This document shows, in pieces, positions 1 through 64,000 of a stretch of DNA of 64,000 nucleotides (positions are counted from its first letter, which is position 1; every line of letters starts with the position of its first letter). The DNA lies in NCBI GenBank assembly GCA_963721805.1, contig CAVRJY010000001.1, positions 128,001 through 192,000 on the forward strand, read 5' to 3'. The notes under the pieces are model-generated. The model saw nothing but the letters and a program-made list of their open reading frames with translations. It was not told where the DNA came from and ran no database searches. The translations under genes and the position numbers were made by a program. This DNA comes from Nitrospirota bacterium. Its GTDB lineage: Bacteria; Nitrospirota; Thermodesulfovibrionia; Thermodesulfovibrionales; JdFR-86.

Positions 1-2
1 AC

Positions 3-527
3 GACACGGTCGGCAATGACGCCGAGCACTGCGGCTGCAAGGCCGAGAACCCTGAGCAGGCCGCGCTCGCGGAGCGGTCGTTTAGCTGGACCAAGGAGCA
101 TGCCTCGGCGCGGAGCAAGGCCTTCATGCGCTCGCTGCCCGCTGAGATCACGCTTTCGATCGAGGGCTGGGGCATCGCGCTCTTTCACGCCTCGCCGCAC
201 AAGAACAACCTCTACTGGTACGAGGACCGGCCGGATAAGTTCTTTTTGGAGATGGCGGAGAAGACGAGGGCGGACGTGCTGGTCTACGGCCATACGCACA
301 AGCCCTACCGCAGGGACATCGGCGGCAGGGTCTTCATCAACGCCGGGAGCGTCGGCAAGCCCAAGGACGGCGACCCGCGCGCGTGCGCGGCGCTGATTAC
401 GGTCACGCAACATTCCATCGAGCACGAGTTCCTGCGCGCGCCTTACGATCTGGAGAAGGTAGGTGCGGACATAGTGGCCAGCGGGCTGCCGCCGGAGTTT
501 GCCTGGAAGCTAAAAGAAGCAAAGTAA
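3..527 (+). CDS. Metallophosphoesterase family protein (5' truncated by window edge)
   Basis: Frame open from base 3 (DTVGNDAEHCGCKAE...) into ORF 126-527; motifs FHASP, YGHTHKPY, FINAGSVGKPKDGDPRA typical of calcineurin-like YfcE/MJ0936-type phosphoesterases. Confidence 0.85.
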   Translation, partial: DTVGNDAEHCGCKAENPEQAALAERSFSWTKEHASARSKAFMRSLPAEITLSIEGWGIALFHASPHKNNLYWYEDRPDKFFLEMAEKTRADVLVYGHTHKPYRRDIGGRVFINAGSVGKPKDGDPRACAALITVTQHSIEHEFLRAPYDLEKVGADIVASGLPPEFAWKLKEAK

Positions 528-540
528 GGGAACTTTTTGG

Positions 541-711
541 AAAGCGCTCCAAATCGCTTGATACTTCGTTGGGCATCGAATACTCGCCCTCTATGTACGC
601 CCAAGTACACCATCGGGCGGTCTTCTCGCCCTGCCTAGTCTGAAGACGATTTGGGCGCGCTTTCGGGGGCACGGAAGAAGGACGCCCCCCGCGCCCCACA
701 TGGTCAACGGC
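541..711 (+). repeat. Palindromic intergenic repeat, copy A
   Basis: Core 541-663 bounded by imperfect inverted repeats AAAGCGCTCCAAATCG / CGATTTGGGCGCGCTTT, tail ending GGTCAACGGC; near-identical reverse-complement copy at 43152-43324. Confidence 0.9.
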
Positions 712-794
712 TTTGATTAGAAAGGGGCCGGATGGCCCCTTTTAGGTGAGAGGTGCGATAGCGCCACGAATATTTGCCCGGGGGCGCTGCCCCC

Positions 795-1139
795 TCAGCC
801 GGGGGGCCAGCCGAATTTGCGGCCGCCGAGCAGGTGCAGGTGCAGGTGCCACACGCTCTGGCCGGCGTCGAGGTTGCAGTTCGTGACGATGCGGAAGCCG
901 CCCTCGGCCACTCCGCGCTCGCGAGCGATCTTGTTGGCGACCTGATAGAGGTGGCCCACGAGGGCGTTGTCTTCGGGCGTGAGGTCAAGCGTGCGGCTGA
1001 TGTGCTTGCGCGGGATGATGACCACGTGGGTCGGGGCCTGCGGGTTGATGTCGTCGAACGCGACCGCGAGGTCGTCGGAGTATACGAGTTTGGCCGGTAT
1101 CTTCCCGGCGGCTATCTTGCAGAATATGCAGTCCGTCAC
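795..1139 (-). CDS. hinT: Histidine triad (HIT) nucleotide-binding protein
   Basis: DCIFCKI N-terminus, [13 protein letters not shown] motif, GWPPG C-terminus. Confidence 0.95.
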
Positions 1140-1492
1140 TCGGCCCCCTTGAGGATCTCATCGGTATCCTCCGGGTTGAGCTTGCGGTAGAAGCAGGTGC
1201 GCTCGCCCGTGTGGCACGCGCCCGCTCCGTGCTGGATCACCTGCACGAGCAGCACGTCCGAGTCACAGTCATAGAGGACTTCCTTGACCTCCTGCAGGCA
1301 ACCCGAGGTCTCGCCCTTTTTCCAGTACTTCTTGCGCGAGCGCGACCAGAAGTGCGTGTACCCGGTCGTGAGCGTAAGCGCCACGGCCTTCTTGTTCATC
1401 CAGGCCATCATCATGACCTCGCCGGTGCGGGCCTCCTGCACTATCGCCGGTATCAGGCCGCTTGCGTCGAACTTAAGCTCGCTTATCTTCAT
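1136..1492 (-). CDS. hisI: Phosphoribosyl-AMP cyclohydrolase
   Basis: [29 protein letters not shown] motifs. Confidence 0.95.
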
Positions 1493-1532
1493 ATGGATGT
1501 CCCCCCTGATCGGACTATTTTAACACTTTTTT

Positions 1533-2222
1533 TTAAAGCTCGCCCTTCCACGAGCCCGGCCTGCCGGGCAGCGCGAGCGCGGCGTCCAGCCTCTCGATGA
1601 ACTCACGAAGCGGGATCTCACGCGCGCCTAGGCTCACGAGATGCCCGGTCCTCACCTGGGCGTCGATCAGCTCGAACCCCCAGGCGTAGAGCAGTCTTAC
1701 GAGCGTGACGAACGCTACCTTCGATGCGTCCGTCTCGCGTGCGAACATCGACTCGCCGAAGAACATCCGGCCCATCGCGATGCCGTAGAGCCCGCCCACG
1801 AGGTTGCCCTCGCGCCATGCCTCGACCGAGTGCGCATAGCCCATCTCGGCCAGCCGCGTGTAGGCTGCGATCATCTCCTCGGTGATCCAGGTGGCGCCGT
1901 CGCGCTCGGTGTGCGTGGCCGCGCACGCGCGAATCGTGGCCTGGAAATCCTCGTCCATCGTCACCGTGAACTGCCCGCGCCTGATGCGAGACCCCAGGCT
2001 CCTCGATACCTTCAGCTCGCACGGGAAGAGCACCAGCCTCGGGTCAGGGCACCACCAGAGTATCGGCATCCCCTCTTCGTACCACGGGAATATGCCCATC
2101 GAGTAAGCAAGCAGGAGCCGTCTGGGCGAGAGGTCGCCTCCGACCGCTATCGGGCCGGCCGCGCAGTCCATCCCCAGCGGGGACGGAAACGCGATCGCGT
2201 CAGTTAAGCGCTCGATCCTCAT
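1533..2222 (-). CDS. aat: Leucyl/phenylalanyl-tRNA--protein transferase
   Basis: GGDLSPRRLLLAYSMGIFPW, WWCPDPR, GGLYG, FFGESMF, DASKVAF motifs. Confidence 0.95.
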   Translation of the reverse strand: MRIERLTDAIAFPSPLGMDCAAGPIAVGGDLSPRRLLLAYSMGIFPWYEEGMPILWWCPDPRLVLFPCELKVSRSLGSRIRRGQFTVTMDEDFQATIRACAATHTERDGATWITEEMIAAYTRLAEMGYAHSVEAWREGNLVGGLYGIAMGRMFFGESMFARETDASKVAFVTLVRLLYAWGFELIDAQVRTGHLVSLGAREIPLREFIERLDAALALPGRPGSWKGEL

Positions 2223-2261
2223 AGGTTCCTGATTATAACCGATTCGAGGATGAGCGCCTTT

Positions 2262-3389
2262 TCATCTAGTCCCGATACGGTAGATCTTTCCGGATGAATA
2301 ATCAGCAACGTATATCTCCCCGCGTTCGTCAAGCCCGAACGTGCTGATGGCCAGGTGTGACTCCAGGAGCACCGCCGAGCGCCACTCGCCGCCCTCCCGC
2401 CTGAGCCCGCGTATCCGGCCGGAGCAGAAATCCCCGAAGAGGTAGATCCCATCAAGCGCGGGGAAGTCCTTCCCCGTGTATGCATACCCGCCCGTGACCG
2501 AGCAGTCCCCGGCCGAGTGGTCGTATGTCGTCACGGGCATCACGAGCCCTGTGCGGTCGCATGCCGGAGCGCCGAAGCAGCTCGCGCCCTCCATTATGTT
2601 CCAGCCGTAATTCGCCCCGGCAGCGCTTTTGTTCGATGGCTGGTAGTCGATCTCCTCGTATGTGTCCTGACCGACGTCCGCGATATAGAGCGCATCGCGG
2701 TCGAATGAGTACCTCCACGGGTTTCTGAGCCCTATGGCCCAGACCTCCGTGCCGTATGGGTTTCCGGGCGGGATGCCGTAAGGTTTCTTCCCGCCCTCTG
2801 TGTCTATGCGCAGGAGCTTGCCCAGGAGCACGCGCGGGTTCTGGCCGTTTCTGTGCGGGTCGCCTCCAGAGCCCCCATCCCCGATGCCGATATAAAGGTA
2901 TCCGTCCGGGCCGAAGACGATCTGCCCCCCGTTGTGGTTGCGGTATGGCTTGGCCTGGGTGAAGATCACCTCGCCGCTCGCCGGGTCCGCAAGGTTCAGA
3001 TCGCTGGCCGAGACTCTGTATCTAGCCACCACTACCGCGCCGTCCGAGGCGCGCGTATAGTCCACGTAGAAATACCGCTTCGACGCATACGAGGGAGGAA
3101 ACGCCAGCCCGAGCAGGCCCTGCTCAGCCCCCCGCGTCGCGATCAGCCCGGATACGTCCAAGAATGGGATAGGCCGCACCATGCCGTCTTTTATTATGTG
3201 CACCGTGCCCTTGCGCCCGACCACGAACAGCCGCCCGGAACCATCCCGCGCCGACTGTATATCGGTCGGAGAGCTAAGGCCGCTGGCATAGAGCGATATC
3301 TTTATCCCCGGCCAGCCCGCGCCCCACGCAAGCGCTCCGGATGCAAGCACCGCAACGATCGCGACGGCCCAAACGATGACCTTCTTCAT
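2262..3389 (-). CDS. Secreted PQQ-dependent sugar dehydrogenase (GSDH beta-propeller)
   Basis: Signal peptide; EQGLLGLAFPP, NHNGGQIVFGPDGYLYIGIGDGG, GLRNPWR motifs. Confidence 0.9.
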   Translation of the reverse strand: MKKVIVWAVAIVAVLASGALAWGAGWPGIKISLYASGLSSPTDIQSARDGSGRLFVVGRKGTVHIIKDGMVRPIPFLDVSGLIATRGAEQGLLGLAFPPSYASKRYFYVDYTRASDGAVVVARYRVSASDLNLADPASGEVIFTQAKPYRNHNGGQIVFGPDGYLYIGIGDGGSGGDPHRNGQNPRVLLGKLLRIDTEGGKKPYGIPPGNPYGTEVWAIGLRNPWRYSFDRDALYIADVGQDTYEEIDYQPSNKSAAGANYGWNIMEGASCFGAPACDRTGLVMPVTTYDHSAGDCSVTGGYAYTGKDFPALDGIYLFGDFCSGRIRGLRREGGEWRSAVLLESHLAISTFGLDERGEIYVADYSSGKIYRIGTR

Positions 3390-3504
3390 CGCCCATTATA
3401 GGCCTCTTTGTGTCGAACGGCAAATACGATTTTTTAAAAAGGGAAAGGCGCCCGTGGCGCCCCTCACGCGCTAAGCCTTTGCCGGAGCCGATCCGCAGAG
3501 GGGC

Positions 3505-3558
3505 GGAACTGGCTCCTGGGAACTGGTTCCTAGGAACCAGTTCCTGGGAACCGGTTCC
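3505..3558. promoter_or_regulatory. Array of four 12-bp palindromes GGAAC-N2-GTTCC at 14-bp period (putative operator or packaging site)
   Basis: Units at 3505 (GGAACTGGCTCC, one mismatch), 3519, 3533, 3547; 3519-3544 is a perfect 26-bp palindrome. Function inferred only from position upstream of phage-like cluster. Confidence 0.6.
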
Positions 3559-3823
3559 CATGGACGCGTTCCGGCATGCCGTTTTAAGCTCGGTGCAGGA
3601 TGAAACGCGATAAGTCGATAGAGCTCACCCCCCGAAAGGCGGCGGCCCTTTTTCCGGTCACGGATGGGCAGCGCCCACCGGCCCGTTCATGGGCCGCCGC
3701 CCCCTCCCCGCAGGGCGAGGGCAATCAGGGGTTCGCCGCCCACCGTTGCTGCATTGAGCCGTCACTGGTCTGTCTCCCCCTTGCGGGCGACCCGATCTGC
3801 GACGCCTGTCTGGAGGGGACACT

Positions 3824-4220
3824 ATGATCCGCCTTCGCCGCATAGCCATGACCGATGATGTTTCGCTGGGTGTCCTGATCGGCGAGGCCGGCCTCCCGCT
3901 CGCGCTCACATTAGAGAGGCCCTGGCGCAACAACGCCCCTGAGGTCTCGTGCATACCGCCGGGCAGCTACACGGCCCGCCGCGTGACATCGCCGAAGTTC
4001 GGCGAGACGTTCGAGGTTACAGGCGTTCCGGGCCGCAGCCACATCCTCATGCACAAGGGCAACACCCCGGCCGATACCGAGGGATGCATATTGGTAGGGG
4101 CCCAGTGGGGCACGATAGCGGGTTGCCCGGCGGTGCTTGATGAGCAGCCAGGGCTACGGTGCGTTCATGACAGCGATGAGGGACAAACAGGAGTTTCAGC
4201 TCCTGATCGAAAACCAGTAA
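3824..4220 (+). pseudogene. DUF5675-like phage protein (putative cell-wall peptidase) with apparent +1 frameshift near 4137
   Basis: TLERPW, SCIPPGSY, VPGRSHILMHKGN, TEGCILVG motifs; family-like C-terminus (MSSQGYGAFMTAMRDKQEFQLLIENQ*) lies in the +1 frame ending TAA 4218-4220; as sequenced the ORF runs to 4234. Confidence 0.65.
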
Positions 4221-4253
4221 GGAGATGCATATGAAACAGGCAGGGACGCTCAT

Positions 4254-4562
4254 ATGATGGACGCAGAGACGTTGAGGCACGTGGCCGAGTGGGGCCCGGG
4301 GCTCCTGATCGGCGTGATGATACTGGCCGGGCTTTTCAGGCTCGCAGACCGCGTCGGGATGAGGATGGTCGCGGCCTCCGAGAGGCAGGCCGAGGCGCTT
4401 GCGGCGCAGGCCGAGGCGATGCAGGGCCTGACGACCTCGATCAGGGACTTCGTTACGCGGGACAACTCCGAGCACCGCGAGATGCTCGTGCTTTTGAGGT
4501 TCATCGCGCAGGAGCAGCAGCACTCACGCGAGCAGCAGGAGGAGGAGAAAGTTGAACACTGA
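4254..4562 (+). CDS. Small phage membrane protein (one TM helix plus coiled coil; holin/Mu gp25-like position)
   Basis: Hydrophobic segment GLLIGVMILAGLF followed by Ala/Glu/Gln-rich heptads; position between lysin-like gene and gp26-like gene. Confidence 0.6.
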   Translation: MMDAETLRHVAEWGPGLLIGVMILAGLFRLADRVGMRMVAASERQAEALAAQAEAMQGLTTSIRDFVTRDNSEHREMLVLLRFIAQEQQHSREQQEEEKVEH

Positions 4563-4848
4563 GACCGCACGCAACAGGCGCATCCGCCACGCCCTGCTTC
4601 GGATACTGAAGTCCGAGTACCCCGGGGCGATAGACACCAAGGCACTGAGGTTCGCGCTCGACAACCTCGGCTATCCCATGCCGGGCCGGGTGCTCGGGGC
4701 GCACTTGGCGTACCTCAGCGAGGGCGGCTACGTCCGCGTCGAGCAGAAGGCGGGTTTCGGGTACAGGATCGAGTTTGCGTACCTGACCAAGGAGGGCTGG
4801 GACCTCCTCGACGGCCATATCGGCGAGCGCGGGGTGGACTCCGAATGA
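4552..4848 (+). CDS. Mu gp26-like winged-helix protein
   Basis: RIRHALLRIL...LAYLSEGGYV...LTKEGWDLLDG pattern and synteny before terminase; TTG start after GGAGGAG. Confidence 0.7.
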   Translation: MNTETARNRRIRHALLRILKSEYPGAIDTKALRFALDNLGYPMPGRVLGAHLAYLSEGGYVRVEQKAGFGYRIEFAYLTKEGWDLLDGHIGERGVDSE

Positions 4849-5093
4849 GCCTCCCGAGCGAGGAAAGCATGGTGCGGGCCCTCATGAGGCAAAAACGCGC
4901 TTATGAGCTGCACTTCAAGACCAAGTCGCCCGAGATCGACAACACGGCCAATACCGCGTACGTCGCGCTGATTAAGATGATCGTCGATATCGTGCGCAAA
5001 TCCAACGAGGCCGGCCCTGAAGGCCGCGACCCCGGCGAGGCCCGCCGCAGCGTGGACGAGGTCTTGAGGACCGAGTATGGGATCGAGCGATAA
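4845..5093 (+). CDS. Short (82 aa) protein in terminase small subunit position
   Basis: ATGA-coupled to gp26-like gene and overlaps terL start; helical, ends EVLRTEYGIER like Mu-type small terminase C-termini; no obvious N-terminal HTH. Confidence 0.55.
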   Translation: MSLPSEESMVRALMRQKRAYELHFKTKSPEIDNTANTAYVALIKMIVDIVRKSNEAGPEGRDPGEARRSVDEVLRTEYGIER

Positions 5094-6345
5094 GTTGATA
5101 CTCCTGCCCTACCAGCGCCGATGGGTCAACGACCGCTCCGCGATGAAGATATGGCTCGCCGCGCGCCAGATCGGCAAGTCCTTCGCCGTGGCGATGGAGG
5201 CCGTGGACGAGGCGCGCGCGGAGAAGTGCGACAACCTCATACTCTCGTCTTCCGAGCGGCAGAGCAAGGAGGTCATGAAGAAGGTCTCCTCGCACCTCCG
5301 CGTGCTGAATGTCTTAAGCGCCGACTCGCTCGACGCCAGCCGCGAAAACCGCGAGGAGGTCGAGCTCCTAAACGGCTCGCGCATCATCTCGCTTCCGGCC
5401 TCGCCGGATACGGTGCGCGGGTTTTCAGGCAACGTCTATCTGGACGAGTTCGCTTTTCATCAGGATTCGCGCGAGATATGGCGCGCGATGTACCCGACCG
5501 TGACGCGCGGCTACAAGGTGCGCATCACCTCGACCCCCAATGGCCGCCTCAATATGTTTTATGAGCTGTATAACGCGGATGCGCGGTTTTCGCGCCACCG
5601 CACGAACATACACGACGCCGTGGCCGACGGCCTGTGCGTCGATATTCCGCTTCTAAGAGACGGGATCGGAGACCCCCAGAGCTGGGCGCAGGAGTTCGAG
5701 TGTGAGTTCGTGGACGAGGCCACCGCGCTCATTACGCTCGATGAGATCGCCTCGTGTGAAGGGGACTGCGGGCAGCTAAAAGATACGACAGGTGAGCTAT
5801 ATCTGGGCGTCGATATCGGCCGCAGCCACGACCTTACGGTCATATGGATTTTAGAGCGCGTGGGCGACGTCCTCTGGACGCGCGGGGTGCGCGAGCTGCG
5901 CAATGCCTCATTCAGCTCTCAGCGCGAGACGCTGTTTTCGCTGATCGAATCCCCAGCCGTGAAGCGCTGTTGCATGGACTCCACCGGCATCGGGGCGCAG
6001 TTAAGCGAGGAGGCCCGCGAGCGGTTCGGCACGCGGGTAGAGCCTGTGCAGTTTACGCTCCAAAGCAAGGAGGACCTCGCCGTGACCGCGCGCCGGGCGT
6101 TTGAGGACCGCACCGTGCGCATCCCCCAGGACGCCACGATCCGGCGCGACATACACAGCGTCCGGAGGTATACGACCTCGGCCGGAAACGCCCGGTTCGA
6201 CGCCAGCCGCACGACGGAGCACGCCGACCGCTTCTGGGCGCTGGCCCTCGCGCTTCACGCCGCAAAGTCCCCGGCCTTGACTCAGCCCCAATACGAGCAG
6301 ATAAGCACGCGGCAGGCTGCTATGCACCGTGCTGGCTGCTGGTAA
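5077..6345 (+). CDS. Terminase large subunit (Mu gp28-like)
   Basis: LLPYQ Q motif, ARQIGKS Walker A, VYLDE Walker B, TSTPNG, nuclease motifs LGVDIG, MDSTGIG, HADRFWALALA. Confidence 0.95.
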   Translation: MGSSDKLILLPYQRRWVNDRSAMKIWLAARQIGKSFAVAMEAVDEARAEKCDNLILSSSERQSKEVMKKVSSHLRVLNVLSADSLDASRENREEVELLNGSRIISLPASPDTVRGFSGNVYLDEFAFHQDSREIWRAMYPTVTRGYKVRITSTPNGRLNMFYELYNADARFSRHRTNIHDAVADGLCVDIPLLRDGIGDPQSWAQEFECEFVDEATALITLDEIASCEGDCGQLKDTTGELYLGVDIGRSHDLTVIWILERVGDVLWTRGVRELRNASFSSQRETLFSLIESPAVKRCCMDSTGIGAQLSEEARERFGTRVEPVQFTLQSKEDLAVTARRAFEDRTVRIPQDATIRRDIHSVRRYTTSAGNARFDASRTTEHADRFWALALALHAAKSPALTQPQYEQISTRQAAMHRAGCW

Positions 6346-6424
6346 ATGCCGATGCAAATCATCGCTTCGCTCGATTTGCATCGGGGCTATAAGGCAAATC
6401 ACATCAGGATAAGGAGGTATTAAG

Positions 6425-7645
6425 ATGGCTGTTAAAGATTCATCAGGAAAGGGCCGGTCCGGCCCCCCGCCATTGGGCGGGGTGGTGGTGGCCCCGCATT
6501 TGGGCTGGCCGACGTACCCCTCGTCCGGGCTCACGCCCGAGCGCTTAAGCGCGATATTCCGCGAGGCCGACGCCGGGGACATCTCACGCCAGATCGAGCT
6601 TTACGAGGAGATGGAGGAAAAGGACGCGCATCTTGGCGCGGTGCTCCAGACTCGCAAGCTCGCTGTGGCCGGGCTTCAGTGGGAGGTCACCCCATCAGGC
6701 ACGAGCGAGGATGCGGCTATCTCAGCCGCACTCGTTAAGGACGCGCTTGCGCATGCTGCCGGGTTTGACGAGGCGATCCTCGCTCTAGTCGACGCCGTGG
6801 GCAAGGGTTTCTCTGCGGTCGAGCTTATCTGGCGAGCGGATGCTGGCCGCGTTGCGCTCAATGCGCTTCGGCCGGTAAGCCAGCGGAGTTTTTCCTTTCT
6901 CGCACCCGATGGCCTGCCCTCTGGCGAGCCGCGCCTTTTGACCGAGGCCAACCCGGTTCGCGGCGAGGCGCTCACGCCCTTTAAGTTCGCGGTTCACGCC
7001 AACATGTCCCGCACCTCATGCCCCCAGCGCGCCGGGGTGCTCAGGCCGTGCGCATGGATGTACCTGTTTAAAAATTACACGCTCAAGGACTGGCTGATCT
7101 TCAACGAGCGGTACGCGATGCCGATGCGCATTGGCAAGTTCGGCCCGTCCGCGTCCGAGGCCGACCGCCGCGTGCTCAGAAACGCGGTCTTCAACTTGGG
7201 CGCGGACGCCGCGGCCGTGATAAGCGAGGGCACGGTGATCGAGCTCCTGGAGAGCCCCGGCAAGGGCGGCTCGGCCGACCTCTACCAGAGGCTCGCCGAG
7301 TACTGCGACGCCGCGATCTCGAAGGCCGTCCTGGGCCAGACGCTAACGACCGAACAGACCGGCGGGACGTACGCCACCGCGCGAGTCCACGAGGGCGTGC
7401 GCGAGGACATCACCGCGGCCGACGCCCGCGCGCTCGAGCGCACGATAACGAGCCAGATCATCAGGCCGCTCGTGGAGTTCAACCTCGGCCCCGGCGCGCC
7501 GCTTCCCCGCTTCAGGTTCCTTATGGCGGAGGAAGAAGACCTAAAGACGCTGGCCGAGACCTACTCGACCTTAAGCGCGATGGGGGTCTCGATCCCTGAC
7601 GCCCACATCCGCGAGCGCTTCGGCATACCCGCAGGAGGCAACTAG
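6425..7645 (+). CDS. Portal protein (Mu gp29 / DUF935)
   Basis: GLTPERL, EMEEKDAHL, ERYAMPMRIGK, ISKAVLGQTLTT motifs; RBS TAAGGAGG. Confidence 0.92.
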   Translation: MAVKDSSGKGRSGPPPLGGVVVAPHLGWPTYPSSGLTPERLSAIFREADAGDISRQIELYEEMEEKDAHLGAVLQTRKLAVAGLQWEVTPSGTSEDAAISAALVKDALAHAAGFDEAILALVDAVGKGFSAVELIWRADAGRVALNALRPVSQRSFSFLAPDGLPSGEPRLLTEANPVRGEALTPFKFAVHANMSRTSCPQRAGVLRPCAWMYLFKNYTLKDWLIFNERYAMPMRIGKFGPSASEADRRVLRNAVFNLGADAAAVISEGTVIELLESPGKGGSADLYQRLAEYCDAAISKAVLGQTLTTEQTGGTYATARVHEGVREDITAADARALERTITSQIIRPLVEFNLGPGAPLPRFRFLMAEEEDLKTLAETYSTLSAMGVSIPDAHIRERFGIPAGGN

Positions 7646-7647
7646 AC

Positions 7648-8610
7648 ATGGACGAAACACTGGTAATGCGCTCTGCCGCGATCGAGGGCGCTCCGGCCGA
7701 GATCCAGGTGATCCCGTTTGGCGGCCACGAGACCACGCAGGGCAGCTTCGTGCTCGACGCCGAGGGGATCAGGCAGATCATCTCAGAGTTCGAGGCGAGA
7801 AAAAACGAGATGGTGATCGACTACGAGCACCAGACGCTCGGGGGCTCCGAGGCCCCGGCCGCCGGATGGATCAAGCGGCTTATAGATAAGGGTGCGGACG
7901 GCCTCTGGGCCTCGGTGCAGTGGACCCCGCGCGCGCTTCAGTACCTAAGGGGCCGCGAGTACCGCTACCTCTCGCCGGTGTTCATGAAGCGCATCGCTGA
8001 CGGCCGCGCGGTGCGCCTGATCAACGCCGCGCTCACAAACCAGCCAGCCATAGACGGCATGGTGCCGGTCGTAAACCGCGCCGCCGTGAACTCGCAAAAG
8101 GAAGGAGGAGGAAAGAAGATGGAAAAGATCATGGAAGCCCTCGGCCTTGATAAGGCTGCAGGGGAGGCGGAGGTCATCGCCGCAATAGGGGCGATGAAGT
8201 CACGCATCACGTCCGTGCTCGACTCTCTCGGGGTCGGGACGGACGCGACGGACCCGGAGCTTTCGGGCACCGTGGCCGCGATGAGACAGGCTTACGAGCA
8301 GCTGCCCGCGATAGCCGCGCGCCTGGCCGAGCTCGAGGCCGCGCTTGGCGGCAAAGAGTCCGCCGGGCTCGTCGAGCAGGCGATGGCCGAAGGCAAGCTC
8401 ACGCCCGCGCAGAAGGCGTGGGCCACGGACTATGCGGCCCGCGACACCGAAGGGTTCCGCGTATTCGTGGCCAAGGCCCCGGTGGTCGTCCCGGTGGCCG
8501 ACGCCCCGAGAGCCGGAGCAAGGAAGGTTCAGGCATTGGACGAGACCCAGCAAAGGGTAAACGCTCATCTCGGCATATCGGCCGAGGCATTCGGCCTTTA
8601 CGGCAAATAG
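7648..8610 (+). CDS. Mu-like prohead protease I (with nested scaffold)
   Basis: VIDYEHQT, APAAGWI, EYRYLSPVF, ALTNQPAIDGM motifs. Confidence 0.93.
   Translation: MDETLVMRSAAIEGAPAEIQVIPFGGHETTQGSFVLDAEGIRQIISEFEARKNEMVIDYEHQTLGGSEAPAAGWIKRLIDKGADGLWASVQWTPRALQYLRGREYRYLSPVFMKRIADGRAVRLINAALTNQPAIDGMVPVVNRAAVNSQKEGGGKKMEKIMEALGLDKAAGEAEVIAAIGAMKSRITSVLDSLGVGTDATDPELSGTVAAMRQAYEQLPAIAARLAELEAALGGKESAGLVEQAMAEGKLTPAQKAWATDYAARDTEGFRVFVAKAPVVVPVADAPRAGARKVQALDETQQRVNAHLGISAEAFGLYGK
8119..8610 (+). CDS. Scaffolding protein (Mu gpZ-like), internal in-frame start in protease gene
   Basis: Strong internal RBS AAGGAGGAGG (8102-8111) before in-frame ATG 8119; helical product with GKLTPAQKAWA; same nested arrangement is known for Mu I/Z. 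Confidence 0.7.
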   Translation: MEKIMEALGLDKAAGEAEVIAAIGAMKSRITSVLDSLGVGTDATDPELSGTVAAMRQAYEQLPAIAARLAELEAALGGKESAGLVEQAMAEGKLTPAQKAWATDYAARDTEGFRVFVAKAPVVVPVADAPRAGARKVQALDETQQRVNAHLGISAEAFGLYGK

Positions 8611-8622
8611 GAGGATCGGCAC

Positions 8623-9030
8623 ATGGCACTCACTTCAGACAGGAACACGCCTCGCCGTGACGGCGAGCTCGTAACTCTCCCGGTCGCGGCCGCAAAACTC
8701 ATCTACGCCGGGTCGCTGGTGGCCAGGGATTCAAGCGGCAACGCCACCCCGGGTGCGGCCGCAACCACGCTTTTGGGAGCCGGCCGCGCCGAGGCGCGTG
8801 CGGATAACTCCGGCGGCTCGGCCGGGGATATCACGGTCGACGTCCGCAAGGGCGTCTTCAGGTTCGGCAACTCCGCCTCCGCGGACGCGATCACGCGCGC
8901 GGACATCGGCGCCAGCTGCTACATCGCCGACGACCAGACGGTCGCCAAGACCAGCGGATCGAGCACGCGCTCGGTAGCCGGAACAGTCTTCGACGTGGAC
9001 TCAGACGGCGTCTGGGTCAAGTTCGAGTAA
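8623..9030 (+). CDS. Capsid decoration/cement-like protein
   Basis: MALTSDRNTPRRDG...ADIGASCYIADDQTV...DGVWV pattern; sits between protease and major capsid. Confidence 0.7.
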   Translation: MALTSDRNTPRRDGELVTLPVAAAKLIYAGSLVARDSSGNATPGAAATTLLGAGRAEARADNSGGSAGDITVDVRKGVFRFGNSASADAITRADIGASCYIADDQTVAKTSGSSTRSVAGTVFDVDSDGVWVKFE

Positions 9031-9043
9031 GGAAAGGACAGAT

Positions 9044-9922
9044 ATGATAATCAACCAGTCAGCGCTTCAGGCCCTGTACAAGGGCTTCAGGACGATATTC
9101 AACGAGTCGTTCGACGCGGTAAAGCCGCAGTACGAGGGCGTGGCGATGGTCGTGCCCTCGACCGTGCGCGAGGAGACCTACGCATGGCTCGGCGCGTTCC
9201 CGTCGATGAGGGAATGGATCGGCGAGCGGCAGGTCAGGAACCTCGACCTGCAGAGCTACAGCATCCGCAACAAGGACTGGGAGGTCACGATCGAGGTCGA
9301 CCGCAACGACCTCGAGGACGACTCGGTAGGCATCTACCGCCCGATCATAGCCGAGCTCGGCCGCTCGGCCGCGATGCACCCCGACGCGCTCGTATTCGGG
9401 TTAATGGGCACCGGGTTTTCCACCGCGTGCTACGACGGGCAGTACTTCTTCGACTCCGCCCACCCGGTAGGCTCCGCCACGGTGAGCAACACCGGCGGGG
9501 GCTCGGGCTCGGCCTGGTATCTGCTCGATACGACGCGCTCTCTGAAGCCTTTCATCTTCCAGTCGAGGCGCGACGTGGAGTTCGTCTCGAAGGACCGGCC
9601 GGACGACGAGCAGGTCTTCATGCGCAAGAAGTACGTCTATGGCGTCGACAGGCGCGACAACGCCGGGTTCGGGCTCTGGCAGCTGGCGTACGGATCGAAG
9701 CAGACGCTGGACGCGGCGAGCTACTCGGCCGCACGCGCCGCGATGATGGCGTACACGGACAGCGAGGGCAAGCCGCTCGGGATCACGCCCAGCGTGCTCG
9801 TCGTGCCGCCTTCTTTGGAGGGCGCTGCGCGCGCGATCGTGACGGCCGAGCGCGACGCCTCGGGCGAGACGAACCCCTGGTTCAATACCGCCGGGCTCCT
9901 CGTGAGCCCGTGGCTTGGGTAG
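9044..9922 (+). CDS. Mu-like major head subunit gpT
   Basis: YAWLGAFPSMREWIGER, DGQYFFDSAHPV, WYLLDTTRSLKPFIFQ, GFGLWQLAYGS motifs. Confidence 0.95.
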   Translation: MIINQSALQALYKGFRTIFNESFDAVKPQYEGVAMVVPSTVREETYAWLGAFPSMREWIGERQVRNLDLQSYSIRNKDWEVTIEVDRNDLEDDSVGIYRPIIAELGRSAAMHPDALVFGLMGTGFSTACYDGQYFFDSAHPVGSATVSNTGGGSGSAWYLLDTTRSLKPFIFQSRRDVEFVSKDRPDDEQVFMRKKYVYGVDRRDNAGFGLWQLAYGSKQTLDAASYSAARAAMMAYTDSEGKPLGITPSVLVVPPSLEGAARAIVTAERDASGETNPWFNTAGLLVSPWLG

Positions 9923-9928
9923 ACCCCG

Positions 9929-10360
9929 ATGCCCTACAGCACCCTTGATGAGATCGTAAAGCTCCTGCCTGAGGCAACGCTTATCGAGCTTACGGACGAC
10001 ACGGGCGCCGGTACGGTCGACGGGGCGGTCGTCGCCGAGGCCATAGCCCAGGCCGACGCGGAGATCGACTCTTACTGTGGGGGGCGCTACGGCGTCCCCC
10101 TCAGCCCCGTCCCCGAGATCGCAAAAAAGCTCTCGGCGGACATCGCGCTCTATCACCTGTATTCGCGCCGCGTGGCCCAGATGCCGGAGGCCCGCAAGGA
10201 CCGCTACAAAGACGCGGTGCGCCTGCTTGAGGGCATCGCCAAAGGCGCGGTCACGCTGGGCGCCGATACGCCCGCTTCATCGGGGCAGCCGGGCACGGCC
10301 GAGACGAACAGGCCGGACGACGAAAACACATTCACCCGCGACTCGATGCTCGGGTTCTAA
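9929..10360 (+). CDS. Head-tail connector (Mu gp36 / DUF1320)
   Basis: MPYST, ADAEIDSYCGGRY, DIALYHLY, RYKDAVRLLEGIAKG. Confidence 0.9.
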   Translation: MPYSTLDEIVKLLPEATLIELTDDTGAGTVDGAVVAEAIAQADAEIDSYCGGRYGVPLSPVPEIAKKLSADIALYHLYSRRVAQMPEARKDRYKDAVRLLEGIAKGAVTLGADTPASSGQPGTAETNRPDDENTFTRDSMLGF

Positions 10361-10419
10361 GAAAGAAGGAGACGCTCACAATGCCTGTAAACGACGCATA
10401 TAAGGCCGGGGCATAGCGC

Positions 10420-12924
10420 ATGTCCATCTCGATAGCCTTCCCGCCCGTCTCGGGCTGGGCCCTTTCGGATCCGGCGAAGCTGCTGCTGGCGGGCAACTCA
10501 AGCCGCATGCAGCTCGCCCTGCTGGACGACTTCGCGAACGGCTCGATGGGCGGGCAGTGGAGCGTGGCGACATCCGGGTACTGGGGCCTCTCGACCACCG
10601 GCTCCATCACGGAAGCAGGCGGCGTGCTCGGCATCTCGCACCCCGGCTCCGGCTCGCAGCAGACGCGCGCGTGGGTGACGCCGAACATACTGTCGGGCGA
10701 CTTCGACATCCAGATAGACGTCGCCTCCTTCACTGGCGGCGGCGGTGACGCAGGGATGAAGTTCGGCTTCTACATCGACGCCGGCAATTACTTTTACCTC
10801 AACGCCTACGGCCCGAACTCGGCCTCTATTGCGTACTTCAGCACCATACGCCACGGAGGCGCCAACACGACCGCCAGCTCGGCGTTCGCCGGAGCCGCAT
10901 CGGGCAGGCTCAGGATAGTGCGCGCCGGGACTGCGGTTACCGTTTACTATTACTCAGGCGGATGGGTGCAGCAGAACTCCTATGCCGGCTGCTCGACGTC
11001 CTCCGGCGCGGTGACGCTCAACGGCTGGTGGACATCGGGGGCGTCATGGAACGCCGCGCTTGACAACTTCACGATAAACAGCGGGGCATACGGGGGCGTC
11101 ATGTTCTGCCCGTCCGATTCCCCCACCGCCGAGAGCCCGTGGATAGCGTTGCCGTGCAAGACGCTCGATGCGAGCGCGGCGGTAGCGGCGTTTGAGAACA
11201 CCCAGGGCGGCTCGGGAAACATAAAGTACCAGTACGCGCTTAATAACGGCTCGTACAACGGCTCGTGGCTTACGAAGTCCGGCCTCAACGGCTCGCTTGC
11301 CTCCGCCTCGATCACGGACCCGGCAAACAGCATCAGGCTCAAGGCGCAGCTCAACAGCGACGGCACTCAGATGGCGGATTTCGCGCCCGGATGCATCACA
11401 GCGGGCGATCTCGATTATCCGGCCTCAGGCGACGTAAAAAACGGCGTGGCGTATGCGCTCGGGCAGTACACCGGGACTTACTCGGGCGGAGGGAGCTGCG
11501 ACTACCCCGCGGTTGAGGACGTGCGCGAGGGCGTAAGTTATAACGGCGGCCTGAGCACAGGGACACTCGACCTGCCTTCGATATCCGACGTGCGCCACGC
11601 GACGGCGTTTGACCACAATACAAAGACCGGCACGGCCTATATCCCGGCCGCGGCGGACGTGCGCTCCGGGACGAACGTGGACGCCACGGCCGGGACTCTC
11701 AACCTCCCGGCAGTGGCCGACGTGCGTGCGGCTACGGCCTTCGACGGAGGCACGAAGACCGGCCTGCTCGATCTGCCATCGATATCCGACGTGCGCCACG
11801 CAACGGCGTTTGACCACAACACGAAGACCGGCACGGCCTATATCCCGGCCGCAGGCGACACGCGCTTCGGCGTCGCCGTCGATAGCGGAAGCGGCAGTTG
11901 CAGGGTGCCGTCAAAGGCCGATGTCCGTGCAGGCGTGGCAGTGGACGTCAGCGATACCGGCCAGATCGACCTCCCGGCCGCATCGGATGTACGAAGCGGC
12001 GTGGCCTATGACCACAACGCCCAGACCGGCACGTACGAAGCACCGGCCTGCGATTACCCGCAGGCCGCGGATGTACGCGACGGAGTCAGTTATGACTTCG
12101 GGGCGCTGACCGGCACGCTGGCAGCCGAGACTTGCGACTACCCGCAGGCCGCGGATGTCCGCGACGGGGTCAGTTATGACCATGGCGGACTTGTCGGCAC
12201 GCTGGCAGCCGGGACTTGCGACTACCCGCAGGCCGCGGACGTACGCGACGGGGTCAGTTATGACCATGGCGGACTTGTCGGCACGCTGGCAGCCGGGGCT
12301 TGCGACTACCCGCAGGCTGCGGACGTACGCGACGGGGTCAGTTATGACTTCGGGGCGCTGACCGGCACGCTGGCAGCCGGGACTTGCGACTACCCGCAGG
12401 CCGCGGATGTCCGCGACGGGGTAAGTTATGACTTCGGGGCGCTGACCGGCACGGCGGCGTTGCGGGGCTCTGCCCCGGCGCAGCTCCAGAGTTTCCGGGA
12501 CATAGAGGCCGCGATCATCTCGAAGCTCAAAAGCGATGTCCCGGCCCTGCGCACGGTCGAGTCCTGGGCCGGTCAGATCGCGGACCGGATAGATTCGCTT
12601 ACGGTGCCGCTTCCGGCCGCGTTCGTTTCATACGGGGGCTCGGGCTTCAGCCCCATAGACGGCCCCTCGCACCGCGAGCAGCCCGCCTTTACGGTGCTCG
12701 TCGCGGCTCGCAGCATGCGCGGCGACGGCTCCGAGCGCACATCGGCAAACGGGGCGTACGGGCTCGTGCAATCCGTGCTCTCGGCGCTCGCCAACGAGGA
12801 CTTCGGATATAGCGGCCTTGAGCGGCTCGCGCCCTCGCGCGTGGCGCTCATAGCGAGCGAGGGCGGCGCGGCTGTATACGGAGTTACGTTTCAGACCGCG
12901 TTTGACACGCAATACAACTGGTAA
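10420..12924 (+). CDS. 834-aa fusion: beta-rich lectin-like domain + 14 fibre-like repeats + C-terminal Mu gp37/DUF1834-like domain
   Basis: Gly/Ser/aromatic-rich N-terminus; repeats P-x3-DVR-x-G-x2-YD-x4-TGT; last ~150 aa (DIEAAIISKLK...VESWAGQ...PAAFVSYGG...GAYGLV) resemble gp37 and occupy its syntenic slot. Confidence 0.7.
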   Translation: MSISIAFPPVSGWALSDPAKLLLAGNSSRMQLALLDDFANGSMGGQWSVATSGYWGLSTTGSITEAGGVLGISHPGSGSQQTRAWVTPNILSGDFDIQIDVASFTGGGGDAGMKFGFYIDAGNYFYLNAYGPNSASIAYFSTIRHGGANTTASSAFAGAASGRLRIVRAGTAVTVYYYSGGWVQQNSYAGCSTSSGAVTLNGWWTSGASWNAALDNFTINSGAYGGVMFCPSDSPTAESPWIALPCKTLDASAAVAAFENTQGGSGNIKYQYALNNGSYNGSWLTKSGLNGSLASASITDPANSIRLKAQLNSDGTQMADFAPGCITAGDLDYPASGDVKNGVAYALGQYTGTYSGGGSCDYPAVEDVREGVSYNGGLSTGTLDLPSISDVRHATAFDHNTKTGTAYIPAAADVRSGTNVDATAGTLNLPAVADVRAATAFDGGTKTGLLDLPSISDVRHATAFDHNTKTGTAYIPAAGDTRFGVAVDSGSGSCRVPSKADVRAGVAVDVSDTGQIDLPAASDVRSGVAYDHNAQTGTYEAPACDYPQAADVRDGVSYDFGALTGTLAAETCDYPQAADVRDGVSYDHGGLVGTLAAGTCDYPQAADVRDGVSYDHGGLVGTLAAGACDYPQAADVRDGVSYDFGALTGTLAAGTCDYPQAADVRDGVSYDFGALTGTAALRGSAPAQLQSFRDIEAAIISKLKSDVPALRTVESWAGQIADRIDSLTVPLPAAFVSYGGSGFSPIDGPSHREQPAFTVLVAARSMRGDGSERTSANGAYGLVQSVLSALANEDFGYSGLERLAPSRVALIASEGGAAVYGVTFQTAFDTQYNW
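12049..12453 (+). repeat. Five tandem 84-bp coding repeats (CDYPQAADVRDGVSYD...)
   Basis: Units start at 12049, 12133, 12217, 12301, 12385; near-identical at nucleotide level. Confidence 0.95.
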
Positions 12925-12940
12925 CGAGGAGAGACAAGAA

Positions 12941-13984
12941 ATGGGCATAAGCGCATCAGGGACCGAGCTTCGGGCGGCGGCCGCGAGGGCCGCGATATGG
13001 GGCACGGCGGTTCAGTGCGGCGCGGCGGACGGGGTGCTCGTCCTTCCGTCGGAGATCAAGAAGACCCGCGAGGCCCTCGCGGAGGACTCGCTCGGCACGC
13101 TGTTTTCGAATTCGTCGGACGCAGGTGCGGTAAAGGTCGAGGGCGAGCTCAAGGCCTACCTGCGCTACGACGGGCTGGACCTCCTGCTGGCGCTCGCGAT
13201 GGGCGCAACCGGAGGGGCTCCGGTGCGGCAGGGGACGAGCGCGGCCTACGGCCAGACGCTTAAGTTAAACGGCTCGCTCGACGGCCTGTTTGCCACGCTC
13301 GCGATCAACAACGGCGTGAACGTCGACGAGTTTGCGTCGGTGAAGCTCAGCGGGTTTCAGATCAAGGGCGAGGCCGGAAAGCCTGTCGAGGCCACGTTCA
13401 GCCTGATCGCGAACGACCGCACGACCGGCTCGACCGTCAACACCACAGCGACGTTCAGCGCGGTCACGGATTTTGAGACATCAAACCGCACCCTGTTCAG
13501 CCAGGCCGTGTTCCGTTGCAACGCCCGCTTTGGCGCGGCGCTCGCCGATACCGACAGGATATACCCCTCGGCCTTCACGCTTAAGTTCGTCAGAAAGCTC
13601 CTTGGCGTGCGCACGCTGGGCTCGGGAGCGGATACGGTCGACGAGCCTTCAAACGACGGCCTGCCGGACTGCACGCTATCGCTGACGTTCCCGCGCTACA
13701 CCGGGGCCACGCACTTCGCGGACTGGGACGCGGCCGCGCCCAAGAAGCTCGACCTCGCGTTTACGGGCGCGGTGATCGAGGGCTCATACCGGCGCGCGCT
13801 GAGGTTTTCGTTCCCGAACCTCGCGTACAAGGGCGTCGAGCTCCCGATCAGGCGCGGCCTGCTCGAGCACCCGGTCGAATTTATATGCCTCGGCACGGAG
13901 CTGGCCTCCTCCGGGATGGACGGGATCATGGAGCCCTTCGGGCTTGAGCTCGTAAACCGCCAAAGCGCGGACGTGCTCGGATAG
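12941..13984 (+). CDS. Tail tube (major tail) protein, non-contractile type
   Basis: ATG 12941 after GAGGAG; beta-rich 347-aa protein after gp37 slot and before chaperones; no sheath gene in cluster. Confidence 0.7.
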   Translation: MGISASGTELRAAAARAAIWGTAVQCGAADGVLVLPSEIKKTREALAEDSLGTLFSNSSDAGAVKVEGELKAYLRYDGLDLLLALAMGATGGAPVRQGTSAAYGQTLKLNGSLDGLFATLAINNGVNVDEFASVKLSGFQIKGEAGKPVEATFSLIANDRTTGSTVNTTATFSAVTDFETSNRTLFSQAVFRCNARFGAALADTDRIYPSAFTLKFVRKLLGVRTLGSGADTVDEPSNDGLPDCTLSLTFPRYTGATHFADWDAAAPKKLDLAFTGAVIEGSYRRALRFSFPNLAYKGVELPIRRGLLEHPVEFICLGTELASSGMDGIMEPFGLELVNRQSADVLG

Positions 13985-13988
13985 GGCG

Positions 13989-14405
13989 ATGGATATCGAG
14001 GCCCTGGAGAGCGACGACTATGCGGTGTGGGTAAGGTTCATGGACGCCGAGGTGCTCGTGCGCCACGTCCCGGCCGGCGAGCTCCTGTCTATCCGGGAGC
14101 GCAGCCTGAGGCGGGCGTGGGACATCTCGAGCGGGGGCCGGCCGGCCGAGGGCATCGATGCGGCCGAGGCTGCCAGGCTGCTGGGCCGGGCGGCGGTGCG
14201 CGGCTGGCGCGGCCTGAGCATGCGCGGCGAGGACTACCCCTACTCGCCCGAGCGGTGCGACTTCCTTATGGCGCGCTGGGCCGAGTTCGGGCGGTTCGTA
14301 AACGAGGCCGCGACGAGCCTTGCGCGCCTCGCTGAAGCACAGCGGAGGGACGAGTCAAAAAACTCCTCTCTCACATCCGGGCCCGGCTCGACTTCCCGGG
14401 TGTGA
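13989..14405 (+). CDS. Tail assembly chaperone (lambda G-like)
   Basis: VRGWRGL...YPYSPE...ESKN motif; follows tube gene; contains A AAA AAC slippery site. Confidence 0.8.
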   Translation: MDIEALESDDYAVWVRFMDAEVLVRHVPAGELLSIRERSLRRAWDISSGGRPAEGIDAAEAARLLGRAAVRGWRGLSMRGEDYPYSPERCDFLMARWAEFGRFVNEAATSLARLAEAQRRDESKNSSLTSGPGSTSRV

Positions 14406-14644
14406 GCTGCGCTTCATGCCGGGAGATAGAGGCATTGGATCAGGTCAGGCCGGACTGCGAGAGCGGCGGCTGCCCGATCCCTCGGGCAACGGGGCGCGGC
14501 ATGCGGGCGGTCGCCCTCAGGTCGATGATAAGGCGGCTTAAGCGGATAGTCCCTGCGGGCGAGGTGCTCCGCCTGATGGGCGCGACGGCGCGTGACCTCG
14601 AGTTGCTGGCCCTGATCGAGGACGAGATAGGAGGCAGGGGATGA
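14357..14644 (+). CDS. Frameshift extension of tail chaperone (lambda GT-like), Cys-rich
   Basis: -1 slip at A AAA AAC (14357-14363) enters open frame KKLLSHIRARLDFPGVSCASCRE...DCESGGCP, identical to ORF 14402-14644. Confidence 0.8.
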   Translation, partial: KKLLSHIRARLDFPGVSCASCREIEALDQVRPDCESGGCPIPRATGRGMRAVALRSMIRRLKRIVPAGEVLRLMGATARDLELLALIEDEIGGRG

Positions 14645-15048
14645 TAAACATCGAAAGCGACATGGACAAGCTCGCGGCCGCGATCGGCACCGGCGCGTTG
14701 GGCGCGATAGTCGAGAGTGTGACCGAAGAGGCAAAGGCGCTCGCCCCTGGCCGCAGCGGCACCCTTAGGGACTCGATAGAGGGATTCATAACCGGCGCTG
14801 GGTCGGGCTCGATAGACGCGGCTGCGCCCTATGCCTCGTTCGTGCACGACGGCACAGGGCTTTACGGGCCGTCCGGTGCGGCATATGCCGTAAGCGCGCG
14901 CATTAAAAAGGCCCTGTGCTGGCCGGGTGCGAGCCACCCCGTGCGCACGGTGACCGTGCGCGGCATCGAGGGCAGGGAGTTCATCACCCGGGCGCTCGAG
15001 GGCCCGGCACCGGATCAGGCAGTGCAAGGGCTGATCGACAGACTATAG
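14641..15048 (+). CDS. HK97 gp10-like neck/tail completion protein
   Basis: APGRSGTLRDSI, YASFVHDGTG, KKALCW, GIEGREFITRAL motifs. Confidence 0.8.
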   Translation: MINIESDMDKLAAAIGTGALGAIVESVTEEAKALAPGRSGTLRDSIEGFITGAGSGSIDAAAPYASFVHDGTGLYGPSGAAYAVSARIKKALCWPGASHPVRTVTVRGIEGREFITRALEGPAPDQAVQGLIDRL

Positions 15049-15061
15049 AGGAGGCAACCAG

Positions 15062-15595
15062 ATGGCTGAAGTGGTTATAAACATCAAGGCCGAGGACGCC
15101 GCGACCCCGGTGATCGAGGCGATCTCGGCGACGCTCGACGCGCTCGGCGCCGGGCTCGCGGCGATGGACAGCGGGCTTAGCAAGACCCTCACGCTCGACG
15201 TCTCGGGCGCGCTTTACGGTGCGGCCGAGGTAGCCTCGGCCATCGGCGCGATACCGGACGTGACCGAGAAGAGCGTGGTCATCGAGTACCAGACGATGGC
15301 CTCTCCGGTGAGGCCGTTTACCGAGGGCATCGCGTACATAAAGGACAAGATGGACTCGCTCCCGACCGAGGGCTCATACACCGTGAAGTATGCGACCGAT
15401 GGCTCACCGGCGCAGGGGCAACCGAATGTGCCGGCGCAGCCGGGGCCGGTCACGTTCTCGCCGGTGATCAACGTCAACGCCCAGGCGGGCGGGGCTGCCG
15501 CGGATGCCGCCTCGTTGGCGCGCTCGCTCGATGAGGAGCTTGCGCGGATGTGGCGGACCAACCGCTCGGAACTTAGGAGGGCAGCCACCCTATGA
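15062..15595 (+). CDS. Very short tape measure-like protein (177 aa)
   Basis: TMP-type N-terminus (VVINIKAEDAATPVI) and C-terminus (VTFSPVINVNA...LARSLDEELARM); syntenic slot; strong RBS. Confidence 0.7.
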   Translation: MAEVVINIKAEDAATPVIEAISATLDALGAGLAAMDSGLSKTLTLDVSGALYGAAEVASAIGAIPDVTEKSVVIEYQTMASPVRPFTEGIAYIKDKMDSLPTEGSYTVKYATDGSPAQGQPNVPAQPGPVTFSPVINVNAQAGGAAADAASLARSLDEELARMWRTNRSELRRAATL

Positions 15596-16332
15596 GCGCG
15601 ATAATCACGGCATGGCAAAACCTGCTCGAAAGCTCAACCGTTACGCTTACGGCCGGCGCGGAGGACCCGGACTACCCGCTATACCGCCTCTGCGACCGCA
15701 ATACCGGGCGCGCGTTTCGCTCAAGCGCAGCCGGAACGCTCGAGATCTCGATAGACCAGGGCGCATCGGGCGCGATGGCCGCAGACCGCCTCCTGATCCC
15801 CTCCGGCCACAACCTTGGCGGTATGACGCTCGACCTGCTCCACTCAGGCGACGGTGTCGCATATATCTCCGCCACGCCGCAGTGGACCGGCGCTGACGGA
15901 GTTATCGAGATGTCATGGGCGCCGCTCACCGCGCGGTACTGGAAGTTCAGGGTCACAGCGCCATCGGTGGCGCCCTCGCTGGGCGAACTGTTCCTGAGCA
16001 GCTCGTACGAGTGGGAGCGCCAGCCAGCGCGGCCCTCCGGCGCGATGGACACGGAGTTTAACGCGCTAAGCGATACGACCTCCTCGGGCGAGGACAGATT
16101 CCTGGTGATGGGCCAGCCCAAGAGGCGGCGCACCTACCGGGTGCCGCGCTGCGGCGCGGCGATGCGCGATGAGATCGAGGCGCTCTATGGCGCATGGGCC
16201 GGGGCATATCCGTTTTGGATGCGGGACCACGAGGGCTCCTGGATATTCGGGCGGATCGTCTCGCCGCCCCAGATAGCGGAGCAGGGGCCCGGAGCATGGG
16301 GCTTCTCGCTCGACTTCAGGGAGGTCTTATGA
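15592..16332 (+). CDS. Distal tail (Dit)-like protein
   Basis: ATGA-coupled to TMP-like gene; beta-rich N-domain (RYWKFRV) and C-terminal GAYPFW...FSLDFREV. Confidence 0.6.
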   Translation: MSAIITAWQNLLESSTVTLTAGAEDPDYPLYRLCDRNTGRAFRSSAAGTLEISIDQGASGAMAADRLLIPSGHNLGGMTLDLLHSGDGVAYISATPQWTGADGVIEMSWAPLTARYWKFRVTAPSVAPSLGELFLSSSYEWERQPARPSGAMDTEFNALSDTTSSGEDRFLVMGQPKRRRTYRVPRCGAAMRDEIEALYGAWAGAYPFWMRDHEGSWIFGRIVSPPQIAEQGPGAWGFSLDFREVL

Positions 16333-16757
16333 ACGTGCTCTCCCGTGTCCGCCCGGTCTATCTCGTCAAGATTACCCTTCAGGGCTCCGGCCAGACGCTG
16401 TACCTCTCGGACCGGAACGTGACTGTGGGCGGGCAGGAGTACGAGGACTATATCTCCGCGGTCACGACCCCGGCCGAGGAGGCCAGGCGGCCAACCAGCG
16501 AATCTTTAAACGCGCCGCTTTCGATCGAGTTTCGAAACGAGCCCTGGCGCGGGTTCAGCCGGCTGATCGAGGCCGGGGCCGAGCACCCCTTTGAGGGCGG
16601 CCGCTGCACGCTCAGCGAGGCGTACATCGACGACGCGGGGATGTCGGGCGAACCCGTGGCGCTCTTTACCGGCACGCTCGACGCCCCCGCTGAGATCGAC
16701 TTGCGGGGTTTTAGTTGCGCGGTCTCCGCGCTCGATTATGCCGCTGACAACAGATAA
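16329..16757 (+). CDS. Baseplate hub N-terminal-like protein
   Basis: ATG 16329 coupled to previous stop; PVYLVKI...TLYLSDR...LFTG pattern. Confidence 0.55.
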   Translation: MNVLSRVRPVYLVKITLQGSGQTLYLSDRNVTVGGQEYEDYISAVTTPAEEARRPTSESLNAPLSIEFRNEPWRGFSRLIEAGAEHPFEGGRCTLSEAYIDDAGMSGEPVALFTGTLDAPAEIDLRGFSCAVSALDYAADNR

Positions 16758-16797
16758 GGGATAGGGGCCACAGGCCCCCAAGGAGGAGCAGGAAAAA

Positions 16798-17250
16798 ATG
16801 GGCATAGCATTTGACCACGTGCAGTACGTATCGGACGTCCGGCTGATGCTTGGCGAGTCGACCTCGACGATCACGCTGGCCGCCCCGTTTACGGACAAGG
16901 AGTTCTACCGCTCGGAGATCGACCCCGGATTCGGCGGGGAGATAAGCTTTATCGACGCGGACCTGTATTTCGACCACTACTCGAGCCTCACGCAGAACGT
17001 CACATGGCGCTGGCAGATCAGGGGCAAGGGCCAGGCCGCCTGGACCGACCTCAATACGCCAAAGACCGAGAGCTGGGCCAGCCAGGCCCAGTCGCGCCTC
17101 CGCGTGATCGTCGAGGCCTCCGCCCTTGACGTCAATACGGCCGTGCCGTTTGAGATCCGCATGCTCGCGACCGCGGCCACGGCGGCCACGGTCTATATCG
17201 TGATCGGGACGTATACGCCCTCCATCCGCGTGCTGGGTACGAGCGCATGA
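16798..17250 (+). CDS. Hypothetical beta-rich virion protein
   Basis: RBS AGGAGGAG/AGGA; host-like codon usage; ATGA-coupled to next gene. Confidence 0.65.
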   Translation: MGIAFDHVQYVSDVRLMLGESTSTITLAAPFTDKEFYRSEIDPGFGGEISFIDADLYFDHYSSLTQNVTWRWQIRGKGQAAWTDLNTPKTESWASQAQSRLRVIVEASALDVNTAVPFEIRMLATAATAATVYIVIGTYTPSIRVLGTSA

Positions 17251-19382
17251 TGCCCGCACCGCTTTCGCGCTCGCTGTATCCCGCGCTCGATCCGGCATCG
17301 GCCGGTGAATACCCGCCGGTCGGGTACGGGAGTGTCGACGGGGTCCCTGCGCCATGCATCGTATCGGGCGCGGCGATGCGGCTCGCCTCCGGGATCGGCG
17401 CGGCCGAGACCTCACTTGAGGTCGATGACGCCCCGGCGCTCCCCTCGCCGCCGTTTACGGTGCAACTGGCAGGGGAGCGGATGCTCGTGGCTTCGGTTAC
17501 GGGCAATACACTAGGCGGGCTCACCCGCGGGGCGGATGGCACGACGGCCTCGGCGCACCCGGCGGGGCGCAGGGTGTTTGAGCTGCGGCCGGAGTACGTA
17601 TATCTGATAAGCCCCGAGCCGATAGCCGCGATACGCGGCGTCGTGGTCGACGGCGTGGCGCAGCAGTCGGGCTTTAGCGCATACACGGGCCGCCCGGGCG
17701 ACGAGCACCCGGACTGGCCGGGCATGGCGGTGGTCGCGTTCGAGGCACAGCTCAGCGCGTCGGCCCAGCGCAATATCTCTGCCGCATCGACCTGCTCGGT
17801 GGACGCAACGATGCTTGAGGCCTCGCACCGCGAGCTCATGGCCTCTGGTGGCGCGGCCCCGGTTTTGATATCAGGGAAACGCGCTCGCCCGGCGTGGGTC
17901 GCATTTACAGGCTCGGGCCCGCTCACGTCTCAGGCGTACTGCGCGTCCGTCCATAATACCGGCGCGTCCGATGCGGTCGTGCGCGCGTTAGTCAAGGTCA
18001 GCGCGACTGACGAGGTACTCGCGACAGAGTGCGTGCTTGTCCAGGCATCCGCGGCGGTGGCGGTCGGGCTCTCGCACGACGGCGGGCCGTGGGAGACCTG
18101 CTTCATGCTGTTCGCTGGCGCTGGCGCATCCACACTGGAGATTAGCGGGATCAAGAAGACCGTTACGGCCGTAAACCCGGCCGAGGGCGACAAGAGCTCG
18201 TCGTATCTGCCTGCGCCTTCTATGCTGTCGTACCGCGGCCTCGGGATCGAACGCACCGCGACGCTCAAGCCCAAGGGCAAGCGGCTGGCATGGGCCGCGT
18301 ACAGCGCGGACTCATTCGGGCCGGTTCTCTGGCAGACCCACCGCGCCGCTGTAGCTAACACCGGCGCGACGGACTCCGTAGTGCGGCTGATCGCATCGGC
18401 CCCAACTGGCGAATGCGCGGCCATGGCCGACTTTACCGTGAGAGCCGGGGATGCCACCACGCTTGAACTCACGCACCCGGGCGGGGGCTGGGACACGATG
18501 AGCAGGGTTGCGGTGCAAAGCGGGATGCTTAGAGTAGATGCGCTCTCAAAGGAGGTCAGGTACGTCACCGGGACCGACGGCCCCTCGGCGGGGTATAGCT
18601 CCACAGCGCGCGCTGTCATAGGCGATGAGGTCACGGTCGACGCCGACTGGTGCTGCGACGAGACTGGCGCGGTGATCGAACGGCCCGACAAAATTATGCG
18701 CCACTTTTTGGTCGAGCGCATGGGGTTTGCGGATACGGACATCGACAGCGCCTCCTTCGCCGCGGCCGACGCGGCGTACGCGGGCTACGTAAGCGGGGGC
18801 TACCGCTTCGGGTTCGTGATAAACGATAAGGTCACGCCGTCCGGGTTCGTGCGCTCACTGGCCGCACAGTGCAGGTCTGTGCTCAGATATGCGCGCGGGC
18901 TCTGGCGGCTCGACGCGGTGCCATCCGCGGCCCCTGCGCCGGTGCGCACGATATCGGCGGGCGAGCTTGCCGGAGAGGGCGCGATGTTCCGGTTTAAGCG
19001 CGTGCCTCTTGAGGATATGGGCAACAGCCTTCGTGCATATTACGGCGCTGTCTACTCAAAGGGCGGCGGCTGGTCGTCCATAGCCTCGGTCAATGACGCG
19101 GGCTCGATAGAAAGGCTCGGTCTAATCACGAGAGAGTTCAGGTTCCCGGCGATACGCGATAAGTCCACCGCAGAGGACGTGCTCGGCCTCATGCTCCTTG
19201 AGCGTGCGGCCTCGCTCCTGATCGTCAATTTCACGGTATTCTACGAACACTTCGACCTGAATGTCGGCGATACGATCTCGATAGACAACGAGCTTTATAA
19301 CGGCGCGCTGTTCTTCATCGAACGCATCGAAAGGCCGGACTCATTCAGGGCGAAAATTACAGCTCGCCAGTGGTGGGGATGA
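17247..19382 (+). CDS. Large baseplate hub/tail tip protein
   Basis: 711 aa; PVGYGSV early motif, IERPDKIMRHFL...IDSASF, FDLNVGDTISI C-terminus typical of phage tail tip proteins. Confidence 0.7.
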   Translation: MMPAPLSRSLYPALDPASAGEYPPVGYGSVDGVPAPCIVSGAAMRLASGIGAAETSLEVDDAPALPSPPFTVQLAGERMLVASVTGNTLGGLTRGADGTTASAHPAGRRVFELRPEYVYLISPEPIAAIRGVVVDGVAQQSGFSAYTGRPGDEHPDWPGMAVVAFEAQLSASAQRNISAASTCSVDATMLEASHRELMASGGAAPVLISGKRARPAWVAFTGSGPLTSQAYCASVHNTGASDAVVRALVKVSATDEVLATECVLVQASAAVAVGLSHDGGPWETCFMLFAGAGASTLEISGIKKTVTAVNPAEGDKSSSYLPAPSMLSYRGLGIERTATLKPKGKRLAWAAYSADSFGPVLWQTHRAAVANTGATDSVVRLIASAPTGECAAMADFTVRAGDATTLELTHPGGGWDTMSRVAVQSGMLRVDALSKEVRYVTGTDGPSAGYSSTARAVIGDEVTVDADWCCDETGAVIERPDKIMRHFLVERMGFADTDIDSASFAAADAAYAGYVSGGYRFGFVINDKVTPSGFVRSLAAQCRSVLRYARGLWRLDAVPSAAPAPVRTISAGELAGEGAMFRFKRVPLEDMGNSLRAYYGAVYSKGGGWSSIASVNDAGSIERLGLITREFRFPAIRDKSTAEDVLGLMLLERAASLLIVNFTVFYEHFDLNVGDTISIDNELYNGALFFIERIERPDSFRAKITARQWWG

Positions 19383-19443
19383 GGGGCCGGGTGGCCCCAT
19401 TCCCCATTCGCGGGGCAAGCGGCCCCGCTCACTTTCAATTAAT

Positions 19444-19602
19444 GCCGTTGACCGTTCGCACGATTATGCATCAGAAATTTAAAGCGCGAGAAATCGTGTC
19501 AGACTAGGAACCGGGTGAAAAACGACCGGAGGCGTATATGGACATACGTCGAGGATCGTTTTTCGGACGGTGACAACGTATCACGCGAGTTTCGCGCGCT
19601 TT
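19444..19602 (-). repeat. Palindromic intergenic repeat, copy B
   Basis: Reverse complement reads AAAGCGCGCGAAACTCGCGTGATACGTTGTCACCGTCCGAAAAACGATCCTCGACGTATGTCCATATACG...CTAGTCTGA...GCGCTTT...GGTCAACGGC; closest to copy E. Confidence 0.88.
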
Positions 19603-19617
19603 GAAGAGGATTACAGG

Positions 19618-21123
19618 CTAAAGTGAGGAGATATCGTACTTCTCTTGGTGTAAGTTCTGGTCTGCGGTTACTATGATCTTGAGGTTATGCTTCGCCTCGA
19701 TCTCCTCCAAGCCCTGCCGTTCCTCGTCGCTGAGCAGTTCGGCCACGTCCGGGTGCGCGGTGATAACTATGCTCCGCGTCCCTGACTGCGCGGCCTTGCT
19801 GACTTTGCGGAATATCTCGTAGCAGAGCGTCGCGGCTGATTTCACGAACCCCTTGCCCTCGCAGTACGGGCATGTCTCGCAGAGTATCCGGCCCATGCTC
19901 TCTCTGACGCGCTTTCTGGTCATCTGCACCAGCCCGAGCTCCGAGATCTGCGATATAGTCTTTTTGGCCTTGTCCCTGGCCATCGCCTCGATGAAGGTAT
20001 TCAGGACGCGCGTGCGGTTCTCTGCGCGCTCCATGTCGATGAAGTCCACGATGATGATGCCGCCCAGGTTTCTAAGCCGGATCTGGCAGGCTATCTCCTT
20101 TACGGCCTCGATGTTCGTGCGCAGGATCGTGTCCTCGAGGTCTTCCTTGCCCACGAACTTGCCGGTGTTTACGTCTATGACGGTCATGGCCTCGGTCTGG
20201 TCGAGCACGATATACCCGCCGGACTTAAGCCATACGCGCCTGCCCAGCGCGCGGGCGAGGTCGACCTCTATGCCGAATGAGTCGAATATCTGGTCCGTGC
20301 CGTCGTATAGCTCTATGCGGTCGGCGAGTTTCGGGAAGTACGTCTCGGCGAAGTCGCGTAGGGCGCGGAACTCTTTTTCGTTGTCGATGATGAGCTGGTC
20401 GAGGCTCTGCCCGAGCATGTCGCGCACGGTGCGCAGCACTATGTCGAGGTCGCTGTAAAGCAGCGTCGGCGCGCCGACGCGGGCCTCTTTCTGGATGATG
20501 TTCTCCCACAGCCGGGTGAGGAACCCGAAGTCGCTCCGAAGCTCCTCCTCGGTCGCGCCCTCGCTCGCCGTGCGGATAATCAGCCCCGTATCCGCCGGCC
20601 TGATCTGCTCGACTATGGATTTGAGGCGGGCGCGCTCCTCCTCCGACTCTATCCGGCGCGATATGCCGACGTGATCGACGTTCGGCATCACGACGAGGTA
20701 TCGGCCGGGTATGGTCGCGTATGACGTGACGCGCGCGCCCTTGCCGCCTATCGGGTCCTTCGATACCTGCACGAGGAGCTCCTGCCCCTCCTGAATGAGT
20801 TCGTCGATGTGGAGCTCGTGGCGGCGGCGCTTCTGGAGCTGCTCGAGCCCCTCGGCCTGGTCGCGGTCGAGCAGGTCGGTGTAGTCTTCGAGTATGTCGG
20901 TGCGGATGTCGCCGACGAAGAGGAACGCGGACTTGTCGAGCCCAATGTCCACAAACGCGCTCTGCATGCCGGGGAGTATCTTCACCACGCGGCCCTTGTA
21001 GATGTTGCCTACGAGGCTCAGCTCCTTCTCGCGCTCGATGTAGCACTCCGCGACCTGCCCGTCTTCGAGCAGGGCCACGCGGGTCTCGCCGCGAGTAATG
21101 TTTATCAGTATGCTCCTGTTCAC
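19618..21123 (-). CDS. rng: Ribonuclease G (Rne/Rng family)
   Basis: GNIYKGRV S1 domain, IDVNTGKF, LRNLGGIIIVDFIDM, CPYCEG; 501 aa without long C-tail. Confidence 0.93.
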   Translation of the reverse strand: MNRSILINITRGETRVALLEDGQVAECYIEREKELSLVGNIYKGRVVKILPGMQSAFVDIGLDKSAFLFVGDIRTDILEDYTDLLDRDQAEGLEQLQKRRRHELHIDELIQEGQELLVQVSKDPIGGKGARVTSYATIPGRYLVVMPNVDHVGISRRIESEEERARLKSIVEQIRPADTGLIIRTASEGATEEELRSDFGFLTRLWENIIQKEARVGAPTLLYSDLDIVLRTVRDMLGQSLDQLIIDNEKEFRALRDFAETYFPKLADRIELYDGTDQIFDSFGIEVDLARALGRRVWLKSGGYIVLDQTEAMTVIDVNTGKFVGKEDLEDTILRTNIEAVKEIACQIRLRNLGGIIIVDFIDMERAENRTRVLNTFIEAMARDKAKKTISQISELGLVQMTRKRVRESMGRILCETCPYCEGKGFVKSAATLCYEIFRKVSKAAQSGTRSIVITAHPDVAELLSDEERQGLEEIEAKHNLKIIVTADQNLHQEKYDISSL

Positions 21124-21130
21124 CTTGTCC

Positions 21131-23585
21131 CTATTTTCTCCGGGTTTCCATCGCGCCTGCCCAGCGCTTCGAGCGGTCCATGCCCCAAAGCGCGGTGCGC
21201 GTTATATCCAGCTCGTCGGCCGACATCCCGCATACCGCGAGCGCTATCTCGTCGAGCCTGACCTTCTTCTCGCCGGTGTCTAACAGTGTAAGCCTTACGG
21301 AGTTCGGGGTCAACTGCTCGGCCGCCTCGACCATGGGCCGCAAGTCGACCGGACCCTTCTCGCGCTTCACTATCACGCTTTCCTTCGCCATGAACGCAGC
21401 GGCGTCTATCTCTTGAGGCGAGCTGAACTCGTATTCGTAGCGGTTTAGGAACCCCTGAAGCGACGGCTCCTGCATGGATATCGCGACTAGCTCCATGACG
21501 CGGACTCCCTCTCCGAGCTGGGCGTTCAGGCGGGCCATGACGTCCTCAAGCGGTATGACCGGGATGATCTCCATGTCGAAGTGCTCACTGGTCCCGGCGA
21601 CCCCAACGCCAAGCGGGGGGCCGAACGCGACCTTCGGAGACGGGCTGAAGCCCTGCGTATGCTCGAGCCTCACCCCGGCGCGGCGAAGCGCGCGGGTCAT
21701 GTGCGTCATCAGCTCGCGGTGCGAGAGGAAGCGGAGCACGCCGGTCTTCGTAAACCGCGCGCGCACCCGGATCGCCCTGCGCTGCGGCGCGTCGCCAGGC
21801 TGCTGGCGCGCAGGGTATGATGAGTCAGCGGACGGCGCGAGGTTCAGCGGCTCGCCCTCGGGGCGGCATTTAAGCCCGCAGCCGGTGCATTTAAGGTTGC
21901 AGTTCGGCGTCTTGGACGCTTCAATTGCATGCGCCTTCTCTTTTAGCAGGTACTGCTTGCTCACGCCCGGATCTATGCGCTCCCACGGAAGCGGCTCGTC
22001 GTCTGAGAATGTGCGTCCGGCGACCACTGCGGCGTCAACGCCTGTCGCCTCCATCGCGCGGAGCCAACGGTCGTAGCTGAAGCACTCGCTCCAGCCGTCG
22101 AGGCGCGATCCGGCGCGGTATGCGGCCTCGACGAGCCCGGACATCTGGGAGCCGCCGCGCGCAAACGCGCCTTCGAGCATGCTCGTGCGCTCGTCATGCG
22201 AGCGGACGTTGAACTTCCTTAGCTCGCGCTCAAGCCGGGTTCGGACCTCGGCGATGCGCTCCATCGGGGCCATCCCGAACCACTGAAACGGGGTGTGCGA
22301 CTTGGGCACGAACGGCGAGAACGATACGCTTATGTTGACGTACCTGCCGGTGTGGCGCTTCGCGCTCTGTAGCGCGGTCTTCACCATCGCGGGGATCGCA
22401 TCTATGTCCTCGTCGGTCTCCGTCGGGAGGCCGACCATGTAATATAGCTTGAGGTTGAGCCAGCCGTTTTTAAAGAGGCTTTCAAGCGCAGCCTCGTAGT
22501 CCTCGGCCTCGAAGTCCTTGTTGATCACCGCGCGCAGCCGCGCTGTAGCGGCCTCGGGCGCTATAGTGAAGCCGGTCTTCTTCACGGCCTTGATCTCGCG
22601 AAGGATCTCGTCTTTAACGGCCTTCACGCGCAGCGACGGCAGCGAGAGCGCGATCTTGCTCGAGCCGAACCTGCGGTTCATGCCCTTAAGCAGAGGCAGC
22701 AGGCCGCTGTAGTCCCCGGCGCTCAGGGAGGTGAAAGATATCTCCTCGTAGCCTGTGTTTTTGAGCGTCTCTTCGGCGAGCGCAAGCACCTTCTCGGGCG
22801 AGCGCTCGCGAAGCGGGCGGTAGATCATCCCGGCCTGACAGAACCGGCACCCCATCGTGCAGCCGCGCGAGACCTCGATGTTCACCCTGTCGTGGACGAT
22901 CTGCGTATACGGTACCGCAGGGCACGTGGGGTATGGTGCATCCTCTAGGCTCTCGACATAGCGGCGCAGGATGCGCGTATCCGAGGCGTCGTGAATGGAG
23001 GGCACGTATACGCCCGGGATCTGAGCGAGCGCGGCAAGCGCGGAGGCGCGGTTCGGGCGGTCGTTTGATTTCCATGCCTTGAGCGCCGCGATGATCTCCA
23101 GTATCGCGTCCTCGCCGTCGCCGATCAGGAAGGCGTCGATAAACGGGGCCATCGGCGCGGGGTTCACGGTGCACGGCCCTCCGGCCATCACTATCGGGTG
23201 CGCCCCTGTGCGCTCGGCGGAGCGAAGCGGTATCCCGCTTAGATCCAGCATGCTCAGGACCGAGGTGTACGAGAGCTCGTACTGCAAGCTGAAGCCGAGC
23301 ATGTCGAACTCGCCCAGAGGGGTCGAGCTCTCAAGCGAGCGAAGCGGATCGCCGGTCTCGCGCAGCGCGGCCTCGAGATCCACCCAGGGATGAAACGCGC
23401 GCTCGGCCGTTGCGCCCCCGGTTGAGTTGATTATGTGGTAGAGGACCTTCAGGCCGAGGTGCGACATCCCGATGTCGTAGACGTCCGGAAACGCGAGCGC
23501 GACCCGCAGTCCGCCATCGCGGTGGATCGAGCCGAATTCGTGGTTTATGTAACGGCCGGGTCTCTGGAAAGCGTCCGAGGCGCAT
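21131..23585 (-). CDS. TIGR03960-type radical SAM protein fused to DUF2344 domain; apparent 1-nt insertion near 23575
   Basis: RGCTMGCRFC cluster motif, AFPDVYDIGMSHLG, RFLSHRE DUF2344 motif; conserved FQRPGRYINHE lies upstream of ORF-finder start 23467 and nearest ATG (23585) is out of frame by one base. Confidence 0.85.
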
Positions 23586-23648
23586 CCGACTAAAATACGA
23601 TTATCGCACGGTTTATAGCAAGCAAGACAGTAGTGCGGGCGCTGACTC

Positions 23649-24019
23649 CTACTGGCTGACGAGCCAGTCCTTGGCGTCGTCCGCGTCGTCGAAGAGCTTG
23701 ATGTTGTCCCTGCCCGACGCCCTCAGCGCGACTCTGTAGGCGATCTTCATGAATCCCGTAACCCCGAGCACCGCCCCGGCCTTTACGTGGGACTCGTTAT
23801 GGTGCAGGAATTCCTTGAGCATCTCGGCCGCCTCGTGCATGAGGTGCAGGCCCCCGGTGAAGTCCGTAAGCATAAGCACGGAGCCCTTGGGCTCCGTGCT
23901 TGTCGCGGAGTTGGCTTTCTCTATGATCTCAGCGACCTCCTCGATGCCCTCGAGTGCGCTGAGAAGTCGAGATAGAGGATCTTGCTGCCTTCGTGTTCGA
24001 TGAAGCTCACTCGTTGCAT
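23649..24019 (-). pseudogene. STAS/SEC14-like small protein with frameshift near 23960
   Basis: ATG 24019 gives MQRVSFIEHEGSKILYLDFS then loses frame; continuation ALEGIEEVAEIIEKA...LMLTDFTG...FDDADDAKDWLV is in the frame of ORF 23649-23879. Confidence 0.7.
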
Positions 24020-24066
24020 GGGGTTAATTATAGATCATGAAAATCGGCCTCCGCAAACGACGGCCC

Positions 24067-25743
24067 TTACCGCTTGCCCATCAGCCGCGCGAGCCCCTCG
24101 GGGTCTACGGCCTCCGCGCGGCGCAGCATCTCCCCGGCGCGCGCCGGATCCCCCGCACGGCTGTACATGAGCCAAAGGTTAAACAGCGGTATTACGGCGT
24201 CGTCGTGGTATGGCGCGCCGGGGATTTCTATGCCCGGCGGAAAGAGCGATACCGCGGCCTCGAAGGCCTCGGCCGCCTTGTCCGTCTCGCCCTCCCGGAT
24301 ATATGCGATCCCGAGGCTGTTAAGCACGTGGACCCTGTTTGCCGGGTTCAGATTGACGTCGCTCTCGGGGCTCAGGCCGGGCGGGAAGAGCGAGACCGCG
24401 CGCCCAAGCGCCCCGGCGGCCCCGGCGTAGTCCCCTGCTGCAAGCCGCGCGCGGCCGAGCTCATCCAGCACTATCAGCTTTTGCGGGCTCTTGCTGGCGG
24501 CATCCTCCCAAAAGGCCACGGGATCGCTATACAGCGAGTTTCGCGCGTAGGTCGCTGCCATCAGCACCAGCACTGCCGCGGCAGCCACCACGGTTACGGC
24601 CTTGCGGTGCGTGCTATGCATAGCGATGGCCGATATCGAGAGCGCGACCCCGGCCAGCGGCAGGTAGAGCCTGTGCTCGAAGATGAGGTCGCCAAGCGGG
24701 ACTATGCTCGACTCCACCGAGAGCGTCAGGTAAAACCAGACGATCCCGAACGCGGCCCATCTTGCCGTCACGGACGGCCTCCTATAAAACCAGACGGCTA
24801 GAGAAAGCAGGCTCAGGTTGACGAGTACCGCGACCAGCACAGGCCACTGGAGAAGGGAGGTATAGAGCGGATAGTCGTAGCCGAAGTTCTGGCTGACGGG
24901 CAATGCTATGAGCCGCATATATGTGAGCAGCACGCGCTCGGACGTCAGGAAGTACGCGGCCCGCCCGATCTCTGAGGTCGCGCTCGCGGCCCCGGCCATC
25001 CCCCTGTTTATAAGCAGCGTGGCCGGGATGACCATCACGACCGCGATCCACGGCAGAAGCCGCGAGGGCCGTACGCTTCTGATCCCACCGAGGAAGCAGG
25101 CATCGATAAGCACCATCGCCGCCGGCAGCGTGAAGGCGGTCTCTTTCGAGCGCGCGGCCAGCAGCACGCATACGAGCGAGAGCGCGTACAGCCGGAGCGA
25201 GCGGCCTCGGCCGGGCTCGAGCCTCGAGCGGACGTACAGCGCGAGCGCCAGCAGGTAGAAAAGCGCGGCCATCGAGGCGAAGCGCTGCGATATGTACGTG
25301 ACCGCCTCGGTCTGGATCGGGTGGACTGCGAACAGGAGCGCGGAGAGCAGGGCCGCGCCCCGGTCTTTAATCAGCATGAGCCCGAGCCAGTACAGGGTGA
25401 GAGCCGCTGCGATATGCACGGCGAGGTTGAGGACATGATACCCGGCCGGGGCCACGCCCCCGAGGGCGTGGTTCAGGGTGAAGGTCGCGAATGCGACGAT
25501 ACGGTCCTGGAAGTGCATGGCAAGGTTCCCGGTGAGTTTAAGCCTTCCGGTGGCTGCGTCAATGAAGCCGCCCCAGCTATTGATCGCAGGATCGCCGGTG
25601 ATGTAGCCGGCGTCGTCCGCGATGAGGGGGGCGTGAAAGGTGTTTGAATATGCGAGCACGGCCGCGAGCGCTATCAGCGCGATGTGCCCGAGCCGCGCCG
25701 AGGCGGGCTTCCCTGTCGCGCTGAGTGGTTCGGCCGATTCCAT
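24067..25743 (-). CDS. TMTC-like GT-C glycosyltransferase with C-terminal TPRs
   Basis: First-loop DD, FAVHPIQTEAVTYI, SKE, FEHRLYLP motifs, multiple TM helices, TPR tail. Confidence 0.85.
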   Translation of the reverse strand: MESAEPLSATGKPASARLGHIALIALAAVLAYSNTFHAPLIADDAGYITGDPAINSWGGFIDAATGRLKLTGNLAMHFQDRIVAFATFTLNHALGGVAPAGYHVLNLAVHIAAALTLYWLGLMLIKDRGAALLSALLFAVHPIQTEAVTYISQRFASMAALFYLLALALYVRSRLEPGRGRSLRLYALSLVCVLLAARSKETAFTLPAAMVLIDACFLGGIRSVRPSRLLPWIAVVMVIPATLLINRGMAGAASATSEIGRAAYFLTSERVLLTYMRLIALPVSQNFGYDYPLYTSLLQWPVLVAVLVNLSLLSLAVWFYRRPSVTARWAAFGIVWFYLTLSVESSIVPLGDLIFEHRLYLPLAGVALSISAIAMHSTHRKAVTVVAAAAVLVLMAATYARNSLYSDPVAFWEDAASKSPQKLIVLDELGRARLAAGDYAGAAGALGRAVSLFPPGLSPESDVNLNPANRVHVLNSLGIAYIREGETDKAAEAFEAAVSLFPPGIEIPGAPYHDDAVIPLFNLWLMYSRAGDPARAGEMLRRAEAVDPEGLARLMGKR

Positions 25744-25805
25744 GTCTTGTGAATAATAGCGCTACGGCCGCCGTAATTACAATAAATACGCGGAGGTGCG
25801 GCCCT

Positions 25806-27524
25806 TCACTTCCGTCGCTGCAGCAACCTTGCCAGCTCATCGGAGTCGATCAGGGAAGCGCGCTGGATCGCGGAGTCCGACCTTTCGGTGTCGCCGGTCG
25901 CGCTGTACAGGAGCGCCAGATTATACAGGGGCCAGACCGCATCGTCGTGATAAGTGGCCCCCTTGCGCTCTATGTCAGGCGGGAAAAGGGAGACCGCCTT
26001 TTCGAGCGTCGAGATGGCCTTTTGCGCCTCCCCGGTGCGCATGTAAGCGACCCCGAGGGTGTTGAGCATCTGGACCCTGTTTGTAACGTTCTCCCTGGTG
26101 TCGTCCTCGGGCCGGAGCCCTGGCCGTACGAGCGACAGGGCGTGCTCGAGGACCGGGATGGCGCGCCCTGGGTCGCCGGACGAGATATAGGCGTTGGCAA
26201 GGTTGTGAAGCACCAGGGGCTTGTCCGGGCTTTCCTCGGCCGCGTCGGTCCAAAACGCCACGAGGTCCTGGAAGACGGGATTGCGGTTATATGTGGCGAG
26301 CGATAACGCAAGCACCGCGGCCGCGGCCGCGAGCGCAAACGCCTTCCCGGAGGGGGCGCCTCCGAGCCGCCCGTAAAAACGCACTCCCAGCGCGGATAGG
26401 GCGAGCGCCAACCCCGCTATCGGCAGGTAGAGCCTGTGCTCGTAGATCAAGTCGTCCAGCGGCACGATGCTGGACTCCACCGAGAGGGTCAGATAAAACC
26501 ATAAGATCCCGAACGAGGCCCACCGCAGGTGGCCGCTGCCCTCACGGCGTGAGCGTAGGTAGAGATAGCCCGCGGCAGCGATGAGCGAGAGATTGACCGC
26601 GGCCGGTAAAAACACCTGCCACTGCAGCAGTGAGCCGTAAATCGGGTAGTCGTACTGTACGTTTTGGTTCAGCGGCAGCACGAGGAGCCGCATGTATGTG
26701 AGCATCACGCGCTGCTCGGTGAGGAGGTACTCCCACGACGAGATATTGCGGAAATTGGCCGCGTTCACTATGTCATGCTTGACCGTGAAGAAAAGCGTGG
26801 CAGGTATGATCATCACGATCGCGGTCCATGGGAGGATGCGTTTCAGGCTCAGGCCCCGGGGGCCGTCGAGGAAGCATACCTCGACCAGGACCATCGCGGC
26901 CGGCAGCGTGAAGGCGATCTCCTTTGAGCGCGCGGCGAGCAGCACGCAGACGGCCGATAGCGCGTAGAGCATGATCGAGCGCCTCCGGTCGCCTTGCAGC
27001 CTCGAGCGCACGTACAGCGCGAGGCTCAGCAGGTAGAAGAGCGCTGCAAGCGATGTGAAGCGTTGCGAGATGTCCGAGACCGCATCGGTCTGCAGCGGGT
27101 GCACCGTGAAGAGCAGCGCCCCCCACAAGGCGATGATGCCGGGCGATGCCGAGGACCGAAACAGCATGAGCCCGAGCCAGTAAAGCGTCAGGGCCGCGGC
27201 GATATGGATGGCGAGGTTGACCGCGTGATAGCCAAGCGTGGCGTTGCCGTGGACGGCGTAGTCCGCCGCGAAGGTCGCAAATACGACGATGCGGTCCTGG
27301 AAGTGCGTGATAAGGTTAGAGTTCGCGAGCTTCTGCCTTCCCAGGGCGGCGTCCATAAAGTTGTGCAGGCTCATGATCGCAGGGTTTGAGGCGACATAGT
27401 CGAAATCGTCGAAGATCATCGGCCCGTGCAGCGAGTTTGAATAGATCACCAGCGCGGCAAACGCGATAAGCATTGCGTGGGCGGCCCGCGATTCGGCGAT
27501 CTTATTCCATAAGGGTTCTGTCAT
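25806..27524 (-). CDS. TMTC-like GT-C glycosyltransferase with C-terminal TPRs (paralog of 24067-25743)
   Basis: IFDD, HPLQTDAV, ARSKE, YEHRLYLP; long shared stretches with neighbour. Confidence 0.85.
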   Translation of the reverse strand: MTEPLWNKIAESRAAHAMLIAFAALVIYSNSLHGPMIFDDFDYVASNPAIMSLHNFMDAALGRQKLANSNLITHFQDRIVVFATFAADYAVHGNATLGYHAVNLAIHIAAALTLYWLGLMLFRSSASPGIIALWGALLFTVHPLQTDAVSDISQRFTSLAALFYLLSLALYVRSRLQGDRRRSIMLYALSAVCVLLAARSKEIAFTLPAAMVLVEVCFLDGPRGLSLKRILPWTAIVMIIPATLFFTVKHDIVNAANFRNISSWEYLLTEQRVMLTYMRLLVLPLNQNVQYDYPIYGSLLQWQVFLPAAVNLSLIAAAGYLYLRSRREGSGHLRWASFGILWFYLTLSVESSIVPLDDLIYEHRLYLPIAGLALALSALGVRFYGRLGGAPSGKAFALAAAAAVLALSLATYNRNPVFQDLVAFWTDAAEESPDKPLVLHNLANAYISSGDPGRAIPVLEHALSLVRPGLRPEDDTRENVTNRVQMLNTLGVAYMRTGEAQKAISTLEKAVSLFPPDIERKGATYHDDAVWPLYNLALLYSATGDTERSDSAIQRASLIDSDELARLLQRRK

Positions 27525-27820
27525 CGTTTATTCATTCGCCGGACGCGGTTGGCATTTATTCCCTTGGGATCATATTAGCAACCGAATATGGCGCAAATGT
27601 GGAAGAAATATGGAAGAAATGAGGAAATCCGGCGGGGCAGCGGGCGGTCATCTTTGAGATGATGGAGATAGACATAAATTTACCTGAACCCGCAAAGATG
27701 CCTTATGCGTTTTGAGTGCCCCGCGGAGAACGTCCCTTCACAGTCCGGCTTTACGGATGCGATTCCTTTGTGTGGGGGGGGAGACCCCTGCCGCGGACCG
27801 CTGGGGTATAATATCCAGTC

Positions 27821-29437
27821 ATGGATTTTTTGAAAGATAACCCCTTTAGGGGACGGGTGCTTGCCGCGGTACTGCTCGTTGCGGCGGCTGCCGTATACCT
27901 GGGCTCGCTCGGAGGCGGGTTCGTATGGGACGACGATGCCGTGATACGCCAAAACTTAGGCCGGAGCGGCGTGAGCATCGGCGCGATTTTTCTGGAGCGC
28001 GACACGGCCCTGCCTGAGAGCATGAGCCCGTATTACAGGCCGCTTACCTACCTCTCGTTCTATCTCGACTCGCGGCTCTGGGGCGCGAACCCCGCCGGAT
28101 ACCACGCCGAGAACCTCATGCTGCACATGGCCGCCGTCCTGCTGCTCTTCCTCCTGCTGCGCCGGGCGTCGGGTGACGAGCGGGCGGCCTTCTTCACCGC
28201 GCTCCTCTTTGCGGTCCATCCGGCCGGGGTTGAGCCGGTGAGCTTCCTGGCCGGGGGCAGAAACACGCTCCTGTGCGCGGTCTTAATGCTCGGCTCGGCG
28301 TACGCGTTTCAGCGCATGGAGCGGGGGAGCGGGTTTAGGAAGTGCGCCGCGCCCGGGAGCCTGTTATACGGCCTCTCGCTCATCTCGAAGGAGTCCGGCG
28401 GGGCGCTCCTGCTGTTCGTCCCGTGGTGGCTCTGGCGGAGGCGTCATGCCAAAGAGGCGCTGATCGCTGCCGGGGGGCTCGCCCTTGTCACCGCGGCCTA
28501 CCTCGCGCTTCGGACGAACGCGCTGGGGTTTTTGCTGACCGGCGGCAGGGGGGCGACGAGTCCGGCCCTGGTCCTCCGGAGCCTCTATGAGTACTTCAGG
28601 CTGTTTTTCTGGCCGGTGCGGCTTAACGCGTTTTACCGGATCGGACAGGGGCCGGAATACCTCAAGTGGGCTGTGGCTGTAATCGGAGCCGGCGGGCTTC
28701 TCTGGCTTGCATTGAGGCGGCCTGCCGGAGACGGGCAAGCGCAGGCGCCGCTTTATTGGGGTGCGGCCTGGGCGGTGCTCGGGTTCCTGCCGGTCATAAA
28801 CATAGTCCCGATCCCGAGCGCGCCGGTGGCCGAACGGTACATGTACATCCCGCTGATGGGCCTGTGCTCGATCGCGGGGTACGCCCTTGCCGGGGCGGGC
28901 AGGCGCTGGCCGCGGACCGGCACGGCCCTTGCGCTGTTGATAGCCCTCGCGCTTGCCGGCCGCACCGCGCTGCGCGTCCCTGCATGGCACGACAACCTCT
29001 CGCTCGGCCGGAGCATGGTGCAGTCAGATCCTCAAAGCGGGACCGCCCATGGCTTCCTGGGCGTGGAGTATATGAAGCGCGGCGATTACGGCCCGGCGGC
29101 CCCGGAGCTGAGGGCCGCCGTCTCACTGATGCCGTCCGACCCGCGGGGGTACGTAAACCTGGGCAACCTGAGCTTCCGCACCGGAGACGCGAGGGCGGCG
29201 CTCGAATACTACGGCGAGGCGCTGGCCCTCGGCGTACGCGACAAGCGTATCTACTACAACCTCGGCCTGGCCGCCGAGAAGGCCGGCCTTAAGAGCAAAG
29301 CCGCTGAATATTATGCGAAATTCGTCAATTCCCCCGGCGTCGCACAAGACCCGCTCTACGCCGAATCGCTCGATACGGCCCGCAACAGACTCGCCGCCCT
29401 GGCGGCCCCTCAGCCGCCGGACGCCCCCGGACGATGA
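27821..29437 (+). CDS. TMTC-like GT-C glycosyltransferase with TPRs
   Basis: FVWDD, YYRPL, FAVHP, SKE, AERYMYIP motifs; TPR tail. Confidence 0.85.
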   Translation: MDFLKDNPFRGRVLAAVLLVAAAAVYLGSLGGGFVWDDDAVIRQNLGRSGVSIGAIFLERDTALPESMSPYYRPLTYLSFYLDSRLWGANPAGYHAENLMLHMAAVLLLFLLLRRASGDERAAFFTALLFAVHPAGVEPVSFLAGGRNTLLCAVLMLGSAYAFQRMERGSGFRKCAAPGSLLYGLSLISKESGGALLLFVPWWLWRRRHAKEALIAAGGLALVTAAYLALRTNALGFLLTGGRGATSPALVLRSLYEYFRLFFWPVRLNAFYRIGQGPEYLKWAVAVIGAGGLLWLALRRPAGDGQAQAPLYWGAAWAVLGFLPVINIVPIPSAPVAERYMYIPLMGLCSIAGYALAGAGRRWPRTGTALALLIALALAGRTALRVPAWHDNLSLGRSMVQSDPQSGTAHGFLGVEYMKRGDYGPAAPELRAAVSLMPSDPRGYVNLGNLSFRTGDARAALEYYGEALALGVRDKRIYYNLGLAAEKAGLKSKAAEYYAKFVNSPGVAQDPLYAESLDTARNRLAALAAPQPPDAPGR

Positions 29438-29491
29438 TCCGGGCTTTTAGTAACTATAAGAAAATTTAATCTTACAATTTTAAAATTTACC

Positions 29492-29520
29492 TTGAAAAAA
29501 CCGGATGGAATCTATACTAT
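29492..29520 (+). promoter_or_regulatory. Putative sigma70 promoter of adk-sat operon
   Basis: TTGAAA-N17-TACTAT preceded by strongly AT-rich UP-like tract (29450-29490). Confidence 0.55.
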
Positions 29521-29607
29521 GGGTACTTCGACGAATCGGTTTGTCCCGTTACGGAGACAGTTGTTGTCCGAGTGCGCCGAACGAATAAATATGCGGGGAG
29601 AGCGATT

Positions 29608-30252
29608 ATGAGAATAGTTTTGCTGGGAGCGCCGGGTGCCGGCAAAGGTACGCAGGCGAAGCTTTTGATCGAGAAGTACAAGATTCCGCAGATCTCCACG
29701 GGCGACATGCTCAGGGCTGCCGTTGCAGCCGGGACGCCGCTCGGCAAAGAGGCCAAGGCGATCATGGACAAGGGCGAGTTCGTCTCCGACGCGATCGTTT
29801 TAGGCCTCGTCGAGGAGCGCGTCAAGCAGCCTGACTGCAAGGCCGGGTTCATCCTCGACGGCTTCCCGCGCAACACGAAGCAGGCCGAGGCCCTCGACGC
29901 GCTGCTGACGAAACTGGGCATGCCGATCACGGCAGCGATCAGCGTCGACGTCCCGCTTGACGACCTCATGAAGCGCCTCACCGGCCGCCGGACGTGCAAG
30001 AGCTGCGGCCAGATGTACAACGTCTATTCCACGCCCCCCAAGAAAGAGGGCGTCTGCGACAAGTGCGGCGGCGAGCTCTTCCAGCGCGGCGACGACAACG
30101 AGACGACGATCAAAAAGAGGCTCGACGAGTACGAGAACAAGACCGCGCCGCTCGCCGGCTACTACAAGGCCCAGGGCAAGATGAAGTCCGTCGCCGGCAC
30201 CGGCTCGATAGACGACATATTCAAGAAGATGTGCGCCGCCATCGGCGCTTAG
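29608..30252 (+). CDS. adk: Adenylate kinase (Zn-lid type)
   Basis: GAPGAGKGTQA, STGDMLR, GFILDGFPR, CKSC...CDKC lid; start at ATG 29608. Confidence 0.97.
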   Translation: MRIVLLGAPGAGKGTQAKLLIEKYKIPQISTGDMLRAAVAAGTPLGKEAKAIMDKGEFVSDAIVLGLVEERVKQPDCKAGFILDGFPRNTKQAEALDALLTKLGMPITAAISVDVPLDDLMKRLTGRRTCKSCGQMYNVYSTPPKKEGVCDKCGGELFQRGDDNETTIKKRLDEYENKTAPLAGYYKAQGKMKSVAGTGSIDDIFKKMCAAIGA

Positions 30253-30282
30253 GCATTTTAAACAAAATTTAAGGAGGACTCA

Positions 30283-31497
30283 ATGGCACTTGTTAATCCG
30301 CATGGCAAACTGAAAAAGCTCATGCCCCTGATGCTCGAGGGCAAGGAGCTGGAGGCCGAGAAGGCCAAGGCTAAGGGGCTGACCCAGGTCAGGATCTCCT
30401 CGCGCGAGGCCGGCGACCTCATAATGCTCGGCATCGGCGGCTTCACGCCGCTGACCGGTTTTATGGGCTATGACGACTGGAAGGGCGTATGCGCCGAGTA
30501 CAAGATGAAGGACGGCACCTTCTGGCCGATCCCGATCACCGTATCGACGACCGAGGGCCAGGCCGACAGCATCAAGATCGGCTCTGAGGTTGCGCTCGTC
30601 TCTGAGGAGTCCGGCGAGATAATGGCCACCATGAAGGTGACCGAGAAGTACAAGATCGACAAGGAGTACGAGTGCAAGCAGGTATATAAGACGACCGAGA
30701 TGGAGCACCCCGGCGTCGTGATGGTAATGAAGCAGGAGGCCGTGAACCTCGCCGGCCCTGTGAAGGTCCTCTCAGAGGGCACCTTCCCGAAGGAATACCC
30801 CGAACTGTACCAGCGCCCGGCCGAGACCCGCAAGTACTTCGAGGACAAGGGCTGGTCCACGGTCGCCGCGTTCCAGACGCGCAACCCCATGCATCGCTCA
30901 CACGAGTACCTCGCCAAGATCGCGGTCGAGATCTGCGACGGCCTCTTCATCCACATGCTGCTTGGCAAGCTGAAGCCGGGCGATATCCCATCTGACGTCC
31001 GCCAGGAGGCTATTGACGTGCTCACCGAGAAGTACTTCGTGAAGGACACGGTCATGGTCGGCGGCTACCCGCTCGACATGCGTTATGCCGGCCCGCGCGA
31101 GGCTCTGCTGCATGCCCTGTTCAGGCAGAACTACGGCTGTAGCCATCTTATTGTTGGCCGCGACCACGCCGGAGTCGGCGAGTACTACGGCCCGTTTGAC
31201 GCCCAGAAGATATTCGACGAGATCCCGAAGGGCGCGCTCGAGACCCAGGCGATGAAGATCGACTGGACGTTCTATTGCAACAAGTGCGAAGGCATGGCCT
31301 CGATGAGGACCTGCCCGCACGGCAAAGAGGACAGGCTCATGCTCTCCGGCACGAAGCTCCGCAAGATGCTCAGCGAGGGCACCGAGGTGCCGGATCACTT
31401 CAGCCGCCCCGAGGTGCTCGCGATACTCCGCAAGTACTACCAGGGACTTACCGAGAAGGTCGAGATCAAGGTCCACAAGTACTCGGAAGGCGTTTAA
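30283..31497 (+). CDS. sat: Sulfate adenylyltransferase
   Basis: [34 protein letters not shown] motifs. Confidence 0.97.
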
Positions 31498-31624
31498 TTT
31501 AAAGAACGAACGGGCTCCGGTCCCGGACGTGGGGTGACGGGAACACCCTGCGGCCGGCCCCGGGGTCTAGAACGTAAATGGCGCCAATAAGGCGCATAAC
31601 TTAAGCAAGGAGGAACACCAAGGA

Positions 31625-32065
31625 ATGCCGAGTTTTGTTATCACCGAAAAGTGTGACGGCTGCAAGGCACAGGACAAGACCGCGTGCCAGTACATCTGCC
31701 CGAACGACCTCATGGCCCTCAACAGGGATCTCATGAAGGCCTACAACCAGGAGCCGGAGCAGTGCTGGGAGTGCTACAACTGCGTAAAGATCTGCCCGCA
31801 GCAGGCGATCGAGGTCAGGGGCTATGCCGACTTCGTTCCGCTCGGGGGATCGGTCATCCCGATGAGGGGCACCGACTCCATCATGTGGACCATCAAGTTC
31901 CGTAATGGCAAGGTAAAGAGGTACAAGTTCCCGATCCGCACCACCCCCGAGGGTTCCGTACAGGCGTACAAGGGGCTTCCCGAGGCCGACCTGGCCAACA
32001 TCGAAAAGCCTGGCTACTTCACCACCCAGGGCGCCGGTAAGACCTTACCGGTCATCAAGAAATAA
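31625..32065 (+). CDS. aprB: Adenylylsulfate reductase beta subunit
   Basis: CDGCK...CQYICP and CWECYNCVKICP Fe-S motifs; IMWTIKFRNG. Confidence 0.97.
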   Translation: MPSFVITEKCDGCKAQDKTACQYICPNDLMALNRDLMKAYNQEPEQCWECYNCVKICPQQAIEVRGYADFVPLGGSVIPMRGTDSIMWTIKFRNGKVKRYKFPIRTTPEGSVQAYKGLPEADLANIEKPGYFTTQGAGKTLPVIKK

Positions 32066-32080
32066 GGAGGACCGGAAAAC

Positions 32081-34036
32081 ATGGAAAAACAGACCTGTAA
32101 TTTTTCATTCTGCGCCAAGCCGCAGATCGTAGAGATAAGCACCGATCTCCTCATCATCGGCGGCGGCATGTCCGCCTGCGGCACGGCCTTCGAGGCCAAA
32201 CGCTGGGCCGATGCAGCCAAGAAGGCCGGCAAGGGCGACATCAAGATAACCCTCGTTGACAAGGCCGCCATGGACCGCTCCGGCGCCGTCGCGATGGGCC
32301 TTTCCGCCATCAATACCTACATGGGCGAGCAGGACCCGGCTGACTACTCCCGCATGGTCCGCGGCGACCTCATGGGCATCACCCGCGAAGACCTCACCTA
32401 CGACCTCGGCCGCCACGTCGACGACAGCGTCGAGCTGTTCGAGGAGTGGGGCCTCCCGATCTGGAAGAAGGACGCCGAAGGCCACACCACTGACGGCGCC
32501 GCAGGCGGAGCGAAGCTCAAGGACGGCGGCAAGCCGGTCCGCTCCGGCAAGTGGCAGATCATGATCAACGGCGAGTCCTACAAGGTCATCGTCGCCGAGG
32601 CCGCGAAGAACGCCATCGGGATGGACAACATCTATGAGCGCGTCTTCATCGTGAAGCTCCTCCTCGACGAGAAGGTCGAGAACCGCATCGCAGGCGCGGT
32701 CGGCTTCAGCGTCCGCGAGAACAAGGTATACATCTTCAGGACCAACGTCATAGCCCTCGGCTGCGGCGGCGCGGTCAACGTATTCCGCCCCCGTTCCAAC
32801 CAGGAAGGCCAGGGCCGCGCGTGGTATCCCGTTTGGAACTCCGGTTCAGGCTATGCCCTCGGCATACAGGCCGGCGCCGAGCTCACCATGATGGAAAACC
32901 GCTTCGTGCCCGCCCGCTTCAAGGACGGCTACGGCCCGGTCGGCGCATGGTTCCTCTTCTTCAAGGCCAAGGCCACCAACGCCATGGGCGAGGACTACTG
33001 CACGGGCGAGAACTTCGAGTACACCAAGAAGCTCTACAGCCCTTATGCCGAGAAGCTCGGCACCTGCATCCGTAACCACATGATGATGATGGACATGAAG
33101 GCGGGCAAGGGCCCGATCTACATGAACACCCACACCGCCATGGCCGAGCTCGCAAAGACCATGGACGCCAAGCAGATCAAGCACCTCGAGGCCGAAGCTT
33201 GGGAAGACTTCCTTGACATGGCAATCGGTCAGGCCGGCCTCTGGGCCGGTATGGACATCGAGCCCGACAAGGTACCGTCCGAGATCATGCCGACCGAGCC
33301 TTATCTCCTCGGCTCCCACGCCGGCTGCGCCGGCTTCTGGGTCTCCGGTCCCGCTGACATCGCTCCGAAGGAGTGGGTATGGGGCCGCAACCGCGAGTCC
33401 ACCGTCAAGGGCATGTTCATGATGGGCGACATCTGCGGCGCCTCAGGCCACAAGTTCTCCTCGGGCTCCCATGCCGAGGGCCGTATCGTTGGCAAGGGCG
33501 CAATCGCCTTCATCCTCGAGAACAAGGACTTCAAGCCCACCGTCAGCAAGTCCGCCGACGAGCTTGCGGGCGAGATCTACCTGCCGTTTGAGGTCTACGA
33601 GAAGTACAAGACCTACTCGACCGCGCCTGAGATCAACCCCAACTACATCAAGCCGAAGATGGTCCAGGCCAGGCTCCAGAAGATCGCCGACGAGTACTTC
33701 GGCGGTATCTCGACCTGGTACATGACCTCCAAGACCATGCTCGAGAGAGGCCTGCAGCTCCTCGCCGTGCTCAAAGAGGATGCGCTCCTTTCCGGCGCCA
33801 AGGACCTCCACGAGCTGATGAGGGCTTGGGAGAACTATCACCGCATCTGGTCGGTCGAGGCACACGCCAAGCACATCCTCTTCAGGGAGGAGACCAGGTA
33901 CCCCGGCTACTACTACAGGGGCGACCACCTTCCGATCGACGATGTGAATTGGAAGTGCTTCGTCAACTCGAAGTTCGACCCGAAGACCGGCGAGTGGCCC
34001 GTCTTCAAGAAGCCTTACGTACAGCTGATCGACTAA
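32081..34036 (+). CDS. aprA: Adenylylsulfate reductase alpha subunit
   Basis: RSGAVAMGLSAINTY, WQIMINGESYK, ARFKDGYGPVGAWF, GHKFSSGSHAEGR. Confidence 0.98.
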   Translation: MEKQTCNFSFCAKPQIVEISTDLLIIGGGMSACGTAFEAKRWADAAKKAGKGDIKITLVDKAAMDRSGAVAMGLSAINTYMGEQDPADYSRMVRGDLMGITREDLTYDLGRHVDDSVELFEEWGLPIWKKDAEGHTTDGAAGGAKLKDGGKPVRSGKWQIMINGESYKVIVAEAAKNAIGMDNIYERVFIVKLLLDEKVENRIAGAVGFSVRENKVYIFRTNVIALGCGGAVNVFRPRSNQEGQGRAWYPVWNSGSGYALGIQAGAELTMMENRFVPARFKDGYGPVGAWFLFFKAKATNAMGEDYCTGENFEYTKKLYSPYAEKLGTCIRNHMMMMDMKAGKGPIYMNTHTAMAELAKTMDAKQIKHLEAEAWEDFLDMAIGQAGLWAGMDIEPDKVPSEIMPTEPYLLGSHAGCAGFWVSGPADIAPKEWVWGRNRESTVKGMFMMGDICGASGHKFSSGSHAEGRIVGKGAIAFILENKDFKPTVSKSADELAGEIYLPFEVYEKYKTYSTAPEINPNYIKPKMVQARLQKIADEYFGGISTWYMTSKTMLERGLQLLAVLKEDALLSGAKDLHELMRAWENYHRIWSVEAHAKHILFREETRYPGYYYRGDHLPIDDVNWKCFVNSKFDPKTGEWPVFKKPYVQLID

Positions 34037-34059
34037 TTCTCAAAAAGCCTGATAATCAA

Positions 34060-34091
34060 CACCCGGCGGCCGCGGAAGCGGCCGCCGGGTG
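34060..34091 (+). terminator. 14-bp perfect hairpin with GGAA loop after aprA (terminator or mRNA stabiliser)
   Basis: CACCCGGCGGCCGC-GGAA-GCGGCCGCCGGGTG; no U-tract. Confidence 0.55.
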
Positions 34092-34278
34092 CCCTAAAAC
34101 AACGGTTGGGTTAAGGGCGTTCCGGGCGGGCAGCGTGGCTCAAAGTCAGGGGCAGCGGCCTTTGATGGAAGGCGCGAGTTTGGCCTATAATAATGAATGG
34201 GCCAGTTGCCTTTAAGATAGAGGGGCGGTCCGCTCCCCGAGGCACCCTTAACCTAATCACCATGGAGGATTTAGAGCA

Positions 34279-35526
34279 ATGGCAGAACAGCGCGTTCTGA
34301 TTATCGGAGGGGGCATAAGCGGCCTGACGTCGGCCGTCGAGATGGCCGAGGCGGGCTACGAAGTCGTGCTCGTCGAGAAGAACCCCTATCTGGGCGGCAG
34401 GGTAGCCCAGCTCAACAAGTATTTCCCCAAGCTCTGCCCGCCGGTCTGCGGGCTCGAGCTGAACTTCCGCCGCATCAAGGAAAACCCGCGCATGACCGTC
34501 TACACGATGGCCGAGGTCGCGGCGATCTCCGGCGCGGAGGGCAACTTTGACGTGACCATAAAGGTTAACCCCCGTATGGTCAACGACAAGTGCACCGCGT
34601 GCGACGCGTGCGCGAAGGCCTGCCCGGCCGAGCGCTCAAACGAGTTCAACTTCGGCATGAACAAGACCAAGGCCGCGTACATCCCGTTCGAGCAGGCGTA
34701 TCCCTTCCGCTACGTGATCGACACCGCCAACTGCAAGGGCGACTGCGGGCAGAAGTGCAAGGAGGCCTGCAAGTACGACGCGGTCGACCTCGGCATGAAG
34801 CCCGAGACCGTGAGCGTCAAGGTCGGCACGGTCATTAACGCAACCGGCTGGAACCCCTACGACGTCAAGAAGCTCGACCTGCTCGGCGGCGGCCAGATCA
34901 AGAACGTCATCACCAACATGCAGATGGAGCGCCTGGCGGCGTTGAACGGCCCCACGGAGGGCAAGATCGTCCGCCCCTCCGACGGCAAGCCCGCGAAGAA
35001 CGTCGCGTTCGTGCAGTGCGCCGGATCGCGTGACGAGAACCACCTCGCATACTGCTCGTACGTCTGCTGCATGGCGTCGCTGAAGCAGACCACTTACCTG
35101 CGCGAACAGTACCCCGACAGCACGGTCAAGATACTCTATATAGACCTGCGCACCCCTGGGCGGTACGAGAAGTTCCTCAACACGGTCAAGGCCGACCCGA
35201 AGGTCTCGATGGTCAAGGGCAAGGTCGCGGCCGTGGAAGAGGCCGACGGCGGCAACGTCACCCTCACTTATGAGGACGTGATGGCCGGCAAGAAGGTCAG
35301 GGAGACGTTTGACATGGTCGTACTGGCCACCGGGATGCAGCCCAGCGGGGCGGCCATGAAGGTGCCGTCGACGAACTACTCCGAGGAGGGCTTCGCGCCC
35401 CAGCCCAGCCAGGCCGCCGGGATGATCTCGGTCGGCACGGTCAAGAGCCCGCTGGACGTCCAGCGCTCGGTTCAGGACGCAACCGGAGCGGCGATCAAAG
35501 GCATCCAGTCGCTGGTGAGGAGATAA
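34279..35526 (+). CDS. qmoA: QmoA (HdrA-like flavoprotein)
   Basis: GGGISG FAD site, KYFPKLCPP, QCAGSRDENHLAYCSYVCC; follows aprA. Confidence 0.93.
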   Translation: MAEQRVLIIGGGISGLTSAVEMAEAGYEVVLVEKNPYLGGRVAQLNKYFPKLCPPVCGLELNFRRIKENPRMTVYTMAEVAAISGAEGNFDVTIKVNPRMVNDKCTACDACAKACPAERSNEFNFGMNKTKAAYIPFEQAYPFRYVIDTANCKGDCGQKCKEACKYDAVDLGMKPETVSVKVGTVINATGWNPYDVKKLDLLGGGQIKNVITNMQMERLAALNGPTEGKIVRPSDGKPAKNVAFVQCAGSRDENHLAYCSYVCCMASLKQTTYLREQYPDSTVKILYIDLRTPGRYEKFLNTVKADPKVSMVKGKVAAVEEADGGNVTLTYEDVMAGKKVRETFDMVVLATGMQPSGAAMKVPSTNYSEEGFAPQPSQAAGMISVGTVKSPLDVQRSVQDATGAAIKGIQSLVRR

Positions 35527-35528
35527 TA

Positions 35529-37742
35529 ATGGAAAAGAACTACGGAGTATATATCTGCAACAGCTGCGGCATCGGCGATATGGTCGATACCGCAAAGGCC
35601 GGCAAGGATGCGGCCAAGAACGCCAAGTTCCCGGCCGAGAAGGTCAAGTGCGTGGACAAGCTCTGCTCCCCCGAGGGGCTGGCCGTGGTCAAGGCCGACA
35701 TGGCCGAGGGCGTAAACACGATCCTGATCGCCGCATGCTCGCCGCGCGCCAAGACGGACGAGTTCGACTTTCCGGGCGCGGTCGTCGAGCGCACGAACAT
35801 CCGCGAATTCATGTCCTGGAGCCAGCCGATGCCGACTGACCAGACGCCGGAGTACTACCACCCGCAGGGCATCGCGACCGACTATATAACGATGGGCATC
35901 ATCAAGTGCCAGAAGGGCGAGATGCCCGAGCCCGGCATACTGCCGGACCTCTCGAAGACCATATTGGTCGTCGGAGGCGGCATGGCAGGCTGCACCGCGG
36001 CCCTCGAGGCCGCAAACGCGGGCTACGAGGTCGTGCTCGTGGAGAAAGAGCCCGCGCTGGGCGGCATGGGCGCGAAGCTCTACAAGTCCACGCCCAGGAA
36101 GGCCCCTTACGACACGCTTGAGGAGTCCCCGGTAATCGAGAAGATAAAGGCCGTGCAGGGCAACCCGAAGATAAAGGTCTACACCGGAGCGAAGATCGCA
36201 AAGACAGAAGGCCAGCCCGGCCTGTTCGACGTGACGCTCACGAGCGGCGATACGTTCCGCGCCGGGGCGATAGTGCTCGCGGCCGGTTGGCAGCCCTACG
36301 ACGCGACGAAGCTCACCCACCTCGGCTACGGCCTGCCCGGCGTAGTGACGAGCCTGGAGTTCGAGGAGATGGCGAAGGCCGGAAAGATCACGGCCAAGCG
36401 CGTGGCGTTCATACAGTGCGCCGGGTCGCGTGACGAAAACCACCTTCCTTATTGCTCCTCTTTCTGCTGCGCGACGTCGCTGAAGCAGGCCAAGTACGTG
36501 CGCGAGGCCTCCCAGGACGCGATGGCGTACATATTCTACCGCGACATCCGCACCCCCGGGCAGACCGAGCTGTTCTACAAAAACATGCAGAACGACCCCG
36601 GCATCATGCTGACGAAGGGTGACGTAAAGGGCATAACGGCCGAGGGCGGCAAGCTCTACGTCGAGGCAGCGGACACGCTGCTCGGAGCCAGCGTAAAGGT
36701 CGAGGCGGACCTCGTGGTGCTCGCAATCGGCGTAGTGCCGGCCACGGCGCCTTCTCAGAAATACCTCGACGACCTCAAGGTCGAGGCAGGCAAGGGCGAC
36801 GACGCCAAGGCAGCGTTCCTCGCTAATACGCCTGTCCCCGAGAACCTCCTAAACCTTGCTTACAAACAGGGCCCGGAGCTCCCGTCGCTTGAGGGCGCAT
36901 ACGGGTTTGCCGATAGCAACTTCATCTGCTTCCAGTACGAGACGCGCCGCACGGGCATATACGCGGCCGGCTCGATCCGCCAGCCCGGCACGATGGCCGA
37001 CGCAGAGGCCGACGCCGCGGGCGCCGCTCTAAAGGCCATACAGTGCACCGAGCACGTGGCGCAGGGCATCGCCGTGCACCCGAGGGCTTGGGACACGACC
37101 TTCCCCGACCCGATGATGCAGCGCTGCACGTCCTGCAAACGCTGCACTGAGGAATGCCCCTTCGGCGCTATCGACGAGGACGAGAAGGGCACGCCGTTTT
37201 ACAAGATCAACCGCTGCCGCCGCTGCGGCACGTGCATGGGCGCATGCCCCGAGCGCATCGTGTCGTTTAAGGACTACAGCGTCGACATGGTCGGAGCGAT
37301 GCTCAAGAGCGTAGAGGTTCCGGAAGAGGGCCTCCGCATCATCTGCCTGGCGTGCGAAAACGACGCATACCCGGCGATAGACGCACTCGCCAAGAGGGGC
37401 AGCGAGATCCACCCCGGCGTCCGGTTCATACCGATGCGCTGCCTGGGCTCGACGAACCTCGTCTGGGTCGCCGACGCCTTCAGCAAGGGCGTCGACGGGC
37501 TGCTGCTGCTAGGCTGCAAGTACGGCGAGAACTACCAGTGCCACTTCGTCAAGGGTTCGGAACTGGCCCAGGTCCGGTTCAGCAAGGTGCAGGAGACGCT
37601 CAACAGGCTCCAGCTCGAGGCCGACCGCTGCCAGATGATGCAGATCGCGATCAACGAGTACGACAAGCTGCCGGGGATGATCAACGAGTTCGTCAAAAAG
37701 ATCGAGGACGTCTTCGGCCCGAATCCCTTTAAGAGCTTCTAG
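35529..37742 (+). CDS. qmoB: QmoB (HdrA-like + ferredoxin + MvhD domain)
   Basis: GFADSNFICF, CTSCKRCTEECP, CENDAYPA, GCKYGENYQCHF. Confidence 0.95.
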   Translation: MEKNYGVYICNSCGIGDMVDTAKAGKDAAKNAKFPAEKVKCVDKLCSPEGLAVVKADMAEGVNTILIAACSPRAKTDEFDFPGAVVERTNIREFMSWSQPMPTDQTPEYYHPQGIATDYITMGIIKCQKGEMPEPGILPDLSKTILVVGGGMAGCTAALEAANAGYEVVLVEKEPALGGMGAKLYKSTPRKAPYDTLEESPVIEKIKAVQGNPKIKVYTGAKIAKTEGQPGLFDVTLTSGDTFRAGAIVLAAGWQPYDATKLTHLGYGLPGVVTSLEFEEMAKAGKITAKRVAFIQCAGSRDENHLPYCSSFCCATSLKQAKYVREASQDAMAYIFYRDIRTPGQTELFYKNMQNDPGIMLTKGDVKGITAEGGKLYVEAADTLLGASVKVEADLVVLAIGVVPATAPSQKYLDDLKVEAGKGDDAKAAFLANTPVPENLLNLAYKQGPELPSLEGAYGFADSNFICFQYETRRTGIYAAGSIRQPGTMADAEADAAGAALKAIQCTEHVAQGIAVHPRAWDTTFPDPMMQRCTSCKRCTEECPFGAIDEDEKGTPFYKINRCRRCGTCMGACPERIVSFKDYSVDMVGAMLKSVEVPEEGLRIICLACENDAYPAIDALAKRGSEIHPGVRFIPMRCLGSTNLVWVADAFSKGVDGLLLLGCKYGENYQCHFVKGSELAQVRFSKVQETLNRLQLEADRCQMMQIAINEYDKLPGMINEFVKKIEDVFGPNPFKSF

Positions 37743-37760
37743 AGGAGGAATGAGATAGAT

Positions 37761-38891
37761 ATGAGCGAGAAGGTAATCAAACCCGATCTTGAGTTCGTAA
37801 ACGACGTGATAGCGGCCGGGGGCACCGATCTGAAGAAGTGCTTCCAGTGCGCCACGTGCTCGGTCGTCTGCAACATGACGCCCGACGACCACCCCTTCCC
37901 GCGCAAGGAGATGATAAACGCGCAGTGGGGACTCAAGGACGAGCTTTTCCGCAACCCCGACATATGGCTCTGCCACCAGTGCAGCGACTGCACCGCGCAC
38001 TGCCCCCGCGGAGCCAAGCCCGGCGAGGTCCTAAACGCGATCCGCAAGATGAGCATCCAGCACTACTCCGCGCCGTCGTGGCTCTCAAAGCTCGTCAACG
38101 ACCCGCGCTACCTCCTGCTGCTGCTCGTGCTCCCCGTGGTGCTGCTGCTGGGCGTCATGACCGCCAACAAGATCAACATAGGCAGCCCCGAGCGTCCGGA
38201 CGGCAACATAATATTCGCCAAGTTCATCCCGACCACGACGGGGATAGACCCGCTGTTCGTCACCGCGTTTGCCTTCGCGGTCATAATGCTGTTTATGGGC
38301 ATCAGGCGCTACTGGGCCGACATGCGCAAGACGGCCGAGCCCGAGGGCTTCATGATCGACGGCGTCATCGCGACTATATCGGAGGTCTTCACCCACAAGA
38401 ACTTCAAGAAGTGTAACGTGACGGTCAGCCGTTCGGTCTCACACCTGATCGTGTTCTACAGCTTCGTGGCGCTCGCGATCACGACCGCCATCGCTGCGGC
38501 GTACCTCTACGGCACAGAGTTCGGGTTCCTCCACAAGGAGCAGCCCTATTCGCTTCTGGACCCGATGAAGATCCTCGGCAATGCGGGCGCTATCGCCCTT
38601 GCCCTCGGCATCCTCCTCGTGATAATGAACCGCTTCTCCAACGCCGAGAAGGCGGGTATGGGCGGGTATTACGACTGGCTCTTCATCGGCATAGTGACGT
38701 ACATCGCGGCCTCGGGCATAATGTCCGAGCTGCTGAGGCTCGCGGGCATGGGCGTGGCGTACCCGATTTATTTCTCGCACCTGGTCGCGGTGTTTTTCCT
38801 TTTCTTCTACGCGCCTTACTCGAAGATGGCGCACATGCTCTACAGGGGCACGGCGATGGTGTTTGCCAAGATGACCAAGAGGAAGTACTAG
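37761..38891 (+). CDS. qmoC: QmoC (HdrC-like Fe-S + heme b membrane domain)
   Basis: CFQCATCSVVC, WLCHQCSDCTAHCPRG, TM helices, PYSKMAH. Confidence 0.95.
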   Translation: MSEKVIKPDLEFVNDVIAAGGTDLKKCFQCATCSVVCNMTPDDHPFPRKEMINAQWGLKDELFRNPDIWLCHQCSDCTAHCPRGAKPGEVLNAIRKMSIQHYSAPSWLSKLVNDPRYLLLLLVLPVVLLLGVMTANKINIGSPERPDGNIIFAKFIPTTTGIDPLFVTAFAFAVIMLFMGIRRYWADMRKTAEPEGFMIDGVIATISEVFTHKNFKKCNVTVSRSVSHLIVFYSFVALAITTAIAAAYLYGTEFGFLHKEQPYSLLDPMKILGNAGAIALALGILLVIMNRFSNAEKAGMGGYYDWLFIGIVTYIAASGIMSELLRLAGMGVAYPIYFSHLVAVFFLFFYAPYSKMAHMLYRGTAMVFAKMTKRKY

Positions 38892-38913
38892 GAATCCCCA
38901 GGAGGCACGGGCC

Positions 38914-39339
38914 ATGACGCTAAGGGAGATCATCAAGGAAAAGGGCTATGAGGTCATCGCCGTGGACGGCTCGCTCACGGTGGCCGACGCTGTCAGGAAG
39001 ATGGTCGACCGCAACATAGGCTCGCTGCTCGTGATGTGCGACGACGGCACGACCGGGATGTTCACCGAGCGCGACGTGCTCAAGTGCTGGGCCGCCGGCA
39101 AGCTCGGCAACTTCCCGATCAGCGACGTCATGACGCGCAACCTGATCGTGGTGCAGGCTACGGACAGCATCGAGGACGCGATGTCGATCATGATCCAGCA
39201 CGGCATACGCCACCTGCCGGTGATGGACAGCGGGAAGATCATCAGCGTGCTTTCGATGCGCGACGTGGTAAAGACGCAGGTAGGTCAGCTCCAGGCCGAG
39301 GTGCATTATCTCAAGGAGTTCCTCACGGCCGGGGGTTAG
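38914..39339 (+). CDS. Stand-alone CBS-pair protein
   Basis: IGSLLV, GMFTERD, IRHLPV, LSMRDVVK. Confidence 0.9.
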   Translation: MTLREIIKEKGYEVIAVDGSLTVADAVRKMVDRNIGSLLVMCDDGTTGMFTERDVLKCWAAGKLGNFPISDVMTRNLIVVQATDSIEDAMSIMIQHGIRHLPVMDSGKIISVLSMRDVVKTQVGQLQAEVHYLKEFLTAGG

Positions 39340-39411
39340 TTAATAGAGCAGGAATCAGGGAGGTCACCATAAGGTTATGGTCAAATCAATTTTAAGGAGG
39401 GGTACAAGCTT

Positions 39412-41499
<2,088 letters not shown>

Positions 41500-41520
41500 G
41501 AGCGTTTCATCCGCAACCCA

Positions 41521-41554
41521 AAACCGGCCCCTCGAAAGGGGGGCCGGTTTTTTT
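41521..41554 (+). terminator. Rho-independent terminator
   Basis: AAACCGGCCCC-tcgaaagg-GGGGCCGGTTT followed by T-tract. Confidence 0.9.
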
Positions 41555-41562
41555 GTTCTTTG

Positions 41563-41861
41563 AAAGCGCGCTAAAGTCGCGTGATACGTCGTTACGGTTC
41601 GAATCCTCGCCCTCGATGTACGTCACAGTACACCGTCGGGCGGTCTTCTCGCCGCTCCTAGTCTGAGCCTAATTTCGGCCCGCTTTGCGGGGTTAGACGC
41701 GGCAAGGGCATTTATTGAAAGGGCCTGTCGGCCCCCGCTGGACCCCGCACCCCAAGGTCAACGGCTTATTTGATGCCTTTTTCCGGGGTTGGTCGCGGCA
41801 AGTGCTTTTATTGAAAGGGCCGGTCGGCCCCCGCTGGACCCCGCACCCCAAGGTCAACGGC
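41563..41861 (+). repeat. Palindromic intergenic repeat, copy C, with duplicated 78-bp tail
   Basis: Core 41563-41686; tails 41688-41765 and 41784-41861 (5 mismatches), each ending GGTCAACGGC. Confidence 0.88.
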
Positions 41862-41952
41862 ATTCGTTAAAAAATATTCATAGCGGTCAGGTTATTGCAT
41901 GTGGTTCATGCCAGTCTAGATAATGCAGAGCAAGGACAGTTTTGTGCGTGGA

Positions 41953-41981
41953 TTGACATGCACCCTTTAAGCACTTATCAT
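41953..41981 (+). promoter_or_regulatory. Sigma70 promoter
   Basis: TTGACA-N17-TATCAT upstream of GGAGG RBS and ATG 42007. Confidence 0.75.
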
Positions 41982-42006
41982 ATTGCAAATACAAGTGGAG
42001 GTGTAG

Positions 42007-42522
42007 ATGAGTTTTATAGATGACAATCTAATGGCGGGCGAGAGGGTTGTGTATCGAACTCAGCTTCACTGGGCGATATTTATCATGCCAATTGTGCTGA
42101 CACTGACAGTCGTGTTTGCGATCATCGGAATCCCATGGCTGGTTATTATCTACATCGCGTATAAATCCTCGGAATTTGCGGTGACCAATAAAAGGGTATT
42201 GATCAAGGTCGGGCTTATCAGGCGTGAGTCTCTTGAAACGCTTCTTCAGAAAGTTGAAGGCATACATGTCGAACAGGACATTCTTGGCCGTATATTTAAT
42301 TATGGGACAATCATAGTCAAGGGTACTGGTGGAACAAGCAATCCATTTAAGACAATTTGTTCACCGTTTGAGTTTCGCAAAATAGTGCAAGAGCAGGTCG
42401 AGAAATCATATGGGCAGCAAGGTGCTACTGAAGTTGCAGGTAAAGTGTTTTGCCGGCACTGCGGTGAGGCAAGCTTGAAGGGTTCAAGGTTTTGCAGTAG
42501 GTGCGGTAAAGAGATGGCATAA
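42007..42522 (+). CDS. Bacterial PH-domain membrane protein with C-terminal zinc ribbon
   Basis: EFAVTNKRV, GRIFNYGTI bPH motifs; CRHCG...FCSRCG; visibly AT-richer than flanks. Confidence 0.85.
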   Translation: MSFIDDNLMAGERVVYRTQLHWAIFIMPIVLTLTVVFAIIGIPWLVIIYIAYKSSEFAVTNKRVLIKVGLIRRESLETLLQKVEGIHVEQDILGRIFNYGTIIVKGTGGTSNPFKTICSPFEFRKIVQEQVEKSYGQQGATEVAGKVFCRHCGEASLKGSRFCSRCGKEMA

Positions 42523-42523
42523 G

Positions 42524-42799
42524 GTGAAAAGTTACCGCTTTACAGCGAGGTTCGAGAAGGCATTCGGCCGGTTGCCGGAGGATGCGGCGGAGCTGTTTTT
42601 GAAAAAGCTCCCGCTGCTGCTCGTGAACATGCGGCATCCTTCGCTGCGCGTAAAGAAGATGCTGGGCCTGCACGACCCTGAGGTCTGGGAGGGCTCGCTC
42701 AGCATGGATTACCGATTCACGTTTCAGGTAGAAAAAGACGGCACGCTGACGTTCAGGAGCATCGGCCACCATGGGATATTGGATAAAGAGAAGAACTAA
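42524..42799 (+). CDS. RelE-superfamily toxin-like protein
   Basis: TARFEKAF, HPSLRVKKM, WEGSLSMDYRFTF, IGHHGIL. Confidence 0.8.
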   Translation: MKSYRFTARFEKAFGRLPEDAAELFLKKLPLLLVNMRHPSLRVKKMLGLHDPEVWEGSLSMDYRFTFQVEKDGTLTFRSIGHHGILDKEKN

Positions 42800-43104
42800 G
42801 CGGGTTTCTTTGCGCGGCTGGACTTGCGGAGCTTTTTTAAATGCTCGATCCCTTCAGCGGGGGTGGAGAACTTCTTCGATACCCTGCCGGCCTTGATGTC
42901 CTCTTCGGCCTCGCGCTCCGCGTCCTGCCAGCCCTTTTGCCAAAACCACGCCTGATCCGCATCGACGAGCTTCTTGGCCTTGACCGAGACGCCGCGCTCG
43001 CCCACGACGAAATCGAGGTAGTCGCCCGCCTGAGCGTTCATCGCCTCCATGACGTCCTTGGGTATGCGGACCTGTCCGCTGGGGCTGATCTTCACTGTGC
43101 TCAT
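42796..43104 (-). CDS. AbrB/MazE-type antitoxin
   Basis: KISPSGQVRIPK AbrB fold; DQAWFWQKGWQDAEREAEEDIKAGRV; promoter TTGACT-N18-TAGAAT 6 nt before ATG. Confidence 0.85.
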   Translation of the reverse strand: MSTVKISPSGQVRIPKDVMEAMNAQAGDYLDFVVGERGVSVKAKKLVDADQAWFWQKGWQDAEREAEEDIKAGRVSKKFSTPAEGIEHLKKLRKSSRAKKPA

Positions 43105-43151
43105 ATGTTTATTCTAAACATATATTGGTCTTGTAGTCAACTCTAATTAGT

Positions 43152-43324
43152 GCCGTTGACCTTGTGGGGCGCGGGGGGGCTTCCGCAATCCTCTCCCCCC
43201 GAAAGCGCGCCCAAATCGTCTTCAGACAAGGCAGGGCGAGAAGACCGCCCGACGACGTACTGAGACGTACATCGAGGGCGAGTCTTTGATGCCCAACGCA
43301 GTATCAAGCGATTTGGAGCGCTTT
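43152..43324 (-). repeat. Palindromic intergenic repeat, copy D
   Basis: Reverse complement closely matches copy A along its whole length. Confidence 0.9.
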
Positions 43325-43424
43325 AAAGAAGCGAGCGATTAGGGATAAGCGACCGGATGCCCCCTCTCTCCCTCTGGGGGTGAGGGAGAGAGGGACCGAT
43401 CCGGGTGTGGGTACGGGCGGGTTG

Positions 43425-43808
43425 TTAATTGGAGGTGACGGACGCCCCCATGACCTCGATCTTGCGGCCCTTGGCGGCCTCGGCCTTAGGCATCGCGAGC
43501 GTGAGCACGCCGTTACGGACGGACGCTGTGATGCGGTCGCGGTCGATCTCGTCAGTGAGCTTAAAATCCCTGCGGTAGCTGCCGACGCCGTGCTCCGAGT
43601 ACACGAGCTTGTAGCCGCCGAGCGGCTCGGCCGGCTCGACCCTGCCCGCTATCGAGAGCAGGTTCTTCTCGATGGTGATATCCACTGATTTTTCGTCCAC
43701 GCCGGGCATCTCGGCCCGAAGCACGATCTCGCCGCCCTGCTCGAAGATGTCCACGGCCGGGCTATAGAGTCTTTCCTTCTTCTCGGTGAGTTCCGCTGTG
43801 CATGTCAT
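43425..43808 (-). CDS. Hsp20/alpha-crystallin small heat-shock protein
   Basis: PAVDIFE, AEMPGV, ASVRNGVLTLAMPK. Confidence 0.93.
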   Translation of the reverse strand: MTCTAELTEKKERLYSPAVDIFEQGGEIVLRAEMPGVDEKSVDITIEKNLLSIAGRVEPAEPLGGYKLVYSEHGVGSYRRDFKLTDEIDRDRITASVRNGVLTLAMPKAEAAKGRKIEVMGASVTSN

Positions 43809-43866
43809 ATTAATTTCCCTCTCTCGTTCTATGATCGCAGGCCGACGGCCTGAACGTCGCTATATA

Positions 43867-43883
43867 TAACAAGGAACGTGCCA
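43867..43883 (-). promoter_or_regulatory. Sigma54 (-24/-12)-like promoter of hsp20
   Basis: TGGCAC-GTTCC-TTGTT on minus strand (consensus TGGCAC-N5-TTGC, one deviation); sigma54 activator gene immediately upstream. Confidence 0.65.
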
Positions 43884-44016
43884 GGGATAATACACTTTAA
43901 AAACAACGCTTTCTTGGCCGGCTTGATTGGTATGGGTAGGGCGCTATGGGACATAATGTCCTAGATGAGTGCGAGAGTCAGGATCGGCGCGGGTATGGAA
44001 GGTAGGACGTTATGAC

Positions 44017-45458
<1,442 letters not shown>

Positions 45459-45459
<1 letters not shown>

Positions 45460-45752
45460 CAGTGCTTCGGCGGTTCTTTTTTCTCGGCCCATGCGCGGTA
45501 TCCGACCATGTAGTCGGCCACGACGCGTGCAGGGTCAAGCCCGAGCTGCTGGGCGTACAGGCGCAGGTAGCCGCGCAGGAAGACCTCGGCCGGGAGTTTC
45601 TGGAACTGCTCGTGCTCGATCGCATCGAAGTGTATCCAGCGGACCTTCGTGACCTGCTCCATCTCCTTGAGGTCGAGGCCGAGCTGTTCGCGGATGCCGC
45701 GCAAGTGCGGGCCTGTGTACCTCGAAGCGGCCGCCGCCTTCTCTTCGCCCAT
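45459..45752 (-). CDS. RodZ-like XRE helix-turn-helix protein
   Basis: GPHLRGIRE, AIEHEQF, LPAEVFLRGYLRLYA. Confidence 0.85.
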
Positions 45753-45861
45753 CGCCTACCCCCTCGCCCAAGGTAAATGCCCGGTCACTTTGGCCCAGTG
45801 CATAATGATACAACAGTACAACCATGGATGACAAGAAAATCCGGCGTCAAGGTCCTTGCCG

Positions 45862-46575
45862 CTACCTCAGCCCGTTTAGGTCTCCGAGGCTCTTGAAGGC
45901 GCGCAGGTAGTATCCGCGCAGCTCGCTGATATCGCCCGCGATCGCGGCGCGGTCTCCGGAGGCCGATGCGGCCTCGAGCCTCTCGATTGCATCGGTCTCG
46001 ACCTGCAGCAGGCCGTGGTATGCCTCGGTGTTTTCTCCTGCAAGGGGGGTAACGTCGGCCAGTTCGATCGAGCGCCAGAGGCTGCGAGCCTCGGGCGTGA
46101 GCCTCCGGACGCCCTGCAGCTCGGAGTCGGTTATCTGGCCGTCCGCCGCGGCCGAGGACAGCAGGCCGAGCGTCTCTTCGAACTCCAGGTACCTGTCGAT
46201 CACCGAGGGCTCGGGCCACGCCTCGTGCGCGGCAAGCCTCATTTTTCCGAGCTTCCTGTGGGCCTCGTGCAGCCTGTTTACGGTTATGTCGGCATATGCG
46301 GCCTCGGCCAGGTCGCCCGCTTCGGCAGCCGCGCTGCTCCAGGCAGGGTTAGCCTCGATGATGCCGCGGTTTTGGGTCAGAAAGAGCTTCCAGCGCATCC
46401 TGAGCCTCTCGAGCGCCAGGACCGCCTGCCCCGCGTCCCCGCCCTCATCGGTGAGCGTGTAGGCCGCGATCCATGTCCTGTCGATCAGCGCGTGGTCGAG
46501 GCCGGCCTCGGGCTCCTTGCATCCGGCCGCCGCGAGCGCGACGAATAAGGCCGCTGCCAGTAATCGCTTCATCAC
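45862..46575 (-). CDS. Hypothetical helical lipoprotein
   Basis: Signal peptide ending AAGC lipobox. Confidence 0.7.
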   Translation of the reverse strand: MMKRLLAAALFVALAAAGCKEPEAGLDHALIDRTWIAAYTLTDEGGDAGQAVLALERLRMRWKLFLTQNRGIIEANPAWSSAAAEAGDLAEAAYADITVNRLHEAHRKLGKMRLAAHEAWPEPSVIDRYLEFEETLGLLSSAAADGQITDSELQGVRRLTPEARSLWRSIELADVTPLAGENTEAYHGLLQVETDAIERLEAASASGDRAAIAGDISELRGYYLRAFKSLGDLNGLR

Positions 46576-46648
46576 AGGGTTATCATAACATGAACCCGCG
46601 AGGCTTGGGTTCCGCGGTATTGTAATCCTCCCTGTTTCCTGCTATCCT

Positions 46649-47845
46649 TTGGGCATCGGGGGAGTTGGGGAGACAGGTACGGAAAAGGAAAAGGGCGCGA
46701 ATCCGCTGGCCGGGCTTTCGGCGATGGGCAAGGACGAACTCCGCTCGGAGCTGATTAAGCTCAGGCGGAGGTACGCCCGCCTGGAAAAGACCGCGACGAA
46801 GGCCGGGGAGGCCGGAGAGGCGCAGCGCGCAGCGCATGACGAGCAGGTCAAGACCGAGGCGATACTCGGCGGGCTCGGCGTCGGCGTCATCATTCAGGAC
46901 CTCGATTACCGCGTGATGTACGAAAACCCCTTCCAGCAGGCCGTGACCGGCTCGCACATCGGGGAGCTCTGCTATCAGGCCTTCGAGGGCCTCGACCGGG
47001 CCTGCGAAGGCTGCCCGATGCGGCTGAGTATCTCCGACGGCGGCATACACAAGGGCTACCGAGAGATCAAGACCCAGGAGAGGACGAAGCATTTCGAGCT
47101 GATCACGACCCCGCTTAGGGACTCCGAGGGCAGGATCGTCGGTGGCATCAAGGTGGTGAGGGACATCACGGACCTCAGGGCCGCGCAGGCCGAGGCCGAA
47201 GGCGCGCTGGCCGCGCGCGACTCGCTGCTGCTGGAGATACACCACCGGGTCAAAAACAACATGCAGATCATCTCGAGCATCATAAGGCGGCAGGAACGCC
47301 ATGCCGCGAGCCCCGAGGTCGCCGACGCCCTCAGCGACGTGCAGGGCCGTATCCGCTCGATGGCCCTTGCACACGAAAAGCTCTTTTACTCGCCCACTCA
47401 CGACAGCATCAACATGGATGAATACGTCCGCGACCTCGCCGTCCACCTGGTGCAGAGTTTCCCCGGCAGCAAGTCCAAGGGCGTGGAGATAAAGCTCGAG
47501 GTCGAGCCTATATCCGTCTCGGCCGAGACCGCGATCCCCTGCGGCCTGATAGTGAACGAGGCCGTATCTAACGCCTTAAAGCACGCCTTCGGCGATGGCC
47601 GCACCGGGGCCGAGGTCTGCATCACGCTCAGGCGCGAGGACTGGGGCGGCCTCCTGCTGGAGGTCCGGGACAACGGCTCGGGCCTGCCTCCGGGCCTCGA
47701 CATCCGGAACTCCGTGTCGGTCGGCCTCGACCTCATGGCCATACTGGCCGAACAGCAGCTCCGGGGCGAGTTCGAGATAGAACGCACCGGGGGCACGACC
47801 GTGCGCGTCCTGTTTAAGGAACTCGAATACAAAAAGCGTTTTTGA
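46649..47845 (+). CDS. PAS-domain sensor histidine kinase (HisKA_2); start uncertain (TTG 46649 or ATG 46724)
   Basis: EIHHRVKNNMQ H-box, NEAVSNALKHAF, DNGSG; PAS with CY...CEGCP. Confidence 0.9.
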   Translation: MGIGGVGETGTEKEKGANPLAGLSAMGKDELRSELIKLRRRYARLEKTATKAGEAGEAQRAAHDEQVKTEAILGGLGVGVIIQDLDYRVMYENPFQQAVTGSHIGELCYQAFEGLDRACEGCPMRLSISDGGIHKGYREIKTQERTKHFELITTPLRDSEGRIVGGIKVVRDITDLRAAQAEAEGALAARDSLLLEIHHRVKNNMQIISSIIRRQERHAASPEVADALSDVQGRIRSMALAHEKLFYSPTHDSINMDEYVRDLAVHLVQSFPGSKSKGVEIKLEVEPISVSAETAIPCGLIVNEAVSNALKHAFGDGRTGAEVCITLRREDWGGLLLEVRDNGSGLPPGLDIRNSVSVGLDLMAILAEQQLRGEFEIERTGGTTVRVLFKELEYKKRF

Positions 47846-48021
47846 ACCTATCTCAAAATCCCTTCTGGCCGAAAGAGGCTGAAATCGCGGGATACTGCGT
47901 CGTAAAGAAAAAATCGTTCCTCGATGTAGCGCTGCTACACCGTCGTCCGATTTTCCCTTTCCTCCTTGTCTGCCACGATTTCCTCTCTCTTTCGCCTCAG
48001 AATCAATTTTGAGATAGGTTC
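47844..48021 (+). mobile_element. MITE-like element, 16-bp perfect terminal inverted repeats; divergent member (F) of palindromic repeat family
   Basis: GAACCTATCTCAAAAT (47844-47859) / ATTTTGAGATAGGTTC (48006-48021); interior has GAAATCGCGGGATAC...CCTCGATGTAGC-GCT-GCTACACCGTCG...GTCTG...CGATTTC. Confidence 0.8.
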
Positions 48022-48061
48022 TGATCCCACCTTCTTCCTCTTTGTTTGTTAGAATATCCCG

Positions 48062-48835
48062 ATGAATATAAAACGTATCGAGAGTGCAAAGAACCCCGCG
48101 CTTAAACCGCTGCTGTTTCCGAAGCGCGCCGGGGGCGCGTTCGTGGTCGAGGGTCCAAACCTGCTTGAGGCCGCGCTCCACTCCGGCCGCGTCGAACTCG
48201 GGCCGCTGTTCGTCACGGCCCGCGCCCTGGAGCGCCATCAAGACCTTATCGAGGCTGCCAGCCGCATCGCACCCGCCCTGTACGAGATACCCGAGCACGT
48301 GATGGCGCGCATCTCCGGGGTCGAGGCCCCGCCGGGCATGGCCGCGCTCTGCACCTTGAGCCGCGCATGGTCGGTGGATGATATCGAGCGCGCGTCCGTC
48401 ATAGTCGTGCTCGATGCGCTCGGGGAGCCCGGCAACGTCGGGACTATCATCCGGAGCGCCGAGGCCGCGGGTTCGGGAGGCGTGGTGGTGCTGCCGGGCA
48501 CCGCGGACCCGTACTCAGATAAGGCCCTGCGCGCATCGGCAGGGGCCACGCTTCGCATGCCGATAGTGAGGCTGGAGTCCATCGAGGCGCTGGGCGGGAT
48601 GCGCATATTGATCGCGGAGCCGCGCGGCGGGGTGGCGGTATACGAGGCCGACCTCAGGCCGCCGGTCGCTGTAGTATTCGGAAACGAGGCGCACGGCGCA
48701 TCCGGGATTACGAAGTTCAAGGCCTCGGGGACGGTCTCGATACCTCTTGCGGGGCGGGCCGAGAGCCTGAACGTCGCTGCGGCCGCTGCGGTCGTGCTTT
48801 TTGAGGCGCTAAGACAGAGGGGCGTTAAGGGATAG
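48062..48835 (+). CDS. TrmH/SpoU family RNA 2'-O-methyltransferase
   Basis: PGNVGTIIRSA, FGNEAHG, ESLNVA motifs. Confidence 0.92.
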   Translation: MNIKRIESAKNPALKPLLFPKRAGGAFVVEGPNLLEAALHSGRVELGPLFVTARALERHQDLIEAASRIAPALYEIPEHVMARISGVEAPPGMAALCTLSRAWSVDDIERASVIVVLDALGEPGNVGTIIRSAEAAGSGGVVVLPGTADPYSDKALRASAGATLRMPIVRLESIEALGGMRILIAEPRGGVAVYEADLRPPVAVVFGNEAHGASGITKFKASGTVSIPLAGRAESLNVAAAAAVVLFEALRQRGVKG

Positions 48836-49223
48836 GCTGCGTCTGCTTTGCGAGGATCGCTGTAATGCGCCTGATAAGGACCTCCGGGGTGAAGGGCTTA
48901 AGCAGGTAGCCCGATACTCCCAGTGATACCGCCGTGGTTACGCTATCGGCGTCGCTGTTGGCCGTGAGCATTATAAATGGCACCTTGCTGGTATCCGCGC
49001 CGCGCCTGACCCTCTCTAGCAGGTCGCGGCCGGTCATGCGCGGCATGTTCCAGTCCGAGATAATAAGGTCCAGCGGGCGGGTAGTGGCGATTTGAAGGGC
49101 CTCCTCGCCGTCCGAGGCGGTATAGACCTCGGCGCCGGTGAAATGCTCGCTGAGGGCGTCGCTGACGAACATGGTTATGGCCCGGCTGTCGTCCACTACG
49201 AGTATCCTGGTCTTCCTGGCCAT
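48825..49223 (-). CDS. Single-domain response regulator (CheY-like)
   Basis: ILVVDD, SDWNMPRMTG, MLTA, KPF; ATG 49223. Confidence 0.9.
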   Translation of the reverse strand: MARKTRILVVDDSRAITMFVSDALSEHFTGAEVYTASDGEEALQIATTRPLDLIISDWNMPRMTGRDLLERVRRGADTSKVPFIMLTANSDADSVTTAVSLGVSGYLLKPFTPEVLIRRITAILAKQTQPIP

Positions 49224-49379
49224 GTCCCACCCCCGGCAGTGCATGTGTCGAGCACGCGAGAAAAGTATAGCACACCGCCGAGGCCTGCTGCGGGAGTTCG
49301 ACCGCTTGAAAAAACAGCGTATTAAATGATAAATTCATAAGCTCAAAAGTCCGCTTTAATCCATTGGCAAAGACGGAGG

Positions 49380-50525
49380 ATGAGGTTGAGGAAAAGCTAT
49401 CTTTACGCCCCGGGGCCTACTCCAGTGCCGCCGGCAGTCTTGCAGGCCATGGCCCTGCCGATCATACACCACCGCTCCCCGGATTTCGTCCCGGTGCTGG
49501 AGTCGGCCCGCAAGGGCCTGAAGTGGCTGTACCAGACGAGCGACGACGTCATGGTGCTCTCGTGCTCCGGCACGGGCGCGATGGACGCGGCCGTATCTAA
49601 CTTCCTGACGCCCGGCGAGCGCGTGCTCGTCGTAAACGGCGGCAAGTTCGGCGAGCGCTGGACGAAGATATGCCAGGCCTACGGCGTGGACGTCGAGGAG
49701 CTGAAGGTCGAGTGGGGCAACTCGGTCAAGCCCGAGGCCGTCGCGGCCGCGCTCGCCGCAGACCCCGCGATCGGCGCGGTGCTGATGCAGGCCTCGGAGA
49801 CCTCGACCGGCGTGTACCACGACGTCGAGGGCGTCTCTAAGGTCATGCGCAACCACCCCAAGGCGCTCTTCATCGTAGACGCGATAAGCGGGCTGGTCGC
49901 CCACGATATCCGGACCGCCGACTGGGGCATAGACGTCCTCGTCGCGGGCTCGCAGAAGGGCCTGATGCTCCCGCCCGGCCTCGCGTTTATCAGCGCGACC
50001 GACAAGGCATGGGAGCGCAACAAGGCCTCGAAGACACCGCGTTTCTATTTCAATCTTAAAAAGGAGAGGGAAAACCTCCTTAAGAACCAGACGAACTTCA
50101 CCTCGTCCGTGACGCTCATCATCGCGCTTAACGAGGCGCTGAAGCTGCTGCAGGCCGAGGGGTTAGAGAACATATTCAGGCGCCACGCCCTTCTTGCAGA
50201 GGCGATGCGCGCGGGTGTGGCCGCGATGGGGCTTAAGCTCTTCCCGAAGGAGTCGCCCTCAAACGCGCTCACCGCTATATGCGCGCCCGACGGGATAGAT
50301 GGGCAGGAGATATACAAGGCCCTGCGCGCGAAGTACGGCATCACCGGCGCGGGCGGGCAGGACCACCTCAAGGGCAAGATATTCCGCATAGCGCACCTTG
50401 GATACGCCGATATGTTCGATACGATCACCGCGCTTGCCGGGCTCGAGATGGTCTTGAAGGGCTTGGGCTATAAGGTCAAGCTCGGCTCCGGCGTGGCCGC
50501 CGCCGAGGAGATCTTCACGCGATGA
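49380..50525 (+). CDS. Class V PLP aminotransferase (alanine-glyoxylate/serine-pyruvate type, likely SerC role)
   Basis: PGPTPVP, SETSTGV, VDAIS, GSQKGLMLPPG; coupled to serA. Confidence 0.9.
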   Translation: MRLRKSYLYAPGPTPVPPAVLQAMALPIIHHRSPDFVPVLESARKGLKWLYQTSDDVMVLSCSGTGAMDAAVSNFLTPGERVLVVNGGKFGERWTKICQAYGVDVEELKVEWGNSVKPEAVAAALAADPAIGAVLMQASETSTGVYHDVEGVSKVMRNHPKALFIVDAISGLVAHDIRTADWGIDVLVAGSQKGLMLPPGLAFISATDKAWERNKASKTPRFYFNLKKERENLLKNQTNFTSSVTLIIALNEALKLLQAEGLENIFRRHALLAEAMRAGVAAMGLKLFPKESPSNALTAICAPDGIDGQEIYKALRAKYGITGAGGQDHLKGKIFRIAHLGYADMFDTITALAGLEMVLKGLGYKVKLGSGVAAAEEIFTR

Positions 50526-52111
50526 ACAAAAAGAAGGTCCTCGTAAGCGACAGCCTCTCGGAACACGGCATACAGATTCTCAGGCAGGCCGGGCTCGAGG
50601 TCGACGTAAAGGTCGGGATGAAGCCCGAGGAGCTGAAGGCCGTCATCGGGCAGTACCACGGCATCGTGATCCGAAGCGCGACGAAGGTGACCGCGGAGAT
50701 CATCGAGGCGGCCGGGAACCTGAAGGTCATAGGCCGCGCAGGATCCGGATTGGATAACGTGGATAAGGCCGCCGCGACCAAGAAGGGCATCGTCGTGATG
50801 AACACGCCCGGCGGCAACACGGTCACGACGGCCGAGCACACGATAGCGATGCTCTTTAGCATGGCGCGCCTGATCCCGCAGGCCAGCGGCTCGATGGCCG
50901 CGGGCAAGTGGGAAAAGAAGAAGTTCATGGGCGTCGAGCTGTATAAGAAAACCATCGGCGTGGTCGGCTTCGGCAACATAGGCCGCGAGGTCGGCAAGCG
51001 CTGCCTATGCATGGGCATGGACGTGCTCGCGTATGACCCGTTTCTGAGCGAAGAGGCCGCGGCCGCGATGAACGTCGAGAAGGTGTCGGTCGAGGACCTG
51101 TTCAGGCGCGCGGATTTCATCACCGTGCATACGCCGCTGACGGCCGAGACCAAAAACCTGATCAATCGCGAGACGATAAAGACGATGAAGCAGGGCGTGC
51201 GGATCATCAACTGCGCGCGCGGCGGCATCATAAACGAGGCCGACCTGGTAGAGGCCCTGAATTCCGGCAAGGTCGGCGGGGCGGCGCTTGACGTCCTTGA
51301 GGTCGAGCCTCCGGTGAATAATCCGCTGGTAGGCCACGAGCGCGTCGTCACGACGCCGCACCTCGGGGCGTCGACCGGCGAGGCTCAGGAGAACGTCGCT
51401 GTCGCGGTGGCCGAGCAGGTCGTGGACTACCTCGTGCACGACGTAATCAGAAACGCGGTGAACTTCCCCTCGATCCCGCACGATCAGGCCCCGAAGCTGA
51501 GCCCGTACATCGCGCTCGCAGAGAGCCTCGGCACCTTCGCCTCGCAGCTGGTCGAGGGCGGGGCGCGGGAGATCACGCTTGAGTTCAGGGGCGAGGCCGC
51601 GGAGCTTCAAAACCCCGAGCCGGTGAAGATCGCGGCGATCAAGGGCTTCCTCACCCCGATACTCTACGAGACCGTGAACTTCATCAACGCACCGATGATC
51701 GCAAAGGAGCGCGGCATCGAGGTCAAGGACGTCCGCAGCGCCGAGGCAGGGGATTATCACACGATGCTGATTCTCAAGATCAAGGCCGCGGGCGTGGAGC
51801 GCAGCTTTTCGGGCACGCTCTTCGGCCAGCGCGAGCCCCGCATAACGAAGGTTGACGCGTTTCCGGTCGAGATATACCCCGAGGGGACAATGCTCATCAT
51901 GGGCAACAACGACAAGCCCGGCGTGATCGGCAACATCGGCGTGACGCTCGGCCGCTACGGGGTCAATATCAGCCGGATGCACTTCGGCCGCGAGGCGGCC
52001 GGGGGCAGGGCCATAACGGTGGCGAGCATAGACGCCACGGCCTCGCCCGAACTAATCGAGGAGATAAAACGTCTCCCGAACATCGTCTCCGTTAAACAGG
52101 TCCACCTGTAG
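50522..52111 (+). CDS. serA: D-3-phosphoglycerate dehydrogenase
   Basis: GRAGSGLDNVD, GFGNIG, NCARGG, TPHLGAST, C-terminal ACT domain. Confidence 0.96.
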   Translation: MNKKKVLVSDSLSEHGIQILRQAGLEVDVKVGMKPEELKAVIGQYHGIVIRSATKVTAEIIEAAGNLKVIGRAGSGLDNVDKAAATKKGIVVMNTPGGNTVTTAEHTIAMLFSMARLIPQASGSMAAGKWEKKKFMGVELYKKTIGVVGFGNIGREVGKRCLCMGMDVLAYDPFLSEEAAAAMNVEKVSVEDLFRRADFITVHTPLTAETKNLINRETIKTMKQGVRIINCARGGIINEADLVEALNSGKVGGAALDVLEVEPPVNNPLVGHERVVTTPHLGASTGEAQENVAVAVAEQVVDYLVHDVIRNAVNFPSIPHDQAPKLSPYIALAESLGTFASQLVEGGAREITLEFRGEAAELQNPEPVKIAAIKGFLTPILYETVNFINAPMIAKERGIEVKDVRSAEAGDYHTMLILKIKAAGVERSFSGTLFGQREPRITKVDAFPVEIYPEGTMLIMGNNDKPGVIGNIGVTLGRYGVNISRMHFGREAAGGRAITVASIDATASPELIEEIKRLPNIVSVKQVHL

Positions 52112-52142
52112 CGCGACGGTAGGGAAGAGAGAGAAAAAATAA

Positions 52143-53429
<1,287 letters not shown>

Positions 53430-53542
53430 GGGCCGGGGTCATGGACCCCTCCTCCTCGGGTGGAGCATCGTTCCCCCTCTGAAGGGCTTATTAAGAAGGG
53501 GCCAGTCGGCCCCCCGCCCCCGCATGTGATAATATAAACGTT

Positions 53543-54571
53543 ATGCTACAGACCGACGCGATACGCGAGGGGTTCCGCCAGGCCCATAAAAACTGGCTCC
53601 TCATCGTGCTTCAGCTCGCGATGTCGCTGCTGCTCTTCGTCGGGCTTATAGTAGTCGTCGCGGTTTTTATCGCTACGGCGATAGTGGTGCTCGGATTTGA
53701 CATCAACCGCCTCGACGCGCTCGGAGACTGGCTCGGGACCGTAAAGGACCCCATCGAGCTCCTGACGAACTACGCGGGCCTCGCGCTCGGGTTCGGCTTC
53801 GGGTTTCTGCTATATTCCACGTTCGCCGCGATGGTATGGATATTCACGCTCGCGGGCTCGGCCGGCGTGCTCGGGCTCTCGATCACGCACCCCGATAACA
53901 AGCTCACGGTGCGCGAGTTCGTCACCGAGGGCAAGGTGCTGTTTTGGCGGATGGGCTGGCTTACGAGCCTCGTGGGCCTGCTGTTCATAGCCGCGCTGGC
54001 GGTGATGGGCCTTCTGGCCGGAGGGGGCTCGGTGCTCTGGGACATATTCATCAGCAAGGGCACGCGGCTCTCGGTATTTTTAGGGGTGCTTATGTCGCTT
54101 CTGGCCTTCACCGTACTGATCCTCGTGATGATATACCTCTTTGCGCTTACGGCGTGGGGCATCGCGGAACTCGTGCTGCGGGGCGGGCGGGCGCGCGACG
54201 CCCTGAACCGCGCCGCGTCCTTCATCCGGCAGCGGCCGGAGAGCTTCGGGATGCTGCTCCTGGCGATTTTTTTGATGGTGCTCGTGCAGGTCATGCTGAT
54301 GGGCGTCTGGTACCCGGTCAGCCTCTCGCCGGTGCTCGGCATCATCGTCGCGATACCGTTTCAGGTGATCGCATACGCGGTGCAGGGCTACGTGAACCTC
54401 GCGCTCATGGCTGCGGTGCTGGTCTATTACCACCGGCTGTCCACGCCGGGTCAGAGTAGCGCTCAGTACGCAGGCCCCGCGCAAGATCAAGCTCATGCTC
54501 AGACGGATGAGACCGCTGGAGCCGGACCCCTGGAAACGCCTCTTCAAACGCCGCCACCACAGCAGCCTTAA
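53543..54571 (+). CDS. Hypothetical polytopic membrane protein
   Basis: About six hydrophobic helices; host-like codon usage. Confidence 0.75.
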   Translation: MLQTDAIREGFRQAHKNWLLIVLQLAMSLLLFVGLIVVVAVFIATAIVVLGFDINRLDALGDWLGTVKDPIELLTNYAGLALGFGFGFLLYSTFAAMVWIFTLAGSAGVLGLSITHPDNKLTVREFVTEGKVLFWRMGWLTSLVGLLFIAALAVMGLLAGGGSVLWDIFISKGTRLSVFLGVLMSLLAFTVLILVMIYLFALTAWGIAELVLRGGRARDALNRAASFIRQRPESFGMLLLAIFLMVLVQVMLMGVWYPVSLSPVLGIIVAIPFQVIAYAVQGYVNLALMAAVLVYYHRLSTPGQSSAQYAGPAQDQAHAQTDETAGAGPLETPLQTPPPQQP

Positions 54572-55223
54572 GCGCCTCAACCGTCAGGCCCGGCGCGAAC
54601 TCCCGGAGCCCTGCCATGGAAGTCCTGAACCCATCCGCATCCTCCGAGCGAAACACCCGGCACATGCCCGCATAGTCCAGCGTAAGCGGGATCGCCCCCT
54701 GCTGGAGCATCGAGCCGGCGGACAGCCGCCTCTGGGCCGAGCCTATGAGCTTGCGCCCCCCGGCCGAGAGCTCGGCATATGAGGCGGACTCAAAACATAC
54801 GCCGGAGCGCGGCCTGCCCGTGCGCTTCCTGCCCTCGCTTTCGCAAGGTATGCCGAGGGAGCGAAGCGCGAGCATGAAGGCGCGCCCGAGCAGGGCGTAA
54901 CTTTGAAACAGCCCGCCTGAGAATACGCCCGCGGCAGTCGGCGCGGTGAAGCCGTACGTCAGCTCGTCGGCCGCGTGCAGGATCGCGCGGCCCCCGGTCG
55001 GACGGCGCACCACAGGGATACCCCCGGCCTTGCAGCAGGCCTCGTCGATGTCCGTGATGCGCTGAAACCTGCCGAGGCTCACCGCCGCCCGTTCCCAGCC
55101 GTAAAGCCGCAGCGTCGGGGGCCCGCCTGCCGCGCTGATCGCGAGCGCCTCATCCAGCGCCATGTTATGGTCTGCCGCGCCGGGTGGGTCCTCGATAAGT
55201 CTCCATGTCTCAGGCCGGGACAA
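54405..55223 (-). CDS. Lipoate-protein ligase / octanoyltransferase (LipM-like)
   Basis: NMALDEAL, PTLRLYGW, RRPTGGRAILH, KLIGSAQRR. Confidence 0.9.
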   Translation of the reverse strand: MSRPETWRLIEDPPGAADHNMALDEALAISAAGGPPTLRLYGWERAAVSLGRFQRITDIDEACCKAGGIPVVRRPTGGRAILHAADELTYGFTAPTAAGVFSGGLFQSYALLGRAFMLALRSLGIPCESEGRKRTGRPRSGVCFESASYAELSAGGRKLIGSAQRRLSAGSMLQQGAIPLTLDYAGMCRVFRSEDADGFRTSMAGLREFAPGLTVEALKAAVVAAFEEAFPGVRLQRSHPSEHELDLARGLRTERYSDPAWTAGGNRPAPQP

Positions 55224-55410
55224 GCAGCATCCTTCCCTTCCTGAAAGAGATCTCGGCTATCGTGCCCTTAAAGGTGCGCTCCTCGCCAAAGAGGTTGCGC
55301 ATGTAGAGCACCCCGCCCTCCTGCTGCCTCACGGTATCGACGCCCTCCAGGTACAGCTCCTCCTTGCCGCCCTCGCTTGCGACAGTTACGTACGCGTTTA
55401 TCTCGCACAT
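55210..55410 (-). CDS. CooT-family nickel-binding protein
   Basis: MCE N-terminus after GGAGG, NLFGEE motif, 66 aa. Confidence 0.8.
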   Translation of the reverse strand: MCEINAYVTVASEGGKEELYLEGVDTVRQQEGGVLYMRNLFGEERTFKGTIAEISFRKGRMLLVPA

Positions 55411-55533
55411 GAGCAATCCTCCATAAATTTATCTTACCATTTGGGTGCCATGGGCACCTATTCTTCAGGGGGCGCTGCCCCCTTGTCCCCCGACCGTGGA
55501 GCTGCTTTTATCAAGCCTGAGTTATAATTAAAT

Positions 55534-56625
55534 ATGATTGAACTGAAGTTCATCGGCCGCCCCGCTGCCCAGAGTGGCCCCCCGCCCGGCCCATGGCCGA
55601 AATACGTGGCGGACTATATCGAGACGCCGGCCGGGTTCGTCCCGAGGGTCGGGGGTGAGCTCAGCCGGGCCGACCTCCTGGGCGCGCTCCGAAGCCGCAC
55701 GAGCGCGTACAGGATGGCGTATAAAGTCGTTCCGGGCCTCTACGCCATCGGCCGCCCAACGCCCGATTCCCCGACCGTCGTCACGGCGAACTACAAGCTC
55801 AGCTTCGACGCGCTGCGCCGCGCGCTCGATGGCGCCGACGCCTGGATACTCGTGCTCGACACCAAGGGGATCAACGTCTGGTGCGCCGCGGGCAAGGGCA
55901 CGTTCGGCACGGACGAGCTCGCAGGCCGCATCCAGAGCTCCGGGCTCAAACACGTCGTGGGCCACAGGCGCATAATCGTGCCACAGCTCGGCGCGGTCGG
56001 CGTTGCGGCGCAGGAGGTTTCCAAGCGCACCGGGTTTCACGTGAGCTACGGCCCCGTGCGCGCCGAGGACCTCCCGGCGTACTTCGAATCAGGCGCGACC
56101 CCGGAGATGCGCAAGGTGCGCTTCACGCTGATGGACCGCCTGGTGCTGACGCCTATGGAGCTTAACCCGGCGCTTAAGCGCTACCCGCTATTTGCGGCAG
56201 TAGTGCTCGTGATATTCGGCGCGCACGCCGAGGGCCTGCTGTTTAGGCCTGCGCTCGCGGGCGGGCTGCCGTTTTTGGCGCTAGGTCTCGTGGCCATAGC
56301 CTCGGGCGCGTTTCTGACCCCGGCCCTGCTGCCGTGGATACCGTTTCGCGCGTTCTCACTAAAGGGACTCGTAATGGGATTTATCACCACGTCCGCCGCG
56401 CTCGCGGCCTATGGCGGCCTCAAGGGCACCATGCCGCTGCTGGCCGCTTACCTGTTCTTCCCTGCCGCAAGCTCGTACCTGGCGCTGCAGTTCACCGGTT
56501 CAACGACTTACACCGGCATGTCAGGGGTTAAGAAGGAACTGCGGTACGCGATACCGCCATACGTAATCGCCACGGCATGCGCATTCGCGCTCCTCGTGGC
56601 GTCAAGGATCGGAGGCATGAAGTGA
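55534..56625 (+). CDS. hgcA: Mercury methylation corrinoid protein
   Basis: Cap-helix motif NVWCAAGKG, TANYKLSFD, C-terminal TM helices, FTGSTTYTGMSGV. Confidence 0.96.
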   Translation: MIELKFIGRPAAQSGPPPGPWPKYVADYIETPAGFVPRVGGELSRADLLGALRSRTSAYRMAYKVVPGLYAIGRPTPDSPTVVTANYKLSFDALRRALDGADAWILVLDTKGINVWCAAGKGTFGTDELAGRIQSSGLKHVVGHRRIIVPQLGAVGVAAQEVSKRTGFHVSYGPVRAEDLPAYFESGATPEMRKVRFTLMDRLVLTPMELNPALKRYPLFAAVVLVIFGAHAEGLLFRPALAGGLPFLALGLVAIASGAFLTPALLPWIPFRAFSLKGLVMGFITTSAALAAYGGLKGTMPLLAAYLFFPAASSYLALQFTGSTTYTGMSGVKKELRYAIPPYVIATACAFALLVASRIGGMK

Positions 56626-56912
56626 AATATCTTGCCGGAGTTTCGACCGTCGGGCTCGATGCCGAGCGCTGCACCGGCTGCGGCCGGTGCGTCGAGGTAT
56701 GCCCCCACGCAGTCTTCGAGCTCGAGGACAAAAAAGCGCGGATAACGGACCGCGACCTCTGCATGGAGTGCGGGGCCTGCATGAAAAACTGCGCCTCCGG
56801 CGCGATCTCGGTCGAGACCGGAGTCGGCTGCGCCGCGGCCCTCATCAATGCAATGATCACGGGAGGGGAGCCCAGCTGCGACTGCAGCTCCGATAAGCCC
56901 TCCTGCTGTTAG
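56622..56912 (+). CDS. hgcB: Mercury methylation 2[4Fe-4S] ferredoxin
   Basis: GTGA overlap with hgcA; CTGCGRCVEVCPH, CMECGAC, GVGCAAA, C-terminal Cys pair. Confidence 0.96.
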   Translation: MKYLAGVSTVGLDAERCTGCGRCVEVCPHAVFELEDKKARITDRDLCMECGACMKNCASGAISVETGVGCAAALINAMITGGEPSCDCSSDKPSCC

Positions 56913-56924
56913 GGGGCAGCGGTG

Positions 56925-57099
56925 AAAGCGCTCCAAATCGCTTGATACGTTGTCGCCGTCCGAAAAACGATCCTTGACGTATGTCCATATACGCCGCCGG
57001 GGGTCACGGACCCCTCCTACGAAAGAAAAGGGGCAGTCGCCCCCTAGTCTGAAGACGATTTGGCGCGCTTTGCGGGGAGTAGCCCCCGCGGTCAACGGC
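56925..57099 (+). repeat. Palindromic intergenic repeat, copy E
   Basis: Ends match copy A, interior matches copy B; part of interior replaced by two short GC hairpins. Confidence 0.88.
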
Positions 57100-57337
57100 A
57101 TAGTTACTCATACCGCGCGCGTTTTTGGGCCTTCAAATGACCGCCACCTGATGCTCAGTAGAATTACCTAATTGCATTGCTGCCTTAAGTAGCGTAATGT
57201 TATAGGTAGTTCGCAACAAAGGCATGTGGTTGTGCGGCGCGCGCTCCGCGGTGGGATGGGGGTTTCATCGCGGACAATATAACGCTTTGGAATGGGGGCC
57301 ATCGCAATTTAAGGACGGAGTTCCAGGGCGTGGACAA

Positions 57338-58798
57338 GTGAAAAAGCTTGTAAGCATTGACGAACTCAGGGTCGGCATGTACGTGTGCGGTCTGACTCAG
57401 GCTTGGATAGATACGCCCTTCCTGACGCACTTCTTTGCGGTCTCGGACCGTGCGGCCATCGAGAAGCTGCGCAAGGCCCGGATAGACTTCCTCTATATCG
57501 ATACCGAGCGCGGCCTGGACGTATTGGAGGACGCGGCCTCGGCCGAGGAGCCCGGGGCGGCCGGGATCTCAGCGCCCCCGGCGCCTCCGATCCCGGAGGA
57601 GGGCCGCTATCTGTCCGTAAGGCTCTCTTCTCTAAGATTTGGCACGGCCATACCTTTCGATCTGTTCAGGGAGTCCGCCTCCGGCATGGAGCCGTGCATT
57701 GCAAACGGCGCTGAATACTCGCAGAAGCTCCGGAGCGCCTTTGGCCCCGCGGAAGACGGGTTCATCCGGTACGAAGACGAGGAGGCCTACAGCCAATACT
57801 GCGATGCCCTCCGTATCGGCCCCGACGGCAGCGTGACTTATACCCGGCAGGAACTCGAACGTTATACGCAGGAAAAAGAGACCCACTATCCCATCTCGCG
57901 CGAGATGCTGGCCGCGGGCGACAAGGTGGACTTTTCGATATTCGTGAAGAGGGGGTTTTCCTGCGAGCCGCTGCTTGCGGCCGGCCCTGGCATGGAGGCC
58001 GAGGTTACCGCACGGCATTTGAGCGCTTACGGGGACCTTGTCATAGGGCAGGATGACATCGAGAAGTACCAGGACTATATCGCCCGGCGGCTCAACCACA
58101 GCGGCAGCGATACCGCGATGGCGGCCGCCGTTACGCGCGAGACCGCAAAGGTAAAGGTGCGCGAGATGTTTCTCGACTACAAAGACGCCAGGAAGGTGAA
58201 AAAGAACGTCGAGGACACGGTGCAGGAAATGCTGTCCATCATTACCAGCAGCCCCAAGGCTTTCGCGAGCCTGATGAGCCTCAATGCACGGGATACTTAC
58301 ACGTATGTCCATTCGGTGAACGTCTCGGCGCTGTCCCTCGGGCTCGGAAACGCGCTCGGCCTCGGGCAGGGCCCTCTGCGCGAACTCGGCATGGGCAGCA
58401 CCTTGCACGACATCGGGAAGGTCAAGATTTCCAAAGATATCCTCAACAAGCCCAACCGCCTGACCGTGCTGGAATTCAAAGAGATCCAAAAGCACGTTAT
58501 GTTCGGCTACGATATTGCCCGTAAATTTGGAGATATGCCTGAAGGGGCATTCATCCCCATATTGCAGCACCATGAAAAGCTCTCGGGCAAAGGCTATCCC
58601 AACCACCTTCAAGGCGACGAGATACATGCCATGGGTCGTATCGCCTCGATGGTGGACACGTATGACGCCATAACCGCCAGCAGGCCATATCGGAGGGCCC
58701 TGAAGCCGTTTTACGCCCTAAAGGTCATCTCCAACGAGAACGAGAACTACGCCCCGGAACTCTACCGGGAGTTCGTAAAGCTCCTTGGCCAGGCCTGA
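57338..58798 (+). CDS. HD-GYP c-di-GMP phosphodiesterase with DUF3391-like N-terminus
   Basis: ELRVGMYV N-domain, HSVNV, LHDIGK, HHEKLSGKGYP; GTG 57338. Confidence 0.9.
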   Translation: MKKLVSIDELRVGMYVCGLTQAWIDTPFLTHFFAVSDRAAIEKLRKARIDFLYIDTERGLDVLEDAASAEEPGAAGISAPPAPPIPEEGRYLSVRLSSLRFGTAIPFDLFRESASGMEPCIANGAEYSQKLRSAFGPAEDGFIRYEDEEAYSQYCDALRIGPDGSVTYTRQELERYTQEKETHYPISREMLAAGDKVDFSIFVKRGFSCEPLLAAGPGMEAEVTARHLSAYGDLVIGQDDIEKYQDYIARRLNHSGSDTAMAAAVTRETAKVKVREMFLDYKDARKVKKNVEDTVQEMLSIITSSPKAFASLMSLNARDTYTYVHSVNVSALSLGLGNALGLGQGPLRELGMGSTLHDIGKVKISKDILNKPNRLTVLEFKEIQKHVMFGYDIARKFGDMPEGAFIPILQHHEKLSGKGYPNHLQGDEIHAMGRIASMVDTYDAITASRPYRRALKPFYALKVISNENENYAPELYREFVKLLGQA

Positions 58799-58982
58799 TC
58801 CCCCGCCCCAATCCGCGTCCTCCTCCTCCCCGGCCCGCGGGCTTGGTCGCGTGGCCTGGCCTCCAGTTCAATAGCCGTGACGACGAGATGGGCCCCGGTC
58901 CGGCACCGTAACAGGGAAAGGGGGCCAGCCGGCCCCTTCGCGTGATATAATGGACGGAGTTTACATTACGGAGGGCTCCCCA

Positions 58983-59241
58983 ATGCGTGGCTCGGCTGCG
59001 ATTGTGTCGTGTGCGCTGTTTATAACGCTGATCTCCGCTCAGGCCGCCCTTGCAGCCGAGCCCGAGAAGTTCGAGCTCCGGCAGGACGCCGAGGTCAGGC
59101 AGGCGCGCGGCAGGAAGCCGCCGACCATCAGTCATCAAGCGCGACCCGAACGGCCACTATACGTGGGAGATCAAGGGCGAGGACGCCGAAGAGGTGATCG
59201 CCGCGGATCGGCGCCTCCGCGAGTATATGAGGGGCAAATAA
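58983..59241 (+). pseudogene. Small secreted hypothetical protein with apparent +1 frameshift near 59130
   Basis: Signal peptide from ATG 58983; protein-like continuation VIKRDPNGHYTWEIKGEDAEEVIAADRRLREYMRGK* is in the +1 frame. Confidence 0.55.
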
Positions 59242-59331
59242 AGCTCGCGGCAGATCCTCGCTCCGCCCGGATTTGTCGCGGCATGACGGCTGACGGGACG
59301 AATGGAAAACATCCGCAAAGGGGGATGACAC

Positions 59332-59814
59332 ATGGCTAAGTATTCGATACGCGAGATAGTGGAGATGGCCGTCCAGACCGAGCGGCTCGGGCTTGAATTC
59401 TACAGCCAGATGCTCGGGAAGTTCGCGCATATCCCGGAGTTGGGCGCGCTCTTCAGCACGCTTGCGAAGATGGAGAAGTCCCACGTCGAGATCTTCACCG
59501 CGCTCCTCGGCAAGATCCCCGAGACCGCTGTCGCCCCCGAGGGCTGGGACGAGGCCGAGCACTACTTCCGCGCGGTCGTGGAGTCCGAATTCTTCCTTGG
59601 CGCGGGCAAGGCCCTGCCCTCGATGTCCGATATGGACGACCCGTTTAAGGCCGTGGGCTACGCCCTTGGGTTTGAGAAGGAGACGCTGCTTTATTATATA
59701 GGCCTCGAGGGCGCGCTCCCGGTCGCCGACCGCCTGGTGCTGGACGACATCATCCGCGAAGAAAAGAGCCACATAGTATGGCTGTCCCGATACAGGGATA
59801 TTCACAAAATATAG
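59332..59814 (+). CDS. Ferritin-like/rubrerythrin family protein
   Basis: E...EKSH and E...EKSH paired ExxH di-iron motifs. Confidence 0.85.
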   Translation: MAKYSIREIVEMAVQTERLGLEFYSQMLGKFAHIPELGALFSTLAKMEKSHVEIFTALLGKIPETAVAPEGWDEAEHYFRAVVESEFFLGAGKALPSMSDMDDPFKAVGYALGFEKETLLYYIGLEGALPVADRLVLDDIIREEKSHIVWLSRYRDIHKI

Positions 59815-60665
59815 GCGGCGCGGGCAGGCTCTACGTGGTCTCGACCCCGCTTGGGAACCTCGAGGACATCACGCTGCGGGCGGTGCGCACGCTTAAGGAG
59901 GCCGATGTCATCGCGGCCGAGGACACGCGCCATACGCTGAAGCTCCTGAGCCACCTGGGCATCACCGGAAAGCCGCTCGTCAGCTACTGGGGCGAGCGCG
60001 AGAAGGCGAAGGCCGAGGAGGTGCTCTCTCACCTCGCCGCGGGCCGCGACGTTGCGCTCGTAAGCGACGCAGGGACCCCGGGCATCTCGGACCCAGGGGC
60101 GGTGCTCGTCCGGCGCGCTATCGAGGAGGGCGTCGAGGTGATCCCGGTCCCCGGCCCGTCCGCTCTCGTGGCCGCGCTCTCGGTCTCGGGCCTCAACACA
60201 GAGGAGTTCACGTTCTTCGGGTTCCTTCCGGCCAAGCGCGGCCCGCGCCAGAGGGCGCTTGCAGCGCTCGTGCTCGAGCCCCGCACTCTAGTGTTCTACG
60301 AATCCCCGCACCGCATAATAGACTCGCTTATAGACATGGAAGAGGTCTTCGGCGCTGACCGCCGCGCGGTGCTCTCGCGCGAGATCACGAAGATGCACGA
60401 AGAGACCGTGCGCGACACCTTCCGCGGCATACTCGACTACCTTGAGGCCGACGCGATCGTGGCCGGCGAGTACGTCGTGATGGTCGAGGGCCACAGGCGC
60501 GGGGAGCCCGGAGGCGAGGGCTCGGCCGGGGAGGCCGTGGCCGAGGTCGCCGCGCTTATTAAAAAGGGCATGGGCCGCAAGGAGGCCGTCAGGCAGGTCG
60601 CGGTGCAGTACGGCATCAGCAAGAAAGAGCTCTATGACAAGAGCCTACGCGAGGCCGCAGAATGA
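59778..60665 (+). CDS. rsmI: 16S rRNA C1402 2'-O-methyltransferase (start uncertain)
   Basis: LYVVSTPLGNLEDIT, AEDTR, SDAGTPGISDPG, FYESPHR. Confidence 0.95.
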   Translation: MAVPIQGYSQNIGGAGRLYVVSTPLGNLEDITLRAVRTLKEADVIAAEDTRHTLKLLSHLGITGKPLVSYWGEREKAKAEEVLSHLAAGRDVALVSDAGTPGISDPGAVLVRRAIEEGVEVIPVPGPSALVAALSVSGLNTEEFTFFGFLPAKRGPRQRALAALVLEPRTLVFYESPHRIIDSLIDMEEVFGADRRAVLSREITKMHEETVRDTFRGILDYLEADAIVAGEYVVMVEGHRRGEPGGEGSAGEAVAEVAALIKKGMGRKEAVRQVAVQYGISKKELYDKSLREAAE

Positions 60666-61054
60666 AGACCCTGGGGTTCTGGCTTTTGATGGTAATCATC
60701 CTCTCGCTCCTGCCGATGGGCGGCCCCATGACCGAGGCGAGGCACGCAGCCGAGCTCGTATTTCACTTCATCGTGTATGCCATAACCGCGATGCTCATCA
60801 TGAGCGTGCTCGTCAATGACTCCGGCCCGGCGATAAAGTCGGTGCTCATATACCTGGGCGGGCGGAATTCCGCGTGGGTCGCGGCCGGGCTTGCCGCGGC
60901 CTTCGGGCTGCTGCTCGAGGGCGCGAGGGAGGCGTATCCGGCCTCCGGCGGGTTCTCGGCCGAGAGCGCAGCCGTAAACGCGATAGGGGCGGCCTCATGG
61001 GCCGCATATGCGATCTGGTCGTCATCGAGAAAGAAACGGAGAAAGCCTCTATGA
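60662..61054 (+). CDS. VanZ-like small membrane protein
   Basis: LSLLP, HFIVYA, GLLLE, NAIGA pattern; ATGA-coupled on both sides. Confidence 0.65.
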   Translation: MKTLGFWLLMVIILSLLPMGGPMTEARHAAELVFHFIVYAITAMLIMSVLVNDSGPAIKSVLIYLGGRNSAWVAAGLAAAFGLLLEGAREAYPASGGFSAESAAVNAIGAASWAAYAIWSSSRKKRRKPL

Positions 61055-62187
61055 GCTCGAAGGTATGGTACGCCTCTGCGCGGGTAAAGAAATGGAAATA
61101 CTCCGACAGCATGGCCGGCAGGCTCGAGGCCATGCTCCGCTCTGTGGACTTGGGCGCGCACATCGAGGGCGGCGAGTGGGTGGCGATCAAGACGCACCTC
61201 GGCTCAGACGGCGCGCACCGCACGGTCAGGCCGCTGTTCCTGCGCAAGGTCGTCGAGGCCGTAAAATGCGCGGGCGCAAAGCCGTTCATCACCGACACCG
61301 TGCGGATCAAGGGGCTCGATTACCTCGAGGTCGCGAACGCTAACGGGATAAACCACCTCTCGACCGGAGCGCCTGTCGTGCTTGCCGACGGCCTCTACGG
61401 CCACGACAACCTGATGGTAAAGGCCGGCGATATCCTGGGGGAGGTCGCTGTATCCTCGGTGATACACGACGTCCCGGCGATGGTGATGACGAGCCACGTC
61501 AAGGGCCATATACTCGCGGGCATAGGCGCTACGATGAAGAACCTCGCGATGGGCGGCGTCAGCGGAGGCCACCGCACCTGCGGCTGGAAGTGCGGCCGCG
61601 GCGCGATGCACACCAAGGACGCCGGGGCGATACTCTGGGAGGCCGGGCTCTGCACCCAGTGCTACCAGTGCGAGGAGGTCTGCCCGCTTGAGTGCATAAC
61701 GTTCAAGGACGACCGGACGGAGTTCACCTACGACGCCAACGTCTGCTGGCGGTGCGGAAGATGCACGCGCGTCTGCCCCTCCGGCGCGCTTTCGATGGAG
61801 GGGGCGGACGACACCCGGTTTCTGCGCGGGCTGGCCGAGGCCGCGATGGCCGTGCTCAGCACGTTTAAGCCGGGCAAGGTGCTGTACATCAACTTCATGA
61901 CCGAGATGCAGCCCGAGTGCGACTGCATGCCCGGCGCCGACGTCCCTGTGATGCAGGACCAGGGGATCATGGCCTCCTGGGACCCTGTAGCCGTGGAGCA
62001 GGCCACGCTCGACATGATACTCAAGGCCTCGCCGCTCCCGCAGTCCGCGGCCGAGGACAAGGGGATCAAGGCCGGCGAGGACATTTTCACCAGGCTCAGC
62101 GGGCGCAACCTGCAGGTCACGATCGACGAGGCCGAGCGGCTCGGGCTTGGGAGCAAGGACTACAGGATCGCCGTAATCGAAGGCTGA
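61051..62187 (+). CDS. DUF362 Fe-S protein with 2[4Fe-4S] domain
   Basis: VAIKTHLG, SHVKGH, CTQCYQCEEVCP, CWRCGRCTRVCP, PECDC; ATG 61051. Confidence 0.88.
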   Translation: MSSKVWYASARVKKWKYSDSMAGRLEAMLRSVDLGAHIEGGEWVAIKTHLGSDGAHRTVRPLFLRKVVEAVKCAGAKPFITDTVRIKGLDYLEVANANGINHLSTGAPVVLADGLYGHDNLMVKAGDILGEVAVSSVIHDVPAMVMTSHVKGHILAGIGATMKNLAMGGVSGGHRTCGWKCGRGAMHTKDAGAILWEAGLCTQCYQCEEVCPLECITFKDDRTEFTYDANVCWRCGRCTRVCPSGALSMEGADDTRFLRGLAEAAMAVLSTFKPGKVLYINFMTEMQPECDCMPGADVPVMQDQGIMASWDPVAVEQATLDMILKASPLPQSAAEDKGIKAGEDIFTRLSGRNLQVTIDEAERLGLGSKDYRIAVIEG

Positions 62188-62236
62188 CCAATAGCGCGCC
62201 AAAGCACGGGGCCGACTGCCCCGCTGATTGCAATAT

Positions 62237-62270
62237 GGGGGGGCTTCGGCCCCCCTTTCCTTTTATTTTT
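62237..62270 (+). terminator. Rho-independent terminator
   Basis: G-run/CTTCGG/C-run hairpin followed by T-rich tract. Confidence 0.8.
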
Positions 62271-62505
62271 AGTCACTTAAGGCGTCCAGGTCTCGCGAGC
62301 CCGGTGAATCAAAAAATAATCCCCGCCCCGCGTCAATCTGCAGTATTGCGTAAGCTGCTAATTCGTGGTATCTATTTATATCAGAGGAGGCGCCTCGGGT
62401 TGAGGCGTTTATATGCAAAGGAGGTGTGTAGACAGTAGGCTAAGCCACCCGTTTAACCTTCAGGGTTATACGCCTTATCAGCAAAAAAAGTCCAACAAGG
62501 AGGCT

Positions 62506-62856
62506 ATGATGAAAAGACTTATACTTACTTGCATGCTTGCGGCAGCCATGATAATAGGCATGGTGGGCATAGCATCGGCAACGCACCTCGAAAGCAACCC
62601 CGAGCTCTCGGGGTTCGTGATGACTGGCATGGAGGGCGTTACGCACCCGACGGGGATGGGATTTATCATGAACCAGAGTTCTACGTCGGGCCCGAGCGAT
62701 TATGTTAATCCAGAGAAGACGGGCTTCGAGGGCGTAACCTCCCCGAGGACCATTGCGCCTAAGGGCTCGCCCGCAGAGCCCGCCGGCCCGGCTGAAGAGC
62801 CCACAGATGTCGAGCAGGAGATTCCGACCGGCACCGAGGGCGAAACAGCCCCATAG
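62506..62856 (+). CDS. Secreted low-complexity hypothetical protein
   Basis: AAGGAGG RBS; signal peptide ending IASA; recurring TG(M/F/T)EG motif. Confidence 0.7.
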   Translation: MMKRLILTCMLAAAMIIGMVGIASATHLESNPELSGFVMTGMEGVTHPTGMGFIMNQSSTSGPSDYVNPEKTGFEGVTSPRTIAPKGSPAEPAGPAEEPTDVEQEIPTGTEGETAP

Positions 62857-62900
62857 GCTAAATGGGATGGGGCAGACGTCGAGCCAGAGAGGGTTAATAT

Positions 62901-62924
62901 AAGGGGGGCTTCGGCCCCCCTTTT
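62901..62924. terminator. Likely bidirectional terminator
   Basis: AAGGGGGG-CTTCGG-CCCCCCTTTT between convergent genes. Confidence 0.8.
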
Positions 62925-63711
62925 ACATCCTTGCTGTTTTGAGCGCGTCCTTGCACGGGCAGCTGCGGCTATGCGGGACAGCGCCTATCGCGGCCGCGAG
63001 CAGGGCCTTGATCCTGTCGTTCGCCCAGGCCATCGTCGAGCGGACCTCCTCGGTCGTGAGCCTGTGGGCCGATATCCCGGCCGCGTAGTTCGTCACGACG
63101 CAGAGGCCTGAAAAGCATATCTCGAGCTCCCGCGCGAGCACGGCCTCCGGCATCCCGGTCATCCCGACCACCGAGGCGCCGAGCATCCGGTAAAACTCGA
63201 TCTCGCTGCGCGTCTCGAGCCTCGGCCCCTGCACGCAGACGTACGTGCCCCGGTCATGCGCATGGAGCCCGGCCGCCTTCGCGGCCTGACCGAGCGCGGC
63301 TCGCAGCTCCGGGCAGTAAGGGTCGGTGAAGTCCACGTGCACGATCTCGCCCTCTTCATAAAACGTCCCCGCGCGCGCCCCCGCGGTCATATCAAGTATC
63401 TGGTCCGGCACTACGATATCGCCCGGCGTGAGGCCGTCTCCGATCCCGCCCGTGGCGTATATGGCAATTATCCGCTCGACGCCGAGTTCCTTGAACCCTC
63501 GCAGGTTCGCGCGATAATTGATCTTATGCGGCGCGACCGAGTGTCCGGCCCCGTGGCGCGGCAGGAAGCAGACCTCCGCCTCGCCGAGTCTGCCTATGGC
63601 ATAAGCCGCCGAGGGCTCGCCGTAGGGCGTGGCCACGCGCTCCTCGCCGGTGAGCTCGAGGCCCGGTATCCCATAAAGCCCGCTTCCGCCTATGACTCCG
63701 ATGCGCGGCAT
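62923..63711 (-). CDS. mtnP: S-methyl-5'-thioadenosine phosphorylase
   Basis: IGVIGGSGLY, TPYGEPS, FLPRHG, GPRLET, VGMTGMPEA; ATG 63711. Confidence 0.93.
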   Translation of the reverse strand: MPRIGVIGGSGLYGIPGLELTGEERVATPYGEPSAAYAIGRLGEAEVCFLPRHGAGHSVAPHKINYRANLRGFKELGVERIIAIYATGGIGDGLTPGDIVVPDQILDMTAGARAGTFYEEGEIVHVDFTDPYCPELRAALGQAAKAAGLHAHDRGTYVCVQGPRLETRSEIEFYRMLGASVVGMTGMPEAVLARELEICFSGLCVVTNYAAGISAHRLTTEEVRSTMAWANDRIKALLAAAIGAVPHSRSCPCKDALKTARM

Positions 63712-63733
63712 GCGATATAATACACCATACCGC

Positions 63734-64000
63734 ATGATAGACCAAGAGCTCATAATGAAGCTGCTCAGGGCCGCGCTTGAAAGTGGCGGAGACTACGCCG
63801 ACGTGTTCGCCGAGAGGCGGAGGCCTGTGTTCCTTCAGCTCGAGTCCGGCCGCGTCGAGAAGGTGCTCTCCGGCACCGAGGCCGGCGTCGGCATCCGCGT
63901 GCTCGTTGGCGAGCGCACCGCGTACGCCTACTCAAACGATATCTCGCCTGAGGCGCTCCTCGAGATGGCCTCGACCCTGCGTGGCGCGATCAGGGACGCC
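63734..64000 (+). CDS. tldD: TldD/PmbA family protein (3' truncated by window edge)
   Basis: MIDQELIMKLLRAALESGGDYADVFAE...GVGIRVLVGERTAYAYSND read directly from sequence. Confidence 0.85.
   Translation, partial: MIDQELIMKLLRAALESGGDYADVFAERRRPVFLQLESGRVEKVLSGTEAGVGIRVLVGERTAYAYSNDISPEALLEMASTLRGAIRDA

Follow-up and report, generated by a model that had tools for sequence, protein, structure and literature searches.

A probably domesticated Mu-derived particle gene cluster with gene transfer agent-like architecture in the Thermodesulfovibrionales

The window analysed here, a stretch of 64,000 nucleotides from a Nitrospirota genome (G000), carries an operon that, judged by its sequence, is a domesticated Mu-derived particle system, GTA-like (gene transfer agent) by architecture and putative in DNA packaging and transfer. 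In the explanation that we favour, with a probability of roughly 0.55, the cluster is the late half, for particle and lysis, of a Mu-like transposable siphovirus that has been kept as a chromosomal, non-mobile GTA-like system; its retention by the host lineage would predate the divergence of the genera in this family of Thermodesulfovibrionales. Since genes for particle, packaging and lysis are kept without genes for copying or moving, the cluster is a good candidate for a new kind of GTA, and literature searches found no published Mu-derived loci of this type.

Boundaries and gene content of the operon

The operon comprises 21 co-oriented ORFs on the plus strand (window positions 3600-19382), is 98.4% coding and has overlaps at 10 of its 20 gene junctions, in line with the tightly coupled one-strand arrangement given in a preliminary description. 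The start proposed there, 3824, has to be moved to 3600, where a small conserved Cys-rich ORF begins. Host genes lie on either side within a 1.55-Mb contig of the 94%-complete source genome, namely hisI, aat and a GSDH-family dehydrogenase on the left and rng and a radical-SAM gene on the right; the dehydrogenase and rng had been correctly named as neighbours. A search for flanking repeats of att type came back empty, as reported before. G000, G005 and G001 do not share a conserved right end. Directly upstream, at the left boundary, a 14-bp unit (GGAACNNGTTCC palindromes) is repeated 3.9 times (3505-3558); this array is a lone terminal repeat of an IS that is present in about 10 copies and encodes a 357-aa rve transposase. 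Between the last tail gene and rng, one copy of a dispersed structured repeat of about 180 nt (19422-19617; more than 130 blastn matches in the genome) is boundary context outside the operon. The composition had been called host-like, which is too simple: the cluster has a GC content of 65.3%, higher than that of any of the 1325 windows of equal size in the genome (mean 60.4, sd 3.0), and is the genome's GC-richest 15.8 kb.

The first ORF, g0 (3600-3827), ends in about 25 Cys-rich residues that look like a zinc ribbon; seven family genomes conserve them immediately before the lysin gene. The endolysin slot is occupied by a DUF5675 protein (g1, 3824-4234), as in a MuB/Gam/GemA-bearing relative (L080); sister genera carry a Peptidase_M15_4 endolysin instead, and the description of a C82-peptidase-like lysin in a preprint bears on this protein. 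The 102-aa g2 (4254-4562), conserved beside the lysin and containing a hydrophobic segment, is holin-like by position. Upstream of the large terminase, the conserved phrog_436 protein g3 (4552-4848) looks like a winged helix (HTH_34, weak match only, E 0.2) and is a possible DNA-recognition or small-terminase partner, while the 82-aa g4 (4845-5093), which overlaps the terminase start and is conserved in relatives, is a small-terminase candidate by position only.

Pfam and PHROG assignments bear out the terminase, portal, protease/scaffold, 'decoration' protein, capsid, connectors, tube and chaperones that had been named from the sequence. The large terminase TerL (422 aa, 5077-6345; Terminase_6N and Terminase_6C by Pfam and PHROG) is followed by a Mu-type portal (406 aa, 6425-7645; Pfam Portal_Mu, E 6e-111), a Mu gpI-type head maturation protease/scaffold (7648-8610; Mu-like_Pro, Pfam and PHROG), the phrog_1731 head structural protein previously labelled 'decoration' (8623-9030; PHROG), which is 52% identical to a virion structural protein of phage RC1, a Mu gpT-type major capsid protein (9044-9922; Pfam Mu-like_gpT, E 2e-125) and a gp36-type head-tail adaptor (9929-10360; Pfam and PHROG). 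The capsid is 68-78% identical across six family copies from five sister genera. The Walker A/B and nuclease motifs of TerL are invariant in the four orthologues compared, in agreement with the intact essential motifs described earlier. Neither Mu F (gp30) nor a recognisable small terminase was found among the cluster proteins with Pfam profiles and tblastn searches with RC1 proteins.

The tail region opens with an 834-aa ORF (10420-12924). Its N-terminal part, about 690 aa long, looks like a fibre and includes a tandem repeat with a unit of 84 nt (28 aa) in 4.9 copies; residues 694-828 form a gp37 tail-terminator/neck domain, fused to this part in frame, which is a separate gene of about 145 aa in sister genera. 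The tail tube gene (12941-13984; Pfam Phage_tube_2), with its start reassigned to the ATG at 12941 that has a ribosome-binding site, was found in only 6 of 11 family genomes and is absent from the contiguous cluster of the 99%-complete genome G001. In the G/GT-type tail assembly chaperone pair g13/g14 (13989-14644), the predicted recoding signal was confirmed as a programmed -1 frameshift site, A_AAA_AAC, at 14357-14363; it lies in frame 45 nt ahead of the chaperone stop, opens a 93-codon -1 frame and is conserved in frame in all seven elements. Next comes an HK97-gp10-like or Neck1-type tail completion protein (g15, 14641-15048), located after the chaperones and not at the Mu G position. The tape measure listed in the preliminary description did not materialise in canonical form in the G000 cluster: the sole candidate is the 177-aa g16 (15062-15595), a possible short tape measure in the appropriate slot immediately upstream of the baseplate genes. 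A homologue directly follows the chaperones in the relative L081, the C-terminal domain of g16 is common to coiled-coil, weakly tape-measure-like ORFs of the sister genus G004, and G004 has a tape measure of 634 aa. The discoidin-like (F5/8 type C) g17 (15592-16332), a candidate baseplate/distal-tail protein, occurs in 11/11 family genomes, as a mere 46-aa piece in G007. The gene g18 (16329-16757; start reassigned to 16329, in an ATGA overlap with g17) encodes the N-terminal part of the hub. G005 and G001 have it fused with the homologue of g20 and lack the 150-aa g19 (16798-17250) at the matching position. The last gene encodes a 711-aa central tail fibre/hub protein (g20, 17247-19382) with Phage-tail_3 at its C-terminus; in relatives, identity is 46-50% over the last 240 aa, and the middle of the protein varies. 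To call the operon complete was too strong: a canonical tape measure, Mu F and TerS are lacking, and one sister genus or more has no tube gene.

Mu ancestry, absent transposition genes and an unlinked switch

Mu ancestry, as first proposed, is upheld by the TerL type, which also occurs in prophages of other phyla with MuA/MuB upstream and in MuB/Gam/GemA-bearing elements within the Thermodesulfovibrionales. Loss of the selfish genes is supported as well, since Mu-transpos_C (PF09299) was found in none of the 11 family genomes with a probe that was positive in three of four controls (phage RC1, a Desulfarculia prophage and an f4 genome). When the source genome was searched by tblastn with the 44 annotated proteins among the 56 features of RC1, the only matches in the cluster were portal, protease, head protein, capsid and gp36, and those outside it were four HU-like DNA-binding matches; the search for MuA/MuB elsewhere in the genome, suggested at the outset, returned no RC1 homologue. 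Matches to rve correspond to 10 copies of the 357-aa IS and one 193-aa frame. The genome has no Terminase_6N locus other than the cluster, and neither TerL_ATPase nor an HK97 capsid family turned up in it. In family f4, MuB-bearing elements grade into reduced ones: L078 has repressor, Gam and Mor without A/B, and L079 has repressor and Mor.

The statement that repressor and Mor are absent is correct within the window and incorrect for the genome, in which CI-like, Cro-like and Mor genes form a module some 174 kb away from the operon (C1:321456-322836). The repressor has an S24 domain and is divergent from the Cro-like gene and Mor; a canonical LexA is present separately. Mor was found in 9/11 family genomes. 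In two sister genera, G005 and G008, module and operon adjoin each other, whereas in G000, G001, G003 and G006 the module stands alone between host genes. Host control, assumed earlier, is not supported; the element keeps a phage-type switch of its own, unlinked in G000. The IS array probably marks the rearrangement that split operon and switch; because this IS end occupies the expected position of the Mor-dependent promoter, the G000 copy of the operon may be transcriptionally orphaned.

Inheritance, selection and alternative readings

The portal was detected in 9 of 10 other family genomes, all of sister genera, and in 20 of 61 relatives overall; TerL is present in 8/10 genomes of family f1, in 9/12 of f4 and in 0-18% of 11 other families sampled (27/251 genomes). 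Presence across the family, as anticipated, was thus found; a conserved locus was not. The chromosomal position differs between genera, which is uninformative because synteny is scrambled everywhere in the family. The cluster is vertically inherited. Its identities (56-75%) parallel those of host rng and the radical-SAM gene (57-72%; r = 0.80, 28 genome pairs), and its GC content rises and falls with that of the host over the range 43-67% (r = 0.93, n = 8). In the cluster tree of 8 taxa, the host split {G000,G002,G003,G006}|{G001,G004,G005,G009} reappears with support 95/99, as does the clade {G001,G004,G009}; the host tree, built from two genes for the same number of taxa, has only two well-supported inner branches. 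A wrong clade, chosen arbitrarily, is rejected (p-AU 0.006). The cluster is also under purifying selection: between G000 and G005, synonymous sites are saturated (pS 0.68-0.84), and pN (0.16-0.40) is at the level of host genes (0.18 and 0.28). Family-wide presence, tree congruence and purifying selection, all proposed as checks at the outset, thus speak for the original reading.

Several observations weigh against the GTA-like reading. A canonical tape measure, Mu F and a recognisable small terminase are missing from a system known from its genes alone; gene content is mosaic, with a different capsid gene in G003, the long tape measure in G004 and extra tail-fibre genes in G005, in addition to the patchy tube, the g17 piece in G007 and second copies or fragments in G006 and G003; and the IS end at the promoter position and the extreme GC content have to be counted as well. 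The argument from inheritance is limited by the differing loci and the small host tree, and temperate phages that speciate along with their hosts might likewise produce tree congruence and a matching GC content.

Vertical inheritance and selection fit equally well a particle that is domesticated and selected but not a GTA, such as a PBSX-like killing particle with undelivered host DNA, or a particle of other benefit to the host (a defence against related phages, a decoy or a cargo shell), and they are silent on DNA delivery. The tail genes are the most variable, the tube not being found in 5/11 genomes, while head genes and g17 are kept, and the account of FpGTA in PMC12946183 raises a PBSX/tailocin option for new GTA-like elements. 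We nevertheless consider such a particle unlikely, as terminase and portal are both intact, share 55-66% identity among relatives and keep their catalytic motifs unchanged, which argues for selection on DNA packaging, and the frameshifting chaperone and the baseplate are conserved where there is a tube.

It appears still less probable that the operon is an inert, slowly decaying defective Mu-like prophage, a functionless remnant in G000 whose early region was lost. The unlinked switch, the IS end, the missing tape measure, Mu F and TerS, the graded reductions in f4 and the gene losses in G001, G003 and G007 are compatible with it, and the G000 copy alone may have been silenced recently. However, all 21 ORFs are open over 15.8 kb at a distance at which synonymous sites are saturated and neutral decay would have destroyed the frames, yet pN remains at the housekeeping-gene level; moreover, the slippery site is conserved in 7 of 7 elements and the element occurs in nearly all genera with a tree that matches that of the hosts.

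A part of a still-mobile element, either a mini-Mu- or satellite-like module that full Mu-like phages from this order mobilise or package in trans, or a complete prophage whose early genes were lost in assembly, is very improbable: complete-looking relatives (MuB-like, Gam, GemA, Mor) with the cluster's TerL type exist in the order, G013 holds one of these and a reduced copy in a single genome, loci differ between genera and most relatives are fragmented MAGs, but host genes flank the operon on both sides in G000, within its long contig, and in G005, and on the resolved sides in G004 and G001, flanking repeats, a conserved right end and a transposase were found in none of the genomes compared for each, recent movement is disfavoured by tree congruence and GC tracking, and scrambled synteny explains the differing loci.

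Proposed mechanism and comparison with known systems

Under the favoured GTA-like reading, the self-cleaving phage-type S24 repressor would hold the distant switch until its loss, probably on DNA damage, allows Mor to be made. Mor would then turn on the single long operon in trans, yielding the DUF5675 lysin, the holin-like protein, the terminase, the Mu-type head and a presumably short non-contractile tail. The terminase would fill heads with any chromosomal DNA at hand, and lysis would free the particles; packaging of random chromosomal DNA is proposed because there is no transposase, replication gene or known pac-bearing end.

Among the closest known systems are transposable Mu-head siphoviruses, for which Rhodobacter phage RC1, Rhodovulum phage RS1 and the Pseudomonas D3112/B3/JBD25-like phages served for comparison. 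Their capsids are 50-54% identical to that of the cluster, the genes stand in the same order (lysis, terminase, portal, protease, head protein, capsid, gp36, gp37, tube, chaperones), and a Mor-type late activator and an S24 CI-like repressor are shared. In contrast to these phages, the cluster is devoid of transposase A, MuB, Gam and other early genes as well as of Mu F and the gp27 TerS, its TerL is of a different, shorter type (422 aa vs 565 aa), its portal is without the C-terminal extension (about 140 aa in RC1) and its tape measure is at most 177 aa long, compared with 1231 aa in RC1.

Among the known GTAs listed in PMC11841831, Dd1 of the sulfate reducer Desulfovibrio desulfuricans, for which a putative TerS is mentioned, likewise comes from an anaerobic sulfur-cycling host; it is a transducing particle from a different phylum, set beside our gene cluster by description only. 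FpGTA I/II of Faecalibacterium prausnitzii (Nat Commun 2026, PMC12946183) are described as GTA-like, split over distant loci, near-ubiquitous in their genus and recognised from structural-only operons. Unlike the cluster, they are podovirus-like, belong to Firmicutes and have experimental particles with about 9 kb of packaged DNA; the available portions of that paper do not term them 'Mu-like', and the second locus here is a regulatory switch and not a set of structural genes.

RcGTA of Rhodobacter capsulatus, which stands for the RcGTA-type agents of Alphaproteobacteria and is described in part in PMC11841831, is also a one-strand head-to-tail structural operon of about 15 kb without replication or integration genes, vertically inherited across its taxon and with further system genes at other loci. 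Both have a siphovirus-type tail with a Phage-tail_3 central fibre protein. Packaging and transfer are putative for the cluster, of which the genes are what is known. Its head and packaging genes are Portal_Mu, Mu-like_Pro and Mu-like_gpT, whereas RcGTA has an HK97-type set; its lysis genes lie inside the operon, and it appears to be controlled by a CI/Cro/Mor switch kept from the phage, in place of the host regulators of RcGTA.

Content and borders of the particle operon

The window's genome (2.78 Mb in 9 contigs, 94% complete) belongs, like its relatives, to the order Thermodesulfovibrionales of the Nitrospirota, a lineage represented here by MAGs alone. Its particle operon comprises 21 ORFs on the forward strand (3600-19382), is 98.4% coding and has overlaps at 10 of its 20 gene junctions. 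Pfam and PHROGs assign to it, all on this strand, a DUF5675 protein, a large terminase (Terminase_6N/6C), a portal (Portal_Mu, E 6e-111), the Mu gpI protease/scaffold, a head protein (phrog_1731), the Mu gpT capsid (E 2e-125), gp36, gp37 as the last 140 residues of an 834-aa ORF (10420-12924), a completion protein (HK97-gp10-like), a tail tube (Phage_tube_2), a tail chaperone and a 711-aa fibre/hub protein (Phage-tail_3); four ORFs have no family. The left flank consists of hisI, aat and a gene of the glucose/sorbosone dehydrogenase family, and the right flank of the RNase G gene (rng) followed by a radical-SAM gene. With this gene content and these flanks, the particle operon between ordinary host genes that the preliminary description had outlined stands in outline. 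Its start moves from 3824 to 3600, the first ORF being a small Cys-rich one (3600-3827) whose final 25 codons or so are kept ahead of the lysin gene in 7 genomes. The DUF5675 gene occupies the slot of a Peptidase_M15_4 endolysin in sister genera and is found in the same slot in one relative that bears MuB, Gam and GemA. In a 2026 preprint, DUF5675 is structurally grouped with C82 peptidases among lysins.

The segment directly 5' of the operon (3505-3558) consists of arrayed GGAACNNGTTCC palindromes and is the terminal repeat of an IS of about 10 copies. It was rejected as an operator of the operon, since this repeat is present at about 20 sites. The IS encodes a 357-aa rve transposase, and its terminal arrays are built of 2-4 palindromes at 14-bp spacing. 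Arrays occur at about 20 further places in the genome, for example C1:81057, C1:669665 and C2:113650 (contig positions), and several that have no transposase gene close by could represent solo ends or MITE-like copies. At 19422-19617, between rng and the last tail gene, there is one copy of a dispersed intergenic repeat of about 180 nt, which is found at more than 130 other places in the genome with 68-91% identity between copies; another of these copies follows shortly after the unlinked Mor gene (C1:321029-321153). Direct and inverted repeats flanking the cluster included nothing att-like, and the right ends of the elements in the window's genome and in the sister genomes G005 and G001 have no common sequence. 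An Rfam scan of 3300-19700 returned no family, and a promoter and terminator scan gave nothing exceeding shuffles with a bearing on the operon. The sequencing runs listed as containing the stretch comprise 0 RNA runs and 1 DNA run (0.27 of sampled words).

In the 834-aa ORF (10420-12924), a fibre-like N-terminal region, in which an 84-nt repeat (28 aa, motif DYPQAADVRDGVSYD) occurs 4.9 times, continues in frame into the gp37 neck/terminator domain. Sister genera encode gp37 in a gene of its own of about 145 aa that follows one or two small ORFs, one of them with a discoidin domain, and no start codon of the 834-aa ORF is aligned to the gp37 start of these relatives. The chaperone pair carries a programmed -1 frameshift site, A_AAA_AAC, in frame and 45 nt 5' of the stop. 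This site is kept in all 7 elements examined, over a GC range of 43 to 67%, so that the subtle recoding signal noted earlier is indeed intact. Mu F and the gp27 small terminase are missing, as judged by Pfam profiles on the operon and by tblastn searches of the genome with proteins of RC1, a Mu-type transposable siphovirus of Rhodobacter.

A tape measure had been counted among the operon genes, yet no canonical one was found there, and its slot holds only a family-less ORF of 177 aa (15062-15595; g16). The C-terminal domain of g16 recurs in coiled-coil ORFs of the sister genome G004 that weakly match tape-measure families, and in the related element L081 the g16 homologue comes directly after the chaperones. 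The tape measure of G004 has 634 aa (phrog_3779, E 2e-10). That of RC1 has 1231 aa, and g16 is regarded as a candidate short tape measure. The ESM Atlas matches g16 to unnamed viral clusters only, with a weak lead to Tape_meas_lam_C at 0.85, and gives as a lead for the following ORF, g17, viral clusters with discoidin domains. AlphaFold2 models, each from a 3-sequence alignment, reached a mean pLDDT of 35 for g16 and 51 for the second ORF, g1, too poor for a fold search. Profile searches of g16, g17 and the last ORF, g20, against all PDB chain sequences, which presumably include the solved RcGTA structures, gave no match below E 0.08, and there was no phage or GTA protein among the matches listed.

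G004 has three coiled-coil ORFs at its locus L026 (1048-2067, 15840-16784 and 17597-19501). The 634-aa one is that with the E 2e-10 match, the other two matching weakly; one of the three is found at the element's left edge, upstream of Mor, and two have the C-terminal domain of g16 as their own last domain. The tube is found in 6 of the 11 family genomes, and tube-less cluster variants are seen in G001 (L033 and L083) and G010 (L037). In G001, which is 99% complete, the contiguous cluster lacks gp37, the tube, the chaperones, g15 and g16, and a g17 homologue comes directly after gp36; the remaining genes are all intact. This variant could be a short-tailed form or a product of decay.

Mu ancestry, lost transposition genes and the unlinked switch

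The proposed Mu ancestry is borne out by the capsid, which is 50-54% identical to that of the transposable siphoviruses RC1, RS1 and D3112/B3-like phages, and by the large terminase (TerL), the same type of which follows MuA or MuB homologues at a distance of 8-10 kb in five genomes outside the order (a cyanobacterium, Thermus, a betaproteobacterial MAG, Xanthobacter and Desulfarculia). The Mu-type head module (portal, gpI protease, gpT capsid, gp36 and gp37) is present together with a late activator of the Mor family.

As a probe for the Mu transposase, PF02914 (DDE_2) was discarded for lack of any match, phage RC1 included, whose transposase has the domains HTH_Tnp_Mu_1, rve and Mu-transpos_C. 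Its replacement, PF09299, matched three of four positive controls (RC1, a Desulfarculia prophage and a genome of the related family f4, the fourth being Thermus genome G252) and none of the 11 genomes of the window's own family, f1 (completeness 68-100%). When 44 annotated RC1 proteins (of 56 features) were used as tblastn queries against the window's genome, five head genes, all in the cluster, and HU-like matches elsewhere were recovered and nothing more, hence no MuA or MuB homologue in this 94% complete genome. Its rve matches comprise the 357-aa IS in 10 copies and one 193-aa frame. Terminase_6N is confined to a single locus and the TerL_ATPase and HK97 capsid families were not found in this genome, so that no helper prophage is visible. 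Transposase and MuB, reported as missing from the operon, were not found in the rest of the genome either. The selfish genes have been lost family-wide, and the particle genes reside in the host chromosome with no replication, integration or transposition genes of their own, as in a GTA.

Every stage between a complete Mu-like prophage and a stripped particle operon appears to be represented in the order. Two MAG elements within it (L080 and L075) carry a MuB-like ATPase, Gam, GemA and Mor; L078 has repressor, Gam and Mor without A/B; L079 has repressor and Mor; and in L081, L085, L082 and L077 host genes stand directly ahead of the lysis genes. The TerL tree groups the four fully reduced f4 elements in a single clade (100/100), sister to the one with the MuB-bearing elements, and leaves the f1 elements unresolved at the base. 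The f4 elements L085, L082 and L077 share a host context of cytochrome c, a 4Fe-4S protein and NrfD followed by a divergent GerE/LuxR regulator, and in L085 a response-regulator gene directly precedes the endolysin, which suggests a conserved locus and possible host-type regulators for this reduced clade. Host-like genes are also seen between Mor and the lysis genes of L078 (4748-7480; multihaem cytochrome, DUF2844 and DUF3443) and L079 (2549-6558; DUF3443, response regulator and histidine kinase).

Repressor and Mor activator were absent from the cluster according to the preliminary description, which named host control as a feature of RcGTA. Mor-family genes are, however, present in 9 of the 11 family genomes. 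In the window's genome, Mor (C1:321456-321845) is adjoined by a 64-aa Cro-like gene (HTH_3), both divergent from a 215-aa repressor with HTH_3 and Peptidase_S24 domains, and this switch lies between host genes about 174 kb from the operon end. The repressor was considered as the host's LexA and rejected in this role; a canonical LexA is located elsewhere in the genome, and the repressor is therefore regarded as the phage's own. Within the three-gene module of relatives, the repressor is 56-71% identical to the copy of the window's genome or of G005. In G005 the switch directly adjoins the operon (repressor, Mor, endolysin and onwards), as it does in G008, where repressor, Cro, a 167-aa ORF, Mor, the small Cys-rich ORF and DUF5675 follow one another. 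In G001, G003 and G006 it is isolated among host genes, so that, counting the window's own, it is unlinked in four genomes. Production of a GTA is under host regulatory control; the regulators found here are of phage origin, and host signals may act on their switch.

About 40 nt ahead of the first ORF can be aligned among the window's genome, G008 and G006, and a Mor-dependent promoter may survive in them. The IS end at 3505-3558 may mark a break between Mor and the operon, in which case the order in G008 would resemble the ancestral order of the window's genome. Beside the stand-alone switch of G003, G006 and G002 lies a gene of about 320 aa (L115 8443-9408, L116 8415-9389 and L118 71-973), assigned to Peptidase_S49 for the G003 copy only, which in G003 and G006 comes directly after Mor. 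A chemoreceptor gene with a CZB zinc-binding domain neighbours the CI-like repressor in G005 (L025 1160-1504) and in an f4 element (L078 692-2665); chance, cargo or an old shared junction could be the cause.

Inheritance and selection

The GTA reading had been proposed to depend on a conserved locus, a cluster phylogeny congruent with that of the hosts and purifying selection. Conservation across the family is evident from the portal, found in 9 of the 10 other f1 genomes at 56-62% identity, each genome being a different genus or nearly so, and from TerL, found in 8 of 10. TerL is also present in 9 of 12 f4 genomes and is sporadic in five other families (4/22, 2/21, 1/38, 1/38 and 1/20); in the other six it was not found. 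Over its full length, the cluster is colinear in G005, G004, G002, G003, G006 and G001, but its flanking genes differ between genera, and a conserved locus is to this extent not seen. The radical-SAM and rng pair is syntenic in 7 sister genomes, its neighbours differ in all 7, and neighbouring blocks from sister genomes have their counterparts dispersed across the window's genome; locus conservation is therefore uninformative at family distance.

Both other expectations agree with the data. In 28 pairwise genome comparisons, identity is 56-75% for the concatenated cluster proteins and 57-72% for two host proteins, RNase G and radical-SAM (r = 0.80). The cluster tree recovers both well-supported inner branches of the host tree, namely {G000,G002,G003,G006}|{G001,G004,G005,G009} (support 95/99; G000 is the window's genome) and {G001,G004,G009} (85/94), and an arbitrary alternative clade is rejected (p-AU 0.006). 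Between the window's genome and G005, pS is 0.68-0.84 and pN 0.16-0.40, head and tail genes alike, which matches the pN of two host genes (0.18 and 0.28) and indicates purifying selection; these values are given instead of dN/dS, since dS is saturated. The composition had been judged host-like. With 65.3%, the GC of the cluster lies above that of every one of the 1325 windows of its size in the genome, and in this respect the cluster is not host-like, but across genera its GC follows that of host loci from 43% to 67% (r = 0.93, n = 8), so that the excess amounts to a small offset on a strongly ameliorated composition. These comparisons indicate that the host lineage has long passed the cluster on vertically and under purifying selection, a property by which GTAs are recognized.

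The gene content of the cluster is mosaic. G003 has another capsid type, G005 has tail-fibre genes, G004 combines a long tape measure with a canonically placed Mu G gene, g17 is reduced to a 46-aa piece in G007, and G006 and G003 hold second copies or fragments. Together with the missing tube, this was counted against a simple GTA reading. The TerL of G004 (L026 5376-6926) and that of G002 contain in-frame low-complexity insertions absent from other orthologues, and intergenic CCCTCCC...GGGAGGG palindromes lie near the former (L026 about 3740-3840). The insertions may stem from a small palindromic, GC-rich element able to insert into coding sequence.

Proposed working and known systems

In the mechanism inferred, Cro and Mor would be expressed once the S24 repressor is cleaved or lost, and Mor would then activate the operon in trans. 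The operon would provide a lysin, a holin-like protein, the terminase, a Mu-type head and a short non-contractile tail. With neither transposition-replication nor a pac-bearing prophage end, the terminase would fill heads with chromosomal DNA, and the particles would be set free by lysis; for these two steps the support consists of gene content and conservation. The most far-reaching reading, to which a probability of roughly 0.35 is given, is that the Thermodesulfovibrionales have independently evolved a GTA from a Mu-like transposable phage by deletion of the transposition module. Such a host-owned particle factory would have retained an unlinked, DNA-damage-responsive CI/Cro/Mor switch acting in trans, have a shortened tape measure with some tube-less variants, and package chromosomal DNA by the headful. 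As a GTA, it would take up more or less random pieces of host DNA, each too short for the complete gene set, and hand them on to recipient cells.

What the locus provides is a defined gene set that can be tested, with the S24 repressor and the Mor activator as a plausible means of induction, in an uncultured yet environmentally important host lineage of anaerobic sulfur cyclers. If the particles carry host DNA, they would be a vehicle by which genes are exchanged in subsurface communities and sediments, and if the Mu-derived GTA reading is true, such agents would move genes among anaerobes, those for mercury methylation and the sulfur cycle included. The series within the order could reveal the stepwise conversion of a selfish phage to a host tool. 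Few GTAs are known, and their genes have been identified for only a handful. No printed report of a Mu-derived (transposable-phage) GTA, or of a GTA in Nitrospirota, was found in the literature searched, outside supplements and subscription journals.

Among known systems, a cf-PICI (capsid-forming phage-inducible chromosomal island), which has an integrase, a replication module and head genes without tail genes, does not fit, as the cluster has a tail tube, chaperones and baseplate and no integrase was found in or beside it. The RcGTA-like family (Rhodogtaviriformidae) is defined by homologous head, packaging and tail genes, whereas the Pfam families of the cluster are Mu-type, so that the cluster does not belong there. 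Mu-like transposable phages share with it the Mu-type head module and a Mor-family activator, but the DDE transposase (MuA: HTH_Tnp_Mu_1, rve and Mu-transpos_C) and MuB are absent, and it is on account of these missing transposition genes not such a phage. To judge from its description (PMC12946183), FpGTA is multi-locus, as is the present system, which by its architecture would be described as GTA-like.

Follow-up and report, generated by a model that had tools for sequence, protein, structure and literature searches.

The window, the whole 64,000-nt stretch of DNA analysed here, carries on its forward strand a 15.6-kb cluster of Mu-derived genes (3824..19382, +), delineated by Pfam and PHROG matches, which contains lysis-like, packaging, head and tail genes only and has cellular genes on both sides, the immediate flanks being a glucose/sorbosone dehydrogenase gene (GSDH; 2262..3389, -) and an RNase G gene (19618..21123, -). 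The first gene of the cluster (3824..4234, +) encodes a DUF5675 protein, a type found in the Mu-like prophage L015 as well, and in most related clusters a Peptidase_M15_4 gene stands in this place. The following gene (4254..4562, +) encodes a 102-aa protein, assigned to the Mu gp25 (releasin) position by position and size only, with a hydrophobic N-terminal stretch, a charged helix behind it and no match to phrog_736, the PHROG of Mu gp25. Next comes a gene for a 98-aa winged-helix homologue of Mu gp26 (4552..4848, +; phrog_436, E 2.9e-12). Mu gp26 belongs to the same PHROG (E 7e-43), and since this family is common to both proteins the label "gp26-like" used in the initial annotation holds, the link running through phrog_436 only, as BLASTP returned no alignment between the 98-aa protein and Mu gp26. 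An 82-aa gene with an ATG start (4845..5093, +), encoding a candidate small terminase (TerS) without an HTH, then precedes the gene for a 422-aa large terminase (TerL; 5077..6345, +) with a T4-type ATPase and an RNaseH-like nuclease (Terminase_6N, 3e-19; Terminase_6C, 5e-21), which also matches phrog_5909 and phrog_2. A Mu-type portal gene (6425..7645, +; Portal_Mu, 6e-111) is followed by genes for Mu protease I, a phrog_1731 protein, the Mu gpT capsid protein, gp36, a gp37 fusion, the tail tube and a Phage-tail_3 protein. The gp37 fusion (10420..12924, +) is an 834-aa protein in which a long repetitive N-terminal part is joined to a Mu gp37/tail-terminator domain at residues 694-830, the gp37-like gene of relatives encoding about 150 aa. 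All structural genes in the window are open.

In the Mu record the corresponding genes run in the order gp25 (releasin, one transmembrane segment), gp26 (winged HTH), gp27 (small terminase, 191 aa), gp28 (large terminase) and gp29 (portal), which is the order seen in the window from the gp25-position gene through the gp26 homologue, the 82-aa gene and TerL to the portal. The 82-aa gene therefore occupies the slot of Mu gp27 (gene D; PF11985/phrog_426), after a gp26 homologue and before TerL and portal. The large terminases of the two systems differ, that of the window being T4-type and 422 aa long and Mu gp28 having 551 aa. As the initial annotation stated, the 82-aa frame is the sole gene between the gp26 homologue and terL and is coupled at both ends, by overlaps of 4 and 17 nt: its ATG and the TGA of the 98-aa gene share an ATGA, and the TerL ATG at 5077, behind a GAGGA, lies 17 nt before its own stop at 5093. 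The open frame 5' of 4845 contains no in-frame ATG, GTG or TTG, so the 82-aa protein cannot be longer and conceals no extended version.

The 82-aa frame is a real gene and not a chance ORF, because it matches 34 representative clusters, lies at the same position in 14 other genomes from two families and shows pN far below pS. The clusters were obtained at E<=1e-3 in an exhaustive search of a 1.84-billion-protein library, 30 of them representing proteins of 74-121 aa and two proteins of 151 aa, with two long repetitive proteins set aside; a word-indexed protein search with the same query found only two close relatives. Over the last 75 codons of the short forms, as the 82-aa protein and its counterparts of similar length are called here, pN/pS is 0.2-0.35, and dN/dS is 0.15-0.27 where synonymous sites are unsaturated, values that indicate purifying selection on these genes. 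The earlier description as a clean gene and not a broken fragment is thus borne out by its occurrence in the same slot of 15 genomes together with these ratios, and so is its helical character, since an AlphaFold2 model built on 30 homologues contains three helices (residues 6-26, 33-55 and 63-78; mean pLDDT 74), arranged as a hairpin (6-55) and a C-terminal helix (63-78) that ends in an E-Y-G-I motif. No Pfam or PHROG family was assigned to the 82-aa protein, the sole row being a major-tail PHROG at E 0.063, and a profile search of PDB sequences gave nothing below E 0.07.

In some related loci the slot is filled by a gene of 151-170 aa, and the 82-aa protein aligns with the last ~80 residues of the product. 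The block formed by the 102-aa gene, the gp26 homologue, the short-form gene and TerL recurs in the whole genomes of relatives, and the 102-aa gene and the two genes after it are kept together in all related loci. A wider search recovered 105 relatives, nearly all of 136-176 aa, and precomputed Pfam domains were lacking throughout. A profile combining long and short forms matches the 82-aa gene with E 7e-27 at positions 57-136 of 137, and phmmer from the 82-aa protein reached two 151-aa proteins (P0030 and P0031) at residues 67/73-147/151. The long form L020 (170 aa), modelled with AlphaFold2, has three short helices at residues 8-50 with pLDDT above 90, followed by a linker helix, a hairpin at 74-119 and a C-terminal part; in this model the additional N-terminal ~68 residues of the long forms appear as a confidently predicted three-helix HTH. 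By alignment, the 82-aa protein is homologous to the last ~80 residues of this 136-176-aa family and lacks its HTH. The view put forward in the initial annotation, that the DNA-recognition domain is missing, is therefore upheld: long relatives in the same slot carry an N-terminal HTH that the 82-aa protein does not, and the protein matches only the C-terminal part of its relatives in intact Mu-like prophages. No separate ORF matching the N-terminal part of the profile was found in any short-form locus, and no split N-terminal piece for the 82-aa gene was found in its locus or in the window's genome. The 104-aa protein P0005 retains only the first helix of the N-terminal domain and looks like the product of a different deletion of the same domain.

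Whether this family consists of small terminases was considered from several directions. Weak matches to PHROG TerS families fall on the HTH region of the long forms, phrog_2414 being hit in 5 of 13 proteins (E 0.004-0.028) and phrog_6299 in one of the 13 scanned (E 5e-4). Among 60 long forms searched against Pfam, PF11985 was matched weakly by six (best E 2.2e-4) and PF10668 by two, and the 82-aa protein gave no match at the curated cut-off of PF11985. A language-model search with a long form placed DUF1804, Terminase_5 and Phage_Mu_Gp27 nearest (scores 0.91-0.97), the ten best matches carrying a family all belonging to one family or clan; DUF1804 and Terminase_5 (gpP-like) are TerS families of Mu-like and P2-like phages, and this proximity is a lead, although neither appeared for any of the 60 long forms among the 25 most-matched Pfam families. 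Alignment by hhalign to eight Mu gp27 relatives reached a probability of 1% for the long-form alignment, with only the HTH recognition helix aligned (51-67 with 53-69), and 0.3% for the short-form alignment, and comparison with Mu gp27 singly was not significant. Mu gp27 and the long relatives thus have an HTH at about the same residues, whereas Mu gp27 (191 aa) and the 82-aa protein show no significant sequence relation by hhalign. Since PF11985 was detected in a single genome among 151 from the order, these elements use something other than the Mu gp27 family proper. Fold searches with the long form (PDB, BFVD and a wide VIA search) returned generic helical hairpins and 14-3-3-like bundles only, and prediction of a complex between TerL and the 82-aa protein gave a score of 0.01 (mark, 0.32), which speaks neither for nor against an interaction.

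A further line of evidence comes from the C-terminus. Of the 20 genes beside a T4-type TerL, 19 have a C-terminal [ED][YF]G motif, the one without it being that of L045, where TerL is matched as a weak fragment. The motif is found in none of the seven genes beside a phrog_38 TerL, which have a different C-terminus in common. This distribution fits a C-terminal segment that would contact TerL, by analogy with helix 3 of RcGTA gp1. It also bears on the proposal that neither the 82-aa protein nor the long forms are small terminases, and that they act as some other TerL-linked factor, for example an HTH regulator. Such a role would accord with the lack of any significant match to curated TerS families and with nine long forms that stand alone without TerL, an arrangement that would suit a regulator. 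However, the family is encoded ahead of TerLs of two unrelated types and differs at its C-terminus accordingly, no locus has a rival small-terminase candidate in the space between gp26 homologue and TerL, and the weak TerS matches fall repeatedly on the HTH region; we consider this proposal very unlikely. On sequence grounds the family is best described as TerS-like by position and architecture and not as a member of a curated family, and the description of the 82-aa protein as a small terminase without a DNA-recognition domain appears well supported. The interpretation in the initial annotation accordingly stands as far as a truncated TerS architecture is concerned, and falls short as far as membership of a curated TerS family is concerned, in view of the weak matches and the 1% from hhalign.

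Across 317 genomes of the order, matches to the family were found in 26, all in four families (f1, 9/10 genomes; f4, 9/12; f3, 5/22; f2, 2/54). The matches comprise 15 short forms, confined to f1 and f4, and some 22 long forms; short forms within a family are kin, so these counts overstate independence. Eight short-form loci could be read over ~8 kb or more upstream (L009, L010, L014, L016, L017, L034+L051, L035+L052 and L036), and in seven of them an M15 peptidase gene and then cellular genes lie upstream, L035 having cellular genes only, with no M15 peptidase found. The same picture holds over the shorter span available for the window (3.8 kb), L011, L012, L013, L025 and L007. GemA and MuB-like genes were absent from the 8-9 short-form loci with ~8 kb or more of upstream DNA and from the 3.8 kb in the window, and Gam was seen beside a short form once (L034). 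GemA and Mu-transpos_C were absent from the window's whole genome, in searches whose GemA positive control was recovered in 5/5 cases, and that genome has a single TerS-family match. Upstream of some short-form loci there is a response regulator gene accompanied by one of LuxR type, or an S24 repressor accompanied by a Mor gene. In four f4 genomes (L010, L014, L016 and L036) a LuxR/GerE-type regulator gene adjoins the M15 peptidase gene at the cluster head, with a single-domain response regulator gene there too in L010 and L014. A module of a Mor-family activator, a Cro-like HTH gene and a divergent S24/HTH repressor is located in the window's genome at G000:C1:321.4-322.9 kb (L057:2957-4337), outside the window, at a distance of ~174 kb from the cluster. 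L011, L034 and L038 have a module of this kind immediately upstream of their clusters, so control of the window's operon may be encoded far away from it. The pairing of an S24 repressor with Mor suggests DNA damage as an inducing signal.

The long forms occur in a wider range of settings. Five lie in Mu-like prophages (L015, L020, L021, L037 and L045) with a MuB-like ATPase, Gam, GemA and Mor upstream, three of these having a repressor and a 546-610-aa ORF further upstream. Four others have no early genes within the DNA read, L038 and L039 showing a repressor and Mor only and L046 and L047 cellular genes directly upstream. Nine copies stand alone among cellular genes with no TerL adjoining, namely L018:9892-10308, L019:9887-10297, L023:9935-10351, L022:8622-9140 and L024:9920-10375 (all on the minus strand) and L040, L041, L042 and L050. 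These stand-alone copies are mostly found in genomes that have a short-form cluster (three in G001, three in G004, others in G003 and G010), the window's genome having none; seven of the nine keep the C-terminal motif of the T4-type-TerL kind, and those in G004 have a common ~70-nt stretch 170-240 nt upstream.

An equally short orthologue in an intact phage, which would have spoken against the initial annotation, was sought and not found: none of the five prophages with early genes has a short form, tblastn against 50,697 phage records returned no match to short or long forms, and a scan of IMG/VR with six close rows gave 31 pattern matches, none of them confirmed. Every short form seen is thus in a cluster without transposition genes, whereas the reverse is not true: L038, L039, L046 and L047 keep the long form, so loss of the HTH is not required once transposition genes are gone. 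The link between HTH loss and domestication consequently holds in one direction, from short form to absence of early genes, and fails in the other.

HTH loss may have been neutral, a decay that set in once there was no pac site left. In another reading the cluster is the remnant of a decaying Mu-like prophage, makes no working particle and carries a TerS truncation that is neutral wreckage left after the left end and pac site were lost. The flanks vary among f1 genomes, as expected of separate prophage decays, and some clusters that lack early genes have kept the long form, both of which agree with decay. A search of sequencing runs listed two DNA runs, each matching in part, and no RNA run. 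Yet the short forms are under purifying selection, the clean coupled frame is retained in 15 genomes of two families, the window's structural genes are all open, and no short locus contains a separate ORF for the N-terminal profile part, so that a mere remnant is unlikely. Maintenance of a core-reduced small terminase in a cluster of head and tail genes remains our preferred reading.

The relationships of the large terminases indicate at least two losses of the HTH. In a tree of 18 TerL sequences, which excludes L009 and L045 because their TerL is partial, L007 because it lacks one and every phrog_38 locus because its TerL is of a different kind, the short/long label needs three changes, at least two of them forced by well-supported branches. 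The short form L034 nests among the long forms L037, L038 and L039, and it is 61% identical over 75 residues to the C-terminal part of the long form of L037. The short form L013 is sister to the long form L044 of the same genome, with support of 100/99. L044 itself (L044:330-4583, G003:C125) is a small element that encodes a protein with a replication protein O domain and a tyrosine integrase, together with a TerS of the long form and a TerL of T4 type. This TerL is the closest relative of the TerL in the short-form cluster of the same genome, and there is no portal gene after it. The element resembles a satellite-type island and could borrow the particles of that cluster.

The closest known parallel is RcGTA. 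The parts of Sherlock et al. (2019; PMC6854486) considered here describe RcGTA gp1 (rcc01682) as a small terminase of 107 aa with three helices, which begins at the coiled coil without an HTH, needs helix 3 to bind TerL and is needed for DNA-filled particles and gene transfer; its authors propose that the missing domain abolishes sequence specificity, and GTA small terminases of 92-125 aa are predicted there. The annotation's comparison, in which the small terminase of RcGTA is shortened and this is tied to non-specific packaging, agrees with these parts of the article, as does a Mu gp27 of 191 aa with its estimate that Mu-type small terminases are roughly twice as long as the 82-aa protein. 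Judged against the same description, the genes of RcGTA gp1 and of the 82-aa protein both lie directly upstream of terL in head-tail-only clusters, and both proteins are almost wholly helical, with three helices, a start at the hairpin without an HTH and a conserved C-terminal helix. Short, helical, HTH-less and encoded upstream of terL, the 82-aa protein agrees with every sequence-level feature in that account of gp1 and is shorter still (82 against 107 aa), the likeness being one of description.

The setting of the two proteins differs in other respects. A Mu portal, protease and gpT capsid mark the window's cluster as Mu-derived, and its relatives bear the label Thermodesulfovibrionales/Nitrospirae, whereas RcGTA belongs to Alphaproteobacteria; unlike in RcGTA, the full-length type survives here in related prophages and loss occurred more than once. 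To our knowledge, RcGTA is the only experimental case for the idea that a small terminase without a DNA-reading domain leads to packaging of any DNA, and we know of no full-length ancestor of its small terminase. In a GTA, random pieces of host DNA fill the particles, and the complete set of GTA genes is too large for one particle. The cluster at 3824..19382 has the composition by which such elements are recognised, a structural cluster without replication, transposition or integration genes. Its capsid protein has the normal Mu gpT length, so the head may hold more than the 15.6-kb cluster, which would be unlike RcGTA.

Taken in this context, the 82-aa protein is, on balance, probably the core-reduced small terminase of a Mu-derived cluster, without pac recognition and serving headful packaging of any DNA. 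The core would consist of the helical hairpin and the C-terminal helix, the hairpin presumably mediating oligomerisation and the C-terminal helix contacting TerL; in known small terminases the hairpin is the oligomer-forming part. A protein without the HTH would still assemble with TerL and switch it on, and the pac site would no longer be picked out. Packaging would consequently initiate on any DNA available and continue headful by headful. Loss of pac recognition and random headful packaging, as put forward in the initial annotation, are a reasonable inference.

Packaging might still be site-specific if DNA recognition were supplied by another protein, most plausibly the gp26-like one, with the 82-aa protein acting only as a TerL adaptor. 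A gp26 homologue adjoins the gene in every locus with a T4-type or phrog_38 TerL except L044, in the window it overlaps the start of the 82-aa gene, Mu gp26 has no assigned role in the Mu record, and the homologue, a winged-helix protein, could bind DNA. But the homologue is equally present beside the HTH-bearing long forms L015, L020, L021, L037 and L045 and is therefore not a replacement that arose with the truncation, which makes this arrangement distinctly unlikely. We continue to favour a small terminase that has given up pac recognition.

Among titles and the opening parts of abstracts in the literature on gene transfer agents, searched with "Mu-like" or "Nitrospir", no such element was found. 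What is new here is a Mu-derived lineage in another phylum, with a full-length form surviving in related prophages and repeated loss of the HTH. The same architecture as that of RcGTA in an unrelated lineage offers a comparative test of the HTH-loss idea, and supplies matched long and short proteins that can be assayed for DNA binding and packaging. Domesticated particle clusters can be sought with a simple marker, the combination of a short gene without an HTH in the TerS slot and the absence of early genes. More tentatively, and with doubt prevailing, it is conceivable that in Thermodesulfovibrionales Mu-like phages have been domesticated more than once into head-tail-only particle clusters, with deletion of the TerS HTH as a repeated step. 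As a still bolder extension, the stand-alone long forms may mark packaging start sites or belong to satellites that borrow the particles. If such domestication is real, this lineage would add a further origin of gene transfer agents, separate from those already known, and would supply a natural series from full prophage through long-TerS cluster to short-TerS cluster in which one could test the GTA-type terminase idea.

Follow-up and report, generated by a model that had tools for sequence, protein, structure and literature searches.

Can a protein of only 177 residues be the tape measure of a phage tail, and which kind of particle would carry a tail that short? The question is raised by a gene lying at positions 15062-15595 of the stretch of Nitrospirota DNA analysed here (64,000 nucleotides, hereafter the window; its source genome, of 2.78 Mb, is called G000). 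The initial annotation had read the product as a tape measure protein (TMP) with typical ends and almost no middle, and had deduced a tail of about 25 nm, convergent with the architecture of gene transfer agents (GTAs). The gene as it was described is seen in the sequence: a 177-aa ORF with an ATG start, a good ribosome-binding site (AGAGGAGG) 7 nt upstream, and a stop codon that shares ATGA (15592-15595) with the start of the following 246-aa gene. It belongs to a cluster of 20 genes on the plus strand (3824-19382), placed between the genes for a glucose/sorbosone dehydrogenase and for RNase G:

3824-5093, plus strand: DUF5675 protein, two small ORFs (102 and 98 aa) and an 82-aa ORF in the small-terminase slot (Pfam/PHROG)
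5077-10360, plus strand: Mu-like head and packaging genes, namely large terminase, Portal_Mu, Mu protease I, decoration protein, gpT capsid and gp36 adaptor (Pfam/PHROG)
10420-12924, plus strand: 834-aa protein, with a repeat-rich N-terminal part of 690 aa and a Mu gp37-like terminator/stopper domain (Pfam)
12941-13984, plus strand: tail tube protein, 347 aa, PF18906 Phage_tube_2 (Pfam)
13989-14405, plus strand: tail assembly chaperone, 138 aa, phrog_313 (PHROG)
14357-14363, plus strand: slippery heptamer A-AAA-AAC at the end of the chaperone gene, predicted -1 frameshift of gpG/gpGT type (sequence)
14402-14644, plus strand: 80-aa ORF, predicted gpT-like frameshift extension of the chaperone (position)
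14641-15048, plus strand: HK97-gp10-like tail completion protein, phrog_5, PF04883 (Pfam/PHROG)
15048-15055, plus strand: ribosome-binding site of the TMP gene, AGAGGAGG (sequence)
15062-15595, plus strand: miniature TMP, 177 aa (homology, gene position and model)
15592-16332, plus strand: 246-aa putative distal tail (Dit) protein, with a CBM32-like N-terminal domain and a weakly Dit-like C-terminal domain (model)
16329-17250, plus strand: two tail-tip ORFs, 142 and 150 aa (position)
17247-19382, plus strand: 711-aa hub/tail-tip protein, PF13550 Phage-tail_3 at residues 553-695 (Pfam)

Along the cluster, the TMP gene follows the tube and chaperone genes (the latter with its predicted frameshift) and precedes the distal tail and hub genes, with the gp10-like gene standing between chaperone and TMP. 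The head genes are of Mu type (PF06074, PF10123 and PF10124), and no sheath, integrase, transposase or replication gene was found by Pfam and PHROG searches over 3824-19382. The A6 run at the slippery position of the chaperone gene is present in all nine loci checked; for the frameshift we assume the mechanism of lambda gpG-T. In GC3 the TMP gene (0.85) is similar to its neighbours (0.69-0.91 over the 20 cluster genes), and the genome holds one copy only. Tube and hub gave no PDB sequence match, and no internal duplication was detected in the tube.

The label “Dit-like”, originally given to the downstream gene, stands in part. The ATGA coupling is as described; the label itself rests on a modelled N-terminal domain resembling CBM32 (Z 10.8, rmsd 3.1, 125 aligned residues) and on sub-threshold leads of the C-terminal half to clusters of DUF6711, Phage_min_tail and DUF2460 (0.79-0.80), which we take to be Dit families, and the gene can be called Dit-like only weakly. 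Among 19 titled records of this gene, 18 are from Nitrospirota and one is from an “uncultured bacterium”. In several relatives it carries in-frame insertions of 150-250 residues (L031:2433-3617, L047, L048 and L049), and in many the 142-aa tip ORF is fused to the hub.

Other observations concern the neighbourhood. The gp37-like domain at 10420-12924 is joined in frame, without an internal Met, to the 690-aa region, which has many “DYP.A.DVR.GV.YD” repeats and no Pfam match; in relatives gp37 is a separate gene of 140-155 aa, sometimes placed after a 300-375-aa homologue of the N-terminal part. The 834-aa protein may be a neck-attached fibre. A cinA-like gene adjoins the cluster or lies near it in three other genomes (G005, G007 and G025; L019:18488, L030:4719 and L092:1380). 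Further along the window (24067-29437) there are three neighbouring TPR-ended proteins of 538-572 aa, followed by adenylate kinase and ATP sulfurylase. One sequencing run (X1) gave short near-identical contigs on the portal, capsid, hub and RNase G genes, with the TMP gene almost uncovered, and was left out.

The 177-aa protein has no direct Pfam or PHROG match, and thus its identity as a TMP rests on homology to long proteins. By blastp, residues 4-174 align to residues 507-679 of a 683-aa protein in the TMP slot of L074 (E 7e-25), and residues 35-110 align to a 1016-aa slot protein (L052; 51% over 78, E 9e-18), which shows a second, weaker match at its MAEV start. A 754-aa slot protein and a 1095-aa protein from a genome locus match likewise, and viral-contig proteins in the same slot (526-1042 aa) match the query through their C-terminal part. 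A search of 1.84 billion proteins with a profile built on 13 short homologues retrieved 157; among the 43 best matches (E<=1e-30), 40 have 157-453 aa, a shortness partly biased by a profile made from short sequences, and the long ones match mostly via their C-termini. Half of the long matches scanned (15/30) hit PHROG “tail length tape measure protein” families (E<1e-8), and do so over their N-terminal two thirds, the region absent from the 177-aa protein; the other 15 matched no PHROG family. The 709-aa slot protein of a second element in genome G006 carries PF10145. As far as homology goes, these matches confirm the protein as a TMP that joins the N-terminal motif to the C-terminal ~140 residues of TMPs of 660-1170 aa, the middle having been removed. 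The initial description of two TMP-like ends with almost no middle is borne out, and the possibility, raised with it, that the protein is unrelated to TMPs is contradicted by the same alignments.

Other searches were negative or weak. A word-based search over 8000 candidates retrieved no longer homologue, a false negative in view of the blastp and profile results. Pairwise hhalign of the short profile against three long slot proteins gave probabilities of 38, 19 and 0.7. Fold searches with the TMP model returned nothing meaningful (best Z 3.2), and the PDB sequence search with the TMP alignment A4 only coiled-coil noise. In the ESM Atlas, the TMP led to unnamed viral clusters at 0.93-0.94 and, at 0.85, to PF09718 (26% of members).

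Within the protein, residues 1-39 form the N-terminal MAEV strand-helix, residues 40-67 a single 28-aa strand-helix repeat, and residues 68-102 a conserved ASPxRPFxEG segment with a helix; a Pro/Gly linker, an FSPxINI strand and a C-terminal helix with an RSELRR end follow. About 110 of the 177 residues are conserved tip-side anchor. The model (pLDDT 79, pTM 0.38) is an extended chain with short helices (14-34, 48-62, 86-99, 146-165 and 170-176, the longest of 21 residues) and strands between them; in the monomer the C-terminal helix is predicted confidently. The long helical core typical of siphovirus TMPs is absent from the protein, and hydrophobic windows above 1.6 occur in none of seven short TMPs and in four of eight long ones.

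How long a tail would such a protein specify? Three measured systems offer a calibration. The tube of RcGTA measures 5 x 3.83 = 19 nm in a whole tail of 49 nm (PMC7296036); in JBD30, a replicating Mu-like siphophage, the 1158-aa TMP gp46 goes with 45 rings and 180 nm (PMC11445458); and in TP901-1 internal TMP deletions shorten the tail linearly by 0.145 nm per residue, in an engineered series whose shortest measured tail is 65 nm and whose zero-tail extrapolation falls at 127 residues (PMC5099701). The profile of residues 40-67 finds tandem copies 27-29 residues apart in many homologues: spacings of 27 (18 times), 28 (6) and 29 (14) account for 38 of 64, and 11 others are steps of 36 residues that lead to the following, related segment. 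A repeat of 27-29 residues spans 3.9-4.2 nm at 0.145 nm per residue, about one ring, the rise being 3.83 nm in RcGTA and 4.0 nm in JBD30. TMP length varies partly by this one-ring repeat, of which the 177-aa protein holds one copy.

For 177 residues, the rule of 0.15 nm per residue gives 26.6 nm, the JBD30 scaling 27.5 nm, the RcGTA scaling (tube plus Dit) 18.8 nm and the TP901-1 regression, with its 127-residue intercept, 7.2 nm; the first 67 residues only would give 9.7 nm. RcGTA is the nearest system for calibration, and the 0.15-nm rule overshoots its tube (32 nm against a real 19 nm). The tube would most likely be of 2-4 rings (10-19 nm), within a calibration range of 7-27 nm; neck and tip would add to the length of the whole tail, as they do in RcGTA. 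The initially proposed tail of ~25 nm is thus very short as claimed, but the figure is too high or lies near the upper bound.

We consider it probable that this mini-TMP, encoded on a Mu-derived cluster kept by the host, is the ruler and plug of a non-contractile tail of 2-4 rings on a putative GTA-like particle. That it acts as a short ruler is highly probable, because of the homology to long TMPs, the gene position, the retention together with the tube and the purifying selection (the last two are detailed below). A gene-transfer role of the particle is, judging from gene content, an evenly balanced proposition. In the proposed assembly, three TMP copies would anchor in the hub by their C-terminal helix, and the chaperone would coat the N-terminal ~70-100 residues; tube rings would stack until the TMP N-terminus meets the gp37 terminator, the domain that would cap the tube and join it to the Mu-type head. 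Since the TMP has no membrane-spanning stretch, an inner-membrane channel is not expected and DNA would be released in the periplasm, from which the host ComEC/DprA could take it in, as described for RcGTA delivery. Genes for ComEC and DprA, both common, are present in G000.

In an order-wide survey of 301 genomes, 24 gave a hit for the Dit-like gene and 18 for the tube, while 16 matched the TMP profile. Within the family of the cluster (11 genomes), tube and TMP are present in the same six genomes and both missing in the other five, which are 99, 91, 90, 89 and 68% complete; the Dit-like gene occurs in all 11. Outside the family, G036 has a tube gene without chaperone or TMP. In tubeless loci, the adaptor or gp37 is followed by the Dit-like gene and the head genes are intact (L027:4443-5626, L028:3784-4961, L029:5918-7101 and L054:4061-5238). 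On one contig, gp36 stops short of the Dit-like gene by 14 nt in G001 and by 8 nt in G009; gp37 and the Dit-like gene overlap in G025, and the layout of G009 recurs in viral contig L054. For the tubeless pair G009/L054, dN/dS is 0.13-0.23 over capsid, gp36 and Dit-like gene. Against the preferred reading, the tail tube is dispensable or decays in some lineages, since five of 11 genomes lack tube and TMP and the cluster of G007 is a remnant with no terminase match.

Where other loci have the tube-chaperone-TMP block, G010, G007 and G008 have a gp10 gene with a serum-amyloid-A-like domain fused to it (L018:6588-7951, L030:3046-4355 and L095:3161-3805). The domain in G010 is PF00277 (E 1.5e-10), and a 192-aa membrane-type gene comes after the fusion in G010 and G007. 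The short-tailed particle could be a weapon, a decoy or a PBSX-like DNA-release device and no GTA, the TMP still being a short ruler: the fusion in these three genomes looks like a cargo cassette, and the tail tip carries what the model suggests is a carbohydrate-binding domain. Against this, the genes for terminase, portal, protease and capsid have stayed intact, with selection acting on them (capsid dN/dS 0.13, one pair), and there is neither a sheath nor a membrane-spanning TMP segment to puncture cells. We regard this explanation as unlikely.

The reading as a short ruler on a putative GTA-like particle relies also on the relatives. The nearest proteins have 179 aa (79% and 71% identity), and TMPs in the same slot in three other genera of the family have 172 (G005), 186 (G006) and 207 aa (G002); in a second family, whose capsid differs, they have 183 (G077), ~240, 245 (G122), 279 (G013) and 279 aa (G057). 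dN/dS is 0.18-0.44 in all nine short-TMP pairs (0.19-0.37 in the six unsaturated ones), and that of the tube is lower (0.15-0.17 in both pairs). In all three TMP pairs containing G000, dS is near saturation (1.1-2.8), and selection on the G000 copy is therefore inferred mainly from its relatives. A recent deletion, which the initial annotation had proposed to check by comparing TMP lengths across orthologous clusters, is rejected, since nearest relatives and other-genus orthologues are short and dN/dS is well below 1; against this stands G004, whose TMP in the slot has 630 aa.

Could the cluster instead be a dead prophage in slow decay, and the 177-aa ORF a functionless deletion remnant? The losses are stepwise, as decay would produce (no tube or TMP in five of 11 genomes, the G007 remnant, the G036 tube without chaperone or TMP). 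However, none of the 20 ORFs is interrupted and their coupling is tight, all nine loci checked keep the frameshift site, and the deletion retains exactly both functional ends across several genera, at ~50% identity and with dN/dS well below 1, which makes a remnant very unlikely.

TMP-like genes are not always single. In G004 the slot TMP has 630 aa, and copies of 314 and 339 aa lie elsewhere. Clusters of G004, G003 and two contigs (L023, L078, L077, L051 and L103) have 3-4 TMP-like genes each, of 94-630 aa; a small membrane-type ORF on the reverse strand precedes several of these genes, as though a cassette had undergone duplication. A small element in G003 (L076:330-6619) encodes a replication protein O, an integrase and a terminase 59% identical to that of the window, as well as the 150-aa tip gene and a 169-aa mini-TMP; with no capsid or tube on the contig, it is satellite-like. 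It is highly improbable that the mini-TMP acts as a decoy, sequestering the tail chaperones or tips of Mu-like phages that invade and so ruining their tails, a role which the extra copies outside the slot (3-4 each in G003, G004, L051 and L103) and the 169-aa copy of the separate integrase-bearing element would suit, but against which stand the single G000 copy, in the canonical slot and coupled to the Dit-like gene, and the TMP being kept with the tube in 6/6 family genomes and absent with it in 5/5.

The AU test rejected one common origin for the tail modules with short TMPs (p 3e-111; 9 versus 20 rows, at least 5 changes), although the rejection is perhaps driven by the short/long sister pair of G013 alone and perhaps reflects recombination. 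The short-TMP tail modules are not one clade, and thus there has been either repeated shortening or recombination of tail modules with prophages.

For the preferred reading, a short ruler on a host-kept GTA-like particle, the distribution of the Mu transposase is also relevant. MuA was not found in G000 (94% complete): five MuA queries find each other and not this genome. MuA was detected by protein queries, PF09299 searches being uninformative, with no match even in controls. Among the genomes compared, which are kin and not independent draws, MuA was found in one of 11 of the cluster family (G006, whose second element, with the 709-aa TMP, lies on another contig), in none of five of the second family and in four of five of the control set. 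Five elements with MuA/MuB on the TMP contig have TMPs of 855, 1095, 1014, 1046 and 749 aa; three more long-TMP loci (719, 812 and 878 aa) are other prophage types, one of them with a primase-like gene, and two further ones (737 and 1113 aa) were left out of the prophage classification. G006 and G013 hold one short-TMP and one long-TMP element apiece. G004 is the exception: MuA was not found, yet the slot TMP has 630 aa.

The groups {G001, G004, G009}, {G008, G010} and {G000, G002, G006} are common to the element tree (concatenated genes) and the RpoB tree, while G005 and G003, the latter with a different, mosaic capsid, are placed otherwise; second-family elements form their own clade. The trees were built in “quick” mode, contig-split elements were assigned by gene order, and one single-gene tree is poorly resolved. 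On this basis, the cluster tree appears to follow the host tree largely. The flanks of the cluster are host genes, but other ones in other genera. Since the flanks vary, the G003 capsid differs and the G005 placement differs, inheritance is not purely vertical. Outside the window, at G000:C1:321456-322836 and ~175 kb from the cluster, divergent genes for a repressor (HTH and S24) and a Mor activator are orthologous (65% and 45%, respectively) to the pair heading the G005 cluster; this relocated pair likely regulates the cluster.

Traits of GTA type are therefore present: a phage-derived structural cluster in which no replication, integration or transposition genes were found, and host-like inheritance with purifying selection, with G003, G005 and the variable flanks as exceptions. 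The proposed convergence with GTA architecture is supported at the level of the genome by the lack of a detected transposase, the host-like tree and the selection; one relative without a detected transposase, G004, has a 630-aa TMP in the slot.

RcGTA is a host-encoded siphovirus-like particle, and its TMP g11 (Rcc01694) consists of a 113-residue helix, 83 residues of strand and loop and a 20-residue C-terminal helix (PMC7296036). The short length and the helix-strand-helix layout are shared (PMC7296036), whereas the present TMP is shorter (177 aa) and its helices are broken by strands. The head of Mu type (Portal_Mu, gpT), the PF18906 tube and the Nitrospirota host also differ, and the present particle is predicted from genes. 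The cluster does not have head and tail genes of RcGTA type, and no sequence link to RcGTA was found; we take the RcGTA head genes to be of HK97 type. Periplasmic DNA delivery in the style of RcGTA would fit a TMP without membrane segments, and RcGTA already provides an example of a domesticated particle with a short TMP.

JBD30 resembles the cluster in combining a Mu-like head with non-contractile tail genes, and in the core of its baseplate the TMP trimer makes a coiled coil with its last ~33 residues (PMC11445458). Its TMP is a proposed membrane channel (PMC11445458), whereas the 177-aa TMP lacks the hydrophobic segments needed. Compared with the TP901-1 series, the present gene is a natural, selected deletion near the 127-aa intercept; infectivity of TP901-1 needed 154 N-terminal and 60 C-terminal TMP residues and the hydrophobic region (PMC5099701), more than the 177-aa protein has, which weighs against the preferred reading. 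A helix-sheet-helix plan is also shared by the R4C TMP, whose helix has 517 residues (PMC10276861). FpGTA of Faecalibacterium prausnitzii, experimentally found to package host DNA and having no visible tail, is likewise a particle operon of phage origin that has no replication genes and is retained by its host (PMC12946183); its proteins, in contrast, are of short-tailed-phage type, and no tape measure is mentioned for it (PMC12946183).

More tentatively, and with clearly less than even credence for the proposal as a whole, the domesticated Mu-like particles of the order might form a series, natural and under selection, from long-tailed prophages (TMPs of 700-1100 aa), through tails of 2-4 rings (170-310 aa, in one-ring steps of 27-29 aa), to tubeless particles whose head adaptor would dock directly on the distal-tail/hub complex. 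A siphovirus-to-short-tail transition would then have accompanied GTA conversion repeatedly, and the present gene would lie close to the shortest ruler that still works. A description of this cluster was not found in the literature searched, mostly titles and beginnings of abstracts, and neither were its Mu-derived setting, this host group, a one-ring repeat or a series ending without a tube.

A natural near-minimal TMP together with a one-ring repeat unit makes the minimum length of a siphovirus tail directly testable, and so too the division of a TMP into ruler and anchor parts. The association of long TMPs with a transposase and of short ones with its absence, which two genomes each show internally, provides a genomic marker by which domesticated particles can be recognised outside Alphaproteobacteria. 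Should the particles indeed transfer DNA, uncultured Nitrospirota would possess a gene transfer agent derived from Mu, of which we found no report in the literature searched.
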